A stretch of DNA of 63,563 nt, the filler included, from Chrysochromulina tobinii (taxonomy: Eukaryota): the NCBI GenBank assembly GCA_001275005.1. It is 6 parts of 6 records of this genome, joined end to end, with 100 filler letters (N's around TTAATTAATTAA, not from the genome) between each part and the next. Parts side by side here need not be neighbours in the genome. Positions count along the whole stretch, not along the records: positions 1 to 20,832 come from JWZX01000750.1; positions 20,933 to 39,813 come from JWZX01000754.1; 4 more parts are not named here. One strand, 5' to 3'. Positions 1 through 63,563 of this stretch are shown here, piece by piece. Position 1 is the stretch's first letter; each line of letters begins with the position of its first letter. The translations under genes were made by a program, and so were the position numbers. A model generated the notes under the pieces. The model had not been told where the DNA came from, searched no databases, and saw only the letters and a program-made list of their open reading frames with translations.

Positions 1-264
1 CTAAAGTACCCGGTAAGAGCTCCTCACCACCGAAACGAGAAACGACAAACGGGGGTGGGGAAGCCGGCGGTAGCACTCTAAACATTAAGTGATCAAACAC
101 ACAAACACACGTTCACATTCACACACGTTCACATTCTCCCCCGGTGTTTTCATATTGTCTCGCACATTCACATTCACACTCAATTTTGTGCCGTGCCCCC
201 CATCGTCGCACGCGAGACCTCTTTATTCGCACGCGCCGCACAACCCGCCGGCGCTGTGTGTACC

Positions 265-1473
265 ATGGAGATGCTGCAGGCCGGCCTTCGCGACCCCCCC
301 GGCCTCTGGATTCTCGCGCTTTCAACCGCGCTCCACATCAAGACCCACATCACAGGTGGGGATTGGCTGACGTATTCGATGATGTTCGCATTTGATGCGG
401 TGTTCATCTGGTGGTGCTGGACCACACCTCAGCCGGTCGCTGTCGGCAAGGTGACGCAGCTGATCATCTACCCACTCAAGTCGGCGCGGGGGGTCTCGGT
501 GAGCTCCGCAAAGCTGGATGCGTTCGGTCTGGCCTATGATCGGCGTTGGATGGTCGTGGACAAGGGCGGCAACTTCATGTCGCAGCGCCGCGCGCCGCGC
601 CTGGCACTCATCGAGGCGCAGCTGCCCAAGTCGGACGACGAGCCGCTGCGGCTCCAGGACACCTCCGGCAAGATGAAGCCCTTGAGAGTGCCTCTCGTGC
701 GCCACGCCGCGGAGGAGAGCCAAGTGCGTTGTTGGGATGACCACATTTCAGCCGTGGATCAGGGTGACGCGGCTGCCGCGTGGCTTGCAGCGGTGCTGGG
801 CGTCGACGATGTTCGGCTGGTGCGCATGGCCGATGGCGCGACCCGACCGTGCAGCCCCAAGTACGCGCCCACGACGGCGCAGACGGCCTTCTCTGATGGG
901 TTCCCCATCCTCCTCACCAACGACGCGTCACTCGCACAGCTCAATGCCCGGCTCGAAGCGCGCGGGAAGGGCACCATCCCCATGGACCGGTTCCGACCCA
1001 ACCTGGTCATCGGGGCCGCCAACGGCAGCGGCGAGGGCGGGGCGCTCGGGATGGCGCCCGGCCCCTTTGCCGAGGACGAGTGGGCGGCGATCACCATCGA
1101 ACGAAATGGTCGAAATGAGGCGTCGTTTCGTGTCGTCAAGCCGTGTGCCCGCTGCAAGATGCCCACGATCAACCAGCAGACCGGCGTCCCCGACGGGCGC
1201 GGCTCGAGCGATGCCGTGCTCGGCGCCGACGACACCGATGAGGGGGGCGGACCCGTCGCGAGTGCGGAGCCGACGGCGACGCTGCGCACGTTCCGAACGG
1301 GTGAGCTCCTTGGCTACAAGAAGGCCGGGTGGAAGAACGACGTCTTCTTTGGTCAGAACCTGGTGATGCATGACGCGGAGGGCGCCACGATCCGCGTGGG
1401 TGACGCGGTCGTCGCCACGCAGCGCCGCCGACCGAGCTGGCTCGCTCGGGGCGTCCTCGGAGTTCACTATTGA
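265..1473 (+). CDS. MOSC-domain protein (mARC-like, MOSC_N + MOSC) with N-terminal hydrophobic segment
   Basis: Motifs IYPLKSARG, DRRWMVV, SQR..PRLALI, FSDGFPILL, DRFRPNLVI, FAEDEW, KPCARC, FGQNL. First in-frame ATG at 265; intronless. Confidence 0.9.
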   Translation: MEMLQAGLRDPPGLWILALSTALHIKTHITGGDWLTYSMMFAFDAVFIWWCWTTPQPVAVGKVTQLIIYPLKSARGVSVSSAKLDAFGLAYDRRWMVVDKGGNFMSQRRAPRLALIEAQLPKSDDEPLRLQDTSGKMKPLRVPLVRHAAEESQVRCWDDHISAVDQGDAAAAWLAAVLGVDDVRLVRMADGATRPCSPKYAPTTAQTAFSDGFPILLTNDASLAQLNARLEARGKGTIPMDRFRPNLVIGAANGSGEGGALGMAPGPFAEDEWAAITIERNGRNEASFRVVKPCARCKMPTINQQTGVPDGRGSSDAVLGADDTDEGGGPVASAEPTATLRTFRTGELLGYKKAGWKNDVFFGQNLVMHDAEGATIRVGDAVVATQRRRPSWLARGVLGVHY

Positions 1474-1537
1474 GAGACGAAGCGCCACAGGGCGGCGCGA
1501 TGTGACGGGGTTGCTGCTCATGGAAGTTGGGCTTGAC

Positions 1538-4500
1538 ATGTCAAGCAGGTACCGGGTAGGGCTCAGGATTTCAGAGCCTCCAAACTGAAAATTTCGCGTC
1601 GTCCTGTGGCCACGGCGACCGTACTGTGCGACCTCGTCAGCCTCCTCCCGAGGTGCCGCTGCTGCTGCTGCCTCCGTGGCCAGGAGGACCGAGAGCCCTT
1701 GCGCGCGGCGACCTTGACTGCCGGCATCTCCTCAAGTGATCCGAAACCCTTTGGCCACGGCCTGCAGCGCTCGGCGAACGAGGTGACCGCAGAGGCCATC
1801 CGAGCCCAAGAGTGGTGCTTGGAGAACCTCGCCGAGCCGCAGGCGAAGAACGCACCTCGTGAGGAGGACGATGGGCGGCGGCGGCATACGCATCGCAAGC
1901 AGCGCCGACTGGAAGCCTCGAGTGGAGTGGAGCTCGCTGCTGCGGCGGGCAGCAGCACGACGACGTGGGAGCTGCCCGATGGCCCGGCTGAGGCGCACCT
2001 GGATGCGGCAGTGGCCGCGCTGCTGCCGAAACTCGAGGCTATCCCGAGCGGTGCGCTCATCACGAAGGTCAGCAGCATGAGCGGCAATCTATCCGAGCTC
2101 CTCGCGGTCGCGCAGCTCGTCGCGGACCGTGTGAGTACCGAGGGCGCGGTGCTCGTGCGTGCCGGCTGCTTCGCGTGGCTCGCGGCCGCACTGCGCCGCA
2201 CCGACGTGCTGAGCAGTGCGGCCGCGGCGCACCGGCTGTGCTACGCCACCCGATGCGTGCTCGAAGCGTGCGCCGCCACCGCGAGCGCTTCGACACCGAC
2301 GGGAGTGCAGGCGACGTTGCTCGTACGCTCCCGCTCCGCTCTCCGACGCCTGCACGGCGAGTGCATGCAAGTGCTCACCACGGCGCCTTTCCCCACAGGT
2401 ACGCTCGGCGCTCTGCGACGTCTCGACGATGAGTGCAAAGGGCGATAGCCCGACGAGCCTCGCCGTTGGCCTGTGCGGTCTCCTCCGGCGTCACGACGAC
2501 TTTGGGCCGTTGTGCATGGACGCCTTGCATGCGTTGGCTCTCTCCATCCAGCTTGGTGGCGGCGGAGCAGCCACGGCAGCCCTGAGCGCTGCCCTGAGCG
2601 CTGGGGCCGTCGAGCTGTCGCTCGAGTGGGTAGGCCGACGCGGCGGCGGTGCGCTGGCGGAGCGGGAGATGCAAGCGGCGGGCGCGGCGGTGCTGGCTGC
2701 GACCTTCGGTGCGAGGACGGCCGTTGGGGGCTCCGCTGAAGAGGAGGAGGGTGCGGAGGAGGGTGGTGGGCGGCTCGCCCAGGCGCCCGCGACGGCGCTC
2801 GCCCGGGCGCCCGCGACGGCGCTGTGCTCCGCGTCGTCTATTGCCGATGCGAGTGCGCCTGACGAAACGCGCCGCCGTGGGCACCCGGGCGAGCCTGACG
2901 AAACGCGCCGCCGCGGGCACCCAGGCGAGCCTGACGAAACGCGTCGCCGCGCCGCTGTCCTCCGAAGCGCAGCGCAACGCCTCGTCAGTGCGGGAGGCGT
3001 CGGGATCATCGGAAGTGCGCTGCATGCGCATGCCAACCCGAGTGCCACCACCGACCACTTGGTGCTCGCACTCCTAGGAGCGTACCAAGCGATCGCGCCC
3101 ACGTTTGCGGACTGCTGGGCGCAGCTCGAGGACGCAAGGGTGCTGCAGGCCTGCACCGGCATTGTGCTGGCTGCGTCCTCGGGTACGCCTTTGGGCGGCG
3201 GTGCGAGCGCCGCATGTGCTGATGGAGCTGATGGAGCCCACCGCGGCAGAGGTGCACAAGGGATGGCCGTTACGACCGCTGGTAACGGGCGCGATGCTTT
3301 GAGTGTCCTTCGATCCCGCGTGTCCCGCCATGCAAGTGCTCACTACGGCGCGACCCGCATTGCAAGTGCTCACTACGGCGCGTTCCGCCTGCAAGTGCTC
3401 ACTACGGCGCCACTCCCCCCACAGGTGCCTTGAGTGCCCTTCGATCCCGCGCGTCCCGCCATGCTGCCAAGGCCTCGCTCCACCTGCTGTGCGCCGCCCT
3501 CTTGATGCGCACGCACGGCGGCACTCCGGGAGGCGCCGTCTCGGGCGTCTCGGGCACTCCGACGCACTCGTGCGCGCGCGGCGCCGTCTTGGGCGGGCTC
3601 GGTGCTCCTTTGGCGCAGTCGTCCGCTTCATCAATGGCCCTTTCCTCGGCTGTGCTGCAACTGCTGGCGGCGCTCGCGCGGCTGGCTGTGGAAACGCGCC
3701 ACTACGCGCCCAAGCTGCTGGGGGATCTTGAGAGGGCGGCGCCGGCAGCAGCGGCCGTGCCGCACGTCCTTCGTGGCGATCGCGAGGGTGAGGGCTCCTA
3801 ATGACCCTCGATTGCTCTCCTAATGACCCTCGATTGCTCTCCTAATGACCCTTGATTGCTCTCCTGATGACCCTCGATTGCTCTCCTGATGATCTTTGAT
3901 TGCTCTCCTAATGACCCTTGATTGCTCTCCTAATGATCTTTGATTGCTCTCCTAATGACCCTTGTGCGGATCGCGAGGGTTCGCTGCATGCGAGCTCTGC
4001 GCACTCCTCGAGCCTAGCATGCAAGTGCTCACCACGGCGCCATTTCCCCACAGGTGCGCGGGCTGCATGCGAGCTCTTAGCGCTCCTCGACCCCTCAGCG
4101 GCACCGCCCAAGGGTATCGTCAATGCGCTGGTCGCCGCGGCCCGAAGCACTCGAGAGGATGAGGACGAGGGCGGCCAGGGGGACCAGGGAGGTAAGGGCG
4201 GCAAGGGCGGTTGGACGGACGGTGGGAACGCGATGCGCACGTGGCGCCGCCCTGCATGCAAGTGCTCACCACGGCGTGATGTCCCCCACAGGTGTGTGGT
4301 GTGCCGCGCTTCTGAGCCTGTGCTGTCGCCCCCGCCCCATCGAGTCGGCCGCCGCCACGTCGCAGTCTCATCAGGCCTTCGAGGCGTTGGCGAGCATTGC
4401 GCTTCACAAGAGCGACACGTCTTCACAGCAGCGCTACACGTCTTCACAGCAGGCGCTGCCTCTGAGCTTGCTGTCGGTGGCGGCATGCCTCGCTGTGCTG

Positions 4501-5609
4501 CCACCAACGCGAGCGGCCGAGCTGGCCGACTCTCTCTGTGAGGCCGAGCTCGGACTCCTTGATATGATTCGATGGGCTCTCGGTCCCTTAGCCGCTGGCA
4601 TGCGCACGGGCGGCGCGGCTGTGAATCGGCACGCTGTGAATCGGCGCGCCGCCGCCCCCGCTGCCGCCGCCCCCCTCGGCGCCGCCGAGGGTCGTGATGC
4701 GCCGGGTGAGCTGCCCCTAGGCACAAGCCCCCGTGCTCTGGCGGCCTCCTTGCGCCTCGTGAGCGCGCTGCTCCGATATGACGGCGCACCGCGCCGGCAG
4801 GCTTACATCGAGTTGCCCATCCTCGGACGACCCGCAGCGCTCGCAAGCTTATTGGGTCGTGCCGATCTGAGCGCCGTCCCGAGCGTCCAGGCGGCAGGCT
4901 GCGCTCTTGTGCGCGTCCTCCTCACCAATGCAGGCAGCGGCGGCGGTGCTGGCGGCGGCGGCGGTGCTGGCGGCGGCGGCGGTGCTGGCGGCTGTGGGCT
5001 CCGCCACTCTCTTTCAGAGGGGGGGAGCTGTTGCGGCCTGTCGTCGCGCCAAGGCTGCGAAGCTTCGTCAACTGCTTCGTCAACTGCTTCGTCAACTGCG
5101 TCTTCGGCGCTCGACGAGTACTTCGAGGCCACGCTCGCGGCGCTCGTCGCCCATGGCCATGATGGCCGGAGCGCCGCGTCCCTCGAGATCGCGTGCGACG
5201 CGTCGGAGGTGCTCGGCGTCTTCGCACTCCTCGAGCCTTGCATGCAAGTGCTCACTACGGCGCCATCCCCCCACAGGTGCTCGGCGTCTTCGCCACCCGA
5301 CAGGCGGGCGCCCTCCATCACAAAGGCGCCCTCGTCGTCGGCGCCGTCGTGGGCGCTCTCGAGGCTCACGGGCGCACGTCGACCGAGGCGGCGCGCGCTG
5401 GCTGCTACGCGCTGCGCGCCCTCTGCCTCGCGCGCAGTGACCAGGGCGATAAGCGAGCGCGCCTGGCGGCACGGCAGCGCCTCGACGAGCTGCGCTCGAT
5501 GGAGGGGGCTCGACACCTCAAGGCGACACTCGACGCGCAAGGGCACAAGCTGCCGCGCCCGCTGCGCACGTCATGCGTAGAGCTACTCCAGGATATGGGC
5601 GCAAAGTAA
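1538..5609 (+). CDS. Multi-exon hypothetical alpha-helical (ARM-like) protein
   Basis: ORFs 1606, 2216, 3430, 3918, 4123 and 5193 join in frame using introns 2323-2398, 3282-3424, 3788-4053, 4192-4291 and 5209-5276. A first intron 1549-1640 after ATG 1538 is frame-compatible but tentative. Ala/Leu-rich; function unknown. Confidence 0.65.
3798..3963 (+). repeat. Intronic tandem repeat, 22-nt unit CTAATGACCCTCGATTGCTCTC (about 7.5 copies)
   Basis: Visible directly; lies inside intron 3788-4053. Confidence 0.9.
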
Positions 5610-5818
5610 TCTTCAACTCAGTAGAGGTCCCGAAGCGAATAGCGCTTTCATGTATCTTTGACACCCAGAGTGTCTTTCTTTTGAGTAGGATCCTTGTTGA
5701 CAAAGAAGTCACACAGACACATATTCACATTCACACGTGTGGCGTTCGTGTGGATGCGTTGGTGACGTGGCCGCGCTCGAGAGACGCTCGATAATTTCCG
5801 CGAGCGCTTCGCTCGAGA

Positions 5819-6814
5819 ATGTCCGAAGAGGCAGGACTCGCCTTCCTTGAAGAGAACAAGGCCAAGGAGGGCGTGATCACTCTCCCGTCTGGGCTCCAGT
5901 ACAAGGTGCTGGTCGAGGGCGGCGGTGTGGAGCATCCGACGGTCAGCTCTCCGTGTGAGTGCCACTATGCGGGACGGCTCCTCGACGGCACAGAGTTCGA
6001 CTCGTCGTACAAGCGAGGCCAGCCGACCACCTTCGCGCCCAACCAAGTCATCAAGGGCTGGACTGAGGCCATGCAGCTCATGGTGCAGGGTGACAAGTGG
6101 GAGATGTACATCCCATATCAGCTCGCATACGGTGCAGCCGGCAAGCCGCCCAAGATCCCGGCCAAGGCGATGCTCATCTTTGTGATGGAGATCGTCAAGA
6201 TCAAGGGCGACACCGTGCCGCGGAAGCTGCCGTACCCGGAGTGGACGGAGGCGGAGCTCGCGCTCTGGCTGGACAAGGACGAGGCGGCGTGCACGACTTG
6301 GCGCGAGGGGCGGCTTCAAAAGTGGGAGGCGGGCGACGAGAAGTTGAAGAGCTCGTACCCGACGCGTGAGGCGCTCGACGCCTGGCTTGACGGCCAGTGC
6401 CTCAACTCGCGCAACAAGAGCCTGTGGAAGCGCACCCGAGCCGCCAAGAAGATGGCGGAGGCGCCGACCCCTCCGCCCGCCGCGCCCGCGATGACGCCGA
6501 AGTTTGCGCGCACGCTGCTGGACCAGGCGCTCGCGGCCTTCACGGTGCCCGAGAACAAGTCGAAGCTGACGGCCATCGTCGCAGAGTGCGAGGCGGCGCC
6601 GCCCGAGTCGCAGATGATGATGCGCATGTCGAAGATCATGCCAGCCGTACAGGAGATGATGACGAAGCCGCTCGAAGAGGCCGGCTTCCGAGCGGACGAC
6701 TTGATGAGTGTGATGATGCAGATCCGCTCCTTCGAGGCGCAGGACCCCTCGATCGCTGCTGACTGCGCCAAGCTGACGAAGGCGGTCATGGGCGACCTCT
6801 CCGACTTTGCGTGA
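5819..6814 (+). CDS. FKBP-type peptidyl-prolyl isomerase fused to a C-terminal protein-C10-like domain
   Basis: LPSGLQYKVL, HYAGRLLDGTEFDSSYKRG, NQVIKGWTEAMQLM, IPYQLAYG (FKBP). The C-terminus AFTVPEN...IMPAVQE...GF...SFEAQDPSIA resembles C10/C12orf57 as I recall it. Confidence 0.88.
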   Translation: MSEEAGLAFLEENKAKEGVITLPSGLQYKVLVEGGGVEHPTVSSPCECHYAGRLLDGTEFDSSYKRGQPTTFAPNQVIKGWTEAMQLMVQGDKWEMYIPYQLAYGAAGKPPKIPAKAMLIFVMEIVKIKGDTVPRKLPYPEWTEAELALWLDKDEAACTTWREGRLQKWEAGDEKLKSSYPTREALDAWLDGQCLNSRNKSLWKRTRAAKKMAEAPTPPPAAPAMTPKFARTLLDQALAAFTVPENKSKLTAIVAECEAAPPESQMMMRMSKIMPAVQEMMTKPLEEAGFRADDLMSVMMQIRSFEAQDPSIAADCAKLTKAVMGDLSDFA

Positions 6815-7306
6815 GGTCTGAAGCCCGGGCGAACCTCTGACGACAGGCAGGAGGTTTCTCCAGAGAGGTCTCTGATACGAATTAACGGAACCTGAGTCGA
6901 CGACAGGTGGAGGTCTCTCCACCCACGCGGGGTACTGTATCTAAGGATCGGATAGCTGATCGCACATGACGTGACGCAGCGGCGGTGTGTCCGGTGTGTG
7001 TATCGACACAGGTTGGCGTGGAACACGCTGCTCAGACGTCGCACACCGACACAAGCACACTAACCGCTTTCGGCTACTGAATTCGGGTCTGTCACAGTCA
7101 CACACCTTGAGTTCCACACCCGCACGGACCCGCCACTCGCCACATCCGCGACCGCGGCCCCGCCCGGGAGGACATGAGATGTTTGCATGCGCGTGTTCGT
7201 GCTTGCAACAGCCGCCGCTCGCTCACGGCGCGGTGTCGATGCTCCCCGCGCGTAATTCCCTCGGCCTGGGGGGGAGGGGGGGGGTGCTCCTGTCCGTCGC
7301 TTCCGC

Positions 7307-8224
7307 TCAGAAGGGGATCTGTCCCTCACGGAACAGGGGTGTGTCTTCCTCACCCTCGGCCTGGGTGCTCGGACCGAAGAGGTCATCCATCTCCGCGTCG
7401 AGCTCGGCGCCGCGCTCGCCGCCGCGCTCCGCGCGAGATAGCATCTGGTCATCAAGGGGGCTGCCGTCGCCACCGCGTGACGAAGCCATTGCCGCGCCCG
7501 CCACGGCGCCAAAGGCGCTGCTACCCATACCGGCCGCCAGACCGGCGACGTTGGCGGCGACGTTGGCCTTGTAATTGGCCGGGTTGTACGCGCCGTCGTT
7601 GGCGCCGCCCTTGCCGCTCATCTCGTCGATGAATCTCGAGATCTCAGCCCGATCGCTCAGCTGTTCGTAACTCAAGCCCACCTGCTTCTGTCGCGCGAGC
7701 GTCGCGGCGTACAGCAGCTGCTTATCGGTTGGGAGGAGCGAGTCGGACGCGCTGCTGCGGAGCGAGCTGCCACCGCCGCCGTAGGAACGCCCACCCGCCG
7801 CAGGCGTCGCCAAGTGCTGGTTCTGGTCGATGTACTCGCTGATGGCCTTGGCGCTGCTGCGCACCGCGGCCGGCAGTGGCTCGTTCTTGGTGGCCGCGAG
7901 GCTCTCAGCAAAGGCAATCTGGCGCGCCGAGGGCGCGGACTTGCCGAGGGCCTCCTCGATGAAGGCGCTGCACCGCTCGCGGTCGAGGAGCGCGTCCTGC
8001 GGCAGCGCCAGGCCAGAGCGCTGCGCCAGCTGCTGCGCGTACCGGACCTGCTTCTCACTCGGCTCGGAGCCATAACCCCCGGCCGAGTCGGTGAATTGCA
8101 TGCGCGTCGCATGCAGCGCAGCCGTATGCGCGCGCAGTGGCGACGTCAGGGCCGCGAGGCGCAACGTCGCCGGCGGAGTAGAGGCGAGCGCTCGAAAGAG
8201 GACGCTCGCCAAGTTGCTCGCCAT
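7307..8224 (-). CDS. Hypothetical, probably organelle-targeted protein with three P(S/T)xxQxx(Y/F)AxxLA...(F/Y)I(D/E) repeats and an acidic IPF C-terminal tip
   Basis: Repeats PSEKQVRYAQQLA..CSAFIEE, PSARQIAFAESLA..ISEYIDQ, PTDKQLLYAATLA..ISRFIDE. Arg/Ala/Ser-rich, acid-free N-terminus from ATG 8224. Ends EGEEDTPLFREGQIPF. Confidence 0.7.
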   Translation of the reverse strand: MASNLASVLFRALASTPPATLRLAALTSPLRAHTAALHATRMQFTDSAGGYGSEPSEKQVRYAQQLAQRSGLALPQDALLDRERCSAFIEEALGKSAPSARQIAFAESLAATKNEPLPAAVRSSAKAISEYIDQNQHLATPAAGGRSYGGGGSSLRSSASDSLLPTDKQLLYAATLARQKQVGLSYEQLSDRAEISRFIDEMSGKGGANDGAYNPANYKANVAANVAGLAAGMGSSAFGAVAGAAMASSRGGDGSPLDDQMLSRAERGGERGAELDAEMDDLFGPSTQAEGEEDTPLFREGQIPF

Positions 8225-8374
8225 CAGCCCTTGGCGACTCAAACTTTGTTGATTACACTCGACATTTCTTTCCTGTGTTCGGTCCAAACTAAAGAGAAGG
8301 GCTTCCATGCCGTAGTGGAAGACTGAATTCCCTTTTTCGGCAACTTTTTCGAGCTCCCATCTCTCATCCCATCC

Positions 8375-9595
8375 ATGCTCTCTTCAGCTCTCGTGGCGCG
8401 ATTGCTGGTGCTACAGCCGCCACAGCAGTGTCGATGGGCCGTGTCGATGAATGCCAAGGCTTCTCCACTCGTGCTACATGAGGGTGATGGCTGGTTGGTG
8501 GTCAACAAGCCGCGCGGAATGATTGTGCACGATGGGCCGGAAAGCTTGATTGATGCACTTGCATCGGCAGGCTACAAGGGCACGAGCCCAGTCCACCGGC
8601 TCGACGCGGAGACCTCTGGGGTGATGCTGTTCTCGCAGAATCCGCGTGGTGGAAAATCGGATATCAAGGGACTGCTCACCGCCTGCCTTGCCGATCCGCT
8701 GACGGTCAAGCAGTACGTCGGCGTGATGAAAGGCGACCTGGTAGGCAGCGGCACGTGGGACCAGACGATTAGCCCAAAGGCCGAGGGCCGGAAGAATCCA
8801 CGTGGCGTCTCGGCAGTGCGTGTGTCGGCCGAGACCGATTATGTCGCACTCGGGCTGCACAGCCATCTGAGCGTTGCGAGCTTCGTGCTTCGTACTGGGC
8901 GCACGCATCAGATCCGGAAGCACGCCGCTTGCAACGGGTTCCCGATTGTGGGCGATGCACGGTACGGCGACCCGAAACACGACGAGAAGGTGTGCGAGCG
9001 GTGCGCGTTCGAGGGCATGGCGCTGCACGCCTCGCGCCTCCACATCACCATCGAGGGCACCACGCACGACTTTGTGGCACCAGTGCCGTCCGAATGGAAT
9101 GGACTCCTTTCCCAATTTGGGTCGTTGGCACTGCCGGCGGTCGGCGACGCCCTCCCACAGCCGGCGCCACGCAGCGCCAAGGCTCGTGGCAGCGCTGGGG
9201 CCAAGCCTGGCGGGCTCCGCCAGTCGGGCGAAGTCGCGACTTGGAATCGCGTCAAGGGCTATGGCTTCATCAAGCGCGAAGGTAAGGGCCTCGACAACAT
9301 CTACGTGCACCAGAGGAGCATTAAAGGTGTTGCGGGCTTCCGATCACTTCTCGAGGGCGAGTCGGTCCAGTTCGATGTGGGCACGATGGCCGACGGGAAG
9401 CTCGAGGCGTTACACGTCACTGGCCCCGGAGGCCGGCCTGTCATCGGCCTGCCGCCAAGGACAGAGGAGGAGCGAAAGCCGAGCGACCCACAGCTGTCGG
9501 CGGGCCGCGGGCAGCCAAAGACGGAGAAGGTCAAGGTCGCCTATGGGTCGCTGCCGCCAGGAGCTTACGCACCGAAGAACAAAAAGGTCGCGTGA
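8375..9595 (+). CDS. RluA-family pseudouridine synthase fused to a cold-shock domain
   Basis: VVNKPRG, HRLDAETSG, GRTHQIRKH, PIVGDARYG, LHA (RluA family). WNRVKGYGFI..IYVHQRSI..GFRSLLEGESVQF..VTGPGG (CSD). N-terminus looks like a targeting peptide. Confidence 0.9.
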   Translation: MLSSALVARLLVLQPPQQCRWAVSMNAKASPLVLHEGDGWLVVNKPRGMIVHDGPESLIDALASAGYKGTSPVHRLDAETSGVMLFSQNPRGGKSDIKGLLTACLADPLTVKQYVGVMKGDLVGSGTWDQTISPKAEGRKNPRGVSAVRVSAETDYVALGLHSHLSVASFVLRTGRTHQIRKHAACNGFPIVGDARYGDPKHDEKVCERCAFEGMALHASRLHITIEGTTHDFVAPVPSEWNGLLSQFGSLALPAVGDALPQPAPRSAKARGSAGAKPGGLRQSGEVATWNRVKGYGFIKREGKGLDNIYVHQRSIKGVAGFRSLLEGESVQFDVGTMADGKLEALHVTGPGGRPVIGLPPRTEEERKPSDPQLSAGRGQPKTEKVKVAYGSLPPGAYAPKNKKVA

Positions 9596-10261
9596 GGCAT
9601 CGGCGTGCATGCGAGGACAATGGTGAATCCCCCGGGTGTGCGCTGGCAGCACCTGTGCGTTGTGCCTGATGATTGTGCGCTGTCCCTGTGGGTATGCACT
9701 CTGCGCCTGTGGTCTGTGAGTCCCTCCTGTGGGTGTGGCACTCTGGGGAGATATCATGCCGGCCCGGCGCACGGGGAACCTCAATGACGCCTGTGAGCAG
9801 CCTGGATAGATCAGAGAGGCCGGCCGCGCGCGGCGGGGCTCGACCCGCTCACTCAACAGCCCGCCCGGGGCCCGAGGCGGCCGGGCCGACGTCGGGTCGC
9901 TTGACGCTCCGGAGGAGCGAATGTCAAAGTCGAGACGATGTACTATACCAGCATACTGTATCACCAAATCGGGCACCTACATGGCAACACTCGACTCTGT
10001 CGGAGCAGACAGGGTCGCGACGACGTCCGAGGTCTCGGCGTGTGCTGTCGGGTCCACGACGCACCCGCGAACCACGCGTCCACGCCGACCACGTCCCCCG
10101 GCATGCACACATGCACCATGTAGTCTATCTCCTCTGTCTCGCTCTCGCACTATCTCTCGCGCGCCATTCGTGCTCGCGCCGCCACACACGGCGCTGCCCG
10201 GGCGCTGTTCACGTGCTCTCTCTCTCTCACACGCGTGACCGTCCTTCTCTCGCGCCATCGC

Positions 10262-10984
10262 TTACGAGTCGGCCGCGAAGCCATCGTCGCCGCCGCCGAT
10301 GGTGCCGTCGCTGCCGCCGCTCACGTAGCCGCCTCCGCCGTAGTCGCCACCGTAGCCGCCGTTGTGGTGATGGTTGCCCGCATCCATGGCTTGGCTGATC
10401 ATCATGCCGCCGAGGAAGCCCGCCGCGGCGCTGCCTGCGACCGCGGTGCCGCTGTACCCGCCGCCGTAGGCTGGGTAGCCGTACCCAGGGTAGGCAGGGG
10501 CTGGGTGCATGCCCGCGGCAGGCATCGGCTGGGGCACGCCGTACACGGGCTTGCCCATCGGCATGCCGCCATACTCGGGGTGGTACACGTCCGCTTGGCT
10601 GCGGAAGCAAAAGTAGAGGGCGCTGAAGATGGCCACGGACCAAAACAGGTTCGACACCCAAGCAGGCGTCAGATCCTCGTTCCGACGGGGATCCTCGTGC
10701 CGATGGGGCGGGGAGCGCACTGCAGTGCTGCCGCAGATAGTGGCCGAAGCGACTCCCGTGTAGCAGCGGTACGAGCCCGTGCACCTGTAGCACTTGGCGC
10801 CTTCGAGAGCACCCGGGCAGCAGAACGCCTGCCCGCCGTCGCTGGCGCCGCAGCACTTGCCCGGCTGGCCCTTGAAGGCCTTGGAGCAGTCGCCGCCGGG
10901 CGCGCAGCACTGTTGGCAGGGCGTAAGCGAGGCTTGCGCTGGCACCTGCGCCGCGACGAGCAGGGTGACCAAAGTGACCACCAT
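10262..10984 (-). CDS. Single-pass membrane protein: signal peptide, Cys-rich ectodomain, Gly/Tyr/Pro-rich tail
   Basis: MVVTLVTLLVAAQ signal; CQQCC..C..CC..CC..C..C..C..C; TM LFWSVAIFSALYFCF; tail AAAGFLGGMMI..GGDYGGG. Confidence 0.75.
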   Translation of the reverse strand: MVVTLVTLLVAAQVPAQASLTPCQQCCAPGGDCSKAFKGQPGKCCGASDGGQAFCCPGALEGAKCYRCTGSYRCYTGVASATICGSTAVRSPPHRHEDPRRNEDLTPAWVSNLFWSVAIFSALYFCFRSQADVYHPEYGGMPMGKPVYGVPQPMPAAGMHPAPAYPGYGYPAYGGGYSGTAVAGSAAAGFLGGMMISQAMDAGNHHHNGGYGGDYGGGGYVSGGSDGTIGGGDDGFAADS

Positions 10985-11155
10985 CCCCGATTAGGGGGTA
11001 TGAATATTGAAGAACGGAAAGAAACACGTAAATTAGAATGAAGTAAGGCCATTCATAGCGTGGATGCATCAAGCAGGAGGTGTGTCTTTCTACGGCAACT
11101 TCAAGCCACGTCATTCTGTTCTCGCGTGCCACGTCTCTCGACCTTCAGACCCTTC

Positions 11156-12462
11156 ATGCGCTCGATCTGGAAAGGGATCCCGCACAACGAGGCTGACGCG
11201 GCCGTCGCGGCGTGGCTCTCCGCGCCCGACGGCGCGGAGAGACCACTCCCCGCGGATGCACGCGCTGCCGTCGTCGAAGAGCTCCGCCACCGCCCAAAGG
11301 CGCGTCTCTCGCACACGTTCCTGTACGATGAGCTCGGCTCGACGCTGTACGAGGAGATCTGCAAGACGCCCGAGTATTTTCTGACTGGCCACGAGGCCGC
11401 GCTCGTCAAAGCCAAGGCCGCCGACATCGCCTTCGATGCCTTCCACTCGGCAGCCGCCAATGGTGACGAGCAGGACGTGCAGGTGGTCGTCGAATTCGGC
11501 TCCGGCGACGGCCACAAAACGCTCGCGCTGCTGCGCGCGCTTCGGCCGCTCGCGCAGCACACTATCTACGCTCCGCTCGACTTGAGCGCCGAGGCGCTCC
11601 AAACGTGCGTCAGTGCGGTCAGCGCCATGGTCTCGTCCGAGCCGGGCCGTCCGCTCTCGACCATGCCACTCCATGGCAACTACGACGAGACGCTGTTCGA
11701 GGCGGCAGCGCTGCCCGGCCGCAAGCTGTACCTCTTCATGGGCTCCAACCTGGGCAACTTCACCGACGCGCAGGCCATCGCCTTCCTCCGGGGCGTCGCG
11801 CGCCACATGACCCACCGTGATCGGCTCCTCCTCGGTGTAGACACGCCAATTTCGTCCACTAAGAGCTCGAGCATGATCGAGGCGGCCTACAACGACGCGC
11901 GCGGCGTGACGGCGGCGTTCACGATCAACGCGCTGCGCCACGTCAACCGCGTCGCCGGCCTCGACTTTGACTGGCGCGACGGCTGGTGCCACGAGGCGAG
12001 GTACTCTCACGACGAGCGCGCGATCGTCACGCACCTCGTGTCTCGTCGAGAGCAGGTGAAGGCTTCGTCAGCGCCTCATGATTGCCTTGTAATTGCCTCG
12101 CCGATTGCCTCATGATTGCCTCATGATTGCCTCGTCAGTGCCTCGTCAGTGCCTCGTCAGTGCCTCGTGAGTGCCTCTGATTGCCTCTGATGGCGCGATC
12201 GTCACACACCTCTTCACACCTCCGTATCCCGAAAATGTCACAGACGGTGCGCCAGACGACGACGACGACGAGGGCAGAGGAGGAGGAGGAGGAGGAGGGC
12301 GCCGCCGGCGCGATCGTGCGCACGTACCAAGAAGGCGAGCGCATCTTCGTCGAGCAGTCGCGCAAGTTCGACGCGCCGAGCCTCGAGCGTCTTTGCCGCA
12401 GCGCCGGCCTCTTCACACGTCGCACGTGGAGCGACACCGATGGGTTCACCCTGATCAGCGAG
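11156..12462 (+). other. egtD: Domain 1 of the fusion: histidine N-alpha-trimethyltransferase (EgtD, Methyltransf_33)
   Basis: FLYDELGSTLYEEICKTPEYFLT, VEFGSGDGHKT, FMGSNLGNF, AAYNDARGVTAAF, GERIFVEQSRKF. Confidence 0.9.
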
Positions 12463-15400
12463 GTGAGTGTCGTTAATTGCCTCTTGATTGCCTCTTCGCA
12501 CACACGATGGGTTCACCCTGATCAGCGAGGTGAGTGTCGTTAATTGCCTCTTGATTGCGTCTTCGCACACACGATGGGTTCACCCTGATCAGCGAGGTGA
12601 GTGACGCCCTCGACGGCGCCCTCGGCCTCGGAGTGCCACTGAGTGCATGCTGATTGCGCTTGATGGTCGTCCTCATCAGGTGGTGCCCTCGACGGCGCCC
12701 TCAGCTGGACCGAATGCGCTCTCCCGCCCACTGCGCGTCGTCGTGATCGCCTCGATGACGTCGCACACGGGCAACGCGGTCACCGCAGCACGGATCATGA
12801 GGCTCTTGCCCGCCGCCCACGTGAGCGCGCTGGACATTCACACGGTTTCGTCACGCGCCGTGTTGGCCACCCATCTCGTGGCGGGGGGATCGGGCACTCC
12901 GGCGGCGGGCCTCGTTCTCGGCGTGCATGCGTACCGGTCGGGCAAGCTGCTGCTCGGCTGCGGCGTGCCGTACATGATCGTCCTCGGCGGGACGGACGTG
13001 AACATCGATCTGCACGAGAGTGCCAAGGGAGAGGTGATTCGACGCGTCATCGCCGAGGCGGCGGCGGTCGTCGCGTTCAATGAGGAGCTCAAGACGGGGC
13101 TCCTCGCGCGGGTCCCCGAGGCGCGCTCCAAAGTGTTCCTGATTCCACAGGCGGTGGAGCTCGAACCCCCCGAGATCGTTGACGAGACCGAGGATGACGA
13201 AACGCGCTTCCGTGAGCGCCTGCGGGCTGCGCTCGACGTAACCGCCAACGAGCAGCTGCTGCTGCTGCCCGCGGGGGTGCGACCTGTGAATGATTGCTGC
13301 CCGCGGGGGTGCGACCTGTGAATGATTGCTGCCCGCTGGGGTGCGACCTGTGAATGATTGCTGCCCGCGGGGGTGCGACCTGTGAATGATTGCTGCCCGC
13401 GGGGGTGCGACCTGTGAATGATGCCCGCGGGGGTGCGACCTGTGAAGGACGTGCTCCGAGTGTCGTTAATGGCCTCTTGATTGCCTCATCAGGTGCGACC
13501 TGTGAAGGATGTCCTCTGGGCGGCCGAGGCGATCGCCCAATGGCATGCGAGCGACCCACGCATCTGTCTGCGCATCGTCGGCCCCGTGCTCGATGCCAAG
13601 TACGCGCAGGCAGTCAAGGCGACGCTCGGCATGCAAGTGCTCACCACGACGCCCTCACTCCCCACAGGTACGCGCAGGCAGTCGAGGCGGCGCTCGCGGC
13701 GCTCGCGACGGCGCCGTCCACCGCTCGGGCGGTGCGCTACGTGGGCGCGTTGCCGCGGGCACAGCTGCACGAGGCGATGAGGATGGCGGCGATGGTGATC
13801 AACACGAGCGAGAGCGAAGGGCAGTGCAACTCGCTGCTCGAGGCGATGCTCGCAGGCACGCCCATCGTGGCGCGTGCCAATCTGGGCAACACTTCACTCC
13901 TCGTCGCTCCAGGGACAGTGCACCAGCGCTACGGGCTGCTCGGCACGACGCCCGCGGAGCTCGTGAGCCAAGCCCAACGGCTGCTTGCGTCTGATTGCGG
14001 CTGATTGCGTCTGATTGCGTCTAATTGCGTCTGATGGCGTCTGATGGCGTCTGATGGCGTCTGATGGCGTCTGATGGCGTCTGATTGCGTCTGATTGCGT
14101 CCCTCATCAGGTGAGCCAAGCGCAACGGCTGCTCGCCGATGGCGATCTCGCAGCACGGCTCACACACGCCGCCAAGGCCAAGGTGAGTGTCGTTAATTGC
14201 CTCCTGATTGCCTCTTCACACACGCCGCCAAGGCCGAGGTGCAAGCCGAGATTGCGGTCGAGCTCGAGGCCGCTTGATGGCCTTTGATTGCCTCCCTTAT
14301 CAGATTGAGTGCCTCCCTCATCAGGTGAGCGACGAGCTCGAGGCCGCTTGATGGCCTCTGATGGCCTCCGATTGCCTCCCTAATTAGATTGAGTGCCTCC
14401 CTCATCAGGTGCAAGCTGAGAATTCGGTCGCGCTCGAGGGGGAGAGGTACGCGGCAGCGGCACAGCACGCGCTCGCCATCCAAGTGCTCACCACGACGCC
14501 CTCACTCCCCACAGGTACGCGGCAGCGGCACAGCACGCGCTCCAGTACGCCGGCCCTGCGCCGCGCGACACGACCTACGTAGGGCTCCATGCGCCGCCGC
14601 CAGAGGCCCTCGGGCTGCGCCTGAGCAAGGCGGGCGTCGTGGCGGGCGTCTTCGAGGCCCTCGAGGTGTACGAATCCATACGGGCGCACACGTGGCAGGC
14701 GCGTGCTTCACGCCTCCACGCCCAGCATGCATGCGCTCACCACGGCGCGCGGGCCCTTCGCGCGCTTCATGGCCCCGCCTCCTCGCCCAGCATGCAAGTG
14801 CTCACCACGGCGCCCGGGACCTTCCCCACAGGCGCGCGCTTCATGGCTGCGCGCGCAGCTCTGGACGTCGTACCGGCGCTTTCTGGCAGCGGTGCCGGCG
14901 GCGCAGCTCGCTCGATCTCCGGGGCTCTACCCGACGGACTGGTCGATTGGCCACGTCGCCTTCACCTTCGACTACCTCGTCGCCCTCCCGCTGCGCCTTC
15001 CAACGGCCGGAGTGCTCTGGCGCCCAACTCGGCGCCCGACCAAGGAGGGCGCCGCCGCCGCCCAGCTCGGCGCCCAGCACGGCCTGCCGTTGGCGGCGAT
15101 GATCCAGCAGGCGTCGAGCGCCGCCGTGGGCGCGCTCGGCGAGTGGTGGAGTGGCGGCGCCCATGACGGCGCTGAAGGTGGCGCCCACCACGGCGCCCAG
15201 GGTGGCGCCCACGACGGCGCCGGTGTGTTGGCCGACGACGGGTGTGGGGGGGAGGCGACCTTCTGCAGCGCCCACGGCGGCGCCAAGCGCGGTGGCGGCG
15301 ACTCGGATCGCGCCGTGTTGCGCACTCAGGCGTGGACGTTATACGACTCGATGCGGGTGAGCGGAGCAGAGCGCTGATGACCGCTGATGACCGCTGATGA

Positions 15401-16643
15401 CCGCTGATGACCGCTGATGACCGTTGATGACCTCCCTCATCAGGTGAGCGGAGCAGAGCGCTGGGCGCTGTGGGAAGAAGGCGAGCTCCCCGACGCGCGC
15501 CTGTACCTGCACCAGGTGCATGCGATGGCCGACACCCTTGACTTGACCTGACTTGACCTGACTTGACTTAACTTGACTACCAGGTGCATGCGATGGCCGA
15601 CACCCTTGACTTGACCTGACTTGACCTGACTTGACCTGACTTGACTTGACTTGATTTGACTTGACTACCAGGTGCATGCGATGGCCGACACCCTCATCAG
15701 CGACTGCATCGGCGGCGTCTCCACGGGCCAGCCCGGTGCTTGCAACGGCGCTCACGACGGCGCGGCGGCAGAGGGCACGAAGGTAGCACTGCTGCCTCCG
15801 TGCGTCTCGTACCTTCTCTTGTACTCGATCGTACACACGCTCTGGCACACTGAAGAGCTCATCCACGCGCGCAACCTGCATAAGCAGCCGCCGCCGCCGC
15901 CGCCTGCCGAAGACGAGGCAGAGCCCGCGCCGCCCCCGACCCCCCCGAACCCCCGAACCCCCGAACCCCCCGACCCTGACCCCGGCGCCGACCCCGCCGC
16001 CCGCGCCTATAACGGCGCAGGACGCGCCAGCAGAGGGGAGGACCGTGCAAGATTCCCCACAGCCTCCATCTTCCGTGCCGGAGCCGCCCTGCCCGCCGCC
16101 GCCGACCCTGCCGCCGCCGCCGACAATGCCGCCGCCAACCCCGCCGCCGACAGCGGCCTTCGGGCCTTGCCAGGGCGTGGACGATGTGTGCATTCCGGGG
16201 GGCATCTTCTTCCTTGGAGCCGAACGGGATGGGCCGCCGAGCGACGCGCACCCACGCTTGATCCTCGACTGTGAAAAGTGGGCCCACACCCCTGATCTCC
16301 CGTGAGCTCCGAGATTGATCCTCGACTGTGAAATGTGGGCCCACCCCCCTGATCTCCCGTGAGCTCCTGAGCGCCTCTGATGACCGATGATGAACGCTGT
16401 GATGACCGCTAATGACCTCCCTCATCAGGTGGGCCCACCCGGTGCCCCTCGAGCCATTCCGCATCGCCAAGCACTGCGTGACCAATCGCGAGTTCGCCGC
16501 GTTTGTGCTCGCGGGCGGGTACGCAGACGAGTCGTTCTGGAGCTTCGACGGAGTGCGCTGGCTTCGTCAAGCGAAGCTGGAGCACCCGTACAAGTGGCGA
16601 CGCGTCGCTCGCGAGGACGGCGCTGGCACCAATGGAGTATGCC

Positions 16644-16674
<31 letters not shown>

Positions 16675-17570
16675 GGGCGAGGGCGACTGGCAGGCTACCC
16701 TCAGCTGCGCGCAGCTCCGCCACGCCGGTCACGGCCACGCCAGCAAGGACCCCAGCAAGGACCCAATCAAGGACCCAAGCGAGGACCCATGCTGCCGCCA
16801 ATTTCGTCTGCAGTGGTTCGACCGCATGATCCCGCTGCCGCCCTATCAGCCCGTGAGCCACATCTCGTACTACGAGGCCGAAGCGTTCTGTGCGTGGGCG
16901 GGCCGCCGACTGCCCACCGAGGCCGAGTGGGAGGCGGCGTGCTGCGGCGTCCCCACAGCTGATGACGGCCACCTCGCGCCGCATAAGGGTCGCCCGATGC
17001 CCTGGGGAGACGGACCGCCCACGACGGCGCGTGCCAACTGTGGCATGCGCCACGCCACACTGCTCGACGTTCATGAGCTGCCCGCGGGAGATTCGATCTG
17101 GGGGGTGCGCCAGATGCTCGGCAACGTGTGGGAATGGACCTCGACACAGTTCTACCCGTACCCAGGCTACGTAATGGACTTTCCGTACGTGACTGAGTGC
17201 CACTGAGCGCGTCTGATCGCCTCTGATTGCCGCTGATGGACTTTCCGTACGCGACTGAGTGCCTACTGAGTGCCACCGAGAGTGCCACTGAGTGCCACAG
17301 AGCGCGTCTGATCGCCACTGATTGCCACTGATTGCCACTGAGTGCCGCTGAGTACCACTGAGTGCCTCTGATCGCCACTGAGTGCCGCTGATCGCCGCTG
17401 AGTGCCACAGGTACCGCGAGCAGTCGGCACCGCACTTTGGCGGGTCGCGGGTCGCGCGAGGCGGCTGTTTCGCGACGCCCGACCTCATCGTGCGCGGCGA
17501 GTACCGCTCCTTCTACCACCCGACCAACCGACCGGAACTCGCCATTGGCTTCCGCACGTGCGCGCTCTGA
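11156..17570 (+). CDS. Trifunctional EgtD-SenB(GLT1D1-like)-SenA/EgtB fusion; candidate selenoneine/ergothioneine synthase, 14 exons, about 1475 aa
   Basis: Exons 11156-12055, 12244-12462, 12680-13276, 13493-13599, 13668-13962, 14111-14182, 14409-14446, 14515-14698, 14832-15356, 15444-15515, 15672-15917, 16021-16277, 16429-17184, 17411-17570 sum to 4428 nt with no internal stop. 11 GT-AG and 2 GC-AG introns. Several junctions restore conserved motifs (HLVSRREQ|TV, G|VRPVKD, YDSMR|V, DCEK|WAH, FP|YREQS). Confidence 0.85.
13277..13492 (+). repeat. Intron built largely from about 6 tandem copies of the exon-exon junction sequence (CTGCCCGCGGGGGTGCGACCTGTGAA+TGATTG)
   Basis: Visible directly; ends in TTGATTGCCTCATCAG acceptor. 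Confidence 0.85.
13600..13667 (+). mobile_element. Introner-like intron, module A (CAAGTGCTCACYACGRCG...CCCCACAG); related introns at 2323-2398, 3282-3424, 3788-4053, 4192-4291, 5209-5276, 14447-14514, 14699-14831
   Basis: Shared ~35-nt 3' module in 8 introns of two unrelated genes. The 5' part is usually a copy of the downstream exon start. Confidence 0.75.
14832..17570 (+). other. senA: Domain 3 of the fusion: DinB + FGE-sulfatase iron-dependent synthase, SenA-like branch of the EgtB family
   Basis: WSIGHVA, LYDSMRV..ERW, HTLWHTE (HxxxHxE), IPGGIFFLGA, DCEKWAHPV..PFRIAK.CVTN, PVSHISYYEAEAFCAWAGRRLPTEAEWE, MLGNVWEWT, YPYPGY..PYREQSAPHFG, RGGCFAT, GFRTCAL. Confidence 0.8.
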
Positions 17571-17678
17571 AGCTCAAGGCATGCAGAAGGTGCGGCATGA
17601 TAGACTCATGTAGATTGAGACCACATTGGAGGTGAGCTAACTGAGCGGGCTGGCGGCGGGCTCAAATTTACTCGAGTG

Positions 17679-17713
17679 GGCTCGTGCGTAAAGATCACGT
17701 TTACGCACGAGCC
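17679..17713. repeat. Perfect 14-bp inverted repeat with 7-nt loop
   Basis: GGCTCGTGCGTAAA-GATCACG-TTTACGCACGAGCC; GTAAAGATCACGT recurs at 17715-17727. Confidence 0.85.
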
Positions 17714-17934
17714 AGTAAAGATCACGTAGAGCATTTCGTCCGTCGCTCTGAAAAGAAAATAGCTCGGCCTTGCAAGCAAGCTAAGTAGTCTTTTTTTGGC
17801 TTGCTTGCTTGCTCGGCCACCAGCTCTCGGGCGGGCTGTTTCGTTTTGACAGACCCCGGGAATCGCGGCGAAACGGCGGCTTGGAGGCTCCTGCTGGTAT
17901 TGCTGTCAAAGAGCGACCGTCCGCTTCACGCTTC

Positions 17935-18747
17935 ATGGCGCCGCGAACTGGCGACGTTGTCGCGCGACAGCCTTCTTGGATACCCGACGAGCTCGTTACA
18001 GCGTGTGGAGGATGTGCCATGGAGTTCGGGCTCATCAAACGCCGGCACCATTGCAGAGCATGCGGTGGCATCTTTTGTTCAAGTTGCTCGCTCTCGCGAG
18101 AAGCCTTCCCGCACCTTGGCTACCACGAGCCCGTTCGATGCTGCAACCCCTGCGCCACCATCATGCACGAGCAGAGGCAGCGCCCTGCACGTGGCGCGCC
18201 GGCCCAAGCTGAGACCTCGGGAGCACCGCCCGCGCACGCAGAGAAGGGTGCACGCGTTCGAGTCTTCGGCCTCGAAGCCAAGCCAGAGTACAACGATCAG
18301 ATGGGCACGGTCACCTTGTGGGATGACGCAAGGAAGCGCGCGGGCGTGCTGCTCGATAGCGGCACGAAGGTAGCTCTCAAGCTAGCGAACCTACGAGCTG
18401 CCACAGAGCCACCCGCCGCTGCGGCACAGCCGTCGTCGTCGTCGGAACTGCCACCCGCCGCGCTGGCACAGCCATCGTCGGAATTGCCGATCTCCGCGGC
18501 TCTACCACTGCCACGCCGCCGCTCGGCGCCGCCGCTCCTCACGACCCAAACGCCGGCCGCCCTGCCCGCTGCAGCGCCACCTGGTGCATCGAAACCCTCT
18601 TCGCTCCTGCCGAGGGACAGCGCCCGGGACGGCGCTATTCGGGTGGACAAGATCTACCATGGCAGCGCTGTCATGTTCCTACTCGAACTGGCCTTCGCTG
18701 CAGCGATGAGCGAGCTCGCGGAGAATCGCCCTGCCGCAAGCGCTTAA
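17935..18747 (+). CDS. FYVE zinc-finger protein with a small SH3-like beta domain
   Basis: WIPD..C..C...F.LIKRRHHCRACGGIFCSSC..VRCCNPC, then GARVRVFGLEAKPEYN..G.V...RAGVLL..VALKLANL. Confidence 0.85.
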   Translation: MAPRTGDVVARQPSWIPDELVTACGGCAMEFGLIKRRHHCRACGGIFCSSCSLSREAFPHLGYHEPVRCCNPCATIMHEQRQRPARGAPAQAETSGAPPAHAEKGARVRVFGLEAKPEYNDQMGTVTLWDDARKRAGVLLDSGTKVALKLANLRAATEPPAAAAQPSSSSELPPAALAQPSSELPISAALPLPRRRSAPPLLTTQTPAALPAAAPPGASKPSSLLPRDSARDGAIRVDKIYHGSAVMFLLELAFAAAMSELAENRPAASA

Positions 18748-19110
18748 AGGCTCTGGCCCCTGCTTCGACCAAGGCTTCGACTCGAGATTCAACGGCACAA
18801 CTACAAGAGGCTGCACAGAGTGTGTGTGGACTTCGTGTCACACTCGGAACACGAACTTTGGTGTGCGGTGCAGAATGGGTTTACACGAGCGCAATTATCC
18901 GGATTCGTAACCAGAAATCCAGAGAGCAGAGTCGCCAAAATTCGACCGTTGACCTTTTCACCGGCTTCAAAAGCCGCCCCCTGGGGTACATTTTGCTGAG
19001 TCCGGCGGCAAGGTGATGACTCGTCCTGAAAGCTTCGGTGATTTCATCGCAAGTTCGACGACACGCGCCCATGACGACGCATCTCGAATTCGCCATTTTT
19101 CGAAAGCGAG

Positions 19111-20832
19111 ATGGCCGAAGCGACGACGACGACAGAGGCGATGCCGGCAGAGGCGGCGATTGAGACGAAGAACTCGATCCTCGAGGTCGGCAACTCCATG
19201 CTGAACGCGATTGTGCTGGCCTTCTCGCCGCGTGGGCCGCTTTCATCGGGACCGACGAGCGTTCCCGCGCGTGCGCTTTCAAGCGCGCGCACTGTGCAGG
19301 CGGCAGCGAAACAGACACTTCCAGAAACGCCCACTGAGGTTGAGCTGCCGACGCTCAAGCCAGAGTCTGACGCTGCCTCTCACTTGGCGCCGCCGCCGGC
19401 GCACCGCCACCAAATGGGCCCCACGCGGCCCGATGCCTTGGATAATGGGGACGACACCAACCTCGACGACATCGACGACGACGACGACGACGCTATTCGG
19501 AATTCGCGTCGCAAGCGTTGCCCCACGCGCAAGCACGTCGACATCGACCACGAGGTGAAGCGCGAGTTGAGTGCGCTCGACAGCGACCTGGCGGAGGTGC
19601 TCGGACGCGGCGATATTGCGCTCGTGAGCACGAAATGGCTGAAAGCCCAGCTCGCCCGGCAGCCAGACTACCGCATCGTCCGCCGGCAGGACCTCAAGCC
19701 TGTGGGCGGCATCAAGCCACATCTGACGCCCAAGGAGGCCAAGCGGCTCCTTCTCGAGGGCAGGCGCGCAGTCGGCGCGTTCTCTCTCGGCTGGCCCACC
19801 CAGGGCAACCCGGACCCGACCGGCCACCGCATCCAGGCCTTTGGGCGTGCCCTTTTAGAGCGGCCCGACATCGAGGCCTTTTTCTGGGATTACCCATCGC
19901 TGTACCAGAACAGTGACCACAGTCCCCGCACCAAAAAGCAGGAGCGCTCCTTCAAAAGAGGGCTTCGCGTGGTAAGGCGCTCGCGATCAGAACGCTCCTC
20001 CGGAACGCCCCACGTCATGCCCCCCTCCTCTCTTCATGCTGTCCTTCGCACCGCCTCGCTGAGAGAATGCCGCCCACCCCCGTCGGCCTCTGTGCCGTGC
20101 GTGCGTCCTCGCCGCAGATGGGCAGCCTCTATGCCTCCGCTATCGGCACGACCGTGCTGCAGCTCAAAGAGCTGCCGCCGCGACCGCGAGAGTACGATGG
20201 CAAGCTCTGCCTCTTCGACGTCGCCCCGGGCGTTGACGGGGCGGCGATCAAAGCGGCGCTTGTGCCCTACGGCGACATCGTCAGCTGCATGCTCGGCAAA
20301 ACTGCGCGTCCTGCGACCGTGTGCTTCGCGACGCACGCGGCGGCGCAGGCGGCCAAGCGCGCGGCGGCGCAGCTCGTGCACATCGCCGGCGGCGTGGACA
20401 CGCTCTTCAACGAGCGCTCGTACGATGGACGGCACGGCGAGGCCGGCCTCGACGACGACGAGGGCCGCGGCTGGTGCGTCTTCGAGTCGGCGGTGAGCGG
20501 CGAGCTCATCCTGCGGCTGTCCGTCGTCCCACGGCTGAAGGCGGAGCTGGATAAGCTGCCGCCCAAGATGCTTCAGGTCCGCAGCGGGCACTCCCTCGAG
20601 CCCGTCGACTTGAGCGCCGGCCGGCTCGAGACGCGCGTCGCCGAGGTGGTAGCCCGCATCGAGGGAGCCACCTTCACCGGCAAGGGCGACAAGGCCATGG
20701 TCATCGACCTTTACAAGACGTTTGTGGAACGGATTGCGGGCGCGCTGGCGCGATTGTTGCCCAAGATGCGCGCGTCCCACGGTGCGACGGCCGCGCCGCC
20801 GGAGCCGCTGCCGCAGGTCGATGCGCCCGCCG
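19111..20832 (+). CDS. Hypothetical protein of an algal family with a HET-like domain, truncated by contig end
   Basis: SLGW..GNPDPTG, FFWDYPSLYQ, MGSLYASAIGTTVLQ, GRGWCVFE. Intron 19972-20117 (GTAAGG...CCGCAG) joins ORFs 19111 and 20067. Confidence 0.65.
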
Positions 20833-20932
20833 NNNNNNNNNNNNNNNNNNNNNNNNNNNNNNNNNNNNNNNNNNNNTTAATTAATTAANNNNNNNNNNNN
20901 NNNNNNNNNNNNNNNNNNNNNNNNNNNNNNNN
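20833..20932. other. Artificial contig spacer (also 39814-39913, 52613-52712, 56183-56282, 61586-61685)
   Basis: Identical 100-nt N-run with a central TTAATTAATTAA six-frame stop linker. Confidence 0.98.
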
Positions 20933-21563
20933 GTCCTCCCCTGCTGGCTTCCGGAGCACATTCGATAGGCTTCCGTATGGTTGTCTGTTGTTTCTGTATA
21001 GACTTGACTTGACTTGACTGAGAGCTCGACTTCGTGAGATTCCCCGGTCGAAATGATCCCAATCGCCAAGGCAAACTAAAATCTGAAAGACCACGCGACG
21101 GCAGCTGAGGCATGGGCATGTGGCGCAAGCTGCATGATGATGTTTGCGGGGGGGGCGGGGCAGACATTCAGTGATTCTGAGCTAGTCCTGCTTGAGACGG
21201 CACTGTGTTGAAACACATGGTTGAAACACCAGAGTAGTGAAACCCTTCGTATTGGTGTTTCAACACCGGTGTGAAGCTCAGCTTAATCCTTAAACCAATT
21301 GCCTTAAACGACGGCGCCCGGCGGCCTACGGTGGCTACTCATGCTACTCATCTAAAGCGGTAAGCGCGTCGCTACACCTGCTAACCTACGGTATTACCTG
21401 AAGTATTACCTACTTGATAATACGCTTGTGTCGCCGCGTCCCGGCGGCCCCCGGTGGCAGTGTCGAGTGTCTTTTACAAAGGATGAGTGCGAAGCTCGTG
21501 CACGGCGGAGGTCGGCCCGGCGTGGAGTGCTTCGACCGCTCCGAGCACGGCCACCTCGTGCGT

Positions 21564-22265
21564 TCACGCGTCCGTCTTCTGCTCCGGCTTCTCCTCCGAA
21601 TCCCCGCCGTGCTCTTCGATGCATGCGCTGATGAGCTTGAAGACCTCCTCTGCCATCTCCTTGAGCACCTCGTGCTTGTCCGGATGCCACTTCAACTTGA
21701 GCTGCTTGAACTTGCGCTTGCGCTCGTCGGGAGGCAGCTTGGCGGCCTCCTTGACAGCGGCCACGAGGGCCTCCTTAGTGCGCGTGAGGCCGAGGGCCGC
21801 GTCCGACTCGCTGGCCGGCGGGGGTGGCGGCGGCTCCACCTCCCTCGAGTCGAGAACTTGTGACGCGACTTCCCGCCACTTCTCGAGCTGGCGCACGCGC
21901 CTGAGCAGAGCCTCGTTCTTGTACGACGCGTCTGCCAGGAGGTTGTGTGCGAGCAAGAGCTCAGCCTCGAGCTCGTCCCTCTCGTGCTCCCCTCGGACCA
22001 CCTCGATGGCTGCCTCGTCCCTCTCGTGCATCGCCTTCTCAGCTTGTCCCATCGAGCGCTGGAGCGCCGCCTCGAGCTGTGCTACACGCTGAATCGCTTC
22101 GTCCCTCTCTTCGAGCACCCGCTTGGCAAGGGCGTGGGCCAGCTCCGCGGACTCCACCCCGATGCTGCAGTGAGGCGGGCGCGCATAGCGCAGATTGGCC
22201 TGCTGATTCTCGGCGTCAAAAATTTCCTCGAGCTCCTCGCGCGTGTAGGCTGCGCGTCGATCCAT
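21564..22265 (-). CDS. Coiled-coil protein with C-terminal J-domain-like HPD motif
   Basis: ERDEA heptad-like repeats; RKRKFKQLKLKWHPDKH..MAEEVFKLI. Confidence 0.75.
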   Translation of the reverse strand: MDRRAAYTREELEEIFDAENQQANLRYARPPHCSIGVESAELAHALAKRVLEERDEAIQRVAQLEAALQRSMGQAEKAMHERDEAAIEVVRGEHERDELEAELLLAHNLLADASYKNEALLRRVRQLEKWREVASQVLDSREVEPPPPPPASESDAALGLTRTKEALVAAVKEAAKLPPDERKRKFKQLKLKWHPDKHEVLKEMAEEVFKLISACIEEHGGDSEEKPEQKTDA

Positions 22266-22708
22266 TTTCTCCGCAGCCTGCTGCGGCTGCCAATCGGTGA
22301 CGTAGCGGAGAGGCGTGGCTGCGGCTTGCGAGCGTTAGGGACCACAGTGCTCCTGTAGGACTTGGCGAAAGTTTGAAGTCCCTGGATTTCTTGTGAATTT
22401 GAATAGACGGGACGCCGTTTCGACCCTCTATCGTTTCGAGGTTCGGAATTCTTCAGCAAATTCAAGAGAGAAGGGGAGTTGCGTGCGCGTACATGACAAA
22501 GTTCAATGCGGCGCGGTGCGTGCAATACGTGTTCGGAATTTGACGATTTGGTTTCGTCGAAGCCGCCGACTTTCGTTTGTTATCAGCTGGCAGCAGCTGC
22601 ATATGTCACACAAGCATCTTCTCTCGAAGAGGACCTGTCGAACGTGAACGCTTGCAAGACACCGAAGGGCAGGGGGGGGGCGATCGCCAGTTCGTCCACA
22701 CTCCGAGC

Positions 22709-24036
22709 ATGTTCCACGAGTTCTTCTTGCGAGGTTCCCGCGCTCGAATCGCATGGGCGTGGTTCGGCCTCGCAAGCATCATGGGCAAGGCCGTGTTCAG
22801 CGCTTGGAACAAGCGAAGATACAATGACTTCACCCTCGACTTTTACAATTTGGTGGCGTATGGGCAGGAGTACGGCCTCGGGCATGAGCAGATGGTTGAT
22901 CGACTCTACAGCATCATGTGGAGCTGGTTGTCGATCCAGATGGCCCAGTTTCTCGTGTACCCGGCGCTGCGCATACTGCACAATTACTGGGCTGCTTCCT
23001 GGCGATTCGTCCTCGTGGAAGAGTACTTGCAGCGCTGGCACAGGAACTCGAGGCCTCTTGAGGGCGTCTCGCAGCGCATTCATGAGGACGCGCACCGCTT
23101 CACCGAGGGCATCAACTGGATCACGTACGATCTCCTCGATTCCATCGCCAGCCTCGTGGCCTTCACTCCACTCCTGGCCACTCTTGGCGAGAAGGTGCCG
23201 CCGCCCGGATTCGGCAAGGGAGAGGTGCCCGGCGTATGGCTCGCGTATGCCGCCGTGGGGGGAGGCATCGTTGGCACGTGCATCTCGCTCTTCATCGGTC
23301 GCCACCTCGTGGCGATCCGAGTCACCATTCAACGGCTGAACGCGAAGCTGCGTCGCGATCTCGTCCTCGTTGAATCGGCGTATGAGCATGTGGCGGGAGC
23401 GGATCCAGACGAGTACAGCACGAAGCATAGTCGCCGGGCGAGCCGTTTGGCGCCCTTTGCGCCCCTGTTGACCGAGATGTGGAACGCTTACAGTACGATG
23501 TACGTCCATCTCGGCGCGCGCGCGCTGGCCTGATTGCCTCCCTCATCAGTCTGATTGCCTCCCTCATCAGGTACGTCCATCTCGGCGCGCTCCGCTTTTG
23601 GAACGAGCTGTGGTCCAATGTCGACGAACTGCTCCCGTACATTCTAGTTGCGCCGCGTCTGATCGCCGCCGACCCGGAGATGCGTCTCTCGTACGGCGAC
23701 CTCGCCCAAACGAAGAACGCCGTCGGGCGCGTCTTCAACCAAATCTGGACCTGGGCTGAGAAGTGGGAGGACTTGACTGAGTGGATGTCGGTCCATCGGC
23801 GTCTCGTCGAACTTGAGGAGATGCTTGCCAACGCGGACGAGCGCGAAGCCTTGGCGGCCTTCGCCACTCCGACGCCGTCCTTCGGCAAGGTCTTCGGCCA
23901 CGCTCTGCCTTCTAAGGCACTGCCGTTGGCCATGCCAGTGGCGCGGAGCGCGAGCAGTTCTCCAACGGCTGTGATTCCGAGCTCTTCGTTCCGAGGGGTG
24001 CGATCCGAACCTTTCAGGATGGCGGATATGGTTTGA
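22709..24036 (+). CDS. sbmA: SbmA/BacA-family peptide transporter (ABC-like TMD, no ATPase domain), 2 exons
   Basis: Starts MFHEFF (cf. SbmA MFKSFF); FYNLV, WR...EEY, EGVSQRIHED..RF, LVAFTPLL, QRLNAKLRRDLV..E, LPYILVAP, W..LTEWMSVHRRL..LE. Intron 23500-23570. Confidence 0.8.
23500..23570 (+). mobile_element. Introner-like intron, module B ((CTGATTGCCN)n...CTCATCAG); related acceptors at 12679, 13492, 14110, 14408, 15443, 16428, 29543, 30099
   Basis: Perfect 20-nt duplication GTACGTCCATCTCGGCGCGC at the intron start and at the next exon start; two tandem CTGATTGCCTCCCTCATCAG modules. Confidence 0.8.
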
Positions 24037-24808
24037 ATTCGGTCTCGCCAGCATGAGTCGGCACCTCGGCAACACGAACCGCGTGTATGATGGATACACA
24101 CTGTAGACGACCCGTTTTGGCTTGGAGCCCTCTGGTCTGGTCGTCCCTGCGCTGTCTCCTCCTGGAGGATTGGAGGACCCCACATACCCAGGGGCTCCTC
24201 CGGAGCTACACTAGTCCACCGTAGAAGGTCTGGTCGTCTAAGGTACGCTGTTGAACCCCAGCGACGACGTGACGACCAAAGCCAAGAAGTAGACCGGCGT
24301 GCACACTGCGTCTGTGACGCGCGTGATGGAACCGCCAACCGGACCAAGTCCAAGACGTGGACGAGCTTTAGGTCGAACCGAACCGTCAACCGGAACGTCG
24401 TCCTCGGTGTGAGCGCCGACGAGCGGACGGTTACCCATGACGGTTACCGGCCGGGCTTACGCCTTATCACTAACAGGTTTCGTCGGTCCTCTCTCTTGAA
24501 TTCCTAGCATGAACGGCGACCCGCACGCGGCACGCATCGAGGGAATCTCCCCCGGGATTCCCGACATAAATTCCCGACATGACGTCAACACCTAGGGAGT
24601 GATGACGTCATCCCGAGGGTCTGCCGCTCGCACCTCCTCACGTTGACGTACGTACAACACACCAGGGACCATACAGCCGTGTACCGTCCGGACGTACACA
24701 GCATGTCGGTCGGATTGTCTACTAGATTGTCGTGTTGCGCTGCCCACGATGTGTATAGCCCCCCCGCTACCCGGTGTGCCCGGAGCCCGCCGGACTTCTG
24801 TCACCGTG

Positions 24809-26740
24809 TCAGATGGCCACGCAAGTGAAGAAAGTGTCAGGTGGCATCTCCAAGTGTTTGGGCGCCGTAATGGTACTGAACCCAGAATGACGACCGACAG
24901 AAATTGGATTCCAAAACACGAGTGTTTTGTCTTGAACGTCGATTTGGGGAGTCGTACAAGTAATTGCGCCCGTAGCAGCACTTTCACCATCACTGCCGCC
25001 AAAGCACCAGAGGACGCCACTCACCATGGCGGCACCAATGCCTTCGGCGGCTTTGGGGAGCCGTATTGTAGAAGCTCTGTCCCACTTATCAATGGCCGGG
25101 TAGTATGTATTGCACTCATTCGTTGCAAAGAACTTGCCGTCTTCGTCTCGACTCCTCCCGCCTAAGGTGACAATGGCCGTACCTTTGTCGCTATCAACCA
25201 CGACCGCTGCAGCCATGTTTGTGTAACCACGTGGCATATCACACACAGGCGTCCACACATTGGTCTTGGAGTCGTACTTCTCGACGCTCTCCGAATGCCA
25301 GGACTCATTGGTCTCACCGCCAATGGCGAACAGGCAGCCTTGCGCGGCCACGAGGCAAAAGTCTTTGCGTGCAACATTCATGGGCGCGACCGGATGCCAA
25401 GTGTCGCTCGTCGGGTCGTATGACTCCACCGCAGCACGCTCACAATCCGAATCAGTGTCCCAGCCTCCAGCCACGTAAATCTTTCCGTCTAGAGCAGCGG
25501 CACTAGCTATGCGACATTCACCCCCATGACAAGTCGCCAAGGCTGCGAGTGTGCGCCATTCATCGGTGGCCTCGTCATAGCGCATCAGCACATTTCGCTC
25601 CATCTTTCCGTCGAATGCAACCACGTACAGCTTCCCATCAAGAGCGGTCGCTGACACTGGACAATCCGCACCTGGTAGTGATGCGATCGAAGTCACAGCT
25701 CGAGTGACCGGATCAAATCGTTTGCAGAGCCTGAAACTGAAATCAAGATTCTCATCTTCGAAACCGAGCAAGTAGATGGCTCGGCAGCCTTCGCGTGGTC
25801 TGCTTCGCGGCATCTCGGGCTTCACATCGAGCTTATCGGCAAGGGCGTACGCGACGTCCTTCATAATGGTGGGTGACGCCGCCACGAGCGGCTCGGACAG
25901 CACATCGTGCAGCCGCTCACGCGGCATGAATCCAAAGCGCACGTGCGCGAGCAGCTCGGCGAGCTCACTGTCGGAGGTCGCCCCGTGGTGACGCGCCCAC
26001 TGCAGCGCGGCTTCGAACGCGGTCAGCTCGGAGTCGATCGTGAGCGCATCATCACCCAGCAGAGCGAGCAGACGCTCGCGGGAGAGGCTCAGGAAGCTCG
26101 GACTCTTCACCAGAGGCTCAAAGCTGCGCAGGCACGTTCGCCGGGCGGCCGTCTCAAGCATTGGCAACGAGTAGCGCTCGGCCAGCTCCCAAACCTGGAC
26201 ACTGTCCGTGCACGTGACACGATGCTGGATTGCGGCGCTCACCGCCTCCAGCAGCGGCGCGACTTCGAGCCGCGACGCGACCTCGAGCAAGTCCAGCAAT
26301 CGAGCATCGCTCTCGAGCGTTGCCGCACCTGAGTAGATGAAATCTAGCGCGCACGCGAAGGCCACCGCGCTGAGGTCGGAGACGGTGAACTCGCGGGTGC
26401 CGCTGTCCGCAAATGACTGCTGCTTGAAGTGGACGCGCATAAATGGTGACGCGGCTGCTAGCACACATCGGTGCGCCGGAAAGGCCTTGCCCTCGACGAC
26501 GATCACAATGTCGCAGAAGTTGTCCGCGCTCTCGCGCCAGAGCGCGATGAGCTCCGTCGGGTAGGCAGCGCCGCCACTGAGTTCGACGGCCACTTGTCTC
26601 GCGCAGTCCTCGGTGAGTCGCGCTCGCTTTGTGGCACGAGGAGCCTCGACCGCAGCCATTGTCGACGCCCCGCGACTCGAGTGCAGCTTGAGCTGTGATC
26701 CGTGAACAGGGCTGTGAATGAATATACTCGGTGCAAGCAT
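24809..26740 (-). CDS. BTB-BACK-Kelch protein (KLHL-like)
   Basis: FCDIVIVVEGKAFPAHRCVLAAASPF, LDFIYSG, BACK segment, Kelch repeats (KIYVAGG..VESYDP..W; LFAIGG..VEKYD..W). Alternative start at 26659. Confidence 0.92.
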   Translation of the reverse strand: MLAPSIFIHSPVHGSQLKLHSSRGASTMAAVEAPRATKRARLTEDCARQVAVELSGGAAYPTELIALWRESADNFCDIVIVVEGKAFPAHRCVLAAASPFMRVHFKQQSFADSGTREFTVSDLSAVAFACALDFIYSGAATLESDARLLDLLEVASRLEVAPLLEAVSAAIQHRVTCTDSVQVWELAERYSLPMLETAARRTCLRSFEPLVKSPSFLSLSRERLLALLGDDALTIDSELTAFEAALQWARHHGATSDSELAELLAHVRFGFMPRERLHDVLSEPLVAASPTIMKDVAYALADKLDVKPEMPRSRPREGCRAIYLLGFEDENLDFSFRLCKRFDPVTRAVTSIASLPGADCPVSATALDGKLYVVAFDGKMERNVLMRYDEATDEWRTLAALATCHGGECRIASAAALDGKIYVAGGWDTDSDCERAAVESYDPTSDTWHPVAPMNVARKDFCLVAAQGCLFAIGGETNESWHSESVEKYDSKTNVWTPVCDMPRGYTNMAAAVVVDSDKGTAIVTLGGRSRDEDGKFFATNECNTYYPAIDKWDRASTIRLPKAAEGIGAAMVSGVLWCFGGSDGESAATGAITCTTPQIDVQDKTLVFWNPISVGRHSGFSTITAPKHLEMPPDTFFTCVAI

Positions 26741-27058
26741 GCTTCTACCCGTACCCGTCCGATGTGTGCGCGCCGCTCAGCGTGCCGGAGGCGGAGCGAG
26801 CGCTTTATCCAATTATCGCCCCTTCATCGGCGACCACTGACGTCTGACGAAGACCACCTATCTAACGCCATTGATCTAACGTCTCCGCAGCGTGAGAAAT
26901 CACCTATGACCTATATGCCAGTCACTCGTACACTGAGTCTATTGGGATGTTCGCAACGAGAGATACGATACATTCTTGAGAATCTCATAACTGTTGTGAA
27001 CACGCCTCTGGGACACCGTTTGAAAGGCCATCTTTGCAGCACAATCGCGTGCGTGCGC

Positions 27059-27871
27059 TCAGCGCTGCCGCTTCCAGGCGGTCTTCTCCGCAGCATAGCG
27101 CGCCGAGCCACCGCCTGTGCCAAAGTGGCCATTCGCCGCGCCCGTGAGACCATCGATCCGAAACTCAGACGACATCTTCGATCGGAGCTGCGCGATTGCA
27201 AAGCGGCTGTACTGCAGGTCTTCGTCATCGCCGACGCACGCTCCACTCAGGAGAAGAGATCGGATGTTGACGTCGACCTCAGAGGCGAGCGCACGCCCGC
27301 TGCGGATCTCACCATTCTCGGCTTGCATCGCCTCAAACGTGGCGACCACCACGGCGTCTGCGGGAAACGTCGGACGCATGAAACCCAGCTCCAGCGCCCA
27401 GGAGCCATCGAGCACAAAGCCCGCAGCCTCGCCGAGGCCAGCATCGACGACGCGCAGGACGTCATCGTGAGAAGAGATGCGCCAAAGCACGTCCACGCTG
27501 GCGTCGATCTCAGCCGCCATTTGCAGGTCAACCGTGGATAGCACCACTGCACTAGCGCCTGCCGTGATGGCCTCGGGCACGCTGGCGCTGTCGCCGTTGA
27601 AGATGACAGGGCATGGACCTGGGAAATCGCCCTTGGCAGTGTTCTGCTCCTTGTAGAGCGCGGCGACTGACGCCACACTAGGCGTCCACAATGTAGCCGC
27701 GTCCACCTTCCGAAGGCTTGAGGAAAGCTGCGCTAGAGCGAGGTCATCAAGGTTGCCAGTATACTCAACCGAGACAGTGAGAGCTTTGGACCTTGGGCTG
27801 AGAGTCTTTATAGCTGGTGGCGCCCGCGTCGCGAGGAGCGAGTGTGTGGTTGCCACGAGTAGGAGCAGCAT
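27059..27871 (-). CDS. Targeted TIM-barrel protein, indole-3-glycerol-phosphate-synthase-like (algal type)
   Basis: Signal-like MLLLLVATTHSLL; EQNTAKGDFPGPCPVI; EAITAGASAVVL. Family recalled; catalytic residues not checked. Confidence 0.55.
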   Translation of the reverse strand: MLLLLVATTHSLLATRAPPAIKTLSPRSKALTVSVEYTGNLDDLALAQLSSSLRKVDAATLWTPSVASVAALYKEQNTAKGDFPGPCPVIFNGDSASVPEAITAGASAVVLSTVDLQMAAEIDASVDVLWRISSHDDVLRVVDAGLGEAAGFVLDGSWALELGFMRPTFPADAVVVATFEAMQAENGEIRSGRALASEVDVNIRSLLLSGACVGDDEDLQYSRFAIAQLRSKMSSEFRIDGLTGAANGHFGTGGGSARYAAEKTAWKRQR

Positions 27872-28043
27872 GCGATCTCTTCTGCAGAACCTTTGCGGAA
27901 TTTGCGAAATTGAAGTCTCCGCCACGTTCACACAGCACACCGCCCGTTCACACTCTGAGCGGGCAGTAACAGTGCCGTAGCACCGGCTGTCGCGTCTGTC
28001 GTGTTAACGTTCACTTCGCTCGAACACGGCCGTCACGTCAGCA

Positions 28044-31000
28044 ATGCCGATCGTGGCGACCATCGGCAAATGCTCGACCGCGCCCGACGCGGCCGACTTC
28101 GACTCCTTCTGGCGATGGGAGGTCCGGATGCAGCGCGGCGCCGCGAACAACACAATCTTTGGCAAAACGACCAATCTTTACATCAACGACCGGTGCTTCG
28201 TGCCGCGGCGCGTGTGCAAGGTGCACCTGAGTCAGTCGAGCGCGACGCTGTTGCTGCCGCGCGAAGGGCCGGCGAACATAGATCTTTATCCTCAGCTCTA
28301 CGACGTCGTCATAGGCGCCGCACAGGTGATGGGCGTCGTCGCGCGCACGAGCTTCGCCTCGCTGCTCGAGCAGGCTGGCAGCGCCCCTGTAGTAAATCTC
28401 GGCAAGGGTGCCGCCGGCCCGCATGTGTACACCGACCCGGACAATTGGCCAGTGTTGGCACCGCTCTTCACGAATGCGCGCGCCGTCATTATCTGCGTCA
28501 TGTCCGGGCGCTCCTCGCCCAACTCGATGACGGGCCCATTTAACGGACAGTCCTTCGGAGCCGAGCAGATCCGAAATTTCGACGAGGTACTCAGCCTTTC
28601 GCGCCAGCCGAGCGAAGCGGCACGGCGGCGGAGCGAGAGGCTCCAGCGTGAGTCGCTCGCGTCGGCTCAGGCGGCATACGTCGACCTCGTACGCCGCATC
28701 CGAGCGGTCGCGAGCAGTCGCGCGCCGCGTATCATACTCGCTTGGTTCTCAAGTTGTCCCCTCGCCGGTTGCGCTGAGTTGTGGGAGTACCCGCAGTACT
28801 TCATGCGCCCGCCCGGTGTGAACGAGAGTCACAACGTGCTCTGGCCCCTCGGCCAGGCCCTCGGCGCCGAAGTCGTCGACTTATCCTCCCGAAATCTCCC
28901 GCCCTCGCCCCCGATTGCCATCGATCAATGCTCGAGCTGCGTCGTGGGCGCCGTCGTGGGCGCCGTCGTGGGCGCGGGCGCGGGTGGCGGCGCGAGTGGC
29001 GGCGCTGGAGAGGGCGGCGGCCGCGGCGTGGTCGGTGGCGGTCGCGTGTGCTCGTCTCCAGAGTTTCGTCAAGACGCCCTCAAGGCCGGCCGCACCTGCG
29101 GCGTCCACTGCTCCGCGGTAATTGCCGCTGATTGCCGCTGATTGCCACTGATTGCCACTGATTGCTCAAGGCCGGCCGCACCTGCGGCGTCCACTGCTCC
29201 GCGGTAATTGCCGCTGATTGCCGCTGATTGCCGCTGATTGCCGCTGATTTCCACTGATTGCCACTGATTGCCACTGATTGCCACTGAGTCTCCCGAGTTT
29301 TTGTCAAGACGCGCGCAAGGCCGGCCGCACCATTGCTCCGCGGTGAGAGAGGGAGGGCTGACCGGCGTGTCCACGGCAATGGCTCTCGGTTGGCACGCAT
29401 TACCCTGATGACACGCCAGCGAGCTCGCGTGCCCTTGATGTCCACTCATGATGTGTTGATGGCCTCACTCATCAGGTGAGAGACCGTATTACCCTTATTG
29501 CCATTGATTGTCGCTGATTGCCATTGATGGCCTCACTCATCAGGTGAGAGACCCGTATTACCCTGATGACATCGCCCACGAGCACGCGGCACGCGTGCTC
29601 GACTACGTGCTCAAGTCGGCGCCCGCGCCCAATAAGGTTCGGTCGGCGAAGAATCTGGATCTGAATCTGAATCTGCTGCCGCCGACGATGACCGGTACGG
29701 CGCTTCCCCGCGAGGAGGTCGGCTCGGCTCGACCGTTGCAGCTCTATGGCAAGCTCTTCTTCTCGCACGTGCACAAGGTCGCCGGCACCACGCTCAACGC
29801 GTACCTGACGGGACTCGAGGGCATCAACGACTGCGCGGCGACTGGGATCGACGCCACCGACGCGAGCTCGCCCGTTGTGAATGAAGACCACGTCAGCCCT
29901 ACCTCCTGGGCTGCCTTCGAACGCTGGTGGTTTCATCCGGAGCCGCGGTGCAACTTTGCTTCGATTGAGGAGCCCGAGCTGGGCGAGGTGCGATCTCCTC
30001 TGATGGCCACTGATGGCCTCTGATGGCCACTGATGGCCGCTGATGGCCGCTGATGGCCGCTGATGGCCGCTGATGGCCGCTGATCGCATCCTTCATCAGG
30101 TGCATGCACGCATTCAGGCCGCGCGCAAGGGGCGTGGCTCCGTCAGCGCGCCTCTCCCACACGAACCTCAGCTACTCTCATTTCTGCGGGATCCCGTCTC
30201 GCGCTGCCGCTCGCATTGGGCCTACGCCCAGGAGTTTTGCCGACGCCCGGACCGCGTTCGCACCCCGTACGCGGATTGCCATTGATTGCCTCTGATTGCC
30301 TCTGATTGCCTCCCTAATTAGCCCGCCCAGGCCGCGCGCTTCGCCGAGCGGTACGCGGAGGGCCACTGATTGCCCCGGATTGCCATTGATTGCCCCGGAT
30401 TGCCATTGATTGCCCCGGATTGCCATTGATTGCCCCGAATTGCCATTGAGTGTGCATGAGTGTCGCTGATTGTCTCCTTCAAAAGGTACTGTCGAGACGT
30501 CTTTCTTCCGCGCTTTGGCGCCGTGAACGACAGCGCCACGCACGAGGCGTTTGTCCAAGCTCAGTGCACGGAGCGCGCGAGTCGCTCGCTCACGCCGCTG
30601 AACGGGATCGACGACCCGGTGCGATTTCTACAGCGGAACGTCAGCTTTGTGGGCGTACACGAACTCTTTCTCGAGTCGGTCTGCCTGCTATTGCACCAGG
30701 TGTCTGATGGCCTCTGATTGCACCTCTGTTGGCCTCTGATGGCCTCTGATTGCACCAGGTGTCTGATGACTGCCGGATGGCCTCTGATGGCAGCCAGATG
30801 CCCTCTGATGACCTCTGATTGCCTCTGATGACCTCTGATGACCTCTGATTTCTACCCTCACCAGGCGGGCCAGTTGCCCACTCGGCTGTGCACGTGCGTC
30901 GAAAGTCCGGGCGGCGGCGGAAAGCAGCATCTCGGCATCGCGCAAGAGCTGCGCCCGCCCCTGAGCGAGGCTTGGAAACGAAGCCGGCTGGCAGCGACGG

Positions 31001-31149
31001 GCGTGCCGCCCTTGTTGACCACGGACGCCGAGATCCTCCGACGAAGCCCACGCGATGCGGCCATCTATTCAGCCATGCTCAGGACGGTTCGGCAGCGCAT
31101 CCGCACCGCCCTGCCAAACACCATCTGCAACGACCGCGGCTACAAGTGA
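28044..31149 (+). CDS. Multi-exon protein: DUF6473-like N-terminal domain + sulfotransferase-like domain
   Basis: GAAQVMG, PVVNLGKGAAGP, VMSGRSSPN, YYPDDIAHEHAA; then FFSHVHKVAGTT and FLRDPVSRCRS (PAPS motifs). Repeat-filled introns 29118-29543, 29988-30099, about 30255-30485 (unresolved) and 30700-30864. Confidence 0.65.
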
Positions 31150-31407
31150 CGAGAGGTTAAGGACATGAAACCGGACTGTTCGGTTTGAGTAGTACGGAGG
31201 TGCAAAACTCTACGTGTCTGAGCGGTCCGTGACCCGTCACCCCAGATGTCAGTTGATCGACACGGTCACATAATCCAGCCCGCCCCCCCCCGCTCACCCT
31301 TTTCGAGTATGGTGTATGCAAAAGCCTTAAGGTGTCCCTCAATTTCCATAGGAGCATCAACTGTGAGTGGACCGGTGCATCTAGTCCAGTCGCCACCAAA
31401 ATCCGAT

Positions 31408-33111
31408 CTAGTGACCTAGCCGCTTTTCTACTACATACTTCTTGCCTCTGGGCCCAGCAACAGCCCCAAGGCTTGGCTGCCGATCCACCCACCATGACCC
31501 ATTGGTTGCCTCCGCCTGCGCCTTGCCCCACCTCCCGAACTCATCGCGCAGCATGCTAAAGCACGCCGTGAAGTTGCTCGTCCTTGCCGACATGGGGTCG
31601 CATTCGCACTCTGGGCCATACCACGATTGCTGAGCCTTTCTCGCAGAGTGGCAGTAATACGGCTTAGGTGGCTCGCCGTCGCAATGAGTGCTCTGCGTCT
31701 GCACGGGTCCGAGGAAGAGCGACTCGAAGGGAGCTCGATGCCGCTCTGTTGTAGTCGTGGCTATTGGCGAGGTCCTCACAACGCAGGGCCGCTTCATCCT
31801 CTGGCCGCGGTCGTTGTCACGGCATACCGGCGCGTGCATCATCTCATGGAATCGTGCGAGCGTCTTGGGGGATGGGTTTGTGCCAAGGGCAAGGCCGCCG
31901 TATTGCATGCAGCGGATCGACTTGCCACTCAAGAATTCTGGATCTGCATTGAGCCCGAGAATGTTGCCATCCTTGCTGATCGGATGGCTCCGAAACGTCA
32001 TGTGCTCGTAGGTAAAATCACGCAGCATGCGCACCCGCTCACGCGGCACGAAGCTCTGAATTGCGATGGAGTGCCAAAGGATGTCATTCCACCTGTGCGT
32101 GTAGATGGTGTTTGATGCGGCGACGAACGCGAGGTATGCTTGGACTTGAGGCTCCAGCCAGAAGGCAACGCGGCTTGCAAAGAAATTGTTGTAGATTCCG
32201 TAGAGAGGCCCGCACAGACGATACAGAAAGCGATCCAATCCGAGTTCAGAGCCAGGTCGGCTTATGTTCAGACGGCATGGCTCGAGCAACCACTTTGGGC
32301 GCACTTGATGCGCCTCGAGGAAGAGTTTCACAAATTTGAAGAAATTAGCTTCTTGCCACGGGCGGTCCCACACGGCCGCACGATAGACGTAATCGAGGCC
32401 TTCAGCACGCATGCGCTCGAAGACGTTGTACTGGATGGGGTCAAACACAAAAGAATCCTCGTCCATGCGCATCACGTATTCGTAGCCCTCTCGAGCAACG
32501 ATGCCCCAAAGTCCGATGGCAAAAAGCCGAATCATGTGTCGGTAGCCCACGCTGAAGGATCGTGCCTGCGCCCATTCGTTCCGAGGCGGCAAGCCAGGCG
32601 GCACCTCAAAATCGTAGGGCCCGAGTTGCTTGAATCGGCCAACGACATCCGGGCCCAGTTCCGCTAAGATGCTTCGCTGCGAGGTCATGTTGATATCCCC
32701 TGCATGCAGAAAAAGCATGTCGTCCCTGTTCCTGAAATTGTAATTCTGCATCAGCGAGCGGACACTGAGCCGAAGCAGCTGCAGTGAGTCACGACCGTAA
32801 CTCGAATGGCGTGCCTGGGCAAGGTACACGATGACGCCGAGCGTCTGGACTCGATTTGCCTGGATCATGGTGCTCGCTGTAATGACAGTGTCGTCCCACC
32901 CTTTGCCACGACTGCTGGTCTGGCAAGGTCGTGGGCACCCGCACAGGCCGAAATCGAAGCCGCTGCAATTGCCGATCACCGAGTCATTGGTCCCATGTCT
33001 CAAGAGAAGTTTCGCACGTTCGAGAACAGGTAGCAGAGCCGACATAGGTTTTCTTGCGGAATGCGATACTGTACTGTACGACACATCCCGTGAACAGTAA
33101 AATGGTTTCAT
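31408..33111 (-). CDS. GT15 family alpha-1,2-mannosyltransferase (KRE2/MNT1-like)
   Basis: GYRHMIRLF, YEYVMRMDEDS, IQYNVFERM, YNNFF..RVAFW, IYTHRWND. Start uncertain. Confidence 0.85.
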   Translation of the reverse strand: MKPFYCSRDVSYSTVSHSARKPMSALLPVLERAKLLLRHGTNDSVIGNCSGFDFGLCGCPRPCQTSSRGKGWDDTVITASTMIQANRVQTLGVIVYLAQARHSSYGRDSLQLLRLSVRSLMQNYNFRNRDDMLFLHAGDINMTSQRSILAELGPDVVGRFKQLGPYDFEVPPGLPPRNEWAQARSFSVGYRHMIRLFAIGLWGIVAREGYEYVMRMDEDSFVFDPIQYNVFERMRAEGLDYVYRAAVWDRPWQEANFFKFVKLFLEAHQVRPKWLLEPCRLNISRPGSELGLDRFLYRLCGPLYGIYNNFFASRVAFWLEPQVQAYLAFVAASNTIYTHRWNDILWHSIAIQSFVPRERVRMLRDFTYEHMTFRSHPISKDGNILGLNADPEFLSGKSIRCMQYGGLALGTNPSPKTLARFHEMMHAPVCRDNDRGQRMKRPCVVRTSPIATTTTERHRAPFESLFLGPVQTQSTHCDGEPPKPYYCHSARKAQQSWYGPECECDPMSARTSNFTACFSMLRDEFGRWGKAQAEATNGSWWVDRQPSLGAVAGPRGKKYVVEKRLGH

Positions 33112-33638
33112 CCGGTTTCACGTTCACAGTCAGTCAGTCAGTTTCGGGCACGTTAGTGTGGCCTCAATCAACGGCCTCAACCGTCCCCATACGACGTGAT
33201 GAACGCTGCTGACTGCCAAACACTGCCGTCGCCGCCGCATCTCGTCTGCACTGAACACTCAAGTGCCCTAGCGTGTCTTGCCGGCTTTCCGGCTTTCGGG
33301 GTCTCAGGTAATCGGGTACTAGCCTACTACTCGGATCTCGGTAAAAGATCGCGCAAGGCCCAACACACACCGGCCGACATCCGACAAACGATCGGATCAG
33401 CGCCCGGCCCGAAAGCGAAACGAGACCGCGTGCACACACTTGACGCTACAACTGTTATACAACTGTCGTTCGACTCACGACTGTAATATGATGGCACGCT
33501 TTTTATGGGGCAAATATCTCATTACTCATAGGAACATCGCACCATCCTCGGACTATCCTAAACGATCCCTTGAACTGGACTTCCTTGGACTTCGCTTCAC
33601 CAGATCCTTCTGCGGATGGAACTGCGCCTTGTTCTGCA

Positions 33639-36600
33639 TCAACGACTACCTGCTTTCCAATTGTCTTTCGCGGCGAAATCCAATTCCAATTGCTGTACGT
33701 CCAATTTCTTGGACGCATCTATTTGTCCCATGGCGGCGGCGCCCAGGTTGGTGAGCCACGACCCGATCGTTTTGCTGAGCTCGACGCCGCTGCGCACCAT
33801 GCTTCCGATGGCGCTGCTCTCGGCCGCAGCGAGAAGCGAGAAGTGCGCTTGAAGCTTCTGCGCCTTATTCAGATTTGCCTTGATGGAGCCGAGCTTGCGC
33901 TCAGCGACGCTCTGACGAGGCGCCATGAAGCGCATCAGCTTCTCCATGTCGTCGAAGGGCACCACGCGAGGGGCGAGAGGGTTGTCGAAGTCGAAGGCGG
34001 CATTGATGGCGGTGACCTGCCCTTCCGTCAAATGCTCTCCCAGTAATCTCACCAAGAATTGGAACTCGTCCTCCTGCAATCCCGAGTCCACCTCGAGCGC
34101 GGTGAGGTGCGCACGGTGCGCACTCGCGCCGTTGCGCAGCACCTCGCTACCGCGCAGGTGATACCGCTGAGCCTCGGCCCGGAACTCTCCCACCTGCCCA
34201 GCGAGACGATCGGCCGCCGCACGCAGGTGCACTCGCTTCTGGCGCAGCAAGTGCCATGCGGCTTCTCGGTATTCTGGCCCGTGAAGCGGGTCGGCGCTCG
34301 AGTAGAGCAGCTTCACGAGCACGTTACTCTCTTCGCGCCCGAATCCAGCGGTCTTGAGGTTCGAGAGCGTCGAGAGCATGTTGTCAAAGTGGGCAAGGGG
34401 CACGAGGGACTGGGCCTCGTCATCGAGGGTCGCTAGGACGTCAACGTCGTTGTCATCGATAGCCGTCTGCAGGCCAAAGGCGTGAAGCAGCCCCCTGCCG
34501 GCCGCCTGGGGGCTGCTTCGTGACTCGAGCACCTCGTCACGACTCTCGCGCCCCTCAGCCTTGAAGAGGCTACCACGCACCTGCTCCTCCAGTAAGCTTC
34601 GCCTCGCGCGTGCCTCATTCGACGGGCCACCCGCCTTGGCGCCTGCGCCGTCCAGGGCAGTGGCGCCATCCCCATCCTGACCGACAAGCGCCTTGAGCCA
34701 AATGGGTATACGCCCGGCGTCCTCCTTGACTGGTTTGGGCGCGAGCGTCACGATGCTGTGCTGCCTCAGCCCTAGTAGCTCCGCGTCCTCGTCGCGCTCA
34801 TCCGCTGCGAGCGGGCGGAGCTTACGCACAAAGTCCGCAAAAGAAATCGCATGCACGCGTTGCTGCCGCGGCTGGTACTCCTCATCGTGAAACGAAGCGT
34901 CTGGTGTCGGGCTCTCCTCGTCTGGAGTGCGAACCGTCAGCTTCGATGCGAATACAGCGTGCTTTTCGCTGGGCTGTGCGCTGGTAACGGCGCTTGAGCT
35001 TGCGTTCGTGACGGCGCCCGCGCTTGCGTTCGCGGCGGCGCCCCCACAGCTCTTCACCTCAGTCGCGAAGCCTTCGGAGAGCTCCTCGACCGCCCCGAGG
35101 ACTGCGTGCACGTTCTTGTTGAGGCTGAGCTTCTTGGTGGCCTTCAACGCTCCCCGCAACGCCGCGAACTTGCCCGGTACCTTGCCCACCGTTACCACCT
35201 TCTCCTTCACCGTCTTCTCCTCTGCAGTGGCCCCGTCCAAGCCCCGTTTCGGCGCGTCGAGCGACGCAAAGAGGCGCGTCAGCTCGGGGGCGCACCGGCG
35301 CAGATCGCTATCGGACCCATAGTCACCAAACAGCGCCACGAGCTTCTCAAACTCGGACAGAGAGATGGAGTCCCACTCATTGAACTCGGGCTGCTTACGA
35401 GGCGCCATCCCGTATCTGAGCACGGGCGGCTGCTGATGGCGTCGCAGGGCCGCCTGCTGGCCAGTCGAGGAGAGCATTTGCATGAGCAGTCCGCCCCGGC
35501 GCCGCGTGCGCAGCCGATGCCAGCCAGATGCCTTCTTTGGCGTCCCTGGCTGGTTGCCAAAGACGGTTCGCCGAAGGTCTCTGAGTTTCTGGGGTGTAGG
35601 TGTCACAGGCGACAGTCCCTGGTGTGAAGGCGACAGTCCCCGAGAAGGCGACAAGGCCCGGAGTGGGCTCAGTCTCGCCTGGGCGCACTCGAGCCAATCG
35701 CCTCGAGCCTGCTGTTCACGGCTAGGATGCTTGCGTGCGTCCTCGGCGTCCGCTTGAGCCTGCTTGCGTTTGAGCTCGTCGAGCTCGCGCCTCTGGAGAT
35801 CGAGTCGCTTCTCATAGGCACACTGGACTTCGAGAAGCTCGGCCTCGCTCAACGGGCGCGCGGATGTCCAGTCAGTGCCGCCGAGCAGCAGCCATGCCTG
35901 TCGCGACGCCTCAGCGGCCACGGCCTCGTCGGGGCAGAAGATGGCGCGCAGCACGACGGCCACCTGATCGGGCGCGAAGCCGAGTGGTTGCATGCCGCCG
36001 AGGAGGCGGCGCGCGAACGCGTGCGATGCGAATGGCATGGCAACGAGCGTCTCTTGGTCTAGGGCGCGCCAGAGCTGCGCCTCCAACCGCACAGCGCCCA
36101 ACACGCCGCGCTCCATGTCGATCCCCCTGCGCGGTGCGCCGCGTGCCAGTTGCGCGAGCCTGCGCAACAGGCCACCCAGCTCCTCGAATTCCAGCACGCC
36201 GTTCTGGTCGGTGTCCAACTTGACGAACTCCGCCTTCACCGAGGATGCATCGATCGACTCGCCAAAGATGGCAAAGATCGACTGGACCTCGCGTAGCGTC
36301 AGGTGTCCGCGCCCCATTGGATCGAAGACAGCCCACGCCGGCTGGAGCGCCTCTGGTTCTTGCGTCACGAACATCGCACGCAGCACCGCGGCGGCTTGCT
36401 CGGGCTTGTACCCCGCACTGACGACGCTCTTGCGCATCCGGTCATACGCACGCTTGAATCGCTTGGGCACGCGTCGCTGCAGCTGACGCTCCTCGCGAAT
36501 CTCCGACTCCGTCGCCTCCTCAGCTCGGCTCTCCTCGAAGCGCTCGTTGCCCAACTCGACGCTCCGCAGCAAGCGTGCGAACTCGTGGTACGCCAGCCAA

Positions 36601-39164
36601 TTGTCCCAGTCAGCGAGCACGGACTGGAACTCGGTCTGATCGATCGTGCCGCTCTGATCCAAGTCGAACCGTTGCATGATCTTCTCGACGAGATCATCGG
36701 TCGCGTACTTGCCGACCTGGTTCAGCGCGGCCTTTAACTCATGCTTGTCGAGGCCGCCGCTGCCGTCCTGGTCGTAGTGGTCGTAGACGTGCAAGCTGTT
36801 CTGTGCTCGTAGGTCTGGCTTGAGCTCGACCGCGACATGTGCGAGCTCACGAGAGAATGCATCACTTGGGTTCGGCCCGAGGATCTTGCGTAAGGGTGCG
36901 AGGGTGCGAACAAGCTCGGCGCGATGGATGGAGCCAGTGCCCGCTGCAAAGAGGACGAATGCCTCCTTGATGTGCGCAGGCTCATGCGTCGCCATCGCAC
37001 GCACGAGGATTTTGATCTGCCCAACGGCATACCCAAGCTTCTGCAGCTCCCAGGCTAGTGCCTCCACCAGAGCAATGGACGCACCGTTCAACGGGACGTC
37101 TGGCAGCACCTGCTCTGCCCGAAGCCGCTCGGTCGCCGCTTGCTCCAAGAAGGCGTGGGCGGCGCTGCCGTCCTCATGAGCTTGTTCAGCACGCTCGAGC
37201 TCAGACAGCTTGGCGGAGGTGACCGCCTTCACGTCCGCCTCATAGCGCTCTCTCCCGAGCACAAAACGGCGGCGTGGGTCATCGAGGCAGCCCTCGAGCA
37301 ACGCTTCAATCCTCTCCGGCCGTTGAAGATGGAAGGCATGCTGCAGCAGGGCGAGGGTCTGTGCGTTTGGGGGGACCCCGAGTGGCGGCCACGGTGCGGG
37401 GAGCGCCCGGGCCAGCAGCTCCGCACGGCGCTTGAGCTCCCGAAGCAGACGCACCGCGTCACGCACCGTGCGCAGCTGCAGCGCATGGCGCACCTGCGAA
37501 ATCGTCACGAAGAGGCACCGACCAGGCGTCATCAATCGCAATCCAGGGCGATCCAGGGCGATCAAGGATCATCCAGGGCGATCAAGGATCATCCAGGGCG
37601 ATCAAGGATCATCCAGGGCGATCAAGGATCATCCAGGGCGATCAAGGATCATCCAGGGCGATCAAGGACCATCCAGGGCGATCAAGGATCATCCAGGGCG
37701 ATCAAGGACCATCCAGAGCGATCGGTCATTTCAGGCGACCCTCACATGACGAAACAGTACTGACCAGACGACCTCCTCGGCGCTCTTCGTCGCCCAATCT
37801 GAGCCTCCCGCGTCCAACTGCCTGCTGAGCGCAACGGAGGAGGTAAGCGCAAGGCCTTCTGGTAGGCCTTCCGAAGTCTCCAAATTTGGCAAGTCGACCC
37901 CCGCTGCTGCTCGGGTCGTTGTGCCGTCTGCCGCTGCCTCCGCGAGCGCATCCGCTCGTAGGTCTGGCGGCGCGCCGCTGCCTCGACGCCGATTCGAGCT
38001 CGCCGCCGACTTGGTGCGGCGTGAGCGCCGCTGCGCTTGTCGCTCCTGTCGCTCCTGCTCCTGCTGCTGCTGGTCCCGCTGGTGCTGGAGCTCGGTCGCT
38101 CTCTCGTCGACCTCCTCGGCTCGGCGCCTCGCAAGCGCTCGCTGGTACATGGAGAGGGGGCCACGCAACGCAAAGCGGCTCAGTCGCTTTTCATTCTCGA
38201 GTCGCTTCTCTTCAGTCGCTGCGTCGCCTCCGCCCCCGCCCCCGCCCCCGCCCCCGCCTTCGCCGCCGTTCACGCCGCCGCCCTCGCGTAACGTTCCCAC
38301 CTCACGGACACACGCAAACGTGAACCCCTCGTGGGACGGTCCGACAGGCGCTGGTGGCTCTTCAGCGGGCGGCGCGTCTGCTCCGAGCGGCGGCCCAAAC
38401 TTCTCACCTGGCCGACGCAGTCGCAGCAACGCCACGTACCGCCGTGAGAATCGGTTGTACTTGCCCCGAGCAGCCGCCACATGTGAGTCAGCAGTCAGCT
38501 CGGCCACGGTGACGGTGTGGCCGCGCTGCTGGGCGCGCTCGCGCACGGTGGCCTCCTCGTGCTTCATCTCGACACGCGCTTCCTCGCACTTGCGCTGCAG
38601 CCATGTCAGCTCGTGCTCCAGTTCAGCCAGCGTCTCCGGCTGCCTCACGCGGGCCTCTGAGTGCTGGCCGTCATCCAAGGCGGCGAGGTGCTTGGCGCGG
38701 CGCTCGTTGGCCTGCGCCACGCGCGCATCGAGAGCGGCGAATGCAGCAGCCGCCGTCATACGCTCGTCCTCGGCCACGGCCAGCAACTCCACCGAGCGAT
38801 TCATTGCCGTTTCCTTGGCCAACCCAATCGCTAGCTCAAGCGTGCCTTCGCTATCGAAGAGCATCGGCGGCGGCGGACGCGAGCGGTCCCTGCCGGCGGC
38901 CCGTGCCTTACGGCTCGCATGCGATTTAGCCTTGTAGTGTGAAGTCGTATGCTGCTTGAGCTGCTCGGCAGTGGGCAGAGGTATGACGCGGCGTGCGGCC
39001 TCGTTCACGGCCGAGAGTGCAATGCGCTTGAGTCGCAGCTCATGATCAAATTGCTCCCTCTTGTATGAGGCGAGCGCACTGCACTGCATCTCTATCTCGC
39101 CTGCGTCTTCCATGACCGGAGGATGCGCACCAGCGCCTGGAAGGAGCGCGAGTGGCATCTGCAT
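33639..39164 (-). CDS. Large EF-hand calcium-binding protein, at least 2 exons
   Basis: EF hands DQDGSGGLDKHE, DLDQSGTIDQTE, DPMGRGHLTLRE, DTDQNGVLEFEE. ORFs 37731-39164 and 33639-37565 join through an intron at about 37494-37745 (GTGAGG...TTTCGCAG). Confidence 0.7.
37541..37722 (-). repeat. Intronic tandem repeat, 20-nt unit ATCCAGGGCGATCAAGGATC (about 8 copies)
   Basis: Visible directly; inside the EF-hand gene intron. Confidence 0.9.
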
Positions 39165-39398
39165 GCGCCTTCAAAAGTTGCAAGCGTTAGACTCACGACT
39201 TTTCGTGAAGCTCAACACGCCTCTCTGTCGCTTCACGTCCCTGCCGATGAACTGTCTATCCTCACGCTACCTCGCCGCCGTGAACGCAAAACAGGTGCGC
39301 ACGGTGGTCCCTCCCTAGAAGGGAATGGGCTAGGCATGTATCCCCCGCTCGAGATTTCATCTCGCGGTCCACTAAGGTTGATCGATCGCTCACGCAGG

Positions 39399-39532
39399 TC
39401 AGAATCGCGATTGACGAAACCCGGTTCGGGTAAGCAATTGACGAAACCTGTCCACACGGGTCAGAATCGCAATTGACGAAACCCAGATCGGGTAGCAATT
39501 GACGAAACCTGCCCGCGGTGATTGACGAAACC
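39399..39532. repeat. Five copies of ATTGACGAAACC within a ~61-nt tandem duplication
   Basis: Copies at 39410, 39437, 39472, 39498, 39521. Confidence 0.8.
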
Positions 39533-40314
39533 TTGGTCGTGGCCATGATGAGAACCCCCCATTTGGTGATACATGCGGGACCACTGTGTGCACCCGTGCC
39601 TATTGTCGTGTTTGAATTCCTGGCTGGCTGTCCCTTGAGCTGCAAGCCTTGTGTTATTCCTGGTGTGCGATCGGGGGCCGCCGGCTCGCGTCGTGCTGAG
39701 CGCCCCGCAGGGGGGTGGTGGGTGGGAAAAAAGAAGGAGAGGCTGCGCCCGCGCTGCCTGTCGCACGCTGTCAAGTGGCGACGAGCCCTTGATCTTCGTG
39801 AGGGATGGGGATTNNNNNNNNNNNNNNNNNNNNNNNNNNNNNNNNNNNNNNNNNNNNTTAATTAATTAANNNNNNNNNNNNNNNNNNNNNNNNNNNNNNN
39901 NNNNNNNNNNNNNCCGTCTTGTTCTTCCGTGACTTCTTCGTAGATTATTGCGCCGATCTTCGTCGACAGCAGCGCGAGCTACGACAAGCAGTTCCGCGAT
40001 CTTTGTACGCCGTGCGACGGCAGCGTCGAGCGCTTTTTGAGCATCATCCATCGCGTGGTCGGTGAGCGGCGAACAATATCAGCTAGAGAAGTGGCACCGA
40101 CATTCGCGATGCACGAAAGTCGGTGCCACTCCCAGGATCCCACACTGCGGAAAAACCGCCTCCCCCCCTAAGCCAGGACGGACACCGAGACATCCACACT
40201 CCACACCGCGACAACGCGCTTCGCCGAGTCGGTCTCCGTACAGCTCGGTTTCTCTTTTCAGACACGCGTGTTGCAAAAAGCGCCGTCGTGGTTTTTTGAG
40301 AAGTCGTTCTATCC

Positions 40315-41087
40315 ATGGGTGCGGCCTGCTGCTCTCGCCGCACCCAGCACCCGCGACGCCGCGAGTACCCTGGAATAAGCCTGTGCTACGCTGTGCCGCG
40401 TCTGACTGCCATGCTCTATCCTGCCCACAGCAAGCCCGTGGGGCCGCGGTGTCGGCGAGGGCATCGGCCTCTCCGGTCACAAGAATGAGTACAAGGCGGG
40501 CGTGCGAATTGGCAATTGGGTGGAGGAAAAGTTTGATAAGGAGTCGCCGCCGATCAGTGACTCGCTGCTTGTACGTTCACCCGTCTGCCCACTCGCCGCG
40601 CGCATGCTCTCTCCACCTGCTCATCGCTGCTCACCGTTGCTGTGCCACCTTGCATTGGTTGCCCCCACAGAATTTCATGAAGATGCAGGAGTCCCGTGAC
40701 ATTGCGGCAGCGATCAGGAATCCGTCGAACGGCGTGGTGGTCGGCGCAGTGCCGCCTATGGCAGTGGAGCCTAAGCAGGGCGTGCACAACGCCATGCTCT
40801 TTTCGCACGGTCCCGAGATGGGCTTGGATTTTAAGGCGACGATGACAGCGCTGCACTTTACGGACCCTCTCAAACGCGACCCCGACATGGTGAATTCCAA
40901 CGACCGTGTGCACAAGTCGTTCTTCTACGGTTCAAAGCACATCGACTTCATTGTGCCCAAGGTGGCCCCCCACCCTCGACTGGAGCTGATGTCGTCGAAG
41001 AAGGGGATATGGAGCGAGCAGATGACGCAGCCGTTGCCCGTGCGCCTAGACATGTACGAGACGACCAACAAGGCGTTTGGCTACTGA
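40315..41087 (+). CDS. Small flagellar microtubule-inner-protein-like gene (CFAP107-type GNW motif), 3 exons
   Basis: Introns 40319-40430 and 40571-40670 give MASPWGRG...YKAGVRIGNWVEE...MLFSHG in frame. Confidence 0.6.
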
Positions 41088-41698
41088 GGAGCGGGTGCAC
41101 CGCGCCGAGCGCATGCTTACGATATGCCGTCCACTCGTGCGTCTGTGTGGCGTCCAGCGTGGTGGGTATGCATCTGTTGACGTGTGGGGAAGTCTCATCT
41201 CTCAAGAGTCAAGTCTTTGAAAATACTGACATGTATATCCGGTGACGACGCGCCTCGTCTGACGGGCGGTCCTCAATCGCCGGCGATTTCCGACAAACGA
41301 TACCGAAAGTGACGAATTGGAATTCGCGATCTAGCGCATGCGATGATGATCTCGCGCCCCCGCGCCCCGGCGCCCGGGGATCTCACGTCGTTGAGTCGAT
41401 TATAAAGTCGAGCGGAGGGCCGGGCGCACACCTAACTTACTTTTTTACTTGGGCCCCGGGCGCACACCTCGCCTCCCGCTGGGCTGCCGTTCCCGGCACC
41501 CGACCCGGGCACTGCCTCTGGATTCGCAGATCGCACCGACGACATCGGTCGCGCATCGGCACAAACGCGGCACTGCCACTGGCCCGTGCCACCGGCCCGT
41601 GCCACCGGCTTCTGGGTTCTGCTTTGCTTCTGGCGCCGCGGCGTCGATCGCGCTCACGAGAGGCCATCGAGCGATCCTACTTCCTAGGGCGCTCTAGC

Positions 41699-44419
41699 CT
41701 AGGCTACGCGGAGCGCGGAGGCCGGGGCCTTCGGGCGGACGGTCCAGAGCGCTATCTTCCTTAAGCCATCGATGCCCTGCGCATCGCGCTTCCAGGTGAC
41801 CAGTGGCAGCTCGCCGCAGAGGCACGGCCCTCCTACGAGCCGCTCCGAGCCAACGGCGAAGAAGGTGTGCTGTGAACAGGCCTGACTGCAAGAGAGCACT
41901 CTGAAGTCGTAGCTGCTCCCACTGCTGCCGCCGCCGCTTCTGCTGCGGCTGCTGCGGAAGGCGTTACCTTCCTCGGAAGGTTCCGAGAAGGCGTTACCCT
42001 TCTCGAGCGCACCGCCATGCGACGAGGTGGCCGTAGGCCGGCGGGCGACCCCATGGCGCTGGAGCTGCGCGTCCGCAAAGCAGCCAAGTAGCACACGATG
42101 GTGCGCAACGCCTGTCACATCGATGCGCGCTCGATGCGCTTCCGACAAGTGCACGTAGAGTGACCGCACACGTAGCTGCGCGCCCGTGGCAGGAGCGGTG
42201 GCGGCAGACATGCATGGATCGGCCATCGGCGCGCACAGCTCGCGTTCGAGGCTTCGCCTGGCGCTGCCGCCTCGATTCTTGGCGCTCATCTTGGCGCTCG
42301 CGGCCGCTTGAGAGGCGGTCCCATCAGCTGAATGGTCCAACTGTGAATGGTCCAGCTGTGAATGAGAGGCAGTCCCATCAGCTGAATGCTCGCTTGCACC
42401 CGAACCGAGGGCCATCGCCTTGAGCACCGCGCGCGTGTCGAAGAGGGCGACCGCCTCGGAGCCGCCGCAGGGCAGGCTCTCGACCTCATTCTGGTGCGTG
42501 GAATGCAGCCGCAAGGCCGCGCTGCAAGCGGGCTGGCATTCATGCTCGCTTAGCGCGGTCGCGTGCTCCGCCTCAGCCGTCGAGAGGCACATGCAGAACC
42601 CTCCCGCCTCCTCGAGACCAAAGACCTCGTGCTCGGCGCAGCTCAGGGCGCAGCTGCCGTGATGGTGCTTGGTGGCCACGGCGGGGAGCCGCACGCTCGT
42701 CTGTCGCGAGTGCTGACCCGCAGGTGGGAGTACGCACCGGAAGGGGCGTGGCAGCGCGGGCATCGGGGACGCGTGTGTGTTGAGGCCCGTGGACCAGCAG
42801 CAACCGTTGCGAAAGCGCTGGTAGATGCACATAGGTAGGAGCGCCTCTGGTCGGCCAAGGGCTGCGTCGACCTCGAGTGCGGCTGTGTCCGCCAACAAGC
42901 CGCACTGCGCGAGGCTGCCGACAACCGCACCGCCGTCCTTGACTGCGCCGCTTGCAGCCGTGGCGTCTGCAGCTGCAACTGAATCTGGGAGGGAGGCAGC
43001 TACGATGCCCATCTCCCTTCCGCCACGCGCAGCGCCTGCGCCAAGTGCGGCGCGCACCTCGTCGCGTGCGAAGAAGGCCGCGTCCACGGCCTCAAGCTCC
43101 TCGGCTTCCGCATAGAGGAGTACGTCCCATCGGTTTGCTACACGAGCGACTGCCTCCATGCCGACGACGTCGGCACCGAACGTACACGGGAGCGATGAGC
43201 GTGCCGTTGCGGAAGCGGCCGGCGCCGGCTGGCGGCGGCGAAGCTGGCGGGACAGCTGGCGCCGCGGCGCGCCGGCCCGCCGTGCTGGACTTGACCCCAC
43301 AGGATGCCCCATCGCCTGCGGCTCTGCATCGCTCAGGCGGCGACCAGCCGCCGGTGGCGTGCTCTGCCGCCGGTACTTGTCGTGCAGCCCACGCGATGTC
43401 CATCCGAGTCGCTGCTCGAAGGCACGCTCCAAATGCGTCCCGAGCACCAGCAGCACGTCCACGCCGCGTAGCCGCTCGCGCGCTTGCAGGTAGTGGTCTC
43501 TGGTGATCGCCCCGAGAGGAAGCCGATACACCTCCGGCCCCAGCAGCACCCGCGTCAGCTGGTTGTCGTACACGGGCGGCGCGAAGCTCGCCATGAGTGA
43601 GTAGTTGCCGCACACACTCCGGCGCAGCTGATCGCAGCGCGCCCTTCTCGCCGGCCAAAGCTCGCCCCTCTGCGTGTCGCAATCGCATCGGTGGCATTCG
43701 CAACTGCAAGAGGCAGGCGCACCCGGCCAGCTTCTGACCCGCGAGGCCGTACAATCGGATGCGCAGGGCAGAAGGCCCCACCTGATCAACTCGCGTCCGA
43801 ACGAGCCGAGACGCTCAACTGGCTCGCGCAGCACGAGCATGTCGAGGATGCCCGTACAGCGACGTCCCTCGGGCGCCGCGCCCTCAATCGCGAAGAATGT
43901 GGGAGGCAGGCGCGGCGGGTGTAACCACAGAAGCTGACCGCGTCGGCCGCGGTTGCGGCACGAATGCACCCCATTCAACGTCCGCGGCATCAAGCGAAAC
44001 GAGCGATCTGCAAACGACCGTAGCCCTCCCGGCTCAAGCTTTGAGATCACGTCGGGTGGCATCCACCACGGGCCGTCCATGAGAAACGGGTCGATGCAGT
44101 TGCCATTGAACGTGCTCTGGCCCGCAGCGGCTCGCGAGCACCCATTGAGTTTCGCGAGTTCGCACACACTGGTTCCACCCGACTTTGAGAGATGAAGGAA
44201 ACCGAGAGTGCTCTCAGCCAGCACAGCGCGGTATGCACGCGCGTACCGGCGGGCGAGATCGATGCTGGCATTTCCGGATACCGTGTGGATTGCTCTGCGC
44301 ATGGCCGCTGCGGTGCCGTGCGATGCACGCTCATCTGCAGATGACTCGAGGACGGAGAGGAGGCGAGACAGATGCTCCAGCGAAGGAGCCGCGGCGACCA
44401 TTTGAGTCAAGAAAATCAT
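41699..44419 (-). CDS. Sulfotransferase-like domain + WSC-like carbohydrate-binding domains
   Basis: FLHLSKSGGTS, LREPVER, YDNQLTR..L; C-terminal CALSC..FGLE...CMC..C...C..PCGG..A..F and LGCFAD..CSQAC...CLCG. Confidence 0.7.
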   Translation of the reverse strand: MIFLTQMVAAAPSLEHLSRLLSVLESSADERASHGTAAAMRRAIHTVSGNASIDLARRYARAYRAVLAESTLGFLHLSKSGGTSVCELAKLNGCSRAAAGQSTFNGNCIDPFLMDGPWWMPPDVISKLEPGGLRSFADRSFRLMPRTLNGVHSCRNRGRRGQLLWLHPPRLPPTFFAIEGAAPEGRRCTGILDMLVLREPVERLGSFGRELIRWGLLPCASDCTASRVRSWPGAPASCSCECHRCDCDTQRGELWPARRARCDQLRRSVCGNYSLMASFAPPVYDNQLTRVLLGPEVYRLPLGAITRDHYLQARERLRGVDVLLVLGTHLERAFEQRLGWTSRGLHDKYRRQSTPPAAGRRLSDAEPQAMGHPVGSSPARRAGAPRRQLSRQLRRRQPAPAASATARSSLPCTFGADVVGMEAVARVANRWDVLLYAEAEELEAVDAAFFARDEVRAALGAGAARGGREMGIVAASLPDSVAAADATAASGAVKDGGAVVGSLAQCGLLADTAALEVDAALGRPEALLPMCIYQRFRNGCCWSTGLNTHASPMPALPRPFRCVLPPAGQHSRQTSVRLPAVATKHHHGSCALSCAEHEVFGLEEAGGFCMCLSTAEAEHATALSEHECQPACSAALRLHSTHQNEVESLPCGGSEAVALFDTRAVLKAMALGSGASEHSADGTASHSQLDHSQLDHSADGTASQAAASAKMSAKNRGGSARRSLERELCAPMADPCMSAATAPATGAQLRVRSLYVHLSEAHRARIDVTGVAHHRVLLGCFADAQLQRHGVARRPTATSSHGGALEKGNAFSEPSEEGNAFRSSRSRSGGGSSGSSYDFRVLSCSQACSQHTFFAVGSERLVGGPCLCGELPLVTWKRDAQGIDGLRKIALWTVRPKAPASALRVA

Positions 44420-44883
44420 CGGCGACCAATCGTGCGCGGCGATGCACGCCGAGGCGACAAAGAGAAGCGTCGCGGCGTCACGGCCCTCGACCCAGCGTCA
44501 CGACCTCGTGTGAGTCGTGTGAGAGTGAGTGGCTCTCTCTGCCCAAAGCACTGTAGCTATGCTTTGCTATCAGACCCCCGCGGCGCAATCCATGACAACC
44601 TGGACAACAACTTGGCTGTGAACGTGAACATACCGCGCCGCCCCCTCTCGGGTGTTAGAGTGTGGTCATGGAGTGTGGTTTGGTTTTGGGATTCTGGACC
44701 TGGCATTCCTATGTTTCGTCGTTCCGTCGAGTGGACCCCGCCGGCACCGCCGCCCGCGCCTTTCGACCTCGGATACAATTACCGTTTCCAACCAGCGATT
44801 CCCCCGCTTGCCTCGGGCCACAGGTACTGGTGCAAAGTACAGGTGCGGGTCGTCGTGCATGCAGGGGCGCAATTTTGCCGCCT

Positions 44884-45414
44884 TCAGACAAGCAGCGTGC
44901 CCCACTTGACGTCCTCGGCGAGGGCGAGCAGCAGCTGCAGCTCGGAGCCCTTCTCCACCAGGCACCAAGTGCAGTCGTCGATGGTGATTGTGCCGGCAAG
45001 GCGGCCACTCAGGAGCTCCTCGCCGCTCACGCTCACCTTGAGCTCGCGCGCTTTGAAGACGACCTTGACGTCCTTCTTGGTAGCCGGCGTTGCCAACGGG
45101 AAGCGCACGATGATCTCTGACTCGCCGTACTTGCTTGTCTGCTCCCACTTGTACGTTTTTTCGTCGAGTTCACCGGCGTTCTTTGCCGCCGCATCCTGCT
45201 GATTCATCTGAGCCTTGCGCTTTGCGCTAGTCTCCGGGTCGCCGCCCATTCCGCCCATATCCATACCGTTCATGCCGCCCATGCCACCGAGCATGGCCTG
45301 CAGCGCAGCCATGTCCATGCCGCCGCCACCGCCGCCCGCGCCGCCGCCCATCGCACCCATAAGCTTTGCCATCATATCCGGGTCCATGCCTGGTTCTGCC
45401 TCATCATCTGCCAT
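44884..45414 (-). CDS. CS-domain (NudC/p23-like) co-chaperone
   Basis: YKWEQT..EIIVRFPL..KKDVKVVF..LKVSV..LLSGRL..I..DDCTWCL..LQLLL..W; Met/Gly-rich N-terminus. Confidence 0.85.
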   Translation of the reverse strand: MADDEAEPGMDPDMMAKLMGAMGGGAGGGGGGMDMAALQAMLGGMGGMNGMDMGGMGGDPETSAKRKAQMNQQDAAAKNAGELDEKTYKWEQTSKYGESEIIVRFPLATPATKKDVKVVFKARELKVSVSGEELLSGRLAGTITIDDCTWCLVEKGSELQLLLALAEDVKWGTLLV

Positions 45415-45712
45415 GAGTGACCTGGCAAGAACGAGGGTAGAGAACAGAACGAAGAAAAGCGACCCGACCCCCGATGGGGAGGGGATATTTCCGACGAACC
45501 GAAGAGGCGACTCAACGGTGCTGCAGCATGGATTGTGCAGTCACGGCCGTGGGTCGGGCTGGCGAAACGCACGTGCGAGGCGTTGATGTGTTTGCACGTC
45601 GCTGACGCGAGAGCGAGGCGCGTTGCTGACGTGGCGTTGGGGTGTTGAGCCGAAATCGGCAAGTTTTGCGATTTTCTCGGCCCCGAGAGGGATCCGTTTC
45701 GTTCCCCGTGAA

Positions 45713-46792
45713 CTACTGTACTGCAGATGCACTGCGCATACGTATCAGCCCCTCCTGGAACGTTGTGGCCACCAGCAGCCCGCTCTCGGTCCACACCTCG
45801 CCCCGGGCGAAGCCGCGCCCGCCCGAGGCCACTGGTGAGCTCATCACGTGGCAGAGCCACTCGGTGTCGATGCGAAAGCGTGAAGGATGGTGGAAGTGCA
45901 TCGAGTGGGACAAACTGCCAGCCTGCATCTGCGGGAGCCACATGGCGACTGGCAGTGGCAGGATGGCAGTCTCGAGCAGACCCCAGTCGGACACGTCTGC
46001 GGGCACACACGCGGCAAGGCAGGTGGTGGGGAGGTGGGGCGAGGGCGGGGGTCTTCTCGTCAGTCTGCGGAGGAGGGGGTGGATAACGAGCGTGCTCTGC
46101 CGTTAGGGTGCACGCGCACAGGTGAGCAGCCGCTGATGCAGCGCTGCGTCGTCGGCCACTGCTCCACGCGTACGCACCCAGAAGGCGCGCTCGGGCTCGT
46201 GCAGCGACGTGTCCCAGGGCGCCACAAATTTCGACGGGCGGATCTCTAGCGGGCCCTCGGAGTATAGCTTCACCATCTTGCTGGGCACCTTGTCGATGTG
46301 TGCCTGCATGTGCGCCTCGAGCGGCTTCAAATCGGCAGGTCGGCCCCACTCTGGCCTGAGACCCGCTGGATGCTGGTGCTCGAGGCCGACCTCAGGCGTC
46401 TGAAAGGAAGCCGTCATGCTTAGGATTGCAACGTCGTTTTGCAGGGCCTGCACGTGGATCACTGAGAAGCTGCGACCGCTCGAAAGCACGCTGGTCTCGA
46501 AGCGAATGTCAGTCGATGGGTCGCCGCCTTTGAGAAAATGGCTGCTGAATTGATGCATCTCACGGCTCGGCCCAGCGGTGGCCTGTGCAGCTGCAACAGC
46601 CTGCGCCATGGTTTGGCCGCCATACACACGACCCCAGCCCAAGTCTGCTGACTTGCCAGCGTAGACGCCATCAGCAAGCTGGACTACGCCGACATGTCGC
46701 GCGAGCGCGTCCACCTTGCCAGCAAGCGTGGCCACTTTCCTTCGAGAGCCCACCCTTCCAGAAAGCTTCCAAGCTGTTCGAAGTGCAGCCAT
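45713..46792 (-). CDS. tesB: Acyl-CoA thioesterase II (TesB/ACOT8 family), 2 exons
   Basis: GRVYGGQTMAQA, GRSFS, SFQ..E.GLEHQ, LLTYVSD, SLSHSMHFH, GGRG, QEGLIR. Intron 45997-46119. Confidence 0.9.
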
Positions 46793-46891
46793 GCCGACCT
46801 TGGCGGTGTGGCGGGTCCGGGTGTGTTCGGCGATGCAAAGGGAATCCGGGCGCTTGCCTGATCTTGCCTGAGGAATTCGCGCTTTCTGCCG

Positions 46892-46925
46892 GTACCGGTA
46901 AAAAGACACCGGGGGGAGCCGGGAC
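46892..46925 (-). promoter_or_regulatory. Dispersed motif GTCCCGGCTCCCCCCGGTGTCTTTTTACCGGT (copies also at 48184-48215, 48233-48266, 53161-53192; partial at 52868-52925, 53027-53045, 53129-53148)
   Basis: Near-identical copies on two contigs, oriented toward and 60-100 nt upstream of an ATG. A regulatory role is inference only. Confidence 0.5.
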
Positions 46926-47119
46926 CGGTACATGTACTGAAGTTGTTTGTGTGCTCCGTGTGTCTGACCCGTGTGCCCCCCCCTCATCCCGGTGTTTTTG
47001 AACGCGGGAATTTGATTTTCTTGACTTCGACTTGTCCATGGGGCTGGGCTCGATTGACGGCCGGCCGCTCGGTGCACAGGCGTTTCCCTGTTCACTCGCG
47101 AGACGAGACGCGCGGTCGG

Positions 47120-47764
47120 ATGCCGCGCCTTCCGACACGCTTGCGCATCCGGGAGCGTATCGACCTCACTGGAGAAGAGTCTCCCCCGTTGAACCGCAAG
47201 CGTGTGCATCCCGGTGATGATGACGAGGTGCAGGAGGTTTCGGGTCCTGGGCGTGCCTCGCAAAGCTCACAACCTGTAGCCGCGCTCGACAAAAGCGACG
47301 ACGAGGTCATATTCACCAAGAAAGGGCGGGGGGCCGATGCTAACCGAGACCTGCCTCATGCACGACCGCAGTGCGGACACCACCCATTCGAAATCGACAG
47401 CATGGCCAACGTGCCCTTCTGTGGTCAGTGCTATTGTTGGTGCTGCGACATTCCAGCCCGGGAGTGCAATCACTGGTACACGCACTGCCAAGCTCACATG
47501 GGCGCCACTCGGTGGGTCGAGGCACGTGCAACAATACAGCGATTGGGAGCTGCCGCGAGCACTTCCGCGACCACATCGATGAGTGACGGCACCCTTTCAG
47601 TGGGAGCGCTCGTGTACTACTATCAGCGCCCAACCGGTGCGCGCCTCAAGGCCACAGTCCTCAAGCACCACGCAGTAGATGATTCTTTCACGATCCTTCT
47701 GGATGGTGGAGTGCGGGAGGTTGACACAGTACGCGAGCGGCTGCGGCCGGCGCAGCAAATGTGA
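47120..47764 (+). CDS. Cys/His-rich zinc-binding protein (RIN13-like) with SIM-like motifs and a small C-terminal beta-barrel
   Basis: IDLT, DDEVQEV, DDEVIF; DLPHARPQC..HPF..C..CYCWCCD..A..C..W..HCQA. Confidence 0.65.
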   Translation: MPRLPTRLRIRERIDLTGEESPPLNRKRVHPGDDDEVQEVSGPGRASQSSQPVAALDKSDDEVIFTKKGRGADANRDLPHARPQCGHHPFEIDSMANVPFCGQCYCWCCDIPARECNHWYTHCQAHMGATRWVEARATIQRLGAAASTSATTSMSDGTLSVGALVYYYQRPTGARLKATVLKHHAVDDSFTILLDGGVREVDTVRERLRPAQQM

Positions 47765-48354
47765 GCATGTCATGCGTCTCGCAGTATATGATACGAACGC
47801 ACTAATTCAGAGTCCACCACCAACCGTCACCACACCCACGTTCACACTCGAGAAAGGCGATCTTGGATACCCGGTATACCGCACTGCCGGCCGCTATACG
47901 CGTCTGCCGCACGCGCCTTCATTTCGGCCGACCGCTTTCGAGCAGGCGCGGGGAGGCGCTCTGGGAGCGGGTGGAGGCAGGGTCGGGTTTGCTGGGGGTG
48001 GCCTCTTCTGAGTCGGCCGCGGGGAGCGGTCGGCTCTGGGCCTGCGGCTGTTGAGTCGGCCGCGGCTTCGGTCGTCGCGCTGACGTGCGGGGTGTGTGTT
48101 GTTGGTGGGTTTGGATGGTTGTGAGGTTCGTCTGTGTGGTCCGAGTGCCTTTGTGCGTCCGCGTGTCCCGTGTGTCCCGTGAGTGTCCCGGCTCCCCCTG
48201 GTGTCTTTTTACCGGTTCAAGTGTCCGTGGGTGTCCCGGCTCCCCCCGGTGTCTTTTTACCGGTACAATGGAAGCACCAGCAAAAACGTGGTCTCTGGAT
48301 CAGCGGCGGCGTTCGTGTGGAAGCGTCTGCCCGTGACCCACGAGCTGTCTGAGG

Positions 48355-49950
48355 ATGAGACGCGTCGAGGACAGCGAATCAGACGACGACGGAACCAATG
48401 AGCGCACGCCACTCCTTGACCGCATCCGGCGGCAGCCGCAGGAAGCATGCTCGCACGGACTCATTTCCGTCGTCCTTATTCTTTGCCTCGCCACCTTTGT
48501 GACCCGTGTTGAGGCCATCATCACATTTCCATACCTGCGCACACTGCAGCGCTGCTCCTCTCAGGACAGTGGACTGTATTGGTCGGGTTCTCTGTTCTGT
48601 ACCGACCGAGCACTCGTCGCGCGCGCATCCCAAGCGGACGCGAACTATATGCAGTGCATAGGTCTCATCCTCAACAGCCTCTTCCTTCCGGCCCTTGGCT
48701 GGTTTGGAGACCGATGCGGCCGCCGACCGCTCGTTGCACTCTACTTTGGTGGTCTGGCGATAGAATCTGGCATCAACGCATCCGTCCATTCGATCGGCGC
48801 CTTCTTTTGTGCCGTCGCATTCCAGAAGTGCACTGACGGCCTCACGCCCGCGCTCATCGCGATGATTTCAGACCTTTTCCCGGCTGAGGATCGGATGTAT
48901 GCATATCTGATGTGCGTGCTGGGCGCTGCGCCTGTCTACACGCTCACGTACGGCGCGGTCGCCTACTCCGTACTCTCCCACCACCTGCGCTCGTATGCCT
49001 CGACCTGGTCGATCCTTGGGCTGATGTCGCTCTTCTGCGCATGCCTGGTCTTCTTGGCGCCGGAGACCTTGACCGCAAGCGTACGTGCGGCCGCCACTGC
49101 CAGCGCCAAGGAATCGGCAGCGGGTGCGGTCTTGGGACGCCCCTCGCAGGGTCCCGCAGACGTAGGGGGCACTAGCAGCAGCAGCAGCAGCAGCAGCAGC
49201 CGCAGCCGCAGCCGTCGCAGAGCCGACGAGTCGCGGATGTGCTTGCCGATGCACCTGCTGCTTTGCTGCTGCCACGGCTGCTCGCGGGTCAAAGGAGGGC
49301 ACTCGCCAGCCACATGCGCTGCCTCGCCCGTCTTTGCCGCGTGCGCCAATCCCTCTTTGCGCTTCGTGATGATCATCGAGGTACCTGCCCTCCTCGCGTT
49401 CGCGGCTTTCTCCACCTTGGATGGCTTCGCCCTCATCGCCTATGGCTGGGAACAGGAGTCGATGGTGTACGTGCGATTTGCGACTTTACCAGCGGCAGGG
49501 CTCGCTTCGCTCTTAGGTGTGCGGTTGATGCGACGGATCGAGCCCTTGCGCACGCTGCAGATCGGCTTGGGCTGCCTGTTTTGCTCCTTGCTCGCGATGA
49601 GCTTTGCTCAGTGGCACGTGGGGCTTCTATACCTCGCTCTCGTCCTGGCGGGTGGCTCAACGCTTGCCGTCCTTCCGATCTTGCGCCTCATCGGCACACA
49701 AGCTGGGGCGACACAGCAAGCCAGCGCCAGCGCCATGCTCCTCGCCGTCGCCCACGCTGCCCAAGGAGTCGGGCTCCTTTCGCACGCCTACATCTTCGAC
49801 AACGCCGCCGCGCACGGAGTGCTCTTCGCTCCATTTGCCTTTGGCGCTCTCGCGTCCTTTTTTGCTCTTGCGTTTGCACTGTGTTTCCCGCCGCCCGAGC
49901 ATGCGTGGTTGGTAGACCCCGAACTACCTCAGGCACGGCGCGACTTATAG
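48355..49950 (+). CDS. MFS transporter (TetA/HIAT1-like)
   Basis: Motif A LGWFGDRCGRRPL, AMISDLFP.EDR, about 12 hydrophobic segments in two halves. Confidence 0.85.
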   Translation: MRRVEDSESDDDGTNERTPLLDRIRRQPQEACSHGLISVVLILCLATFVTRVEAIITFPYLRTLQRCSSQDSGLYWSGSLFCTDRALVARASQADANYMQCIGLILNSLFLPALGWFGDRCGRRPLVALYFGGLAIESGINASVHSIGAFFCAVAFQKCTDGLTPALIAMISDLFPAEDRMYAYLMCVLGAAPVYTLTYGAVAYSVLSHHLRSYASTWSILGLMSLFCACLVFLAPETLTASVRAAATASAKESAAGAVLGRPSQGPADVGGTSSSSSSSSSRSRSRRRADESRMCLPMHLLLCCCHGCSRVKGGHSPATCAASPVFAACANPSLRFVMIIEVPALLAFAAFSTLDGFALIAYGWEQESMVYVRFATLPAAGLASLLGVRLMRRIEPLRTLQIGLGCLFCSLLAMSFAQWHVGLLYLALVLAGGSTLAVLPILRLIGTQAGATQQASASAMLLAVAHAAQGVGLLSHAYIFDNAAAHGVLFAPFAFGALASFFALAFALCFPPPEHAWLVDPELPQARRDL

Positions 49951-50151
49951 AAAGCTGCAAGGGCACACGTGTCCACGTGAGCACGTAATGTGCACACGTG
50001 TGCCGGCGATGATAGGCATTCAAATGCGTGAAACACAGGAAATTCCGAAGACGACTGTATCCCAAATCTATCCAACTGGAAACCCACGCCCTCCTCACTC
50101 CTCCTTGCCAGTATTAACAGCCTGTTCACACGGCCACGTTCCAACAATAGA

Positions 50152-51884
50152 ATGAGCGTCGAGCACACACTCTGAATGGGCTCCCTGCGGTGAAGCTCAC
50201 TCACCCCAGTGGGTCTACAGCAACGGTGTACGTTTATGCCGCTCATGTCGCCTCGTGGAAATCGGCCGATGGCCACGAGAATATGTTCGTCTCATCCAAG
50301 ACCGTGTTCGGCGATGGCAAGGCTATCCGTGGCGGCGTGCCCGTCTGCTTTCCACAGTTTGCAGCGCGCGGCGCGTACCAGAAACACGGGTTCTGCCGCA
50401 ATTCGGCGGAGTGGACTGTCGTACGCACCTCGACAGAGCCGTACCCTTGCGTCGTTCTCGGCCTGACGGACTCGCCCGCCACCAAGGAGCTTTGGCCGTT
50501 CGCCTTCAAGCTGCGCTACTCGGTGACGCTCGACTCTGACGCGTCGCTATCGATGTCACTCGCGGTGATGAATAGCGGGGATCAACCCATCGAGTTCACG
50601 ACGGCACTGCACACCTACTTGGCGTGCGCTGATATGGGCGGCGTGACGGTGCACGGCCTTTCAGGCCTCAAGTATGACGATTCGGTAGCCGGCGTTGAGG
50701 CGGCGGTGCAGGACGGCGCGCCGCTCGCTCTCAAGGGCGAGGTGGACCGCATCTATTGGGAGACGCCGCGCTCACTCTACGTGGTCGAGGGCGAGCGCTC
50801 CATCCGGATGCTCAAGATGGGCTTCCCGGACGCAGTCGTGTGGAACATCGGCGAGGCAAAGGCGAGCACGCTCGCTGACCTGGGTTCGGACGAGTGGAAG
50901 AATTACATTTGCCTCGAGGCTGCGGCTATCGGCAAGCCAGTCGTCCTGGTGCCGAGCGCCTCGTGGAACGGTGGGCAGACGCTCACCGTGATGCCCGCGA
51001 AGACTGCTCTCGCTGAGTGCGAGAAGGCCGCTGCCGAAGGCTCGAAAGCGAGCGCGTCGGAGGCAGCGGCGGCGCCCCCGAAGGTTGCTAAGGAGGCTGC
51101 GATGCCCAATGAGAAGGGGGCGCCCGCGGCAGAGAAGAAGGACGGCAAACCCTCGCCCGAGGAGATTGAGAAGATGAAGGCCGAGAAGGCCGCTAAACCC
51201 AAGGAGGAGAAACCCAAGGAGGTCAAGGTGGAGCCGTCGGCTGATGATAAGGCAGCCAAGGAGGCCGCGAAGGCGAAGGAGAAGCTGCTCAAGACGGTCA
51301 TCAAGGAGGGCGGCAAGAAGGGAGTTGAGATCGAGGGTGCCGCCGAGATGGGCGGCCTCGACTTCTTTTGCACGACCATCGAGTCGCCCGAGGGTGACCA
51401 GGCGCTGCTGCTCACGGCAATGCAGGCGATGAATGCAGACCCCGACCCGCTTGCCGAGGAGCGCAAGGGCTGCTCGGGCTTTGTTGGCAAGATGATCTTC
51501 TCGGCGGGCACCGCGCAGCTCGCCATCGTCGCCTACGTCCCCAAGCCAGAGTCGAACAAGTCGTCCTCGAAGGTGGACGTGACCGCTTGGATCCAAGCGG
51601 TGTGCGCAGCTGTCGACGGCACCGTCACCAATCCGAAGTCGGACGCGCCGCCCCAGTTTATCAACGAGGGCAAGCCCTTTGAGTGCCCGCACGGCGGTCA
51701 CTTTGCCGAGGCGGTTGTCGTCTCGAACCCGGAGGCTGGCAAATATGCGATCAAGGACAAGGATACTGCCATGGCAGCCGCCTTCGCCTACCTCCGCGAG
51801 CATGGCGCATTCCCCGAGGACACCGGCGACGACGACGACGACATGGTCTTTGGCGACGACGACGACCTCAGTGCGTTTGAGTGA
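50152..51884 (+). CDS. Glucose-6-phosphate 1-epimerase (aldose epimerase family) fused to an uncharacterised C-terminal domain
   Basis: AIRGGVPVCFPQFA, HGFCRN, FTTALHTY, EVDRIY, FPDAVVWN, ICLEAA; Lys/Glu linker; KEGGKKGVEIEGAAEMGGL..EERKGCSG.VGKMIFSAG. The ATG at 50152 is 1 nt out of frame with the ORF starting at 50190. Confidence 0.8.
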
Positions 51885-53252
51885 GCGTAGGTCCGCGGCA
51901 CACCTTCTGCTCAGACGCGGAAGCCGTGGCCAAGTCCCAAGTGTGCATGCTGCATTTGATGGTTCCATGTGCCGGCTTCGAGGTTTCGATCCCGGTGATG
52001 CTGATCTGCGCATTTTATTTCCTCCGGGGGACGCCTCAAAGGACAGGGCGGCTGTCCACCTGGGCGGTGTAGCAGAACAATCGGTCCATGCAACCTAGTA
52101 GCAAATTGCTAATCGGCATGCGGCATCTATAAATCGCGGTCGTGTACGAACCGCCTCCTTTCCGCGCCAGCGCGCCAGCGCGCCGCGAGAAATTGCGTAA
52201 TTATAGCGCGACACCGTCCGCGGTCTATCTCCGAGCGGCGTCGGGGTACGGGGAGCGGGGAGCGCGCCGTAGCGCGCGCGCTTCGGCGCGCATGCACGCG
52301 CGCAGCGCGCACCGCACGGGCAACTGCCCCACGCATTGTGCCCCACGGGCCGGCTACGGGCCGGCGCACGCCACGCCCAGACGGCCGGGCCGGAAACGGC
52401 GGCTGACCGGGGTGCGGTAGCCGGTACGCTTTAAACGCTAGAGAAAGCGGTACCCTGCGAACGGGAACGGGAACGCCCGAAGCCTCAGGTGCGAGGTGCC
52501 GCTCGAGGATGCCTCGCTGATAGCAGACGTCCGCGCCCCCGTCGGAAACTAAAAAGAGGTCCCCCCGATCGAGCCAGTGGTCCCACGACGCACGAGCGGT
52601 GCCGCGATAGCGNNNNNNNNNNNNNNNNNNNNNNNNNNNNNNNNNNNNNNNNNNNNTTAATTAATTAANNNNNNNNNNNNNNNNNNNNNNNNNNNNNNNN
52701 NNNNNNNNNNNNGAGAGAGCTCTGTATGCGCGGTGCACACATTGAAAGCCCGGAGCCTTGACTTGACTAGACTTGACTTGACTTGACTTGACTTGACCTG
52801 GCTTGTCCTGGCAGCCGACTGCCCCTCACGTCTCTGCCTTTACGAGTTGGCGCGGTGTCTCATGACTCCCGGCTCCCCCCGGTTACCCCCCGGTGTCTTT
52901 TGTAACACCGGGGGGAGCCGGACACACGAGACAGACACGAACCTATGTGACTTTTTCCGACAGACGCGACGACCGGTGCTGCGGCACTGTTACTGCCCGC
53001 TCAGAATCCCTGTGTGTCCAAGCTCACCCCGGCGTCTTTTTACCGAATCAGTAGGAGGCGCAAGGCGTCCTCTGATTTTTACCGGTCTTTATAAAAAATA
53101 CGTGGTTCAAAACAGTAATAAGTGTTTCACCGGTGTCTTTTTACCGGTGGTCCCGTGTGTGTCCCGGCTCCCCCCGGTGTCTTTTTACCGGTGGACACTG
53201 TACAGTATGTACACAGTATACCGCGATCTTCTCCAAGAGAGACGCCGTCGGG

Positions 53253-56182
53253 ATGTTGCTGGTCGTGGTCTTCCTAGTCCTCAGCCTTCAAACTGCGGGG
53301 CAGTTTTGCACCAACACCTGCAGCTACGCAACCGATGACTACTGCGACGACGGCGGCCCCGGCTCCGAGTACCCGCTGTGCACCTACGGCACCGACTGCT
53401 TTGATTGTGGACCTCGCCAACCACGACCACCATCGGCGTCGCCTCCCGCGAGGCCTCCGCTGCCACCGCGTGCGCCCCAGTGCAGCAACGGCCTGCCCGT
53501 CGACCTAGTGCTTGTGTTCGACCACTCGGGAAGCATGCAGACCTGGCAGGCCGACGTGCTTGAGTTTGCGACTGAGCTCGTCCTCCAGTTGGATTTTGGT
53601 GCGAATGCGGCGCGCGTGGGGCTTGTGGAGTTTGACGATGAATCCACGATCCTATCAAGCCTGACCCACAACACAACCGCGATGCTCGCGGCCATGGCCA
53701 ACGCCCAGCAAGCGCAGGGTTGGACCTCCATCAGCAGCGGCCTCGCGGCCGGGCTGGCGGTCCTCACAGCGGGCGACGGCTCGGGGACACGGCCCAAGGT
53801 GCTCGTTGTGATGACGGACGGAGGACAGAGCCCGCAGTTTGGCGGCGACGCCGCAGCCATCGCTCAGGCGGCGGCGGTCCGGGCTGCCGGGGTCGAGATC
53901 TTTGGCATCGGCTTCGGGACAGCGAACCCAGCCACTATTGTGGCCATCTCCTCCGCCCCCGCCTCGCATTACGCGTACACCACGGCCGACATGGCTACGG
54001 TCCGCGACCACTTTCACGGACGGTTCTGCTCGTTGGTCATCTCCCCACGCGCCCCGCCTCCTCCGTCACCGCCCCCGGCGCCGCCCTCGATGCCTCCGGT
54101 TTGCTTGAACACGTGCATGTACGCTTCCGACAGCACCTGTAGCGACGGCGGCCCCGGCTCAGAGTCCCTGTTTTGCGCGTACGGCACCGACTGCGTCGAC
54201 TGCGGCCCCCGTCCCTGGCGAGCGTCGCCGCCGTTGCTGCCGCCGCCGTCACCCGCGCCCCCGGCGTTCCCGGGCGGCGTCATCACTTGTTTGGACACAT
54301 GCGCTCCGTCTCCGCCTTTCTGGGGTGGTGGCACATATTTCGTGTCGAACGGCATGTGCGAGGACGGTGGGGCAGGCTCCTCCGCTGCCTGGTGCAGGCT
54401 CGGTACTGACTGCACGGACTGCGGCCCTCGCAGCACGTACAGGCCGCCGCCTCCGCCTCCGCCACCACCGTCCCCGCCGCGCCCGCCGCCGAGGCCGCCG
54501 TCACCGCCGGCCGCCCCTTATGACTGCGGCCAGCTCTTCTGCGTGACCTCGGGCCAACAATTCTGCCAAACGACGGGTCACATTGCTACTGGCCGAGGCC
54601 AAGGGCAGTGCGTGTGGGATGGCGACGGTATTCACGATAACAACGAGCGGTGCACCATCCAGACGATCTACCCGTCGGCCATCTCGGCCGTGTACTACGA
54701 GGTCGAAGCCAATTGGGACTATATGAGGATCACCTACCCGGCCACGAGCTCGCCCCCGCCCATGAACTCTATCACTGTCTCGGGGTACGCTCCCGGCATT
54801 TGCCCCGGGGCGCCCGGAGCACCCGGAACGAGTTGTGCCAATTGCGCCCTGAACGGGTACTGCCCCGGTACCCAATCGGGAACCTCAGCTTTCAATGCCA
54901 TGGCCAACATCAGTGCGGCGCCTGCGGGCACGCGGCTGAGCTGGTCTACCGACTCTTCCGTCGTTCGCGGCGGATTCATCATCTGCTTCGACGCGATCGT
55001 GCCGTTCCCGCCATCATCCCCTCCGGCGCCTCCCTCCCCTCCAAGACCTCCTAGATCGCCGCCTGCGCCGCCCGTAGCGCCTCAGATCTGCTTGAACACG
55101 TGCATGTACGCTTCCGACAGCACTTGTAGTGACGGCGGCCCCGGTTCCTTGTACTCGGATTGCGCGTACGGCACCGACTGCGTCGACTGCGGCCCCCGCC
55201 CCGTGTTGCCGCCGCCGTCACCCGCGCCCCCGGCGTTCCCGGGCGGCGTCATCACTTGTTTGGACACATGCGCTCCGTCTCCGCCTTTCTCTGGCGGCAC
55301 ATATTACGCCTCGAACGGCATCTGCGAGGACGGTGGGCCGGGCTCCGAAAGTACCTGGTGCAGGCTCGGTACTGACTGCACGGACTGCGGCCCTCGCAGC
55401 ACGTACAGGCCTCCTCCTCCTCCTCCGCGTGCGCCCCAATGCAGCAACGGGCTGCCCCTCGACCTGGTGCTTGTGTTCGATCACTCGGGGAGTATGGCGC
55501 CCGTCCAGGCCCAGGGGCTCGAGTTTGCGCGCGAGCTCATCCTTCAACTCGATTTCGGCGCCAATGCGTCGCGCGTGGGGGTCGTGGAGTTTGACGATAC
55601 GGCTACCATCCTGTCCTCCCTGTCCTCCGATCCCAACGTGGTGCTCGCGGCACTGGCCACCGCCCAGCAAGCCAATGGCGGGACTTCCATCAGTAGCGGC
55701 CTCGCGTCCGGGCTTGCCGTCCTCCAGGCGGGCGGTAGCTGGGCCACACGTTCGAAGGTGCTCCTTTTGCTCACGGACGGAGAGCAGAACCCGCAATATG
55801 GCGGCGCCGCCGCGGCCATCGCTCAGGCAGCAACTGTCCGTGCCGCCGGCGTCCAGATCTTTGGCGTCGGCTTCGGGACGGCGAACCCGGCAACGATCGC
55901 GGCCATCTCGTCTTCCCCCGCCTCGATCTACGCCTTCACCGCGGCCAACATCGGTGCGGTTCGCGACCGCTTTCGCAATCAGTTCTGCACGTTGCTCTTC
56001 TCGCCACGCCCGCCGTCCTCGTCGCCGCCGCCCTCGCCCCCGCTGCCGCCGCCGCCCTCGCCCTCGCCCTCGCCGCCCTCGCCCTCGCCACCGCCGCCCT
56101 CACCCTCGCCACCGCCGCCCTCATTGCTCCGTTCGCCATCTCCGCCCTCGCCGCCGCCCTCGTCGCCCTCGCCCTCGCCCCC
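53253..56182 (+). CDS. Secreted extracellular-matrix protein: two vWA domains, five CxDGG Cys-rich repeats, a CUB-like segment and Ser-Pro linkers; truncated
   Basis: Signal MLLVVVFLVLSL; DLVLVFDHSGSM (MIDAS) twice; C.NTC..C.DGG.GS..C..GTDC.DCGPR five times; SPPP runs reach the contig end. Confidence 0.88.
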
Positions 56183-56282
56183 NNNNNNNNNNNNNNNNNN
56201 NNNNNNNNNNNNNNNNNNNNNNNNNNTTAATTAATTAANNNNNNNNNNNNNNNNNNNNNNNNNNNNNNNNNNNNNNNNNNNN

Positions 56283-59200
56283 TGGGAAGGGGAGCGGCGA
56301 GCGCGAGTTGAGGCGGAACTGGGAGGCCGGGTAGAAGATTCCCTCCGCAAAGGGCGTCGGCTTGTGCGAGGGGCCGCTCTTTTGGCCAAGGGCGCTGAAG
56401 GCCCATCGCATGGGCTCCTCGTCCTCGCGCAGGTACGCCATGTCGACGTAGCGCTCCATCTCGATCTCCTGCTCCTTTTGCTGCTCCTTTTGCTGCTCCT
56501 GCTCCTGCTCGCGCTCCTGCTCCTGCTCAATCTCGCCCACGGCGCCCAGGCTCGAGGCGCTCACGGCGTGCAGGATGGCCTCGGACTGCGCCATGTCTTC
56601 CTCGGAGCGTATGAACGCGCCAAACTTGTCGCGCAGCGCGCGCAGCTTCAGATCGTACGGCACGGCGAGGGGGACGCTCGTGGCCACGTCATTGTTCACA
56701 TCCTCGAGGAAGACGAAGAGAGCGTCGCGCACACGCTCGGTGCGCTCGCGCTGCGGCGTGGGCGGCGCGTCGTCGGAGTCGCCCAGGCTGGCGATGCCCA
56801 CCGTCGACGCCGAGCGCTTCAATGCAGCCCCTTCCGCCAGCAGGAGGTCGCGTAGCTCCGTCGCCTCGAAGACCACCTTGGAGCTGCTCTTCGTCAGCCC
56901 GAGCGAGTCGGCATCGCGGAGCAAGACCTTGAGACTGTCGAGGTTGCGCAGCCCGGTCGCCTTACGCAGCTGCTCCTCACGCTCCGCAGCGGGTCGAAGC
57001 TGCAACTCCCACGGGAAGAGGCTCCACGGGTCGGCCAGCGGGAAGAGCGCCCTGTCGATGGCGTGCTTGCTGCATTCCTTTTCGAGCTCGAGCAGCTGGT
57101 TCTTCTCGGTGAGCGCGCGCGTCATCTTGGTGCGCTGATTCGCGCGCTGCACTGCCTTGAGCTTCTCACGCGCCTGCTCGAGGATGGCCGTCTGCTGCCC
57201 GAAGGCGGTGACCGCAAACGTCCAGCGAGCGAGCCACACCTCGGTGTTTGCCAGGTTGGCCGTGGCGTCTTCGTCCAAGACCGGCGTGTGCCGCGAGTGG
57301 AAGAAAGCGACGACGCCCTCTTGATTCGGCTCGCCCTCGAGTTTCGGGATTGAGACGCCCGCTGGTTGCTTGAAGTACAGCGTGTTCGCACTTTGGATCC
57401 AAACGGCAAACTGATCACCCTTGCTCTCGTCCGACAGGACGCGCGCTGCGTGGTGGCGCGCGGCCGCGAGCGAGTCGCACTTGAGCGTCTGGACGGCCCT
57501 GTGCGGTGCATACGGTTGGAACTGCCACCCCGGCAGCTCCGAGATCTCGCTCGGCGACTCGGACGTTTCGGTCTGGAGCCACTTGAGCTCCTTCTTGACC
57601 GCCGCGGCGCCCTCAAGGGGCTCAAAGTGCAGCCACACGCACGCGTCGCTGAAGCTGAGCGTCCACTTGCCCGCCAGGCCGCCGTCGATGTCGGCCACAG
57701 TGGAACGATCGGCGTCGAAGCTCAGCTGCGCCTTGTCGGGGTCGATCGAGCACGCCGACTTGATCGGCGCGCTCGCAGACAGCTTGACAGCCACCTTCTC
57801 CTCGCTCTCGCCGTTCTCACCATTCTCGCCCTCCTCACCATTCTCGCCTTCCTCATCCTCCTTGTCCTCCTCGCCCTCCTCGCCCTCCTCGCCCTCCTTG
57901 CCCTCCTCGCCCTCCTCGCCCTCCTCGCCGCCGCCTCCCTTGTCTAAGGACTCAGTCAGCTCTCGAATGCGAGCCTGGACGTCCGGATCGTTGCGGTGGA
58001 GCGCCAAAATCTCATCGGTGACCAACTCCTCCGCTTGGGATCCTCCCCAGCATGCATCCTCCCCGGCATCCTCCCCGGCATCCTCCCCTTCATTGAAGCG
58101 TCGAATAAAGTCCACATCCTGTGCAAGAATATCGAGTAAATCGAGCACAAAACCTTTGTCCGCTTTGAGCTCGCTGCTGCAATACCCAAGCACATCTGAG
58201 TCCCCATGCCTCACCCAAACCTTCAAGGTTTCCAGGACAAAGTACTTCTGATCCGACAATTTAAAGTCCGCGAGCTCGCAAAATAGCAATGGGCAACACC
58301 CAGATGCTCCTTGATGCTCGTCTTCTTCCACTTGGACCCAACTTTTCATCATCCCGAGTATGTAGTCGGCGTCGGCCTTGAGCTCGTCTTCGATTGAGCT
58401 CGTGTCGGGATTGAGCTCGTCAAAAAACCCGCCGGATTCACAGTTTATCTCTCTCTCGTAGATGTCCTCCATCTTGGCATGTCCGTCCACTTGCTTTTGA
58501 TTTTTGAGAATCGTCGGCTCCCAGAGACTCATAGCGTAAGACCGGCGAGACCGGCCATTTGTGATCTTCCGCGAGAGAAGCTCCTCGAATTCTCTCGAAA
58601 CCTCGTCAGGTGACAAAGGCGGGGCACGAGGCGCGGCCAAGGCGCCCCACCCTGATACTCCTTTCCCTCCTGATTCTCGATCCTCACCTGATACTCGTTG
58701 GCAATACTCGAGCGCACCCGTGACGTTGCCGAAAAAGCCGATCGCCTCCTTCCCGTGACGGTGCTCGCGGCTGCGAATGAAAACCTTCGGCCACTCAGAA
58801 TCTTCAGTCAGGCTTTGTGCTGTGGCCGTCGAGCTCGCAGACAGCTTGACAACCCGCGAGCGGTCCTTGCTGCTCTTGGCAGGCTGCGAGTCGCTCTGGC
58901 TCTTGACGGGAAGTCCCGTCGCGGTGCCGACGTGAAGCTTTCCATCGACGACCTCCATGAACACAGTGCTGTTGGGCAAGAGGAAGGGGCGACCCTCCCA
59001 AAAGCTCGCGCTGGCCTTGGCCTCGGTGGCGTGCTTCTTGCAGGCATCGATCTTGCCGAGCGCCGTAGTGGTACGCATGAAGCTCTCGGCTTGCTTGCGC
59101 AGGGTGGCACCGCCAGCCCGGAGCGCGTGCAGCACTCGGTTCTTAGTCGACGGCGGCACCGACGCGAGGTCAAACTCGGCCAGCGTTGCCGGCTCGCGCA

Positions 59201-61583
59201 GGGCGGCTACCACCTTCCGTGCCAGTGAGAGGTAGGTGAGCATCTGCAGTGCCGACTCGCGCTGCCCCTTGGCGTGCTTGAGGGCCCACACAGCCTGTGC
59301 GACGCTCGCCTGGCTGCCGTCCTGCTTGGTCTTGAGCAGCAGAGAGACAATGTCCTTCATCGAGGCGCCGCCCGCAACGTCGGCGTCCTCAACTGCGAGC
59401 GTGCCCTCCATCTGCCGCTGCACCTCGATGATCTTACTCTCAAGCGCCACAACCTGCTCACCGACCATGCTCAGGTCGCTCGCCAGCGTGTACGCCTCGA
59501 CGGCCTTGAGCACGTACTCGGTCGCACGGTCTAGGAAGGATTGGAACTGTTCACCGCCGATGCGCTGCACGCGACTGTCCTTGAAGGACTCCGCGACGCT
59601 CTCCTTCGACTTCTCGAGGCTTGCGGCAAGCTCGGCGGTCTCCTTCCAGTTTTCCTCGCTCGTGTACTTCTTGACTCCCTCCCAACCCTCCCACCCCTTG
59701 GTGACCATGTGTTTCATCACCTTGTGGAAGGCAGCCTGCTTGAGGTCGCCGCTCGGGGGGGGCACCACGAGCTCAAACACGTTGGTCTTGCCCTTCTCGC
59801 CCAGTGCTGCCTGCTCTCCCGTCAAGTAGAAGAGCGCGGTGAAGCAGCTCCGACAGGCCTTCAACCACGGAGCCTCCTCATTCTCGCCCTCGAGGGCGAG
59901 GAGATCGGCAGCGATCTGGTGCGCATACCGATTGCTCAAGTCGATCAGAACAGGGGGCCGCTGTTCTCCGAGGGCTCCTGTTGGCAGGCTGCTGTTGGCA
60001 GCGCAGGCGCCCCTGAGCAGATCGATCGCGATGCGGATCTCATCTTGCAGGTCGTCCAAGATCGGCTCGTACTGTCGCTTTTGCTCTTCGAGCTCCATTT
60101 GCTGAGCATACAGCGCGTCCATCGCCTCGTATTTGACGGGCTCGGCATTCGGGAAGGCCGCTGCGAGCATCAGGGTGCCGCGCAGGTCGCCCACGGGCTC
60201 GCGGTCCGTCCCGATCTTGAAGACGTCGCACACCGCCTCGCACACCGCCGACAGCTGCGGTGTAACGGCCACCTTATCCATCGCGACGCCCTTCCTAGCA
60301 GCGGCGGCCTCGTTGGCGAAGATGGCATGCACCCAGCCCTGCAGCGTCGCCGCGAGCGTGCGCAGCGCATCGTTGGCCGGCGCCGTGGTGGGCACGGGAG
60401 GCGTCGCGAGGAAGCTCGTGAGCTTCGAGCGGGCCAGTGGTGGCAGCCGCACCGCGTTGTACTCGAGCAGCTTGTCCACGAACGCTGTGGGATTCCTGAG
60501 CAGCCGGGACTGCGCATCGTAAAAGTTAGGGCGCGCCTCGAGCAGCGTGCACACCGCCTCCACGGCCGCCTCGAGCTCCGGCGGCGGCTCGAGTACGGAG
60601 CGCGCCTCCTCTAACGCCGCGAGCCCATTGCCCTGCTTCAGGAGGGCGACGGCCTCTCGCGCCGTCTTGAGCGCCTCGGCGGCCGCAAGGAGCGCCGCCT
60701 GCACCTCGGCGGGCAGCTTGGGCTCCTCGTAGAATGTGGCCATCTCGGCCTTCTCCTGTGGCAGCAGCTTCGCGAGTGCGCCCACGCACGCGTCGATCGC
60801 GCCGCGCACTGGCAGCAGCTCCGCCTCGGCGGCTGTGACCAGCCGCTGCTGCTTTGCGACGCTCGTCTCACCCGACGAGGCGAAGAACATGGTCCAGAGC
60901 GCATCGTGCCGAAGGTTCTGCGCACCGTGCTCCGGGTGCGAATTGAGGCAGCCGTTCGTCACGTACAGCATCTTCTCTTGTGACGACCACGCACAGCACA
61001 CGTCCGGATCCGTGCCGATGGCGTCTGCGGCGAGCTCCCGCGCCTCCTTCTTGCTGGTCACGCCGGCAATCGTCTTGATGGTGCGCGCACTCATCGTGCT
61101 CGGATCGAGCGAGATGTTGTCGTGGCTCTCGAGGTCTTGGCCCCGGCTAGGCACGAACGCCTCAAAGCTCCTGGCCAGCTTGAGCACCTTCGCGCCGTTG
61201 CGAGTGATCGTCTCGCCGGTCGACTTGAGCAGGACGAGGGCATTCGACTCGGAGGACATCTCGAACTGCTCCGCGAGCTGCTGGCGCCGCTGCACGTGCG
61301 AAAAGGGGACGGCGAGCCACTTCATCGCGCCGCGTCGCTGATCGTACGCCTCCTGCGAGTCGCACAGCGACACGTACACGAGCTCGAAGGAGCTCGCATT
61401 CTTGTCGTACAGCTCCTGCAGCGCGCTGAACAGGTCCGAGGAGCGGTTATTGGCAGCCTCGAAGTAGAGCCCGATCACCTTATTCTCGAAGTCGCGTGGC
61501 GTGCGCGTGTACGGCTTCGTGGGCGAATTGAAGGTCTTGCCCAGCATGTCCATGACGAAACCGCCTTCGGCATCCTCACGCAC
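56283..61583 (-). CDS. Fragment of a giant multidomain protein: degenerate nucleoredoxin-like fold, dynein-stalk-like segment, DUF4116-like repeat, EQEQE region
   Basis: Open across the whole contig. KVIGLYF..FELVYVS..WLAVPF..L...F..LVLL..GETITRNG; PPPELEAAVEAVCTLL..FVDKLLEYN..LQGWV; LGYCSSELKADKGFVL. Confidence 0.7.
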
Positions 61584-61687
61584 CTNNNNNNNNNNNNNNN
61601 NNNNNNNNNNNNNNNNNNNNNNNNNNNNNTTAATTAATTAANNNNNNNNNNNNNNNNNNNNNNNNNNNNNNNNNNNNNNNNNNNNAC

Positions 61688-63563
61688 GCGCTCGACGGTC
61701 ACATCGCCAGTTTCCCCGTCGGAGCGGCCTTCTTGCGCATCGCGGCGCTGACCACCGTCGGCGCACACGGCGCACAAAACGCTGGCACGTGGGCGTCCTC
61801 GCGCCCCATGGTCCGCGCACGCACGGCCCACACTCTAGCATCGACCGGACCCCCGCTCATTGCACCAGAGGCGCTCGAGCGACAGCGGACGGCCTTCTTC
61901 GAGCAGGAAGCTGCCAGAGGCGCCGAGATCCGTGCGCTCCTAGTCGCGGCCGATCCGGGCACGGGCGACCTGATCGCCATGGCCGACAATGTGATGACGG
62001 CTGCGGACTATCGGATGGAGCTCCCGTTCCCGGTGAACGGGCTGCCCGATTTCTCGTCCGGCTCGATACGCACGCTGCCCTTCGTGGAGAGGCCGCTACA
62101 GCTCAGCACGAGCTGGCTGGCTCGCCTCCCACCGCAGCAGGTACCACCGGGGTTCAAACCCCAACCGTGGCAAAACATCCTACGCGGCTGGGCGCGTCGA
62201 GCGTGCTGCGCCTCGCTCAACCAGACCGCCAGCCGCGATTTTGAGTGCTACGCGAACGGCTCCTCGACGCAGAGGCGCCCCGAGTACATCTGCATCGGCC
62301 CCGGCGGCGCCAAGGAGCTCGCCCACGCCGATGGCATCGGCACGTACAACGCCCTCACCATCGTGTGGGAGCTCGACCCGGCTACCGGACTGTACGACAA
62401 GCTCGACTTCGAACGGCCAGGGCGCACGCACTGGGTCCTTAACATGCTACGTCAGCTCCTCGGAGAACACGAGGACCATCAGCTCCTGTCGCTCATCATG
62501 CACGGCGTTCGATGGGGCGTCCAAGCGCCGATGCAGATTCGCATCGCCGCCAACCTCGAGCGGCTCGACGAGCGTGCCCGTGGCGTCGGCGAGGCGTTTG
62601 CAAAGCTCCTCAAAAAGGGCTTATACTACAAGTACCGGCGGCTGCGGCGCGCCCACGAGACGATCGACCCGGACGGTCCAGGCCCGTTCGTCACCATCCC
62701 CGCGTACATCGTGGGCACCGGCGGCACCGACAAACCCGACAACCCGCAAGAAAAGCGGATCGTGGGAGACCAGGGGTGCCCGCACCCGGAGCAGGAAGTG
62801 CGCGAGCGCAACCAGCCGCACGGACCGCCAGACGGGCCACTCGTCGTCAGCTTGAATGACATGATGGGCCCAACGCCAGGCTCGGTGCCGCGCGGACAAC
62901 CTCTCGACCCGCGGCGATATCCGATGCCCGACCCCGAGAGCAAGCCGCGGCCGCGGCACTCCTACCGCAACGGCGCGATCCTCAGTCACATGGCGCACGT
63001 CGGCAGGACGTACGTGGCTGGCTTCAAAGACGACGGGCGCCACATGTTCTTTCAATTTGAGCAGAGCCCTGAGGAGGAGCGCACGTGCGCCTTCATTGTC
63101 GTCATCCCGTTCCCGCTCGTGTCCCCCGACGGCACGCCGGTCCTCAACGACGACGGCACCGCGCGGACCGAGCTGTGGTTCACCCTGGTCATCGGGACCT
63201 GCATGAACATGGGCTCCAGGAACGCCAGCAAGATCGCGCAGCGTTTCACCGACCGCATCCTCGAGGGCTTCGCTCAGCTCCTGGACGTGTACGTGCGCGA
63301 CGAGTGGATGCCCAAGCAGACCCCCGAGCTGCGCACGCTCCTCGCCGAGCGATCGGCCACGCTCGGCCCGCGGCAAGCGCGACCCTTCGACACGAGCGGC
63401 TACACGGACGACTACAAACTCGAGTTCGTGAGCCCCGAGCTTCTCGCCGCCGGCGCGCGCATCTGGCGCACGGCTTGCCGCGAATGCAACTACTGGCTCT
63501 CCGAGAAGGCATGCGCGGGCACGGTCTTGGACTACATCGGCGGCAGGCTCGTACTCAACGGCG
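61688..63563 (+). mobile_element. Reverse transcriptase ORF fragment, DIRS/tyrosine-recombinase retrotransposon-like (open at both ends, absent from the ORF track)
   Basis: Stop-free frame from 61688: GGTDKPD..EKRIVGD..SLND, GFKDDGRHMFFQF (~63020-63058), CMNMGSRNAS, YTDD (63401-63412), SEK..GTVLDYIG. Confidence 0.8.

What the first reader, a model, noticed from the sequence alone, without database searches (positions are those of the whole stretch)
2323..23570. Intron creation by long exon duplication plus an inserted acceptor module
Seen: many introns start with a copy of the next exon's first bases. Lengths are 17 nt (5209/5277), 29 nt with 2 mismatches (13600/13668), 23 nt with 1 mismatch (13963/14111), 28 nt (14447/14515), 20 nt (15357/15444), 23 nt (15516/15672) and 20 nt (23500/23571). 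The duplicate supplies the GT donor, a short shared module supplies the branch point and AG, and splicing restores the ORF exactly. More decayed copies (2323, 3282, 4192) suggest an age series. Known introners in other algae are mostly TIR elements with short fixed target-site duplications. Inference: long, variable duplications without TIRs point to a staggered cut with target-primed insertion or repair synthesis, a different intron-gain mechanism.
Basis: partly seen in the sequence, partly recalled or inferred. Interest (0 to 1): 0.85.

Follow-up and report, generated by a model that had tools for sequence, protein, structure and literature searches.

The report
New introns built from copied exon
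In a haptophyte alga, many spliced introns begin with a 10-40-base copy of the next exon and end in a short piece shared with other introns, and close relatives differ in which of these introns they carry, which likely means new introns are being made when DNA repair duplicates a bit of exon and copies in the tail of a nearby intron.

Summary
Observation confirmed. All seven quoted duplications have the stated lengths and mismatches. Five of them are spliced GT-AG in RNA contigs. Other assemblies and a ~98% relative carry them, so they are not artefacts.

They are recent gains. Seven sites in two genes are empty in some relatives and filled in others. The cleanest is window 13033|13034, empty here, where L006 holds a 66-nt intron made of a 21-nt exon copy plus the acceptor module. 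Distant homologues lack these positions.

There are no terminal inverted repeats, and duplications run from 10 to about 40 nt. Modules are kin within a gene (9 of 9, p=1/126), and a 41-nt donor piece was copied between introns 1.7 kb apart.

Best reading (0.5): staggered-break or template-switch repair captures the branch point and AG of an existing, often neighbouring intron; splicing selection keeps the clean products. Main rival (0.3): a dispersed retro-type element later homogenised locally; modules do change at a fixed site (5209).

4192 is not a decayed copy. New variant of repair- or introner-mediated intron gain, not found in nine literature searches.

The parts
1603..5609 (+). Host gene 1 (no Pfam family found for two of its ORFs), five module-A introns; start codon not fixed
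   Evidence: open 1117-aa frame after splicing; Pfam
2323..2398 (+). Module-A intron, decayed copy of about 39 nt of the next exon
   Evidence: splicing inferred from the ORF
3282..3424 (+). Module-A intron (three module copies); 39-nt exon copy starts 13 nt inside
3788..4053 (+). Compound intron: repeat array, internal copies of both flanking exons, module A
4192..4291 (+). Module-A intron with no detectable copy of the next exon
4537..4538 (+). Empty site; relatives P0143, P0144, P0146, P0148 carry a module-A insert of about 72 nt with an exon copy
   Evidence: protein read-through only
4783..4784 (+). Empty site; P0147 has a module-A intron end here (5' part not seen)
5209..5276 (+). 68-nt intron, 17-nt exon copy plus module A; same site with a different middle in P0145 and P0147
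11156..17571 (+). Host gene 2: EgtD-like methyltransferase, glycosyltransferase and FGE/EgtB-like fusion, 12 introns
12056..12243 (+). Repeat-rich intron with a copy of the upstream exon, none of the next
   Evidence: RNA contig arithmetic
12463..12679 (+). Intron; two added units (41-nt donor piece of intron 14183 plus upstream-exon copy) absent in L006
13033..13034 (+). Empty site; L006:2936-3001 is a 66-nt intron of a 21-nt exon copy (1 mismatch) plus module A
13277..13492 (+). Spliced intron: tandem junction copies, 24-26-nt exon copy, module like intron 14183; absent in 16 of 16 read-through relatives
13600..13667 (+). Spliced 68-nt intron, 29-nt copy plus module A; absent in 16 of 16 relatives
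13963..14110 (+). Spliced intron, 23-nt copy plus module B; absent in 14, present in 1 of 16 relatives
14183..14408 (+). Older spliced intron (present in 14 of 16 relatives), likely source of the pieces in 12463 and 13277
14447..14514 (+). Spliced 68-nt intron, 28-nt copy, module core identical to 13600; absent in 2 of 2 relatives that reach it
14699..14831 (+). Spliced GC-AG intron, two module-A units; nearest kin of the L006 extra intron
15357..15443 (+). Spliced intron, 20-nt copy plus module B
15516..15671 (+). Spliced intron, two units of a 23-nt copy plus 5-mer repeats
16278..16428 (+). Spliced intron, 10-12-nt copy, junction duplicated, module B
17185..17410 (+). Spliced repeat-array intron, only 4 nt shared with the next exon
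23500..23570 (+). 71-nt intron in an SbmA/BacA-like gene, 20-nt copy plus module B (other contig)
   Evidence: splicing not tested
29118..30864 (+).

Best explanation
These are spliced introns whose 5' end is a duplicate of the next exon and whose 3' end is shared with other introns; they differ between close relatives and were likely made by error-prone repair that re-copies 10-40 nt of exon while copying in the last 35-55 nt of an existing, often neighbouring, intron. Inferred steps: (1) a staggered break or displaced nascent strand ends 10-40 nt past an exonic GT or GC; (2) the end anneals by a few bases to another intron upstream of its branch point and copies through the AG; (3) it re-anneals at the GT, so the exon piece is doubled; (4) selection keeps only products that start with a usable donor, end in AG and are long enough (52-72 nt, donor-to-branch about 38-46 nt), which would explain why the duplications are long; (5) the same process keeps acting afterwards, giving tandem units, upstream-exon copies and swapped module middles. 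Whether the template is DNA or pre-mRNA is open. Shown: the anatomy, splicing, empty and filled sites, no TIRs, local kinship, and one local 41-nt transfer. Inferred: the enzymology and the break geometry.
For: Filled versus empty site at DNA level: L006 66-nt intron against window 13033|13034. Six more polymorphic sites from read-through proteins. Distant homologues L007-L012 read through the sites they cover. RNA joints; at 13277, 13600 and 13963 the RNA follows the downstream copy past the first mismatch. No TIR: inverted match 3-4 nt at module-A ends, and at most 7 nt at 24 of 25 intron ends. Nearest module-A relative in the same gene for 9 of 9 introns, exact permutation 1/126. All 10 module-A core hits are sense and lie in two genes. 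The 33-nt donor motif occurs at only four places in 63.6 kb, all within 1.75 kb; the 12463 unit matches intron 14183 of L006 at 40 of 41 letters, including 14183's own exon-derived junction, with shared letters at both ends. Intron 14183 is older than 13277, whose module it resembles. Proximal repair capture with microhomology and sometimes a TSD is documented in vertebrates (PMC2671141).
Against: Site 5209 has the same exon copy but a different middle in P0145 and P0147, so local kinship can arise after gain by conversion, and 3788 cannot be called the parent of 5209. P0147's module in gene 1 resembles 13600/14447 of gene 2. For module B only 4 of 6 introns in gene 2 have their nearest 3' end in the same gene. 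The kinship score was chosen after I had seen the pairs, and it rests on two genes 8 kb apart. Shared exon starts, taken as 3' microhomology, are confounded with selection for a donor consensus. Depth over module A is over 100-fold single-copy depth (no copy number), and an earlier scan note reports over 100 related introns, as a dispersed element would give. No genome was held, so antisense or intergenic copies could not be counted. Six of seven polymorphic sites rest on gene-caller proteins whose DNA I could not see.
Confidence: 0.5

Rival explanations
1. A dispersed non-autonomous element (SINE-like or intron-derived RNA) inserts by target-primed reverse transcription with long variable target-site duplications and 5' truncation; neighbouring copies are homogenised later by gene conversion.
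For: Fixed 3' end, ragged 5' end and variable duplication are the hallmarks of target-primed insertion (recalled). High module depth. Module swap at 5209. Non-LTR introners exist, about 5% of classified cases (PMC12130899). Chrysochromulina MAGs hold up to 827 introner copies.
Against: No A-tail or tail repeat. At least four unrelated 3' modules share the layout. All module-A copies in the window are sense and intronic. The young L006 intron already has its nearest kin in the same gene. A donor-side piece moved locally with the mirror-image duplication.
Confidence: 0.3
2. Plain tandem duplication of an AG|GT exon segment (Rogers model), with branch and acceptor motifs brought in later by conversion from other introns.
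For: Tandem duplication across splice sites is common here (12463, 13277, 14183, 15516, 16278). Conversion occurs. The model has in vivo support (PMC3443670).
Against: Several donors have no AG before them (13600, 13963, 16278, 23500: left extension 0), so the AG came with the module. Copies of 17-29 nt are shorter than any intron or intron unit seen here (52 nt or more). The polymorphic L006 intron already has the whole module.
Confidence: 0.08
3. Old introns whose 5' ends were rewritten by partial cDNA- or mRNA-templated repair (aborted intron loss); the empty sites are precise losses.
For: Some introns hold spliced-junction copies (13277, 14183, 16278). Adjacent sites are empty together in P0121-P0136, as co-loss would give.
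Against: Outgroups are empty: 13033 is empty in 16 of 16 more distant relatives, 4538 is empty in P0145, and distant homologues lack the positions. P0135 has 13963 alone. Junction copies also follow from local tandem duplication.
Confidence: 0.06
4. Cut-and-paste DNA transposon (MITE-type introner) whose TIRs have decayed.
For: About 82% of classified introners are TIR elements. The donor-from-TSD, acceptor-from-element layout is known in Symbiodinium and Polarella.
Against: No TIRs even in the polymorphic L006 intron. Duplication is 10-40 nt and variable, against fixed 3-8 nt in those families.
Confidence: 0.04
5. Short-read assembly artefact at repeats.
For: All DNA seen is short-read assembly. 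Chimeric contigs at modules exist (P0146, L001, L017).
Against: Four other assemblies agree at 99.8-99.9%, and a ~98% relative has the same introns with its own changes. RNA removes exactly these stretches.
Confidence: 0.02

Closest known systems
Introners that carry the 3' splice site and take the 5' site from the TSD (Symbiodinium; Polarella classes 4/5 and 6/8/10; Emiliania huxleyi fam24 'co-opt 5' carry 3'') - bioRxiv 10.1101/2022.06.06.494994, 10.1101/2020.10.14.339549, PMC12130899 dataset
   Same: Repeated intron sequence, donor from duplicated exon, acceptor from the insert, mRNA unchanged; haptophytes (Chrysochromulina MAGs) are known introner hosts
   Different: Those TSDs are fixed at 2-8 nt, and the Symbiodinium family has TIRs. 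The figured Chrysochromulina family has a 4-bp TSD and the opposite polarity. Here the duplication is 10-40 nt and variable, there is no TIR, only the 3' part is shared, and kinship is local.
Intron gain by repair of staggered double-strand breaks in Daphnia pulex (PMC4202315)
   Same: Polymorphic new introns with an exon-derived direct repeat, and later internal duplications
   Different: Daphnia repeats are 4-12 bp and the insert source is mostly unknown; here the repeats are longer and the insert is the working 3' end of other introns.
[quoted passage not shown] 2009, PMC2671141)
   Same: Donor under 5 kb away, microhomology at junctions, sometimes a 4-21-nt TSD, no polyA
   Different: In the parts read (abstract, breakpoint section) it is described in vertebrate genomes and not as a repeated way of making introns.
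Tandem genomic duplication model of intron gain (Rogers; reviewed in PMC3443670)
   Same: Exon duplicate supplies the donor
   Different: There both splice sites come from the duplicated AGGT; here the acceptor and branch motif come from a foreign module.
Intron transposition and reverse-transcription template switching (named in PMC3443670); Micromonas IEs and the R-loop model (PMC4540971)
   Same: Existing introns seed new ones, on the coding strand only
   Different: Those models move whole introns without exon duplication; here only the 3' part is copied.

Membership tests
Introner (broad sense) | Repeated intron sequence at unrelated sites | tested here: met
   Module A in 8 window introns of two genes and in L001 and L006; similarity covers the 3' part only
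Introner (broad sense) | Precisely spliced, mRNA unchanged | tested here: met
   11 RNA joints; open frames
Introner (broad sense) | Presence/absence among relatives | tested here: met
   1 site at DNA level, 6 at protein level
Introner (broad sense) | End-to-end similarity between copies | tested here: not met
   5' 16-40 nt are locus-specific
TIR/MITE introner | Terminal inverted repeats | tested here: not met
   3-4 nt at module-A ends
TIR/MITE introner | Short fixed TSD | tested here: not met
   10-40 nt, variable
Non-LTR/SINE insertion by target-primed reverse transcription | Variable TSD, fixed 3' end, ragged 5' end | tested here: met
   the feature list is recalled
Non-LTR/SINE insertion by target-primed reverse transcription | A-rich or simple-repeat 3' tail | tested here: not met
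   Modules end at CAG
Non-LTR/SINE insertion by target-primed reverse transcription | Dispersed copies in both orientations and an autonomous partner | not testable with these tools
   No genome held; in the window 10 of 10 module-A hits are sense and intronic
Repair-mediated proximal capture | Template within a few kb | tested here: met
   41-nt piece 1.7 kb away; 9 of 9 nearest kin in the same gene; later conversion not excluded
Repair-mediated proximal capture | Microhomology at both junctions | tested here: inconclusive
   Clear for the 12463 unit; 2-6 nt at module 5' joins; 3' side confounded with donor consensus
Repair-mediated proximal capture | Dependence on a repair polymerase or pathway | not testable with these tools
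   Needs genetics
Tandem-duplication intron (Rogers) | Both splice sites from a duplicated AGGT | tested here: not met
   No AG before the donor at 13600, 13963, 16278 and 23500

The most novel reading that the evidence does not exclude
A self-propagating intron factory with no mobile element. Any intron's branch-point-plus-AG tail can be copied by repair into a nearby exonic GT, the exon duplicate making the donor and padding the length. Each product is itself a CAG|GT template, so introns breed introns gene by gene and the proto-splice-site bias is built into the mechanism. Look-alikes in distant haptophyte loci (L010 intron with a 17-nt copy; telomere-repeat inserts with 21-33-nt duplications in L011 and L012) suggest a lineage-wide repair habit.
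Probability: 0.4. Interest if true: 0.88.

Novelty: new variant of a known kind. Interest (0 to 1): 0.74.

Why it matters
How new spliceosomal introns arise is a long-standing question, and recent surveys attribute ongoing gain mainly to transposons (PMC12130899). This alga shows gains still segregating (seven sites in parts of two genes), each with a readable footprint and, in some cases, a candidate template next door. That makes intron gain by repair directly testable genome-wide. Introner pipelines that need whole-intron similarity and short TSDs would likely miss or mislabel such introns. The duplicates also mislead assembly, read mapping and gene calling in haptophytes.

Tried and rejected
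No whole genome was held and the contigs behind the loci could not be extended, so no genome-wide table was made.

Module scans of viral contigs gave 1, 0, 3 and 1 loci. L001/L015 (one contig) and L017 are phage contigs with a short algal piece at the end; L014 and L016 are chance coding matches. Prokaryote genome scans gave none.

The first read layout at 90% likeness was swamped by repeats. Of the 15 RNA joints shown, I set aside 4: three join repeat to repeat, and 13265-13422 in X17 looks like a collapsed tandem array.

The organism behind P0137 stayed unnamed. P0146 looks chimeric, so it carries little weight.

Rejected: 4192 as a decayed duplicate; 3788 as proven parent of 5209; shared exon starts as proof of 3' microhomology; the rank correlation of -1 between duplication and spacer length, which is partly built in by subtraction. 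Two ordinary introns were mis-set by one base and corrected.

Oikopleura same-gene intron pairs are recalled only; the passages read did not state them.


Full report
SETTING. The window is a string of contigs joined by N linkers, 56-69% GC. The nearest named relatives of an intron-free protein are Prymnesium parvum, Haptolina ericina and Chrysotila carterae at 59-65%, so this is a prymnesiophyte haptophyte; the genus is not established. No genome was held. The finding covers three genes: gene 1 (1603-5609), an EgtD-glycosyltransferase-FGE/EgtB fusion (11156-17571) and an SbmA/BacA-like gene (from 22709, next contig).

OBSERVATION. Of 24 introns that I modelled in the window, 10 begin with an anchored copy of 10 nt or more (14699 is degenerate). 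Five more (2323, 3282, 3788, 12463, 29118) hold a displaced or decayed copy of the next exon above the cross-locus null, and 14183 holds a 31-nt one. Eight hold none: 4192, 12056, 17185, 19972, 29988, 30267, 30700 and 40571. Several also hold copies of the upstream exon end.

SPLICING AND ASSEMBLY. Four RNA runs gave joints at 11 introns of the fusion gene, including 13600 (1 of 4 runs), 13963 (2), 14447 (3), 15357 (4) and 15516 (1). Intron 12056-12243 follows from contig lengths. The duplication makes the cut ambiguous by up to 30 letters, but a GT-AG placement (GC-AG at 14699) fits each joint. Where the copies differ, the RNA follows the downstream copy. 5209 and 23500 rest on open frames only. 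Loci L002-L005 repeat the window at 99.8-99.9%, L005 in one piece over 2525-20832. They may be the same strain, and none is long-read.

GAINS. L006, about 98% identical in exons, shares 13277, 13600 and 13963. It has an extra 66-nt intron at window 13033|13034: 21 nt of the next exon with one mismatch, then module A to the AG. The window has a single copy of that exon piece.

Gene-caller proteins of relatives begin and end inside introns, so I infer that they come from genomic contigs. Of 22 hits, 16 are of this kind (P0121-P0136, about 85-90% identical). All 16 are empty at 13033, 13277 and 13600. At 13963, 14 are empty, P0135 is filled and one does not reach it. Both that reach 14447 are empty, and 14 end in intron 14183.

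For gene 1 (7 hits), four carry a 24-codon module-A insert with an exon copy at 4537|4538, where the window and the more distant P0145 are empty. P0147 has a module-A end at 4783|4784, where three others are empty. Six distant glycosyltransferase loci (L007-L012, 41-56% identical, stand-alone genes where the context is seen, so perhaps not strict orthologues) read through the window's sites that they cover and have introns elsewhere. Gain is the simplest reading.

ANATOMY. Module A has a conserved core with a branch-like CTCAC whose A lies 22-29 nt before the end (the branch consensus is recalled), then a variable spacer and a C-rich CAG. Module B is an array of 10-bp units, many with branch-like motifs, ending CTCATCAG. 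There are no TIRs and no A-tail. Clean module-A introns are 66-72 nt long although their copies run 16-29 nt, and donor-to-branch distance is 38-46 nt in four of them. I infer a length floor set by splicing, which would select long duplications for a short module.

SOURCE OF THE MODULE. Every module-A intron has its nearest relative in its own gene (9 of 9, p=1/126). The closest pairs are 13600/14447, L006 extra/14699 and 5209/3788. The window's intron 12463 has two units that L006 lacks. Each is 41 nt matching the start of intron 14183 (40 of 41 to L006's copy, including that intron's own exon-derived junction), followed by a copy of the upstream exon. The motif occurs only at 12463, 12530, 13456 and 14183 in 63.6 kb. 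This is a local templated insertion with duplication, the mirror image of the intron-making event. The module of the young intron 13277 resembles the older 14183.

Against a simple parent-daughter reading: site 5209 keeps its exon copy but has another middle in P0145 and P0147, so modules are also replaced after gain. P0147's gene-1 module resembles gene-2 modules, and module-B kinship is mixed (4 of 6 in gene 2).

MECHANISM. I commit to microhomology-guided template switching during repair of a staggered break or a displaced nascent strand (0.5). Synthesis runs 10-40 nt past an exonic GT, jumps into another intron above its branch point, copies to the AG and returns to the GT. Selection for a donor, an AG and a minimum length leaves precise introns. 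The products and one local transfer are shown; the break, the enzymes and DNA versus RNA template are inferred. The main rival is a dispersed element inserted by target-primed reverse transcription and later homogenised (0.3); a genome-wide count of antisense and intergenic copies would separate the two.

COMPARISON. Gozashti et al. 2022 (passages; supplement rows for 66 of 214 mentions) report many Chrysochromulina introner families. The figured one has a 4-bp TSD, no TIR and carries its 5' site. The 2025 survey (passages; supplement rows; files 13-14 not searched) lists no family for C. tobinii, and a five-copy Emiliania family that co-opts the 5' site with a 2-nt TSD and a note of 10-bp terminal direct repeats. 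I could not see those sequences, so overlap with module B is not excluded.

Dinoflagellate TSDs are 3-8 nt (passages). Daphnia new-intron repeats are 4-12 bp with mostly unknown source (passages). Proximal repair capture is described in vertebrates (abstract and one section). The seven classical mechanisms come from passages of PMC3443670. Direct repeats of 4-30 bp near splice sites were surveyed broadly (abstract). I also read part 1 of 5 of PMC11282704 and passages of PMC4540971, PMC4122922 and PMC4580454.

Nine searches found no description of long variable exon duplicates joined to intron tails; the library lacks most subscription papers.

VERDICT. Real, spliced, recently gained introns with an unusual footprint. 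It works like an acceptor-carrying introner but fails the TIR, fixed-TSD and end-to-end tests. New variant of a known kind, with a fair chance (0.4) of being an element-free route by which introns seed introns. Interest 0.74.

Noticed in passing
window 11156-17571: Three-part fusion of an EgtD-like methyltransferase, a GT1-type glycosyltransferase and an FGE/EgtB-like domain, also in P0137 and P0138; possibly a one-protein ergothioneine- or selenoneine-type pathway (inference from recalled pathways).
   Followed up: partly
L011:667-792 and L012:530-655: 93-nt in-frame insert of telomere repeats flanked by a 33-nt exon duplication, absent in L009 and L010; could be a GC-AG intron.
   Followed up: partly
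L012:157-303 and L011:369-500: TTAGGG-type array with a 21-nt duplication across a donor site.
   Followed up: no
L010:3667-3802: Distant haptophyte intron that starts GC with a 17-nt copy (2 mismatches) of the next exon, followed by tandem repeats.
   Followed up: no
L017, contig end, and L001:1360-1560: Phage contigs ending in short algal intron pieces (likely chimeric assembly); the L017 piece has a 52-nt unit with a 14-nt exon copy.
   Followed up: partly
window 15949-15957: Window lacks two C letters seen in X10, L002, L004 and L005; likely a homopolymer error that breaks the frame.
   Followed up: yes
window 12056, 13600, 13963: Mismatches between intron copy and exon match the state in a relative (the L006 exon or copy, or Thr in P0121-P0136), so the copies record older exon states.
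   Followed up: partly
window 37533-37730: Minus-strand array of 10- and 20-nt repeats between two ORFs, probably another repeat-rich intron.
   Followed up: no
window 50283-51884: Aldose epimerase fused to a C-terminal domain that relatives attach to GST, cyclodeaminase and other enzymes.
   Followed up: no
window 19111-20833 and L002:7556-10964: Multi-copy gene with a P-loop (NACHT-like) motif and leucine-rich repeats continuing past the contig end; raised depth.
   Followed up: no
window 61687-63563: Start of a multi-part ORF region that looks like a retroelement reverse-transcriptase gene (by eye only); not tested as a helper.
   Followed up: no
window 46890-46925, 48180-48265, 52870-53200: Recurring intergenic motif with CACCGG/CCGGTG arms and CCCCCC runs, in both orientations; possible MITE.
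   Followed up: no

Follow-up and report, generated by a model that had tools for sequence, protein, structure and literature searches.

The window, meaning the whole stretch of Chrysochromulina tobinii DNA that was analysed (63,563 nt, assembly GCA_001275005.1), comprises six joined parts, with positions 1 to 20,832 taken from JWZX01000750.1. Positions 11156–17570 of the + strand hold one spliced eukaryotic gene encoding, in this order, EgtD, a GT4 glycosyltransferase (GT) and a SenA-type iron enzyme, the last being a non-heme iron sulfoxide/selenoxide synthase (NHISS). The first-pass annotation had described the GT as part of such a fusion, and this proved correct, the GT being in frame with EgtD upstream (PF10017) and with an FGE-sulfatase/SenA-like domain downstream (PF03781, NF041186). 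The features of the gene are as follows.

11156..17570, + strand: the complete gene, encoding the EgtD-GT4-NHISS fusion in 13 or 14 exons, about 1,460–1,510 aa
11156..12462, + strand: EgtD histidine N-alpha-trimethylase domain, exons 11156–12055 and 12244–12462
12680..13276, + strand: GT exon 3, acceptor-binding half, from profile alignment to SenB 8FBX, with splice joints on both sides
13493..13599, + strand: GT exon 4, joints 13275/13492 and 13599/13668, carrying R574, V576 and K577
13668..13962, + strand: GT exon 5, UDP-sugar-binding half, PF13692 and PF00534 matches
14111..14542, + strand: end of the GT domain, exons 14111–14182, 14409–14446 and the start of 14515–14698, from tblastn with P0017 and RNA joints
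14543..15917, + strand: NHISS N-terminal extension and DinB-like half, aligned to SenA loci and, via P0080, to PDB SenA
15933..15970, + strand: 4.6 copies of a C-rich 8-base tandem repeat, site of the frame shift in the assembly
16153..17570, + strand: NHISS FGE-type half, PF03781, joints 16277/16429 and 17184/17411, stop codon 17568–17570

The spliced model encodes 1,461 aa with zero internal stops and is 63–75 % identical to the database protein P0017 (1,538 aa). Eleven of the 13 modelled splice joints were found in RNA contigs, no selenium genes were detected among the 29 long ORFs scanned in the window, and selenophosphate synthetase was not seen in the window. The EgtD domain matched PF10017 with E values of 3e-62 and 2.5e-7 (211 and 31 bits, above the gathering cut-off of 23), its first exon alone scored 188 bits against TIGR03438, and the NHISS matched PF03781 (E 2e-34) and NF041186 (E 2e-46, 159 + 48 bits).

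It is very improbable that this strain carries a broken gene, or that two or three adjacent genes have been misread as one. Such a reading could draw on the frame shift at 15933–15970, where the RNA contigs break, on the segment 15954–15994, which is crossed by no RNA contig, on the lack of any contig spanning the whole gene, and on a conserved Asn near H845 that is Tyr in this strain. Against it, spliced RNA contigs link EgtD to the GT (X1 and X3) and the GT to the NHISS (X2, covering 13492–15008), in frame in each case, and in three database proteins a single chain contains the GT together with the two NHISS halves. Moreover, the frame break lies inside an 8-base tandem repeat, a kind of sequence in which assembly slippage is common, and adding one repeat unit or removing one base restores the needed phase. 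In the model the frame was closed by a provisional GC-AG intron at 15918–16062, but this intron was rejected, as RNA contigs continue through both of its ends. The same EgtD-GT-NHISS fusion occurs in P0017 and P0018, and partial fusions occur in P0080 and P0042 (GT-NHISS) and in P0019 and P0205 (EgtD-GT).

The GT domain matched PF13692 (E 2e-10) and PF00534 (E 2e-9). Its likeness to the poorly characterised animal GLT1D1, which had been noticed from six motifs, was far above chance, with 110–145 bits against three named animal proteins compared with 20–25 against SenB and ≤17 against BshA. All six motifs were present, colinear, on the + strand in exons 3–5: HTGNAVTAARI at 12764–12796, HAYRSGKLL...GGTDVNID at 12926–13009, AVVAFNE at 13064–13084, RPVKDVL at 13496–13516 (a second copy at 13436 is intronic), IVGPVLD at 13574–13594 and N.S.SEG...LEAM...P.VAR...GN at 13801–13890, the spacing first given for the last being off by one residue. 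The standalone relative P0020 matched a Scylla GLT1D1-like protein (E 5e-38), and when an 88 %-identical relative was used to query the ESM Atlas, ranks 1 and 3 were Chordata GLT1D1 clusters; a single-sequence PDB search with GT exon 3 gave zero matches. The named animal GLT1D1s compared were those of the invertebrates Scylla, Argopecten, Macrobrachium, Palaemon, Procambarus, Penaeus and Halocaridina. The best NCBIfam model for the GT was the GPMC-system family 4 glycosyltransferase NF038229 of Geobacter/Pelobacter (226–265 bits in relatives, cut-off 400); it represents the same broad family, but the Geobacter members differ in their variation at R61 and in lying in a different gene cluster.

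In the GT tree the window GT and animal GLT1D1 fell into a clade (95/99) without SenB and BshA that held 35 of the 58 rows, bacterial rows among them, and SenB and the GLT1D1 family together formed one clade (99/98) against BshA and MshA. The phylogeny thus bore out the proposed kinship with GLT1D1 as a supported clade, but a haptophyte-plus-animal clade was not recovered in the best tree; the AU test did not reject it (P=0.146), nor did it reject a haptophyte-plus-SenB clade (P=0.093). On these comparisons the window GT is assigned to the GLT1D1 family, one-to-one orthology with animal GLT1D1 being neither shown nor rejected. Animal GLT1D1 has the same pocket residues as the algal GT and belongs to the same family clade, but it is standalone, and the best tree does not make it the sister group of the algal proteins.

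The roles of the SenB residues, including the selenophosphate pocket and the Se-P cleaving lysine K158, have been described (PMC10891094, PMC10702425). Exon 3 of the window GT matches SenB at N405 (SenB N20), T408 (T23), R411 (R26), H456 (H58), R459 (R61), T478 (T85), D479 (D86) and Q530 (Q131), exon 4 at R574 (R155), V576 (V157) and K577 (K158), and exon 5 at E658 (E231), G659 (G232) and E666 (E239), with N662 at H235, an Asn also present in three actinobacterial SenB proteins above cut-off. Five of the six selenophosphate pocket residues (N20, H58, R61, T83, T85 and R155) are therefore kept, the exception being T83, where G476 stands; among the Bacillota rows, 7 of 17 retain T83. The window, all seven other haptophyte-clade rows and all seven named animal GLT1D1s keep N20, T23, R26, H58, R/K61, T85, D86, Q131, R155, K158, E231 and E239, one of the seven invertebrate proteins having Lys for R61. 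The catalytic lysine K158 and the donor residues N20, T23 and E231 are thus present as K577, N405, T408 and E658, but K158 and E231 also occur in BshA, so that only N20 and T23 of these four discriminate. All four BshA rows lack N20, T23, R26, H58, R61 and Q131.

SenB of Variovorax paradoxus (PDB 8FBX, 8JJN, 8JJQ and 8RZ3) shares with the window GT the GT-B/GT4 fold and the link to a SenA-type enzyme and EgtD. It differs in that the two are about 21–23 % identical, the EGGAHV motif of SenB reads EGQCNS in the window, T83 is replaced by Gly, and the window GT is eukaryotic, spliced and fused whereas SenB sits in a senABC operon. The SenB model TIGR04348 did not reach its cut-off of 300 bits (two exons scored 24 and 40 bits, full-length relatives 44–67), and the BshA model gave 37 bits for the window GT against a cut-off of 273.7. 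BshA and MshA, which are retaining GT4 GlcNAc transferases, have the same fold and similar scores, and BshA also has the GTD, R..K and E..E motifs; they form separate clades and lack the N-terminal acceptor-pocket signature N20, T23, R26, R61 and Q131. In the family profile search BshA (E 3e-27) scored above SenB (E 1e-23). Whilst the active-site comparison proposed at the outset found the SenB pocket residues largely kept, the fold comparison did not separate SenB from BshA: with Foldseek the algal GT model had SenB at ranks 1–10, but VIA-align gave BshA a Z score of 33.7 and SenB 31.9, and the scallop GLT1D1 model had BshA at rank 1 and SenB at rank 3. Fold comparison was accordingly dropped as functional evidence.

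Bacterial relatives of the GT were surveyed at 79 loci, drawn from the best 80 of 154 matches to a four-sequence query, a sample that leans to Bacillota. At 32 of these loci selA, selB, selD or mnmH lay within 7 kb, and at none of the same 79 was an NHISS or EgtD gene found within that distance. Among 301 Bacillales-type genomes, selD was present in all 69 with the GT, and the GT was present in none of the 131 without selD (Fisher P=4e-21, uncorrected; relatedness among the genomes means that the P value overstates their independence); the GT lay within 10 kb of selD in 54 of 64 cases. The Bacillales GT adjoins selA, selB, selD and a phosphonate/selenate-type ABC transporter and, unlike the algal fusion, occurs without SenA: none of the 69 Bacillales GT genomes had SenA above cut-off, and 17 had a full-length EgtB-like gene. 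SenB above cut-off was not found in five Desulfuromonadales/Planctomycete genomes. The Geobacter members have selD, R61 being variable in them. Of 47 GT genomes tested, 12 lacked selD, comprising seven of nine actinomycetes and all five Peregrinibacteria-type metagenome-assembled genomes.

The NHISS phylogenetic tree placed the eukaryotic clade (100/99) within a SenA clade (100/100) that held all 19 SenB-adjacent rows, OvsA not being included in the tree. A SenB-type GT or selD was present in the locus of 36 of 56 close bacterial NHISS relatives, compared with 4 of 24 distant ones. NF041186 (SenA) was the best NHISS model each time, although its cut-off of 420 bits was not reached (242–279 for full-length relatives, 314 for L130). 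In the alignment the three-His iron triad (predicted ligands H845 at 14952, H1058 at 15834 and H1062 at 15846) and the catalytic Tyr (predicted as Tyr1410 at 17412–17414, in a YRSFY motif) are kept. With SenA (NF041186) and OvsA (PDB 8U41) the NHISS shares the DinB plus FGE architecture, the triad, the Tyr and an aromatic residue at EgtB Asp416; it differs from both in its own motif, in long insertions, in an N-terminal extension and in the fusion to the GT and EgtD. The extension is shared with the second eukaryotic contig, L130, where the order is reversed and a SenA-type gene is followed after about 50 bases by a GLT1D1-family GT.

Taken from these sequence comparisons, the algal fusion is probably a selenosugar-to-selenoneine synthase, in which the GLT1D1-family middle domain would do SenB's joining of selenium to sugar. 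EgtD would trimethylate histidine to hercynine with SAM. The GT domain would bind selenophosphate, supplied by a separate selenophosphate synthetase, in the N405/H456/R459/T478/R574 pocket; UDP would be displaced from UDP-GlcNAc or UDP-GalNAc in an inverting step, and K577 would cleave the Se-P bond to leave a 1-seleno-beta-sugar. The iron domain (H845/H1058/H1062, Tyr1410) would then join the selenosugar to C2 of hercynine, and the resulting selenoxide would eliminate spontaneously, which may be why no EgtE-type lyase is fused. In passages of a 2026 phytoplankton selenium study (PMC13652914), unidentified low-mass selenium peaks are reported for G. huxleyi and no selenoneine is identified, which neither supports nor refutes the reading given here.

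A different product is unlikely, be it ergothioneine via a thiosugar, a thio- or seleno-hercynine that stays stably linked to the sugar, or a compound of the ovoselenol type, substituted at position 5. Fungal EgtD-EgtB fusions make ergothioneine. The NHISS motif of the window, x-Y-S-H--G-R-HxH-Y-Q-S-F-Y-R, matches neither OvsA nor the SenA composite motif xNEH--HRHxHYYN(F/Y)(F/Y)R (PMC11030361), from which it departs by four or five changes (E to S/T, H to G, Y to Q and N to S, with N to Y in this strain, the relatives having N at the first position), and substrate or regiochemistry may therefore differ. In addition, the best PDB match of the NHISS relatives was OvsA (E 5e-53), followed by EgtB (9e-35) and SenA (5e-27). 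Set against these points, the fused methyltransferase is EgtD and not OvsM, the positions of OvsA M401, Q430 and A431 hold Q, S and F, and the trimethylammonium-binding Phe, Ala in OvsA, is kept. The EgtB-I Asp position is Tyr, as in SenA and OvsA, and the NHISS nests among SenA sequences rather than EgtB-I or EgtB-II. Thioglucose is a very poor SenA substrate, with which the enzyme stalls at the sulfoxide without a lyase, and SenC forms no thiophosphate (bioRxiv 2022.04.13.486033).

Beyond the fusion itself, the claim of the first-pass annotation that the GLT1D1 family belongs to SenB-type selenium chemistry is backed by the pocket residues, the GT clade, the co-occurrence with selD in Bacillales and the nesting of the NHISS in SenA; the step to animals is only plausible. 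The enzymatic steps that form HSeGalNAc in mammals are described as unresolved in a 2026 review (PMC13714061, section 27), in the main text of which the terms GLT1D1, SenB and glycosyltransferase do not occur. We lean slightly towards animal GLT1D1 being a selenosugar synthase and a candidate for this missing enzyme. In animals and many Bacillales the GT is kept in the absence of SenA, and the selenosugar would accordingly be the end product there. The joint reading, to which we give an even chance, is that animal GLT1D1 would make HSeGalNAc from selenophosphate and UDP-GalNAc as the initial step towards the principal selenium metabolite of urine, with YDJC as a candidate for the deacetylated form, that the same enzyme, paired with one of the SenA type, would serve selenoneine formation in haptophytes and in at least one further lineage of eukaryotes, and that selenoprotein-using Bacillales would end at the selenosugar.

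For animals only, it is possible, if somewhat doubtful, that the family is mixed, the algal and Bacillales members handling selenium and animal GLT1D1 having shifted to another acceptor, for example in a BshA-like transfer of GlcNAc after which a YdjC deacetylase would act, or in the reported role in protein N-glycosylation. The animal proteins group (97/95) with actinomycete, Peregrinibacteria and acyltransferase-fused rows, which come mostly from selD-negative genomes; the actinomycete and Peregrinibacteria members have all lost R61, and the scallop protein fold shows no preference for SenB. Among 32 long matches, GLT1D1-family proteins were fused to YdjC (eight), N-acyltransferase (three), M23 (two), PhyH (one) and a hydrolase (one). 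GLT1D1 levels affect PD-L1 glycosylation according to passages of PMC7191186, but those passages hold no purified-enzyme assay. Whereas R61 was lost at all 12 loci from selD-negative genomes, all seven named animal proteins keep R or K there together with the rest of the pocket. Selenium use would also be the simpler ancestral state, because SenB, the Bacillales members and the algal fusion surround the animal branch, and the mammalian selenosugar is beta-linked, with a proposed origin from alpha-UDP-GalNAc by SN2 (PMC13714061), which is SenB's chemistry.

These readings were not found in the literature searched. The finding names one gene for the gap at HSeGalNAc formation, making GLT1D1 a testable candidate, and offers another reading of a protein that passages of PMC7191186 assign to PD-L1 N-glycosylation; the Bacillales members provide a simple bacterial system for the chemistry. 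The literature examined describes the selenoneine pathway in bacteria only, and the algal fusion, if read correctly, would give a eukaryote a dedicated route to this selenium antioxidant. Marine animals are rich in selenoneine, and haptophytes would then be an algal source of it for marine food webs, a point of importance for the cycling of selenium in the ocean and for the detoxification of mercury.

The window is eukaryotic (GC 63 %), and the nearest named kin of its glycosyltransferase (GT) domain were from haptophytes (Prymnesium parvum, Emiliania huxleyi and Tisochrysis). The GT stretch forms the central part of a single gene with the following Pfam domains.

11153–12462, + strand: EgtD
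Between the EgtD and FGE-sulfatase domains, + strand: GT4 domain
16412–17203, + strand: FGE-sulfatase domain

A 14-exon model (11156–17570) gave a protein of 1461 aa without internal stops, which showed a 63–75 % match to the database protein P0017 (1538 aa). Contigs from six of 14 RNA runs confirmed the joints of introns 2–10, 12 and 13 of the 13 modelled introns; for intron 1, two contigs form the bridge, the 69 letters missing between them being equal to the skipped repeat that opens exon 2, and modelled intron 11 lacked contig support. Single spliced contigs joined EgtD to the GT (run X3, 11146 to 13624) and the GT to the iron enzyme (run X2, 13492 to 15008), bearing out the fusion to EgtD and a SenA-type enzyme proposed in the first-pass annotation. 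The assembly shifts the reading frame at an 8-base repeat (15933–15970); one base fewer or one extra repeat unit restores the needed phase, and no contig from the six runs crossed this repeat. Eight of the 13 modelled introns (within 12056–17410) open with a duplicate of the first 11–12 bases of the exon that follows, and short tandem repeats make up their interior, which suggests intron birth through duplication at splice sites. The intron at 14699–14831 is of the GC–AG type. Neighbouring ORFs in the window (193–61583), which also include EF-hand, MFS, aldose epimerase, VWA and thioredoxin-like proteins, look unrelated.

193: MOSC
5819: FKBP with C10
8375: pseudouridine synthase with cold-shock domain
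17809: FYVE
24809: BTB-Kelch

By sequence, the window GT is a GLT1D1 at the family level. Its matches to three named GLT1D1 proteins of animals reached 110–145 bits, those to one Streptomyces and one Peregrinibacteria member 157–159 bits and those to Bacillales and Geobacter members 90–102 bits, compared with 20–25 bits for SenB and ≤ 17 bits for BshA. Chordata GLT1D1 clusters ranked first and third among the Atlas hits. In a tree built from 58 of 94 rows, after near-duplicates and some rows without a label had been dropped, the window and named animal GLT1D1 fell in one 35-row clade (95/99) with SenB outside, and SenB, this clade and the Bacillota and Geobacter rows grouped together against BshA and MshA (99/98). 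The resemblance to animal GLT1D1 noted at first pass thus holds at the family level, but within the clade the animals were closer to actinomycete and Peregrinibacteria rows (97/95) than to haptophytes. AU tests rejected neither haptophytes-plus-animals (p 0.146) nor haptophytes-plus-SenB (p 0.093).

The selenophosphate pocket docked in SenB comprises N20, H58, R61, T83, T85 and R155, with K158 as the base cleaving Se–P (available text of PMC10891094 and PMC10702425). The window GT retains 14 SenB positions (N20, T23, R26, H58, R61, T85, D86, Q131, R155, V157, K158, E231, G232 and E239), with Gly at T83 and Asn at H235, and this set, minus G232, was present in all seven named animal GLT1D1 proteins, one having Lys at 61. 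Only the generic GTD, R..K and E..E positions were shared with BshA. A profile of 96 family members aligned with SenB from the N-terminus, and with BshA only from position 36–49 on. The window GT is not a member of the SenB family TIGR04348, its full-length relatives scoring 44–67 bits against a cut-off of 300. Fold searches gave a divided result: Foldseek placed SenB on top for the algal model, but VIA-align put BshA (Z 33.7, rmsd 2.6, 325 aligned) ahead of SenB (Z 31.9, rmsd 2.6, 306 aligned), and BshA led for the scallop GLT1D1 model. Fold was rejected as a discriminator, as the leader changes with tool and model.

For the iron enzyme, SenA was the top model among sulfoxide/selenoxide synthases of the non-heme iron type (NHISS), with a score under the cut-off, and OvsA was the top PDB match. 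The domain shares with SenA an aromatic residue at the EgtB Asp416 position, and its iron triad, catalytic Tyr and trimethylammonium-binding Phe are intact; four or five other positions deviate from the motifs given in the available text of PMC11030361. In a 46-row tree without OvsA, the window, three relatives and metagenome contig L130 formed one clade (100/99) within the SenA clade (100/100). Among 80 metagenome loci of NHISS relatives (6 of 64 parts scanned), a SenB-type GT or selD was in view in 36 of the 56 closest and four of the 24 distant loci. On the eukaryote-like L130 (2734–5364), a SenA-type gene is followed about 50 bases on by a GLT1D1-family GT (95 % to P0076), the reverse of the order in the window fusion, and its NHISS retains a SenA-type His lost in the haptophyte proteins. 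With L130, the pairing of the two enzymes is seen in a second lineage. The bacterial SenA closest to the eukaryotic clade (90/91) were L125, L126, L129, L151 and L166, with no senB in their fetched loci.

All three domains recurred in P0017 and P0018, with GT–NHISS fusions in P0080 and P0042 and EgtD–GT fusions in P0019 and P0205; haptophytes also had standalone GT copies. Elsewhere the family was fused to a NAT_N/GNAT_C acyltransferase (P0086, P0093 and P0127), peptidase M23 (P0180 and P0204) or PhyH (P0134).

Among 79 bacterial GT loci (from the best 80 of 154 confirmed), the GT lay within 7 kb of selA, selB, selD or mnmH in 32, arranged in two gene orders; a phosphonate/selenate-type binding protein was present in 24. 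Of the remaining 47 genomes, 35 carried selD elsewhere: 15/15 Bacillota, 18/18 Desulfuromonadales-type (one planctomycete included), 2/9 actinomycetes and 0/5 Peregrinibacteria-type. The five loci with selB but selD out of view all came from genomes with selD. Each of the 12 loci in selD-negative genomes has lost R61, as have the two selD-positive actinomycetes; of the other 65 loci, 48 keep it, and those that do not are chiefly Geobacter-type. Actinomycete members (L001–L005, L007, L008, L011 and L013), mostly from selD-negative genomes and lacking R61, adjoined a macrolide-esterase-like hydrolase (fused to the GT in L008 and P0135), a GT2/GT7C enzyme, an MFS transporter and a HAD phosphatase, and probably serve a different, non-selenium pathway.

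In an even draw of 301 genomes from one Bacillales-type order, selD was present in 170 and the GT in 69; every one of the 69 GT genomes had selD, and the GT was missing from all 131 genomes without selD (Fisher p 4e-21, without kinship correction). Where both coordinates were available, the GT lay within 10 kb of selD in 54 of 64 genomes and started within 1.2 kb of it in 17, a third gene order; the cluster selB–GT–ABC transporter–selD–selA occurred alongside the two other orders (L014–L079 and L084–L095). Among the genomes listed, the GT was absent from all 31 in which SelD has no in-frame TGA, so the Bacillales GT goes with selenocysteine-containing SelD. Full-length NHISS of any kind was absent from 52 of the 69 GT genomes.

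The algal fusion is likely to be a selenosugar-to-selenoneine route, in which EgtD would supply hercynine, the GT would convert selenophosphate and UDP-HexNAc to 1-seleno-β-HexNAc, and the iron domain would couple the two, selenoxide elimination then yielding selenoneine. The sulfur analogue of this route is less probable, because SenA stalls on thioglucose and SenC made no thiophosphate (available text of bioRxiv 2022.04.13.486033).

The first-pass annotation had extended SenB-type selenium chemistry to the whole GLT1D1 family. This is partly supported: the kept pocket and selD-linked relatives favour it; the missed TIGR04348 cut-off, the selD-negative tree neighbours of animal GLT1D1 and other fusion partners weigh against it. 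Animal GLT1D1 might instead act outside selenosugar synthesis, as those neighbours, a report of PD-L1 glycosylation (available text of PMC7191186) and the fusion of YdjC in eight of 32 long hits (P0102, P0103, P0106, P0137, P0165, P0172, P0175 and P0199) would allow. Searches by title or abstract start, with most subscription journals and supplements outside their scope, found no paper tying GLT1D1 to selenium or selenosugar synthesis; the SenB–selenosugar literature found was bacterial or commentary only, and none joined selenosugar, glycosyltransferase and SEPHS2. We lean slightly towards animal GLT1D1 as a selenosugar synthase, because the pocket is conserved, selenium-linked relatives lie on several branches and an SN2 route from α-UDP-GalNAc to a β product has been proposed for the mammalian selenosugar (available text of PMC13714061).

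The putative Bacillales selenosugar would not feed selenoneine, since none of the 69 GT genomes had SenA over the cut-off, and the same would apply to animals. Deacetylases recur beside the GT, with YdjC adjoining it in five of the 79 loci (L009, L012, L018, L026 and L061; best 80 of 154) and several Bacillales loci (L084, L085, L087, L092 and L093) carrying a deacetylase of the NodB type, and mammals excrete the deacetylated selenosugar CH3SeGalN (PMC13714061, available text), which makes YDJC a candidate for the deacetylation step to CH3SeGalN.
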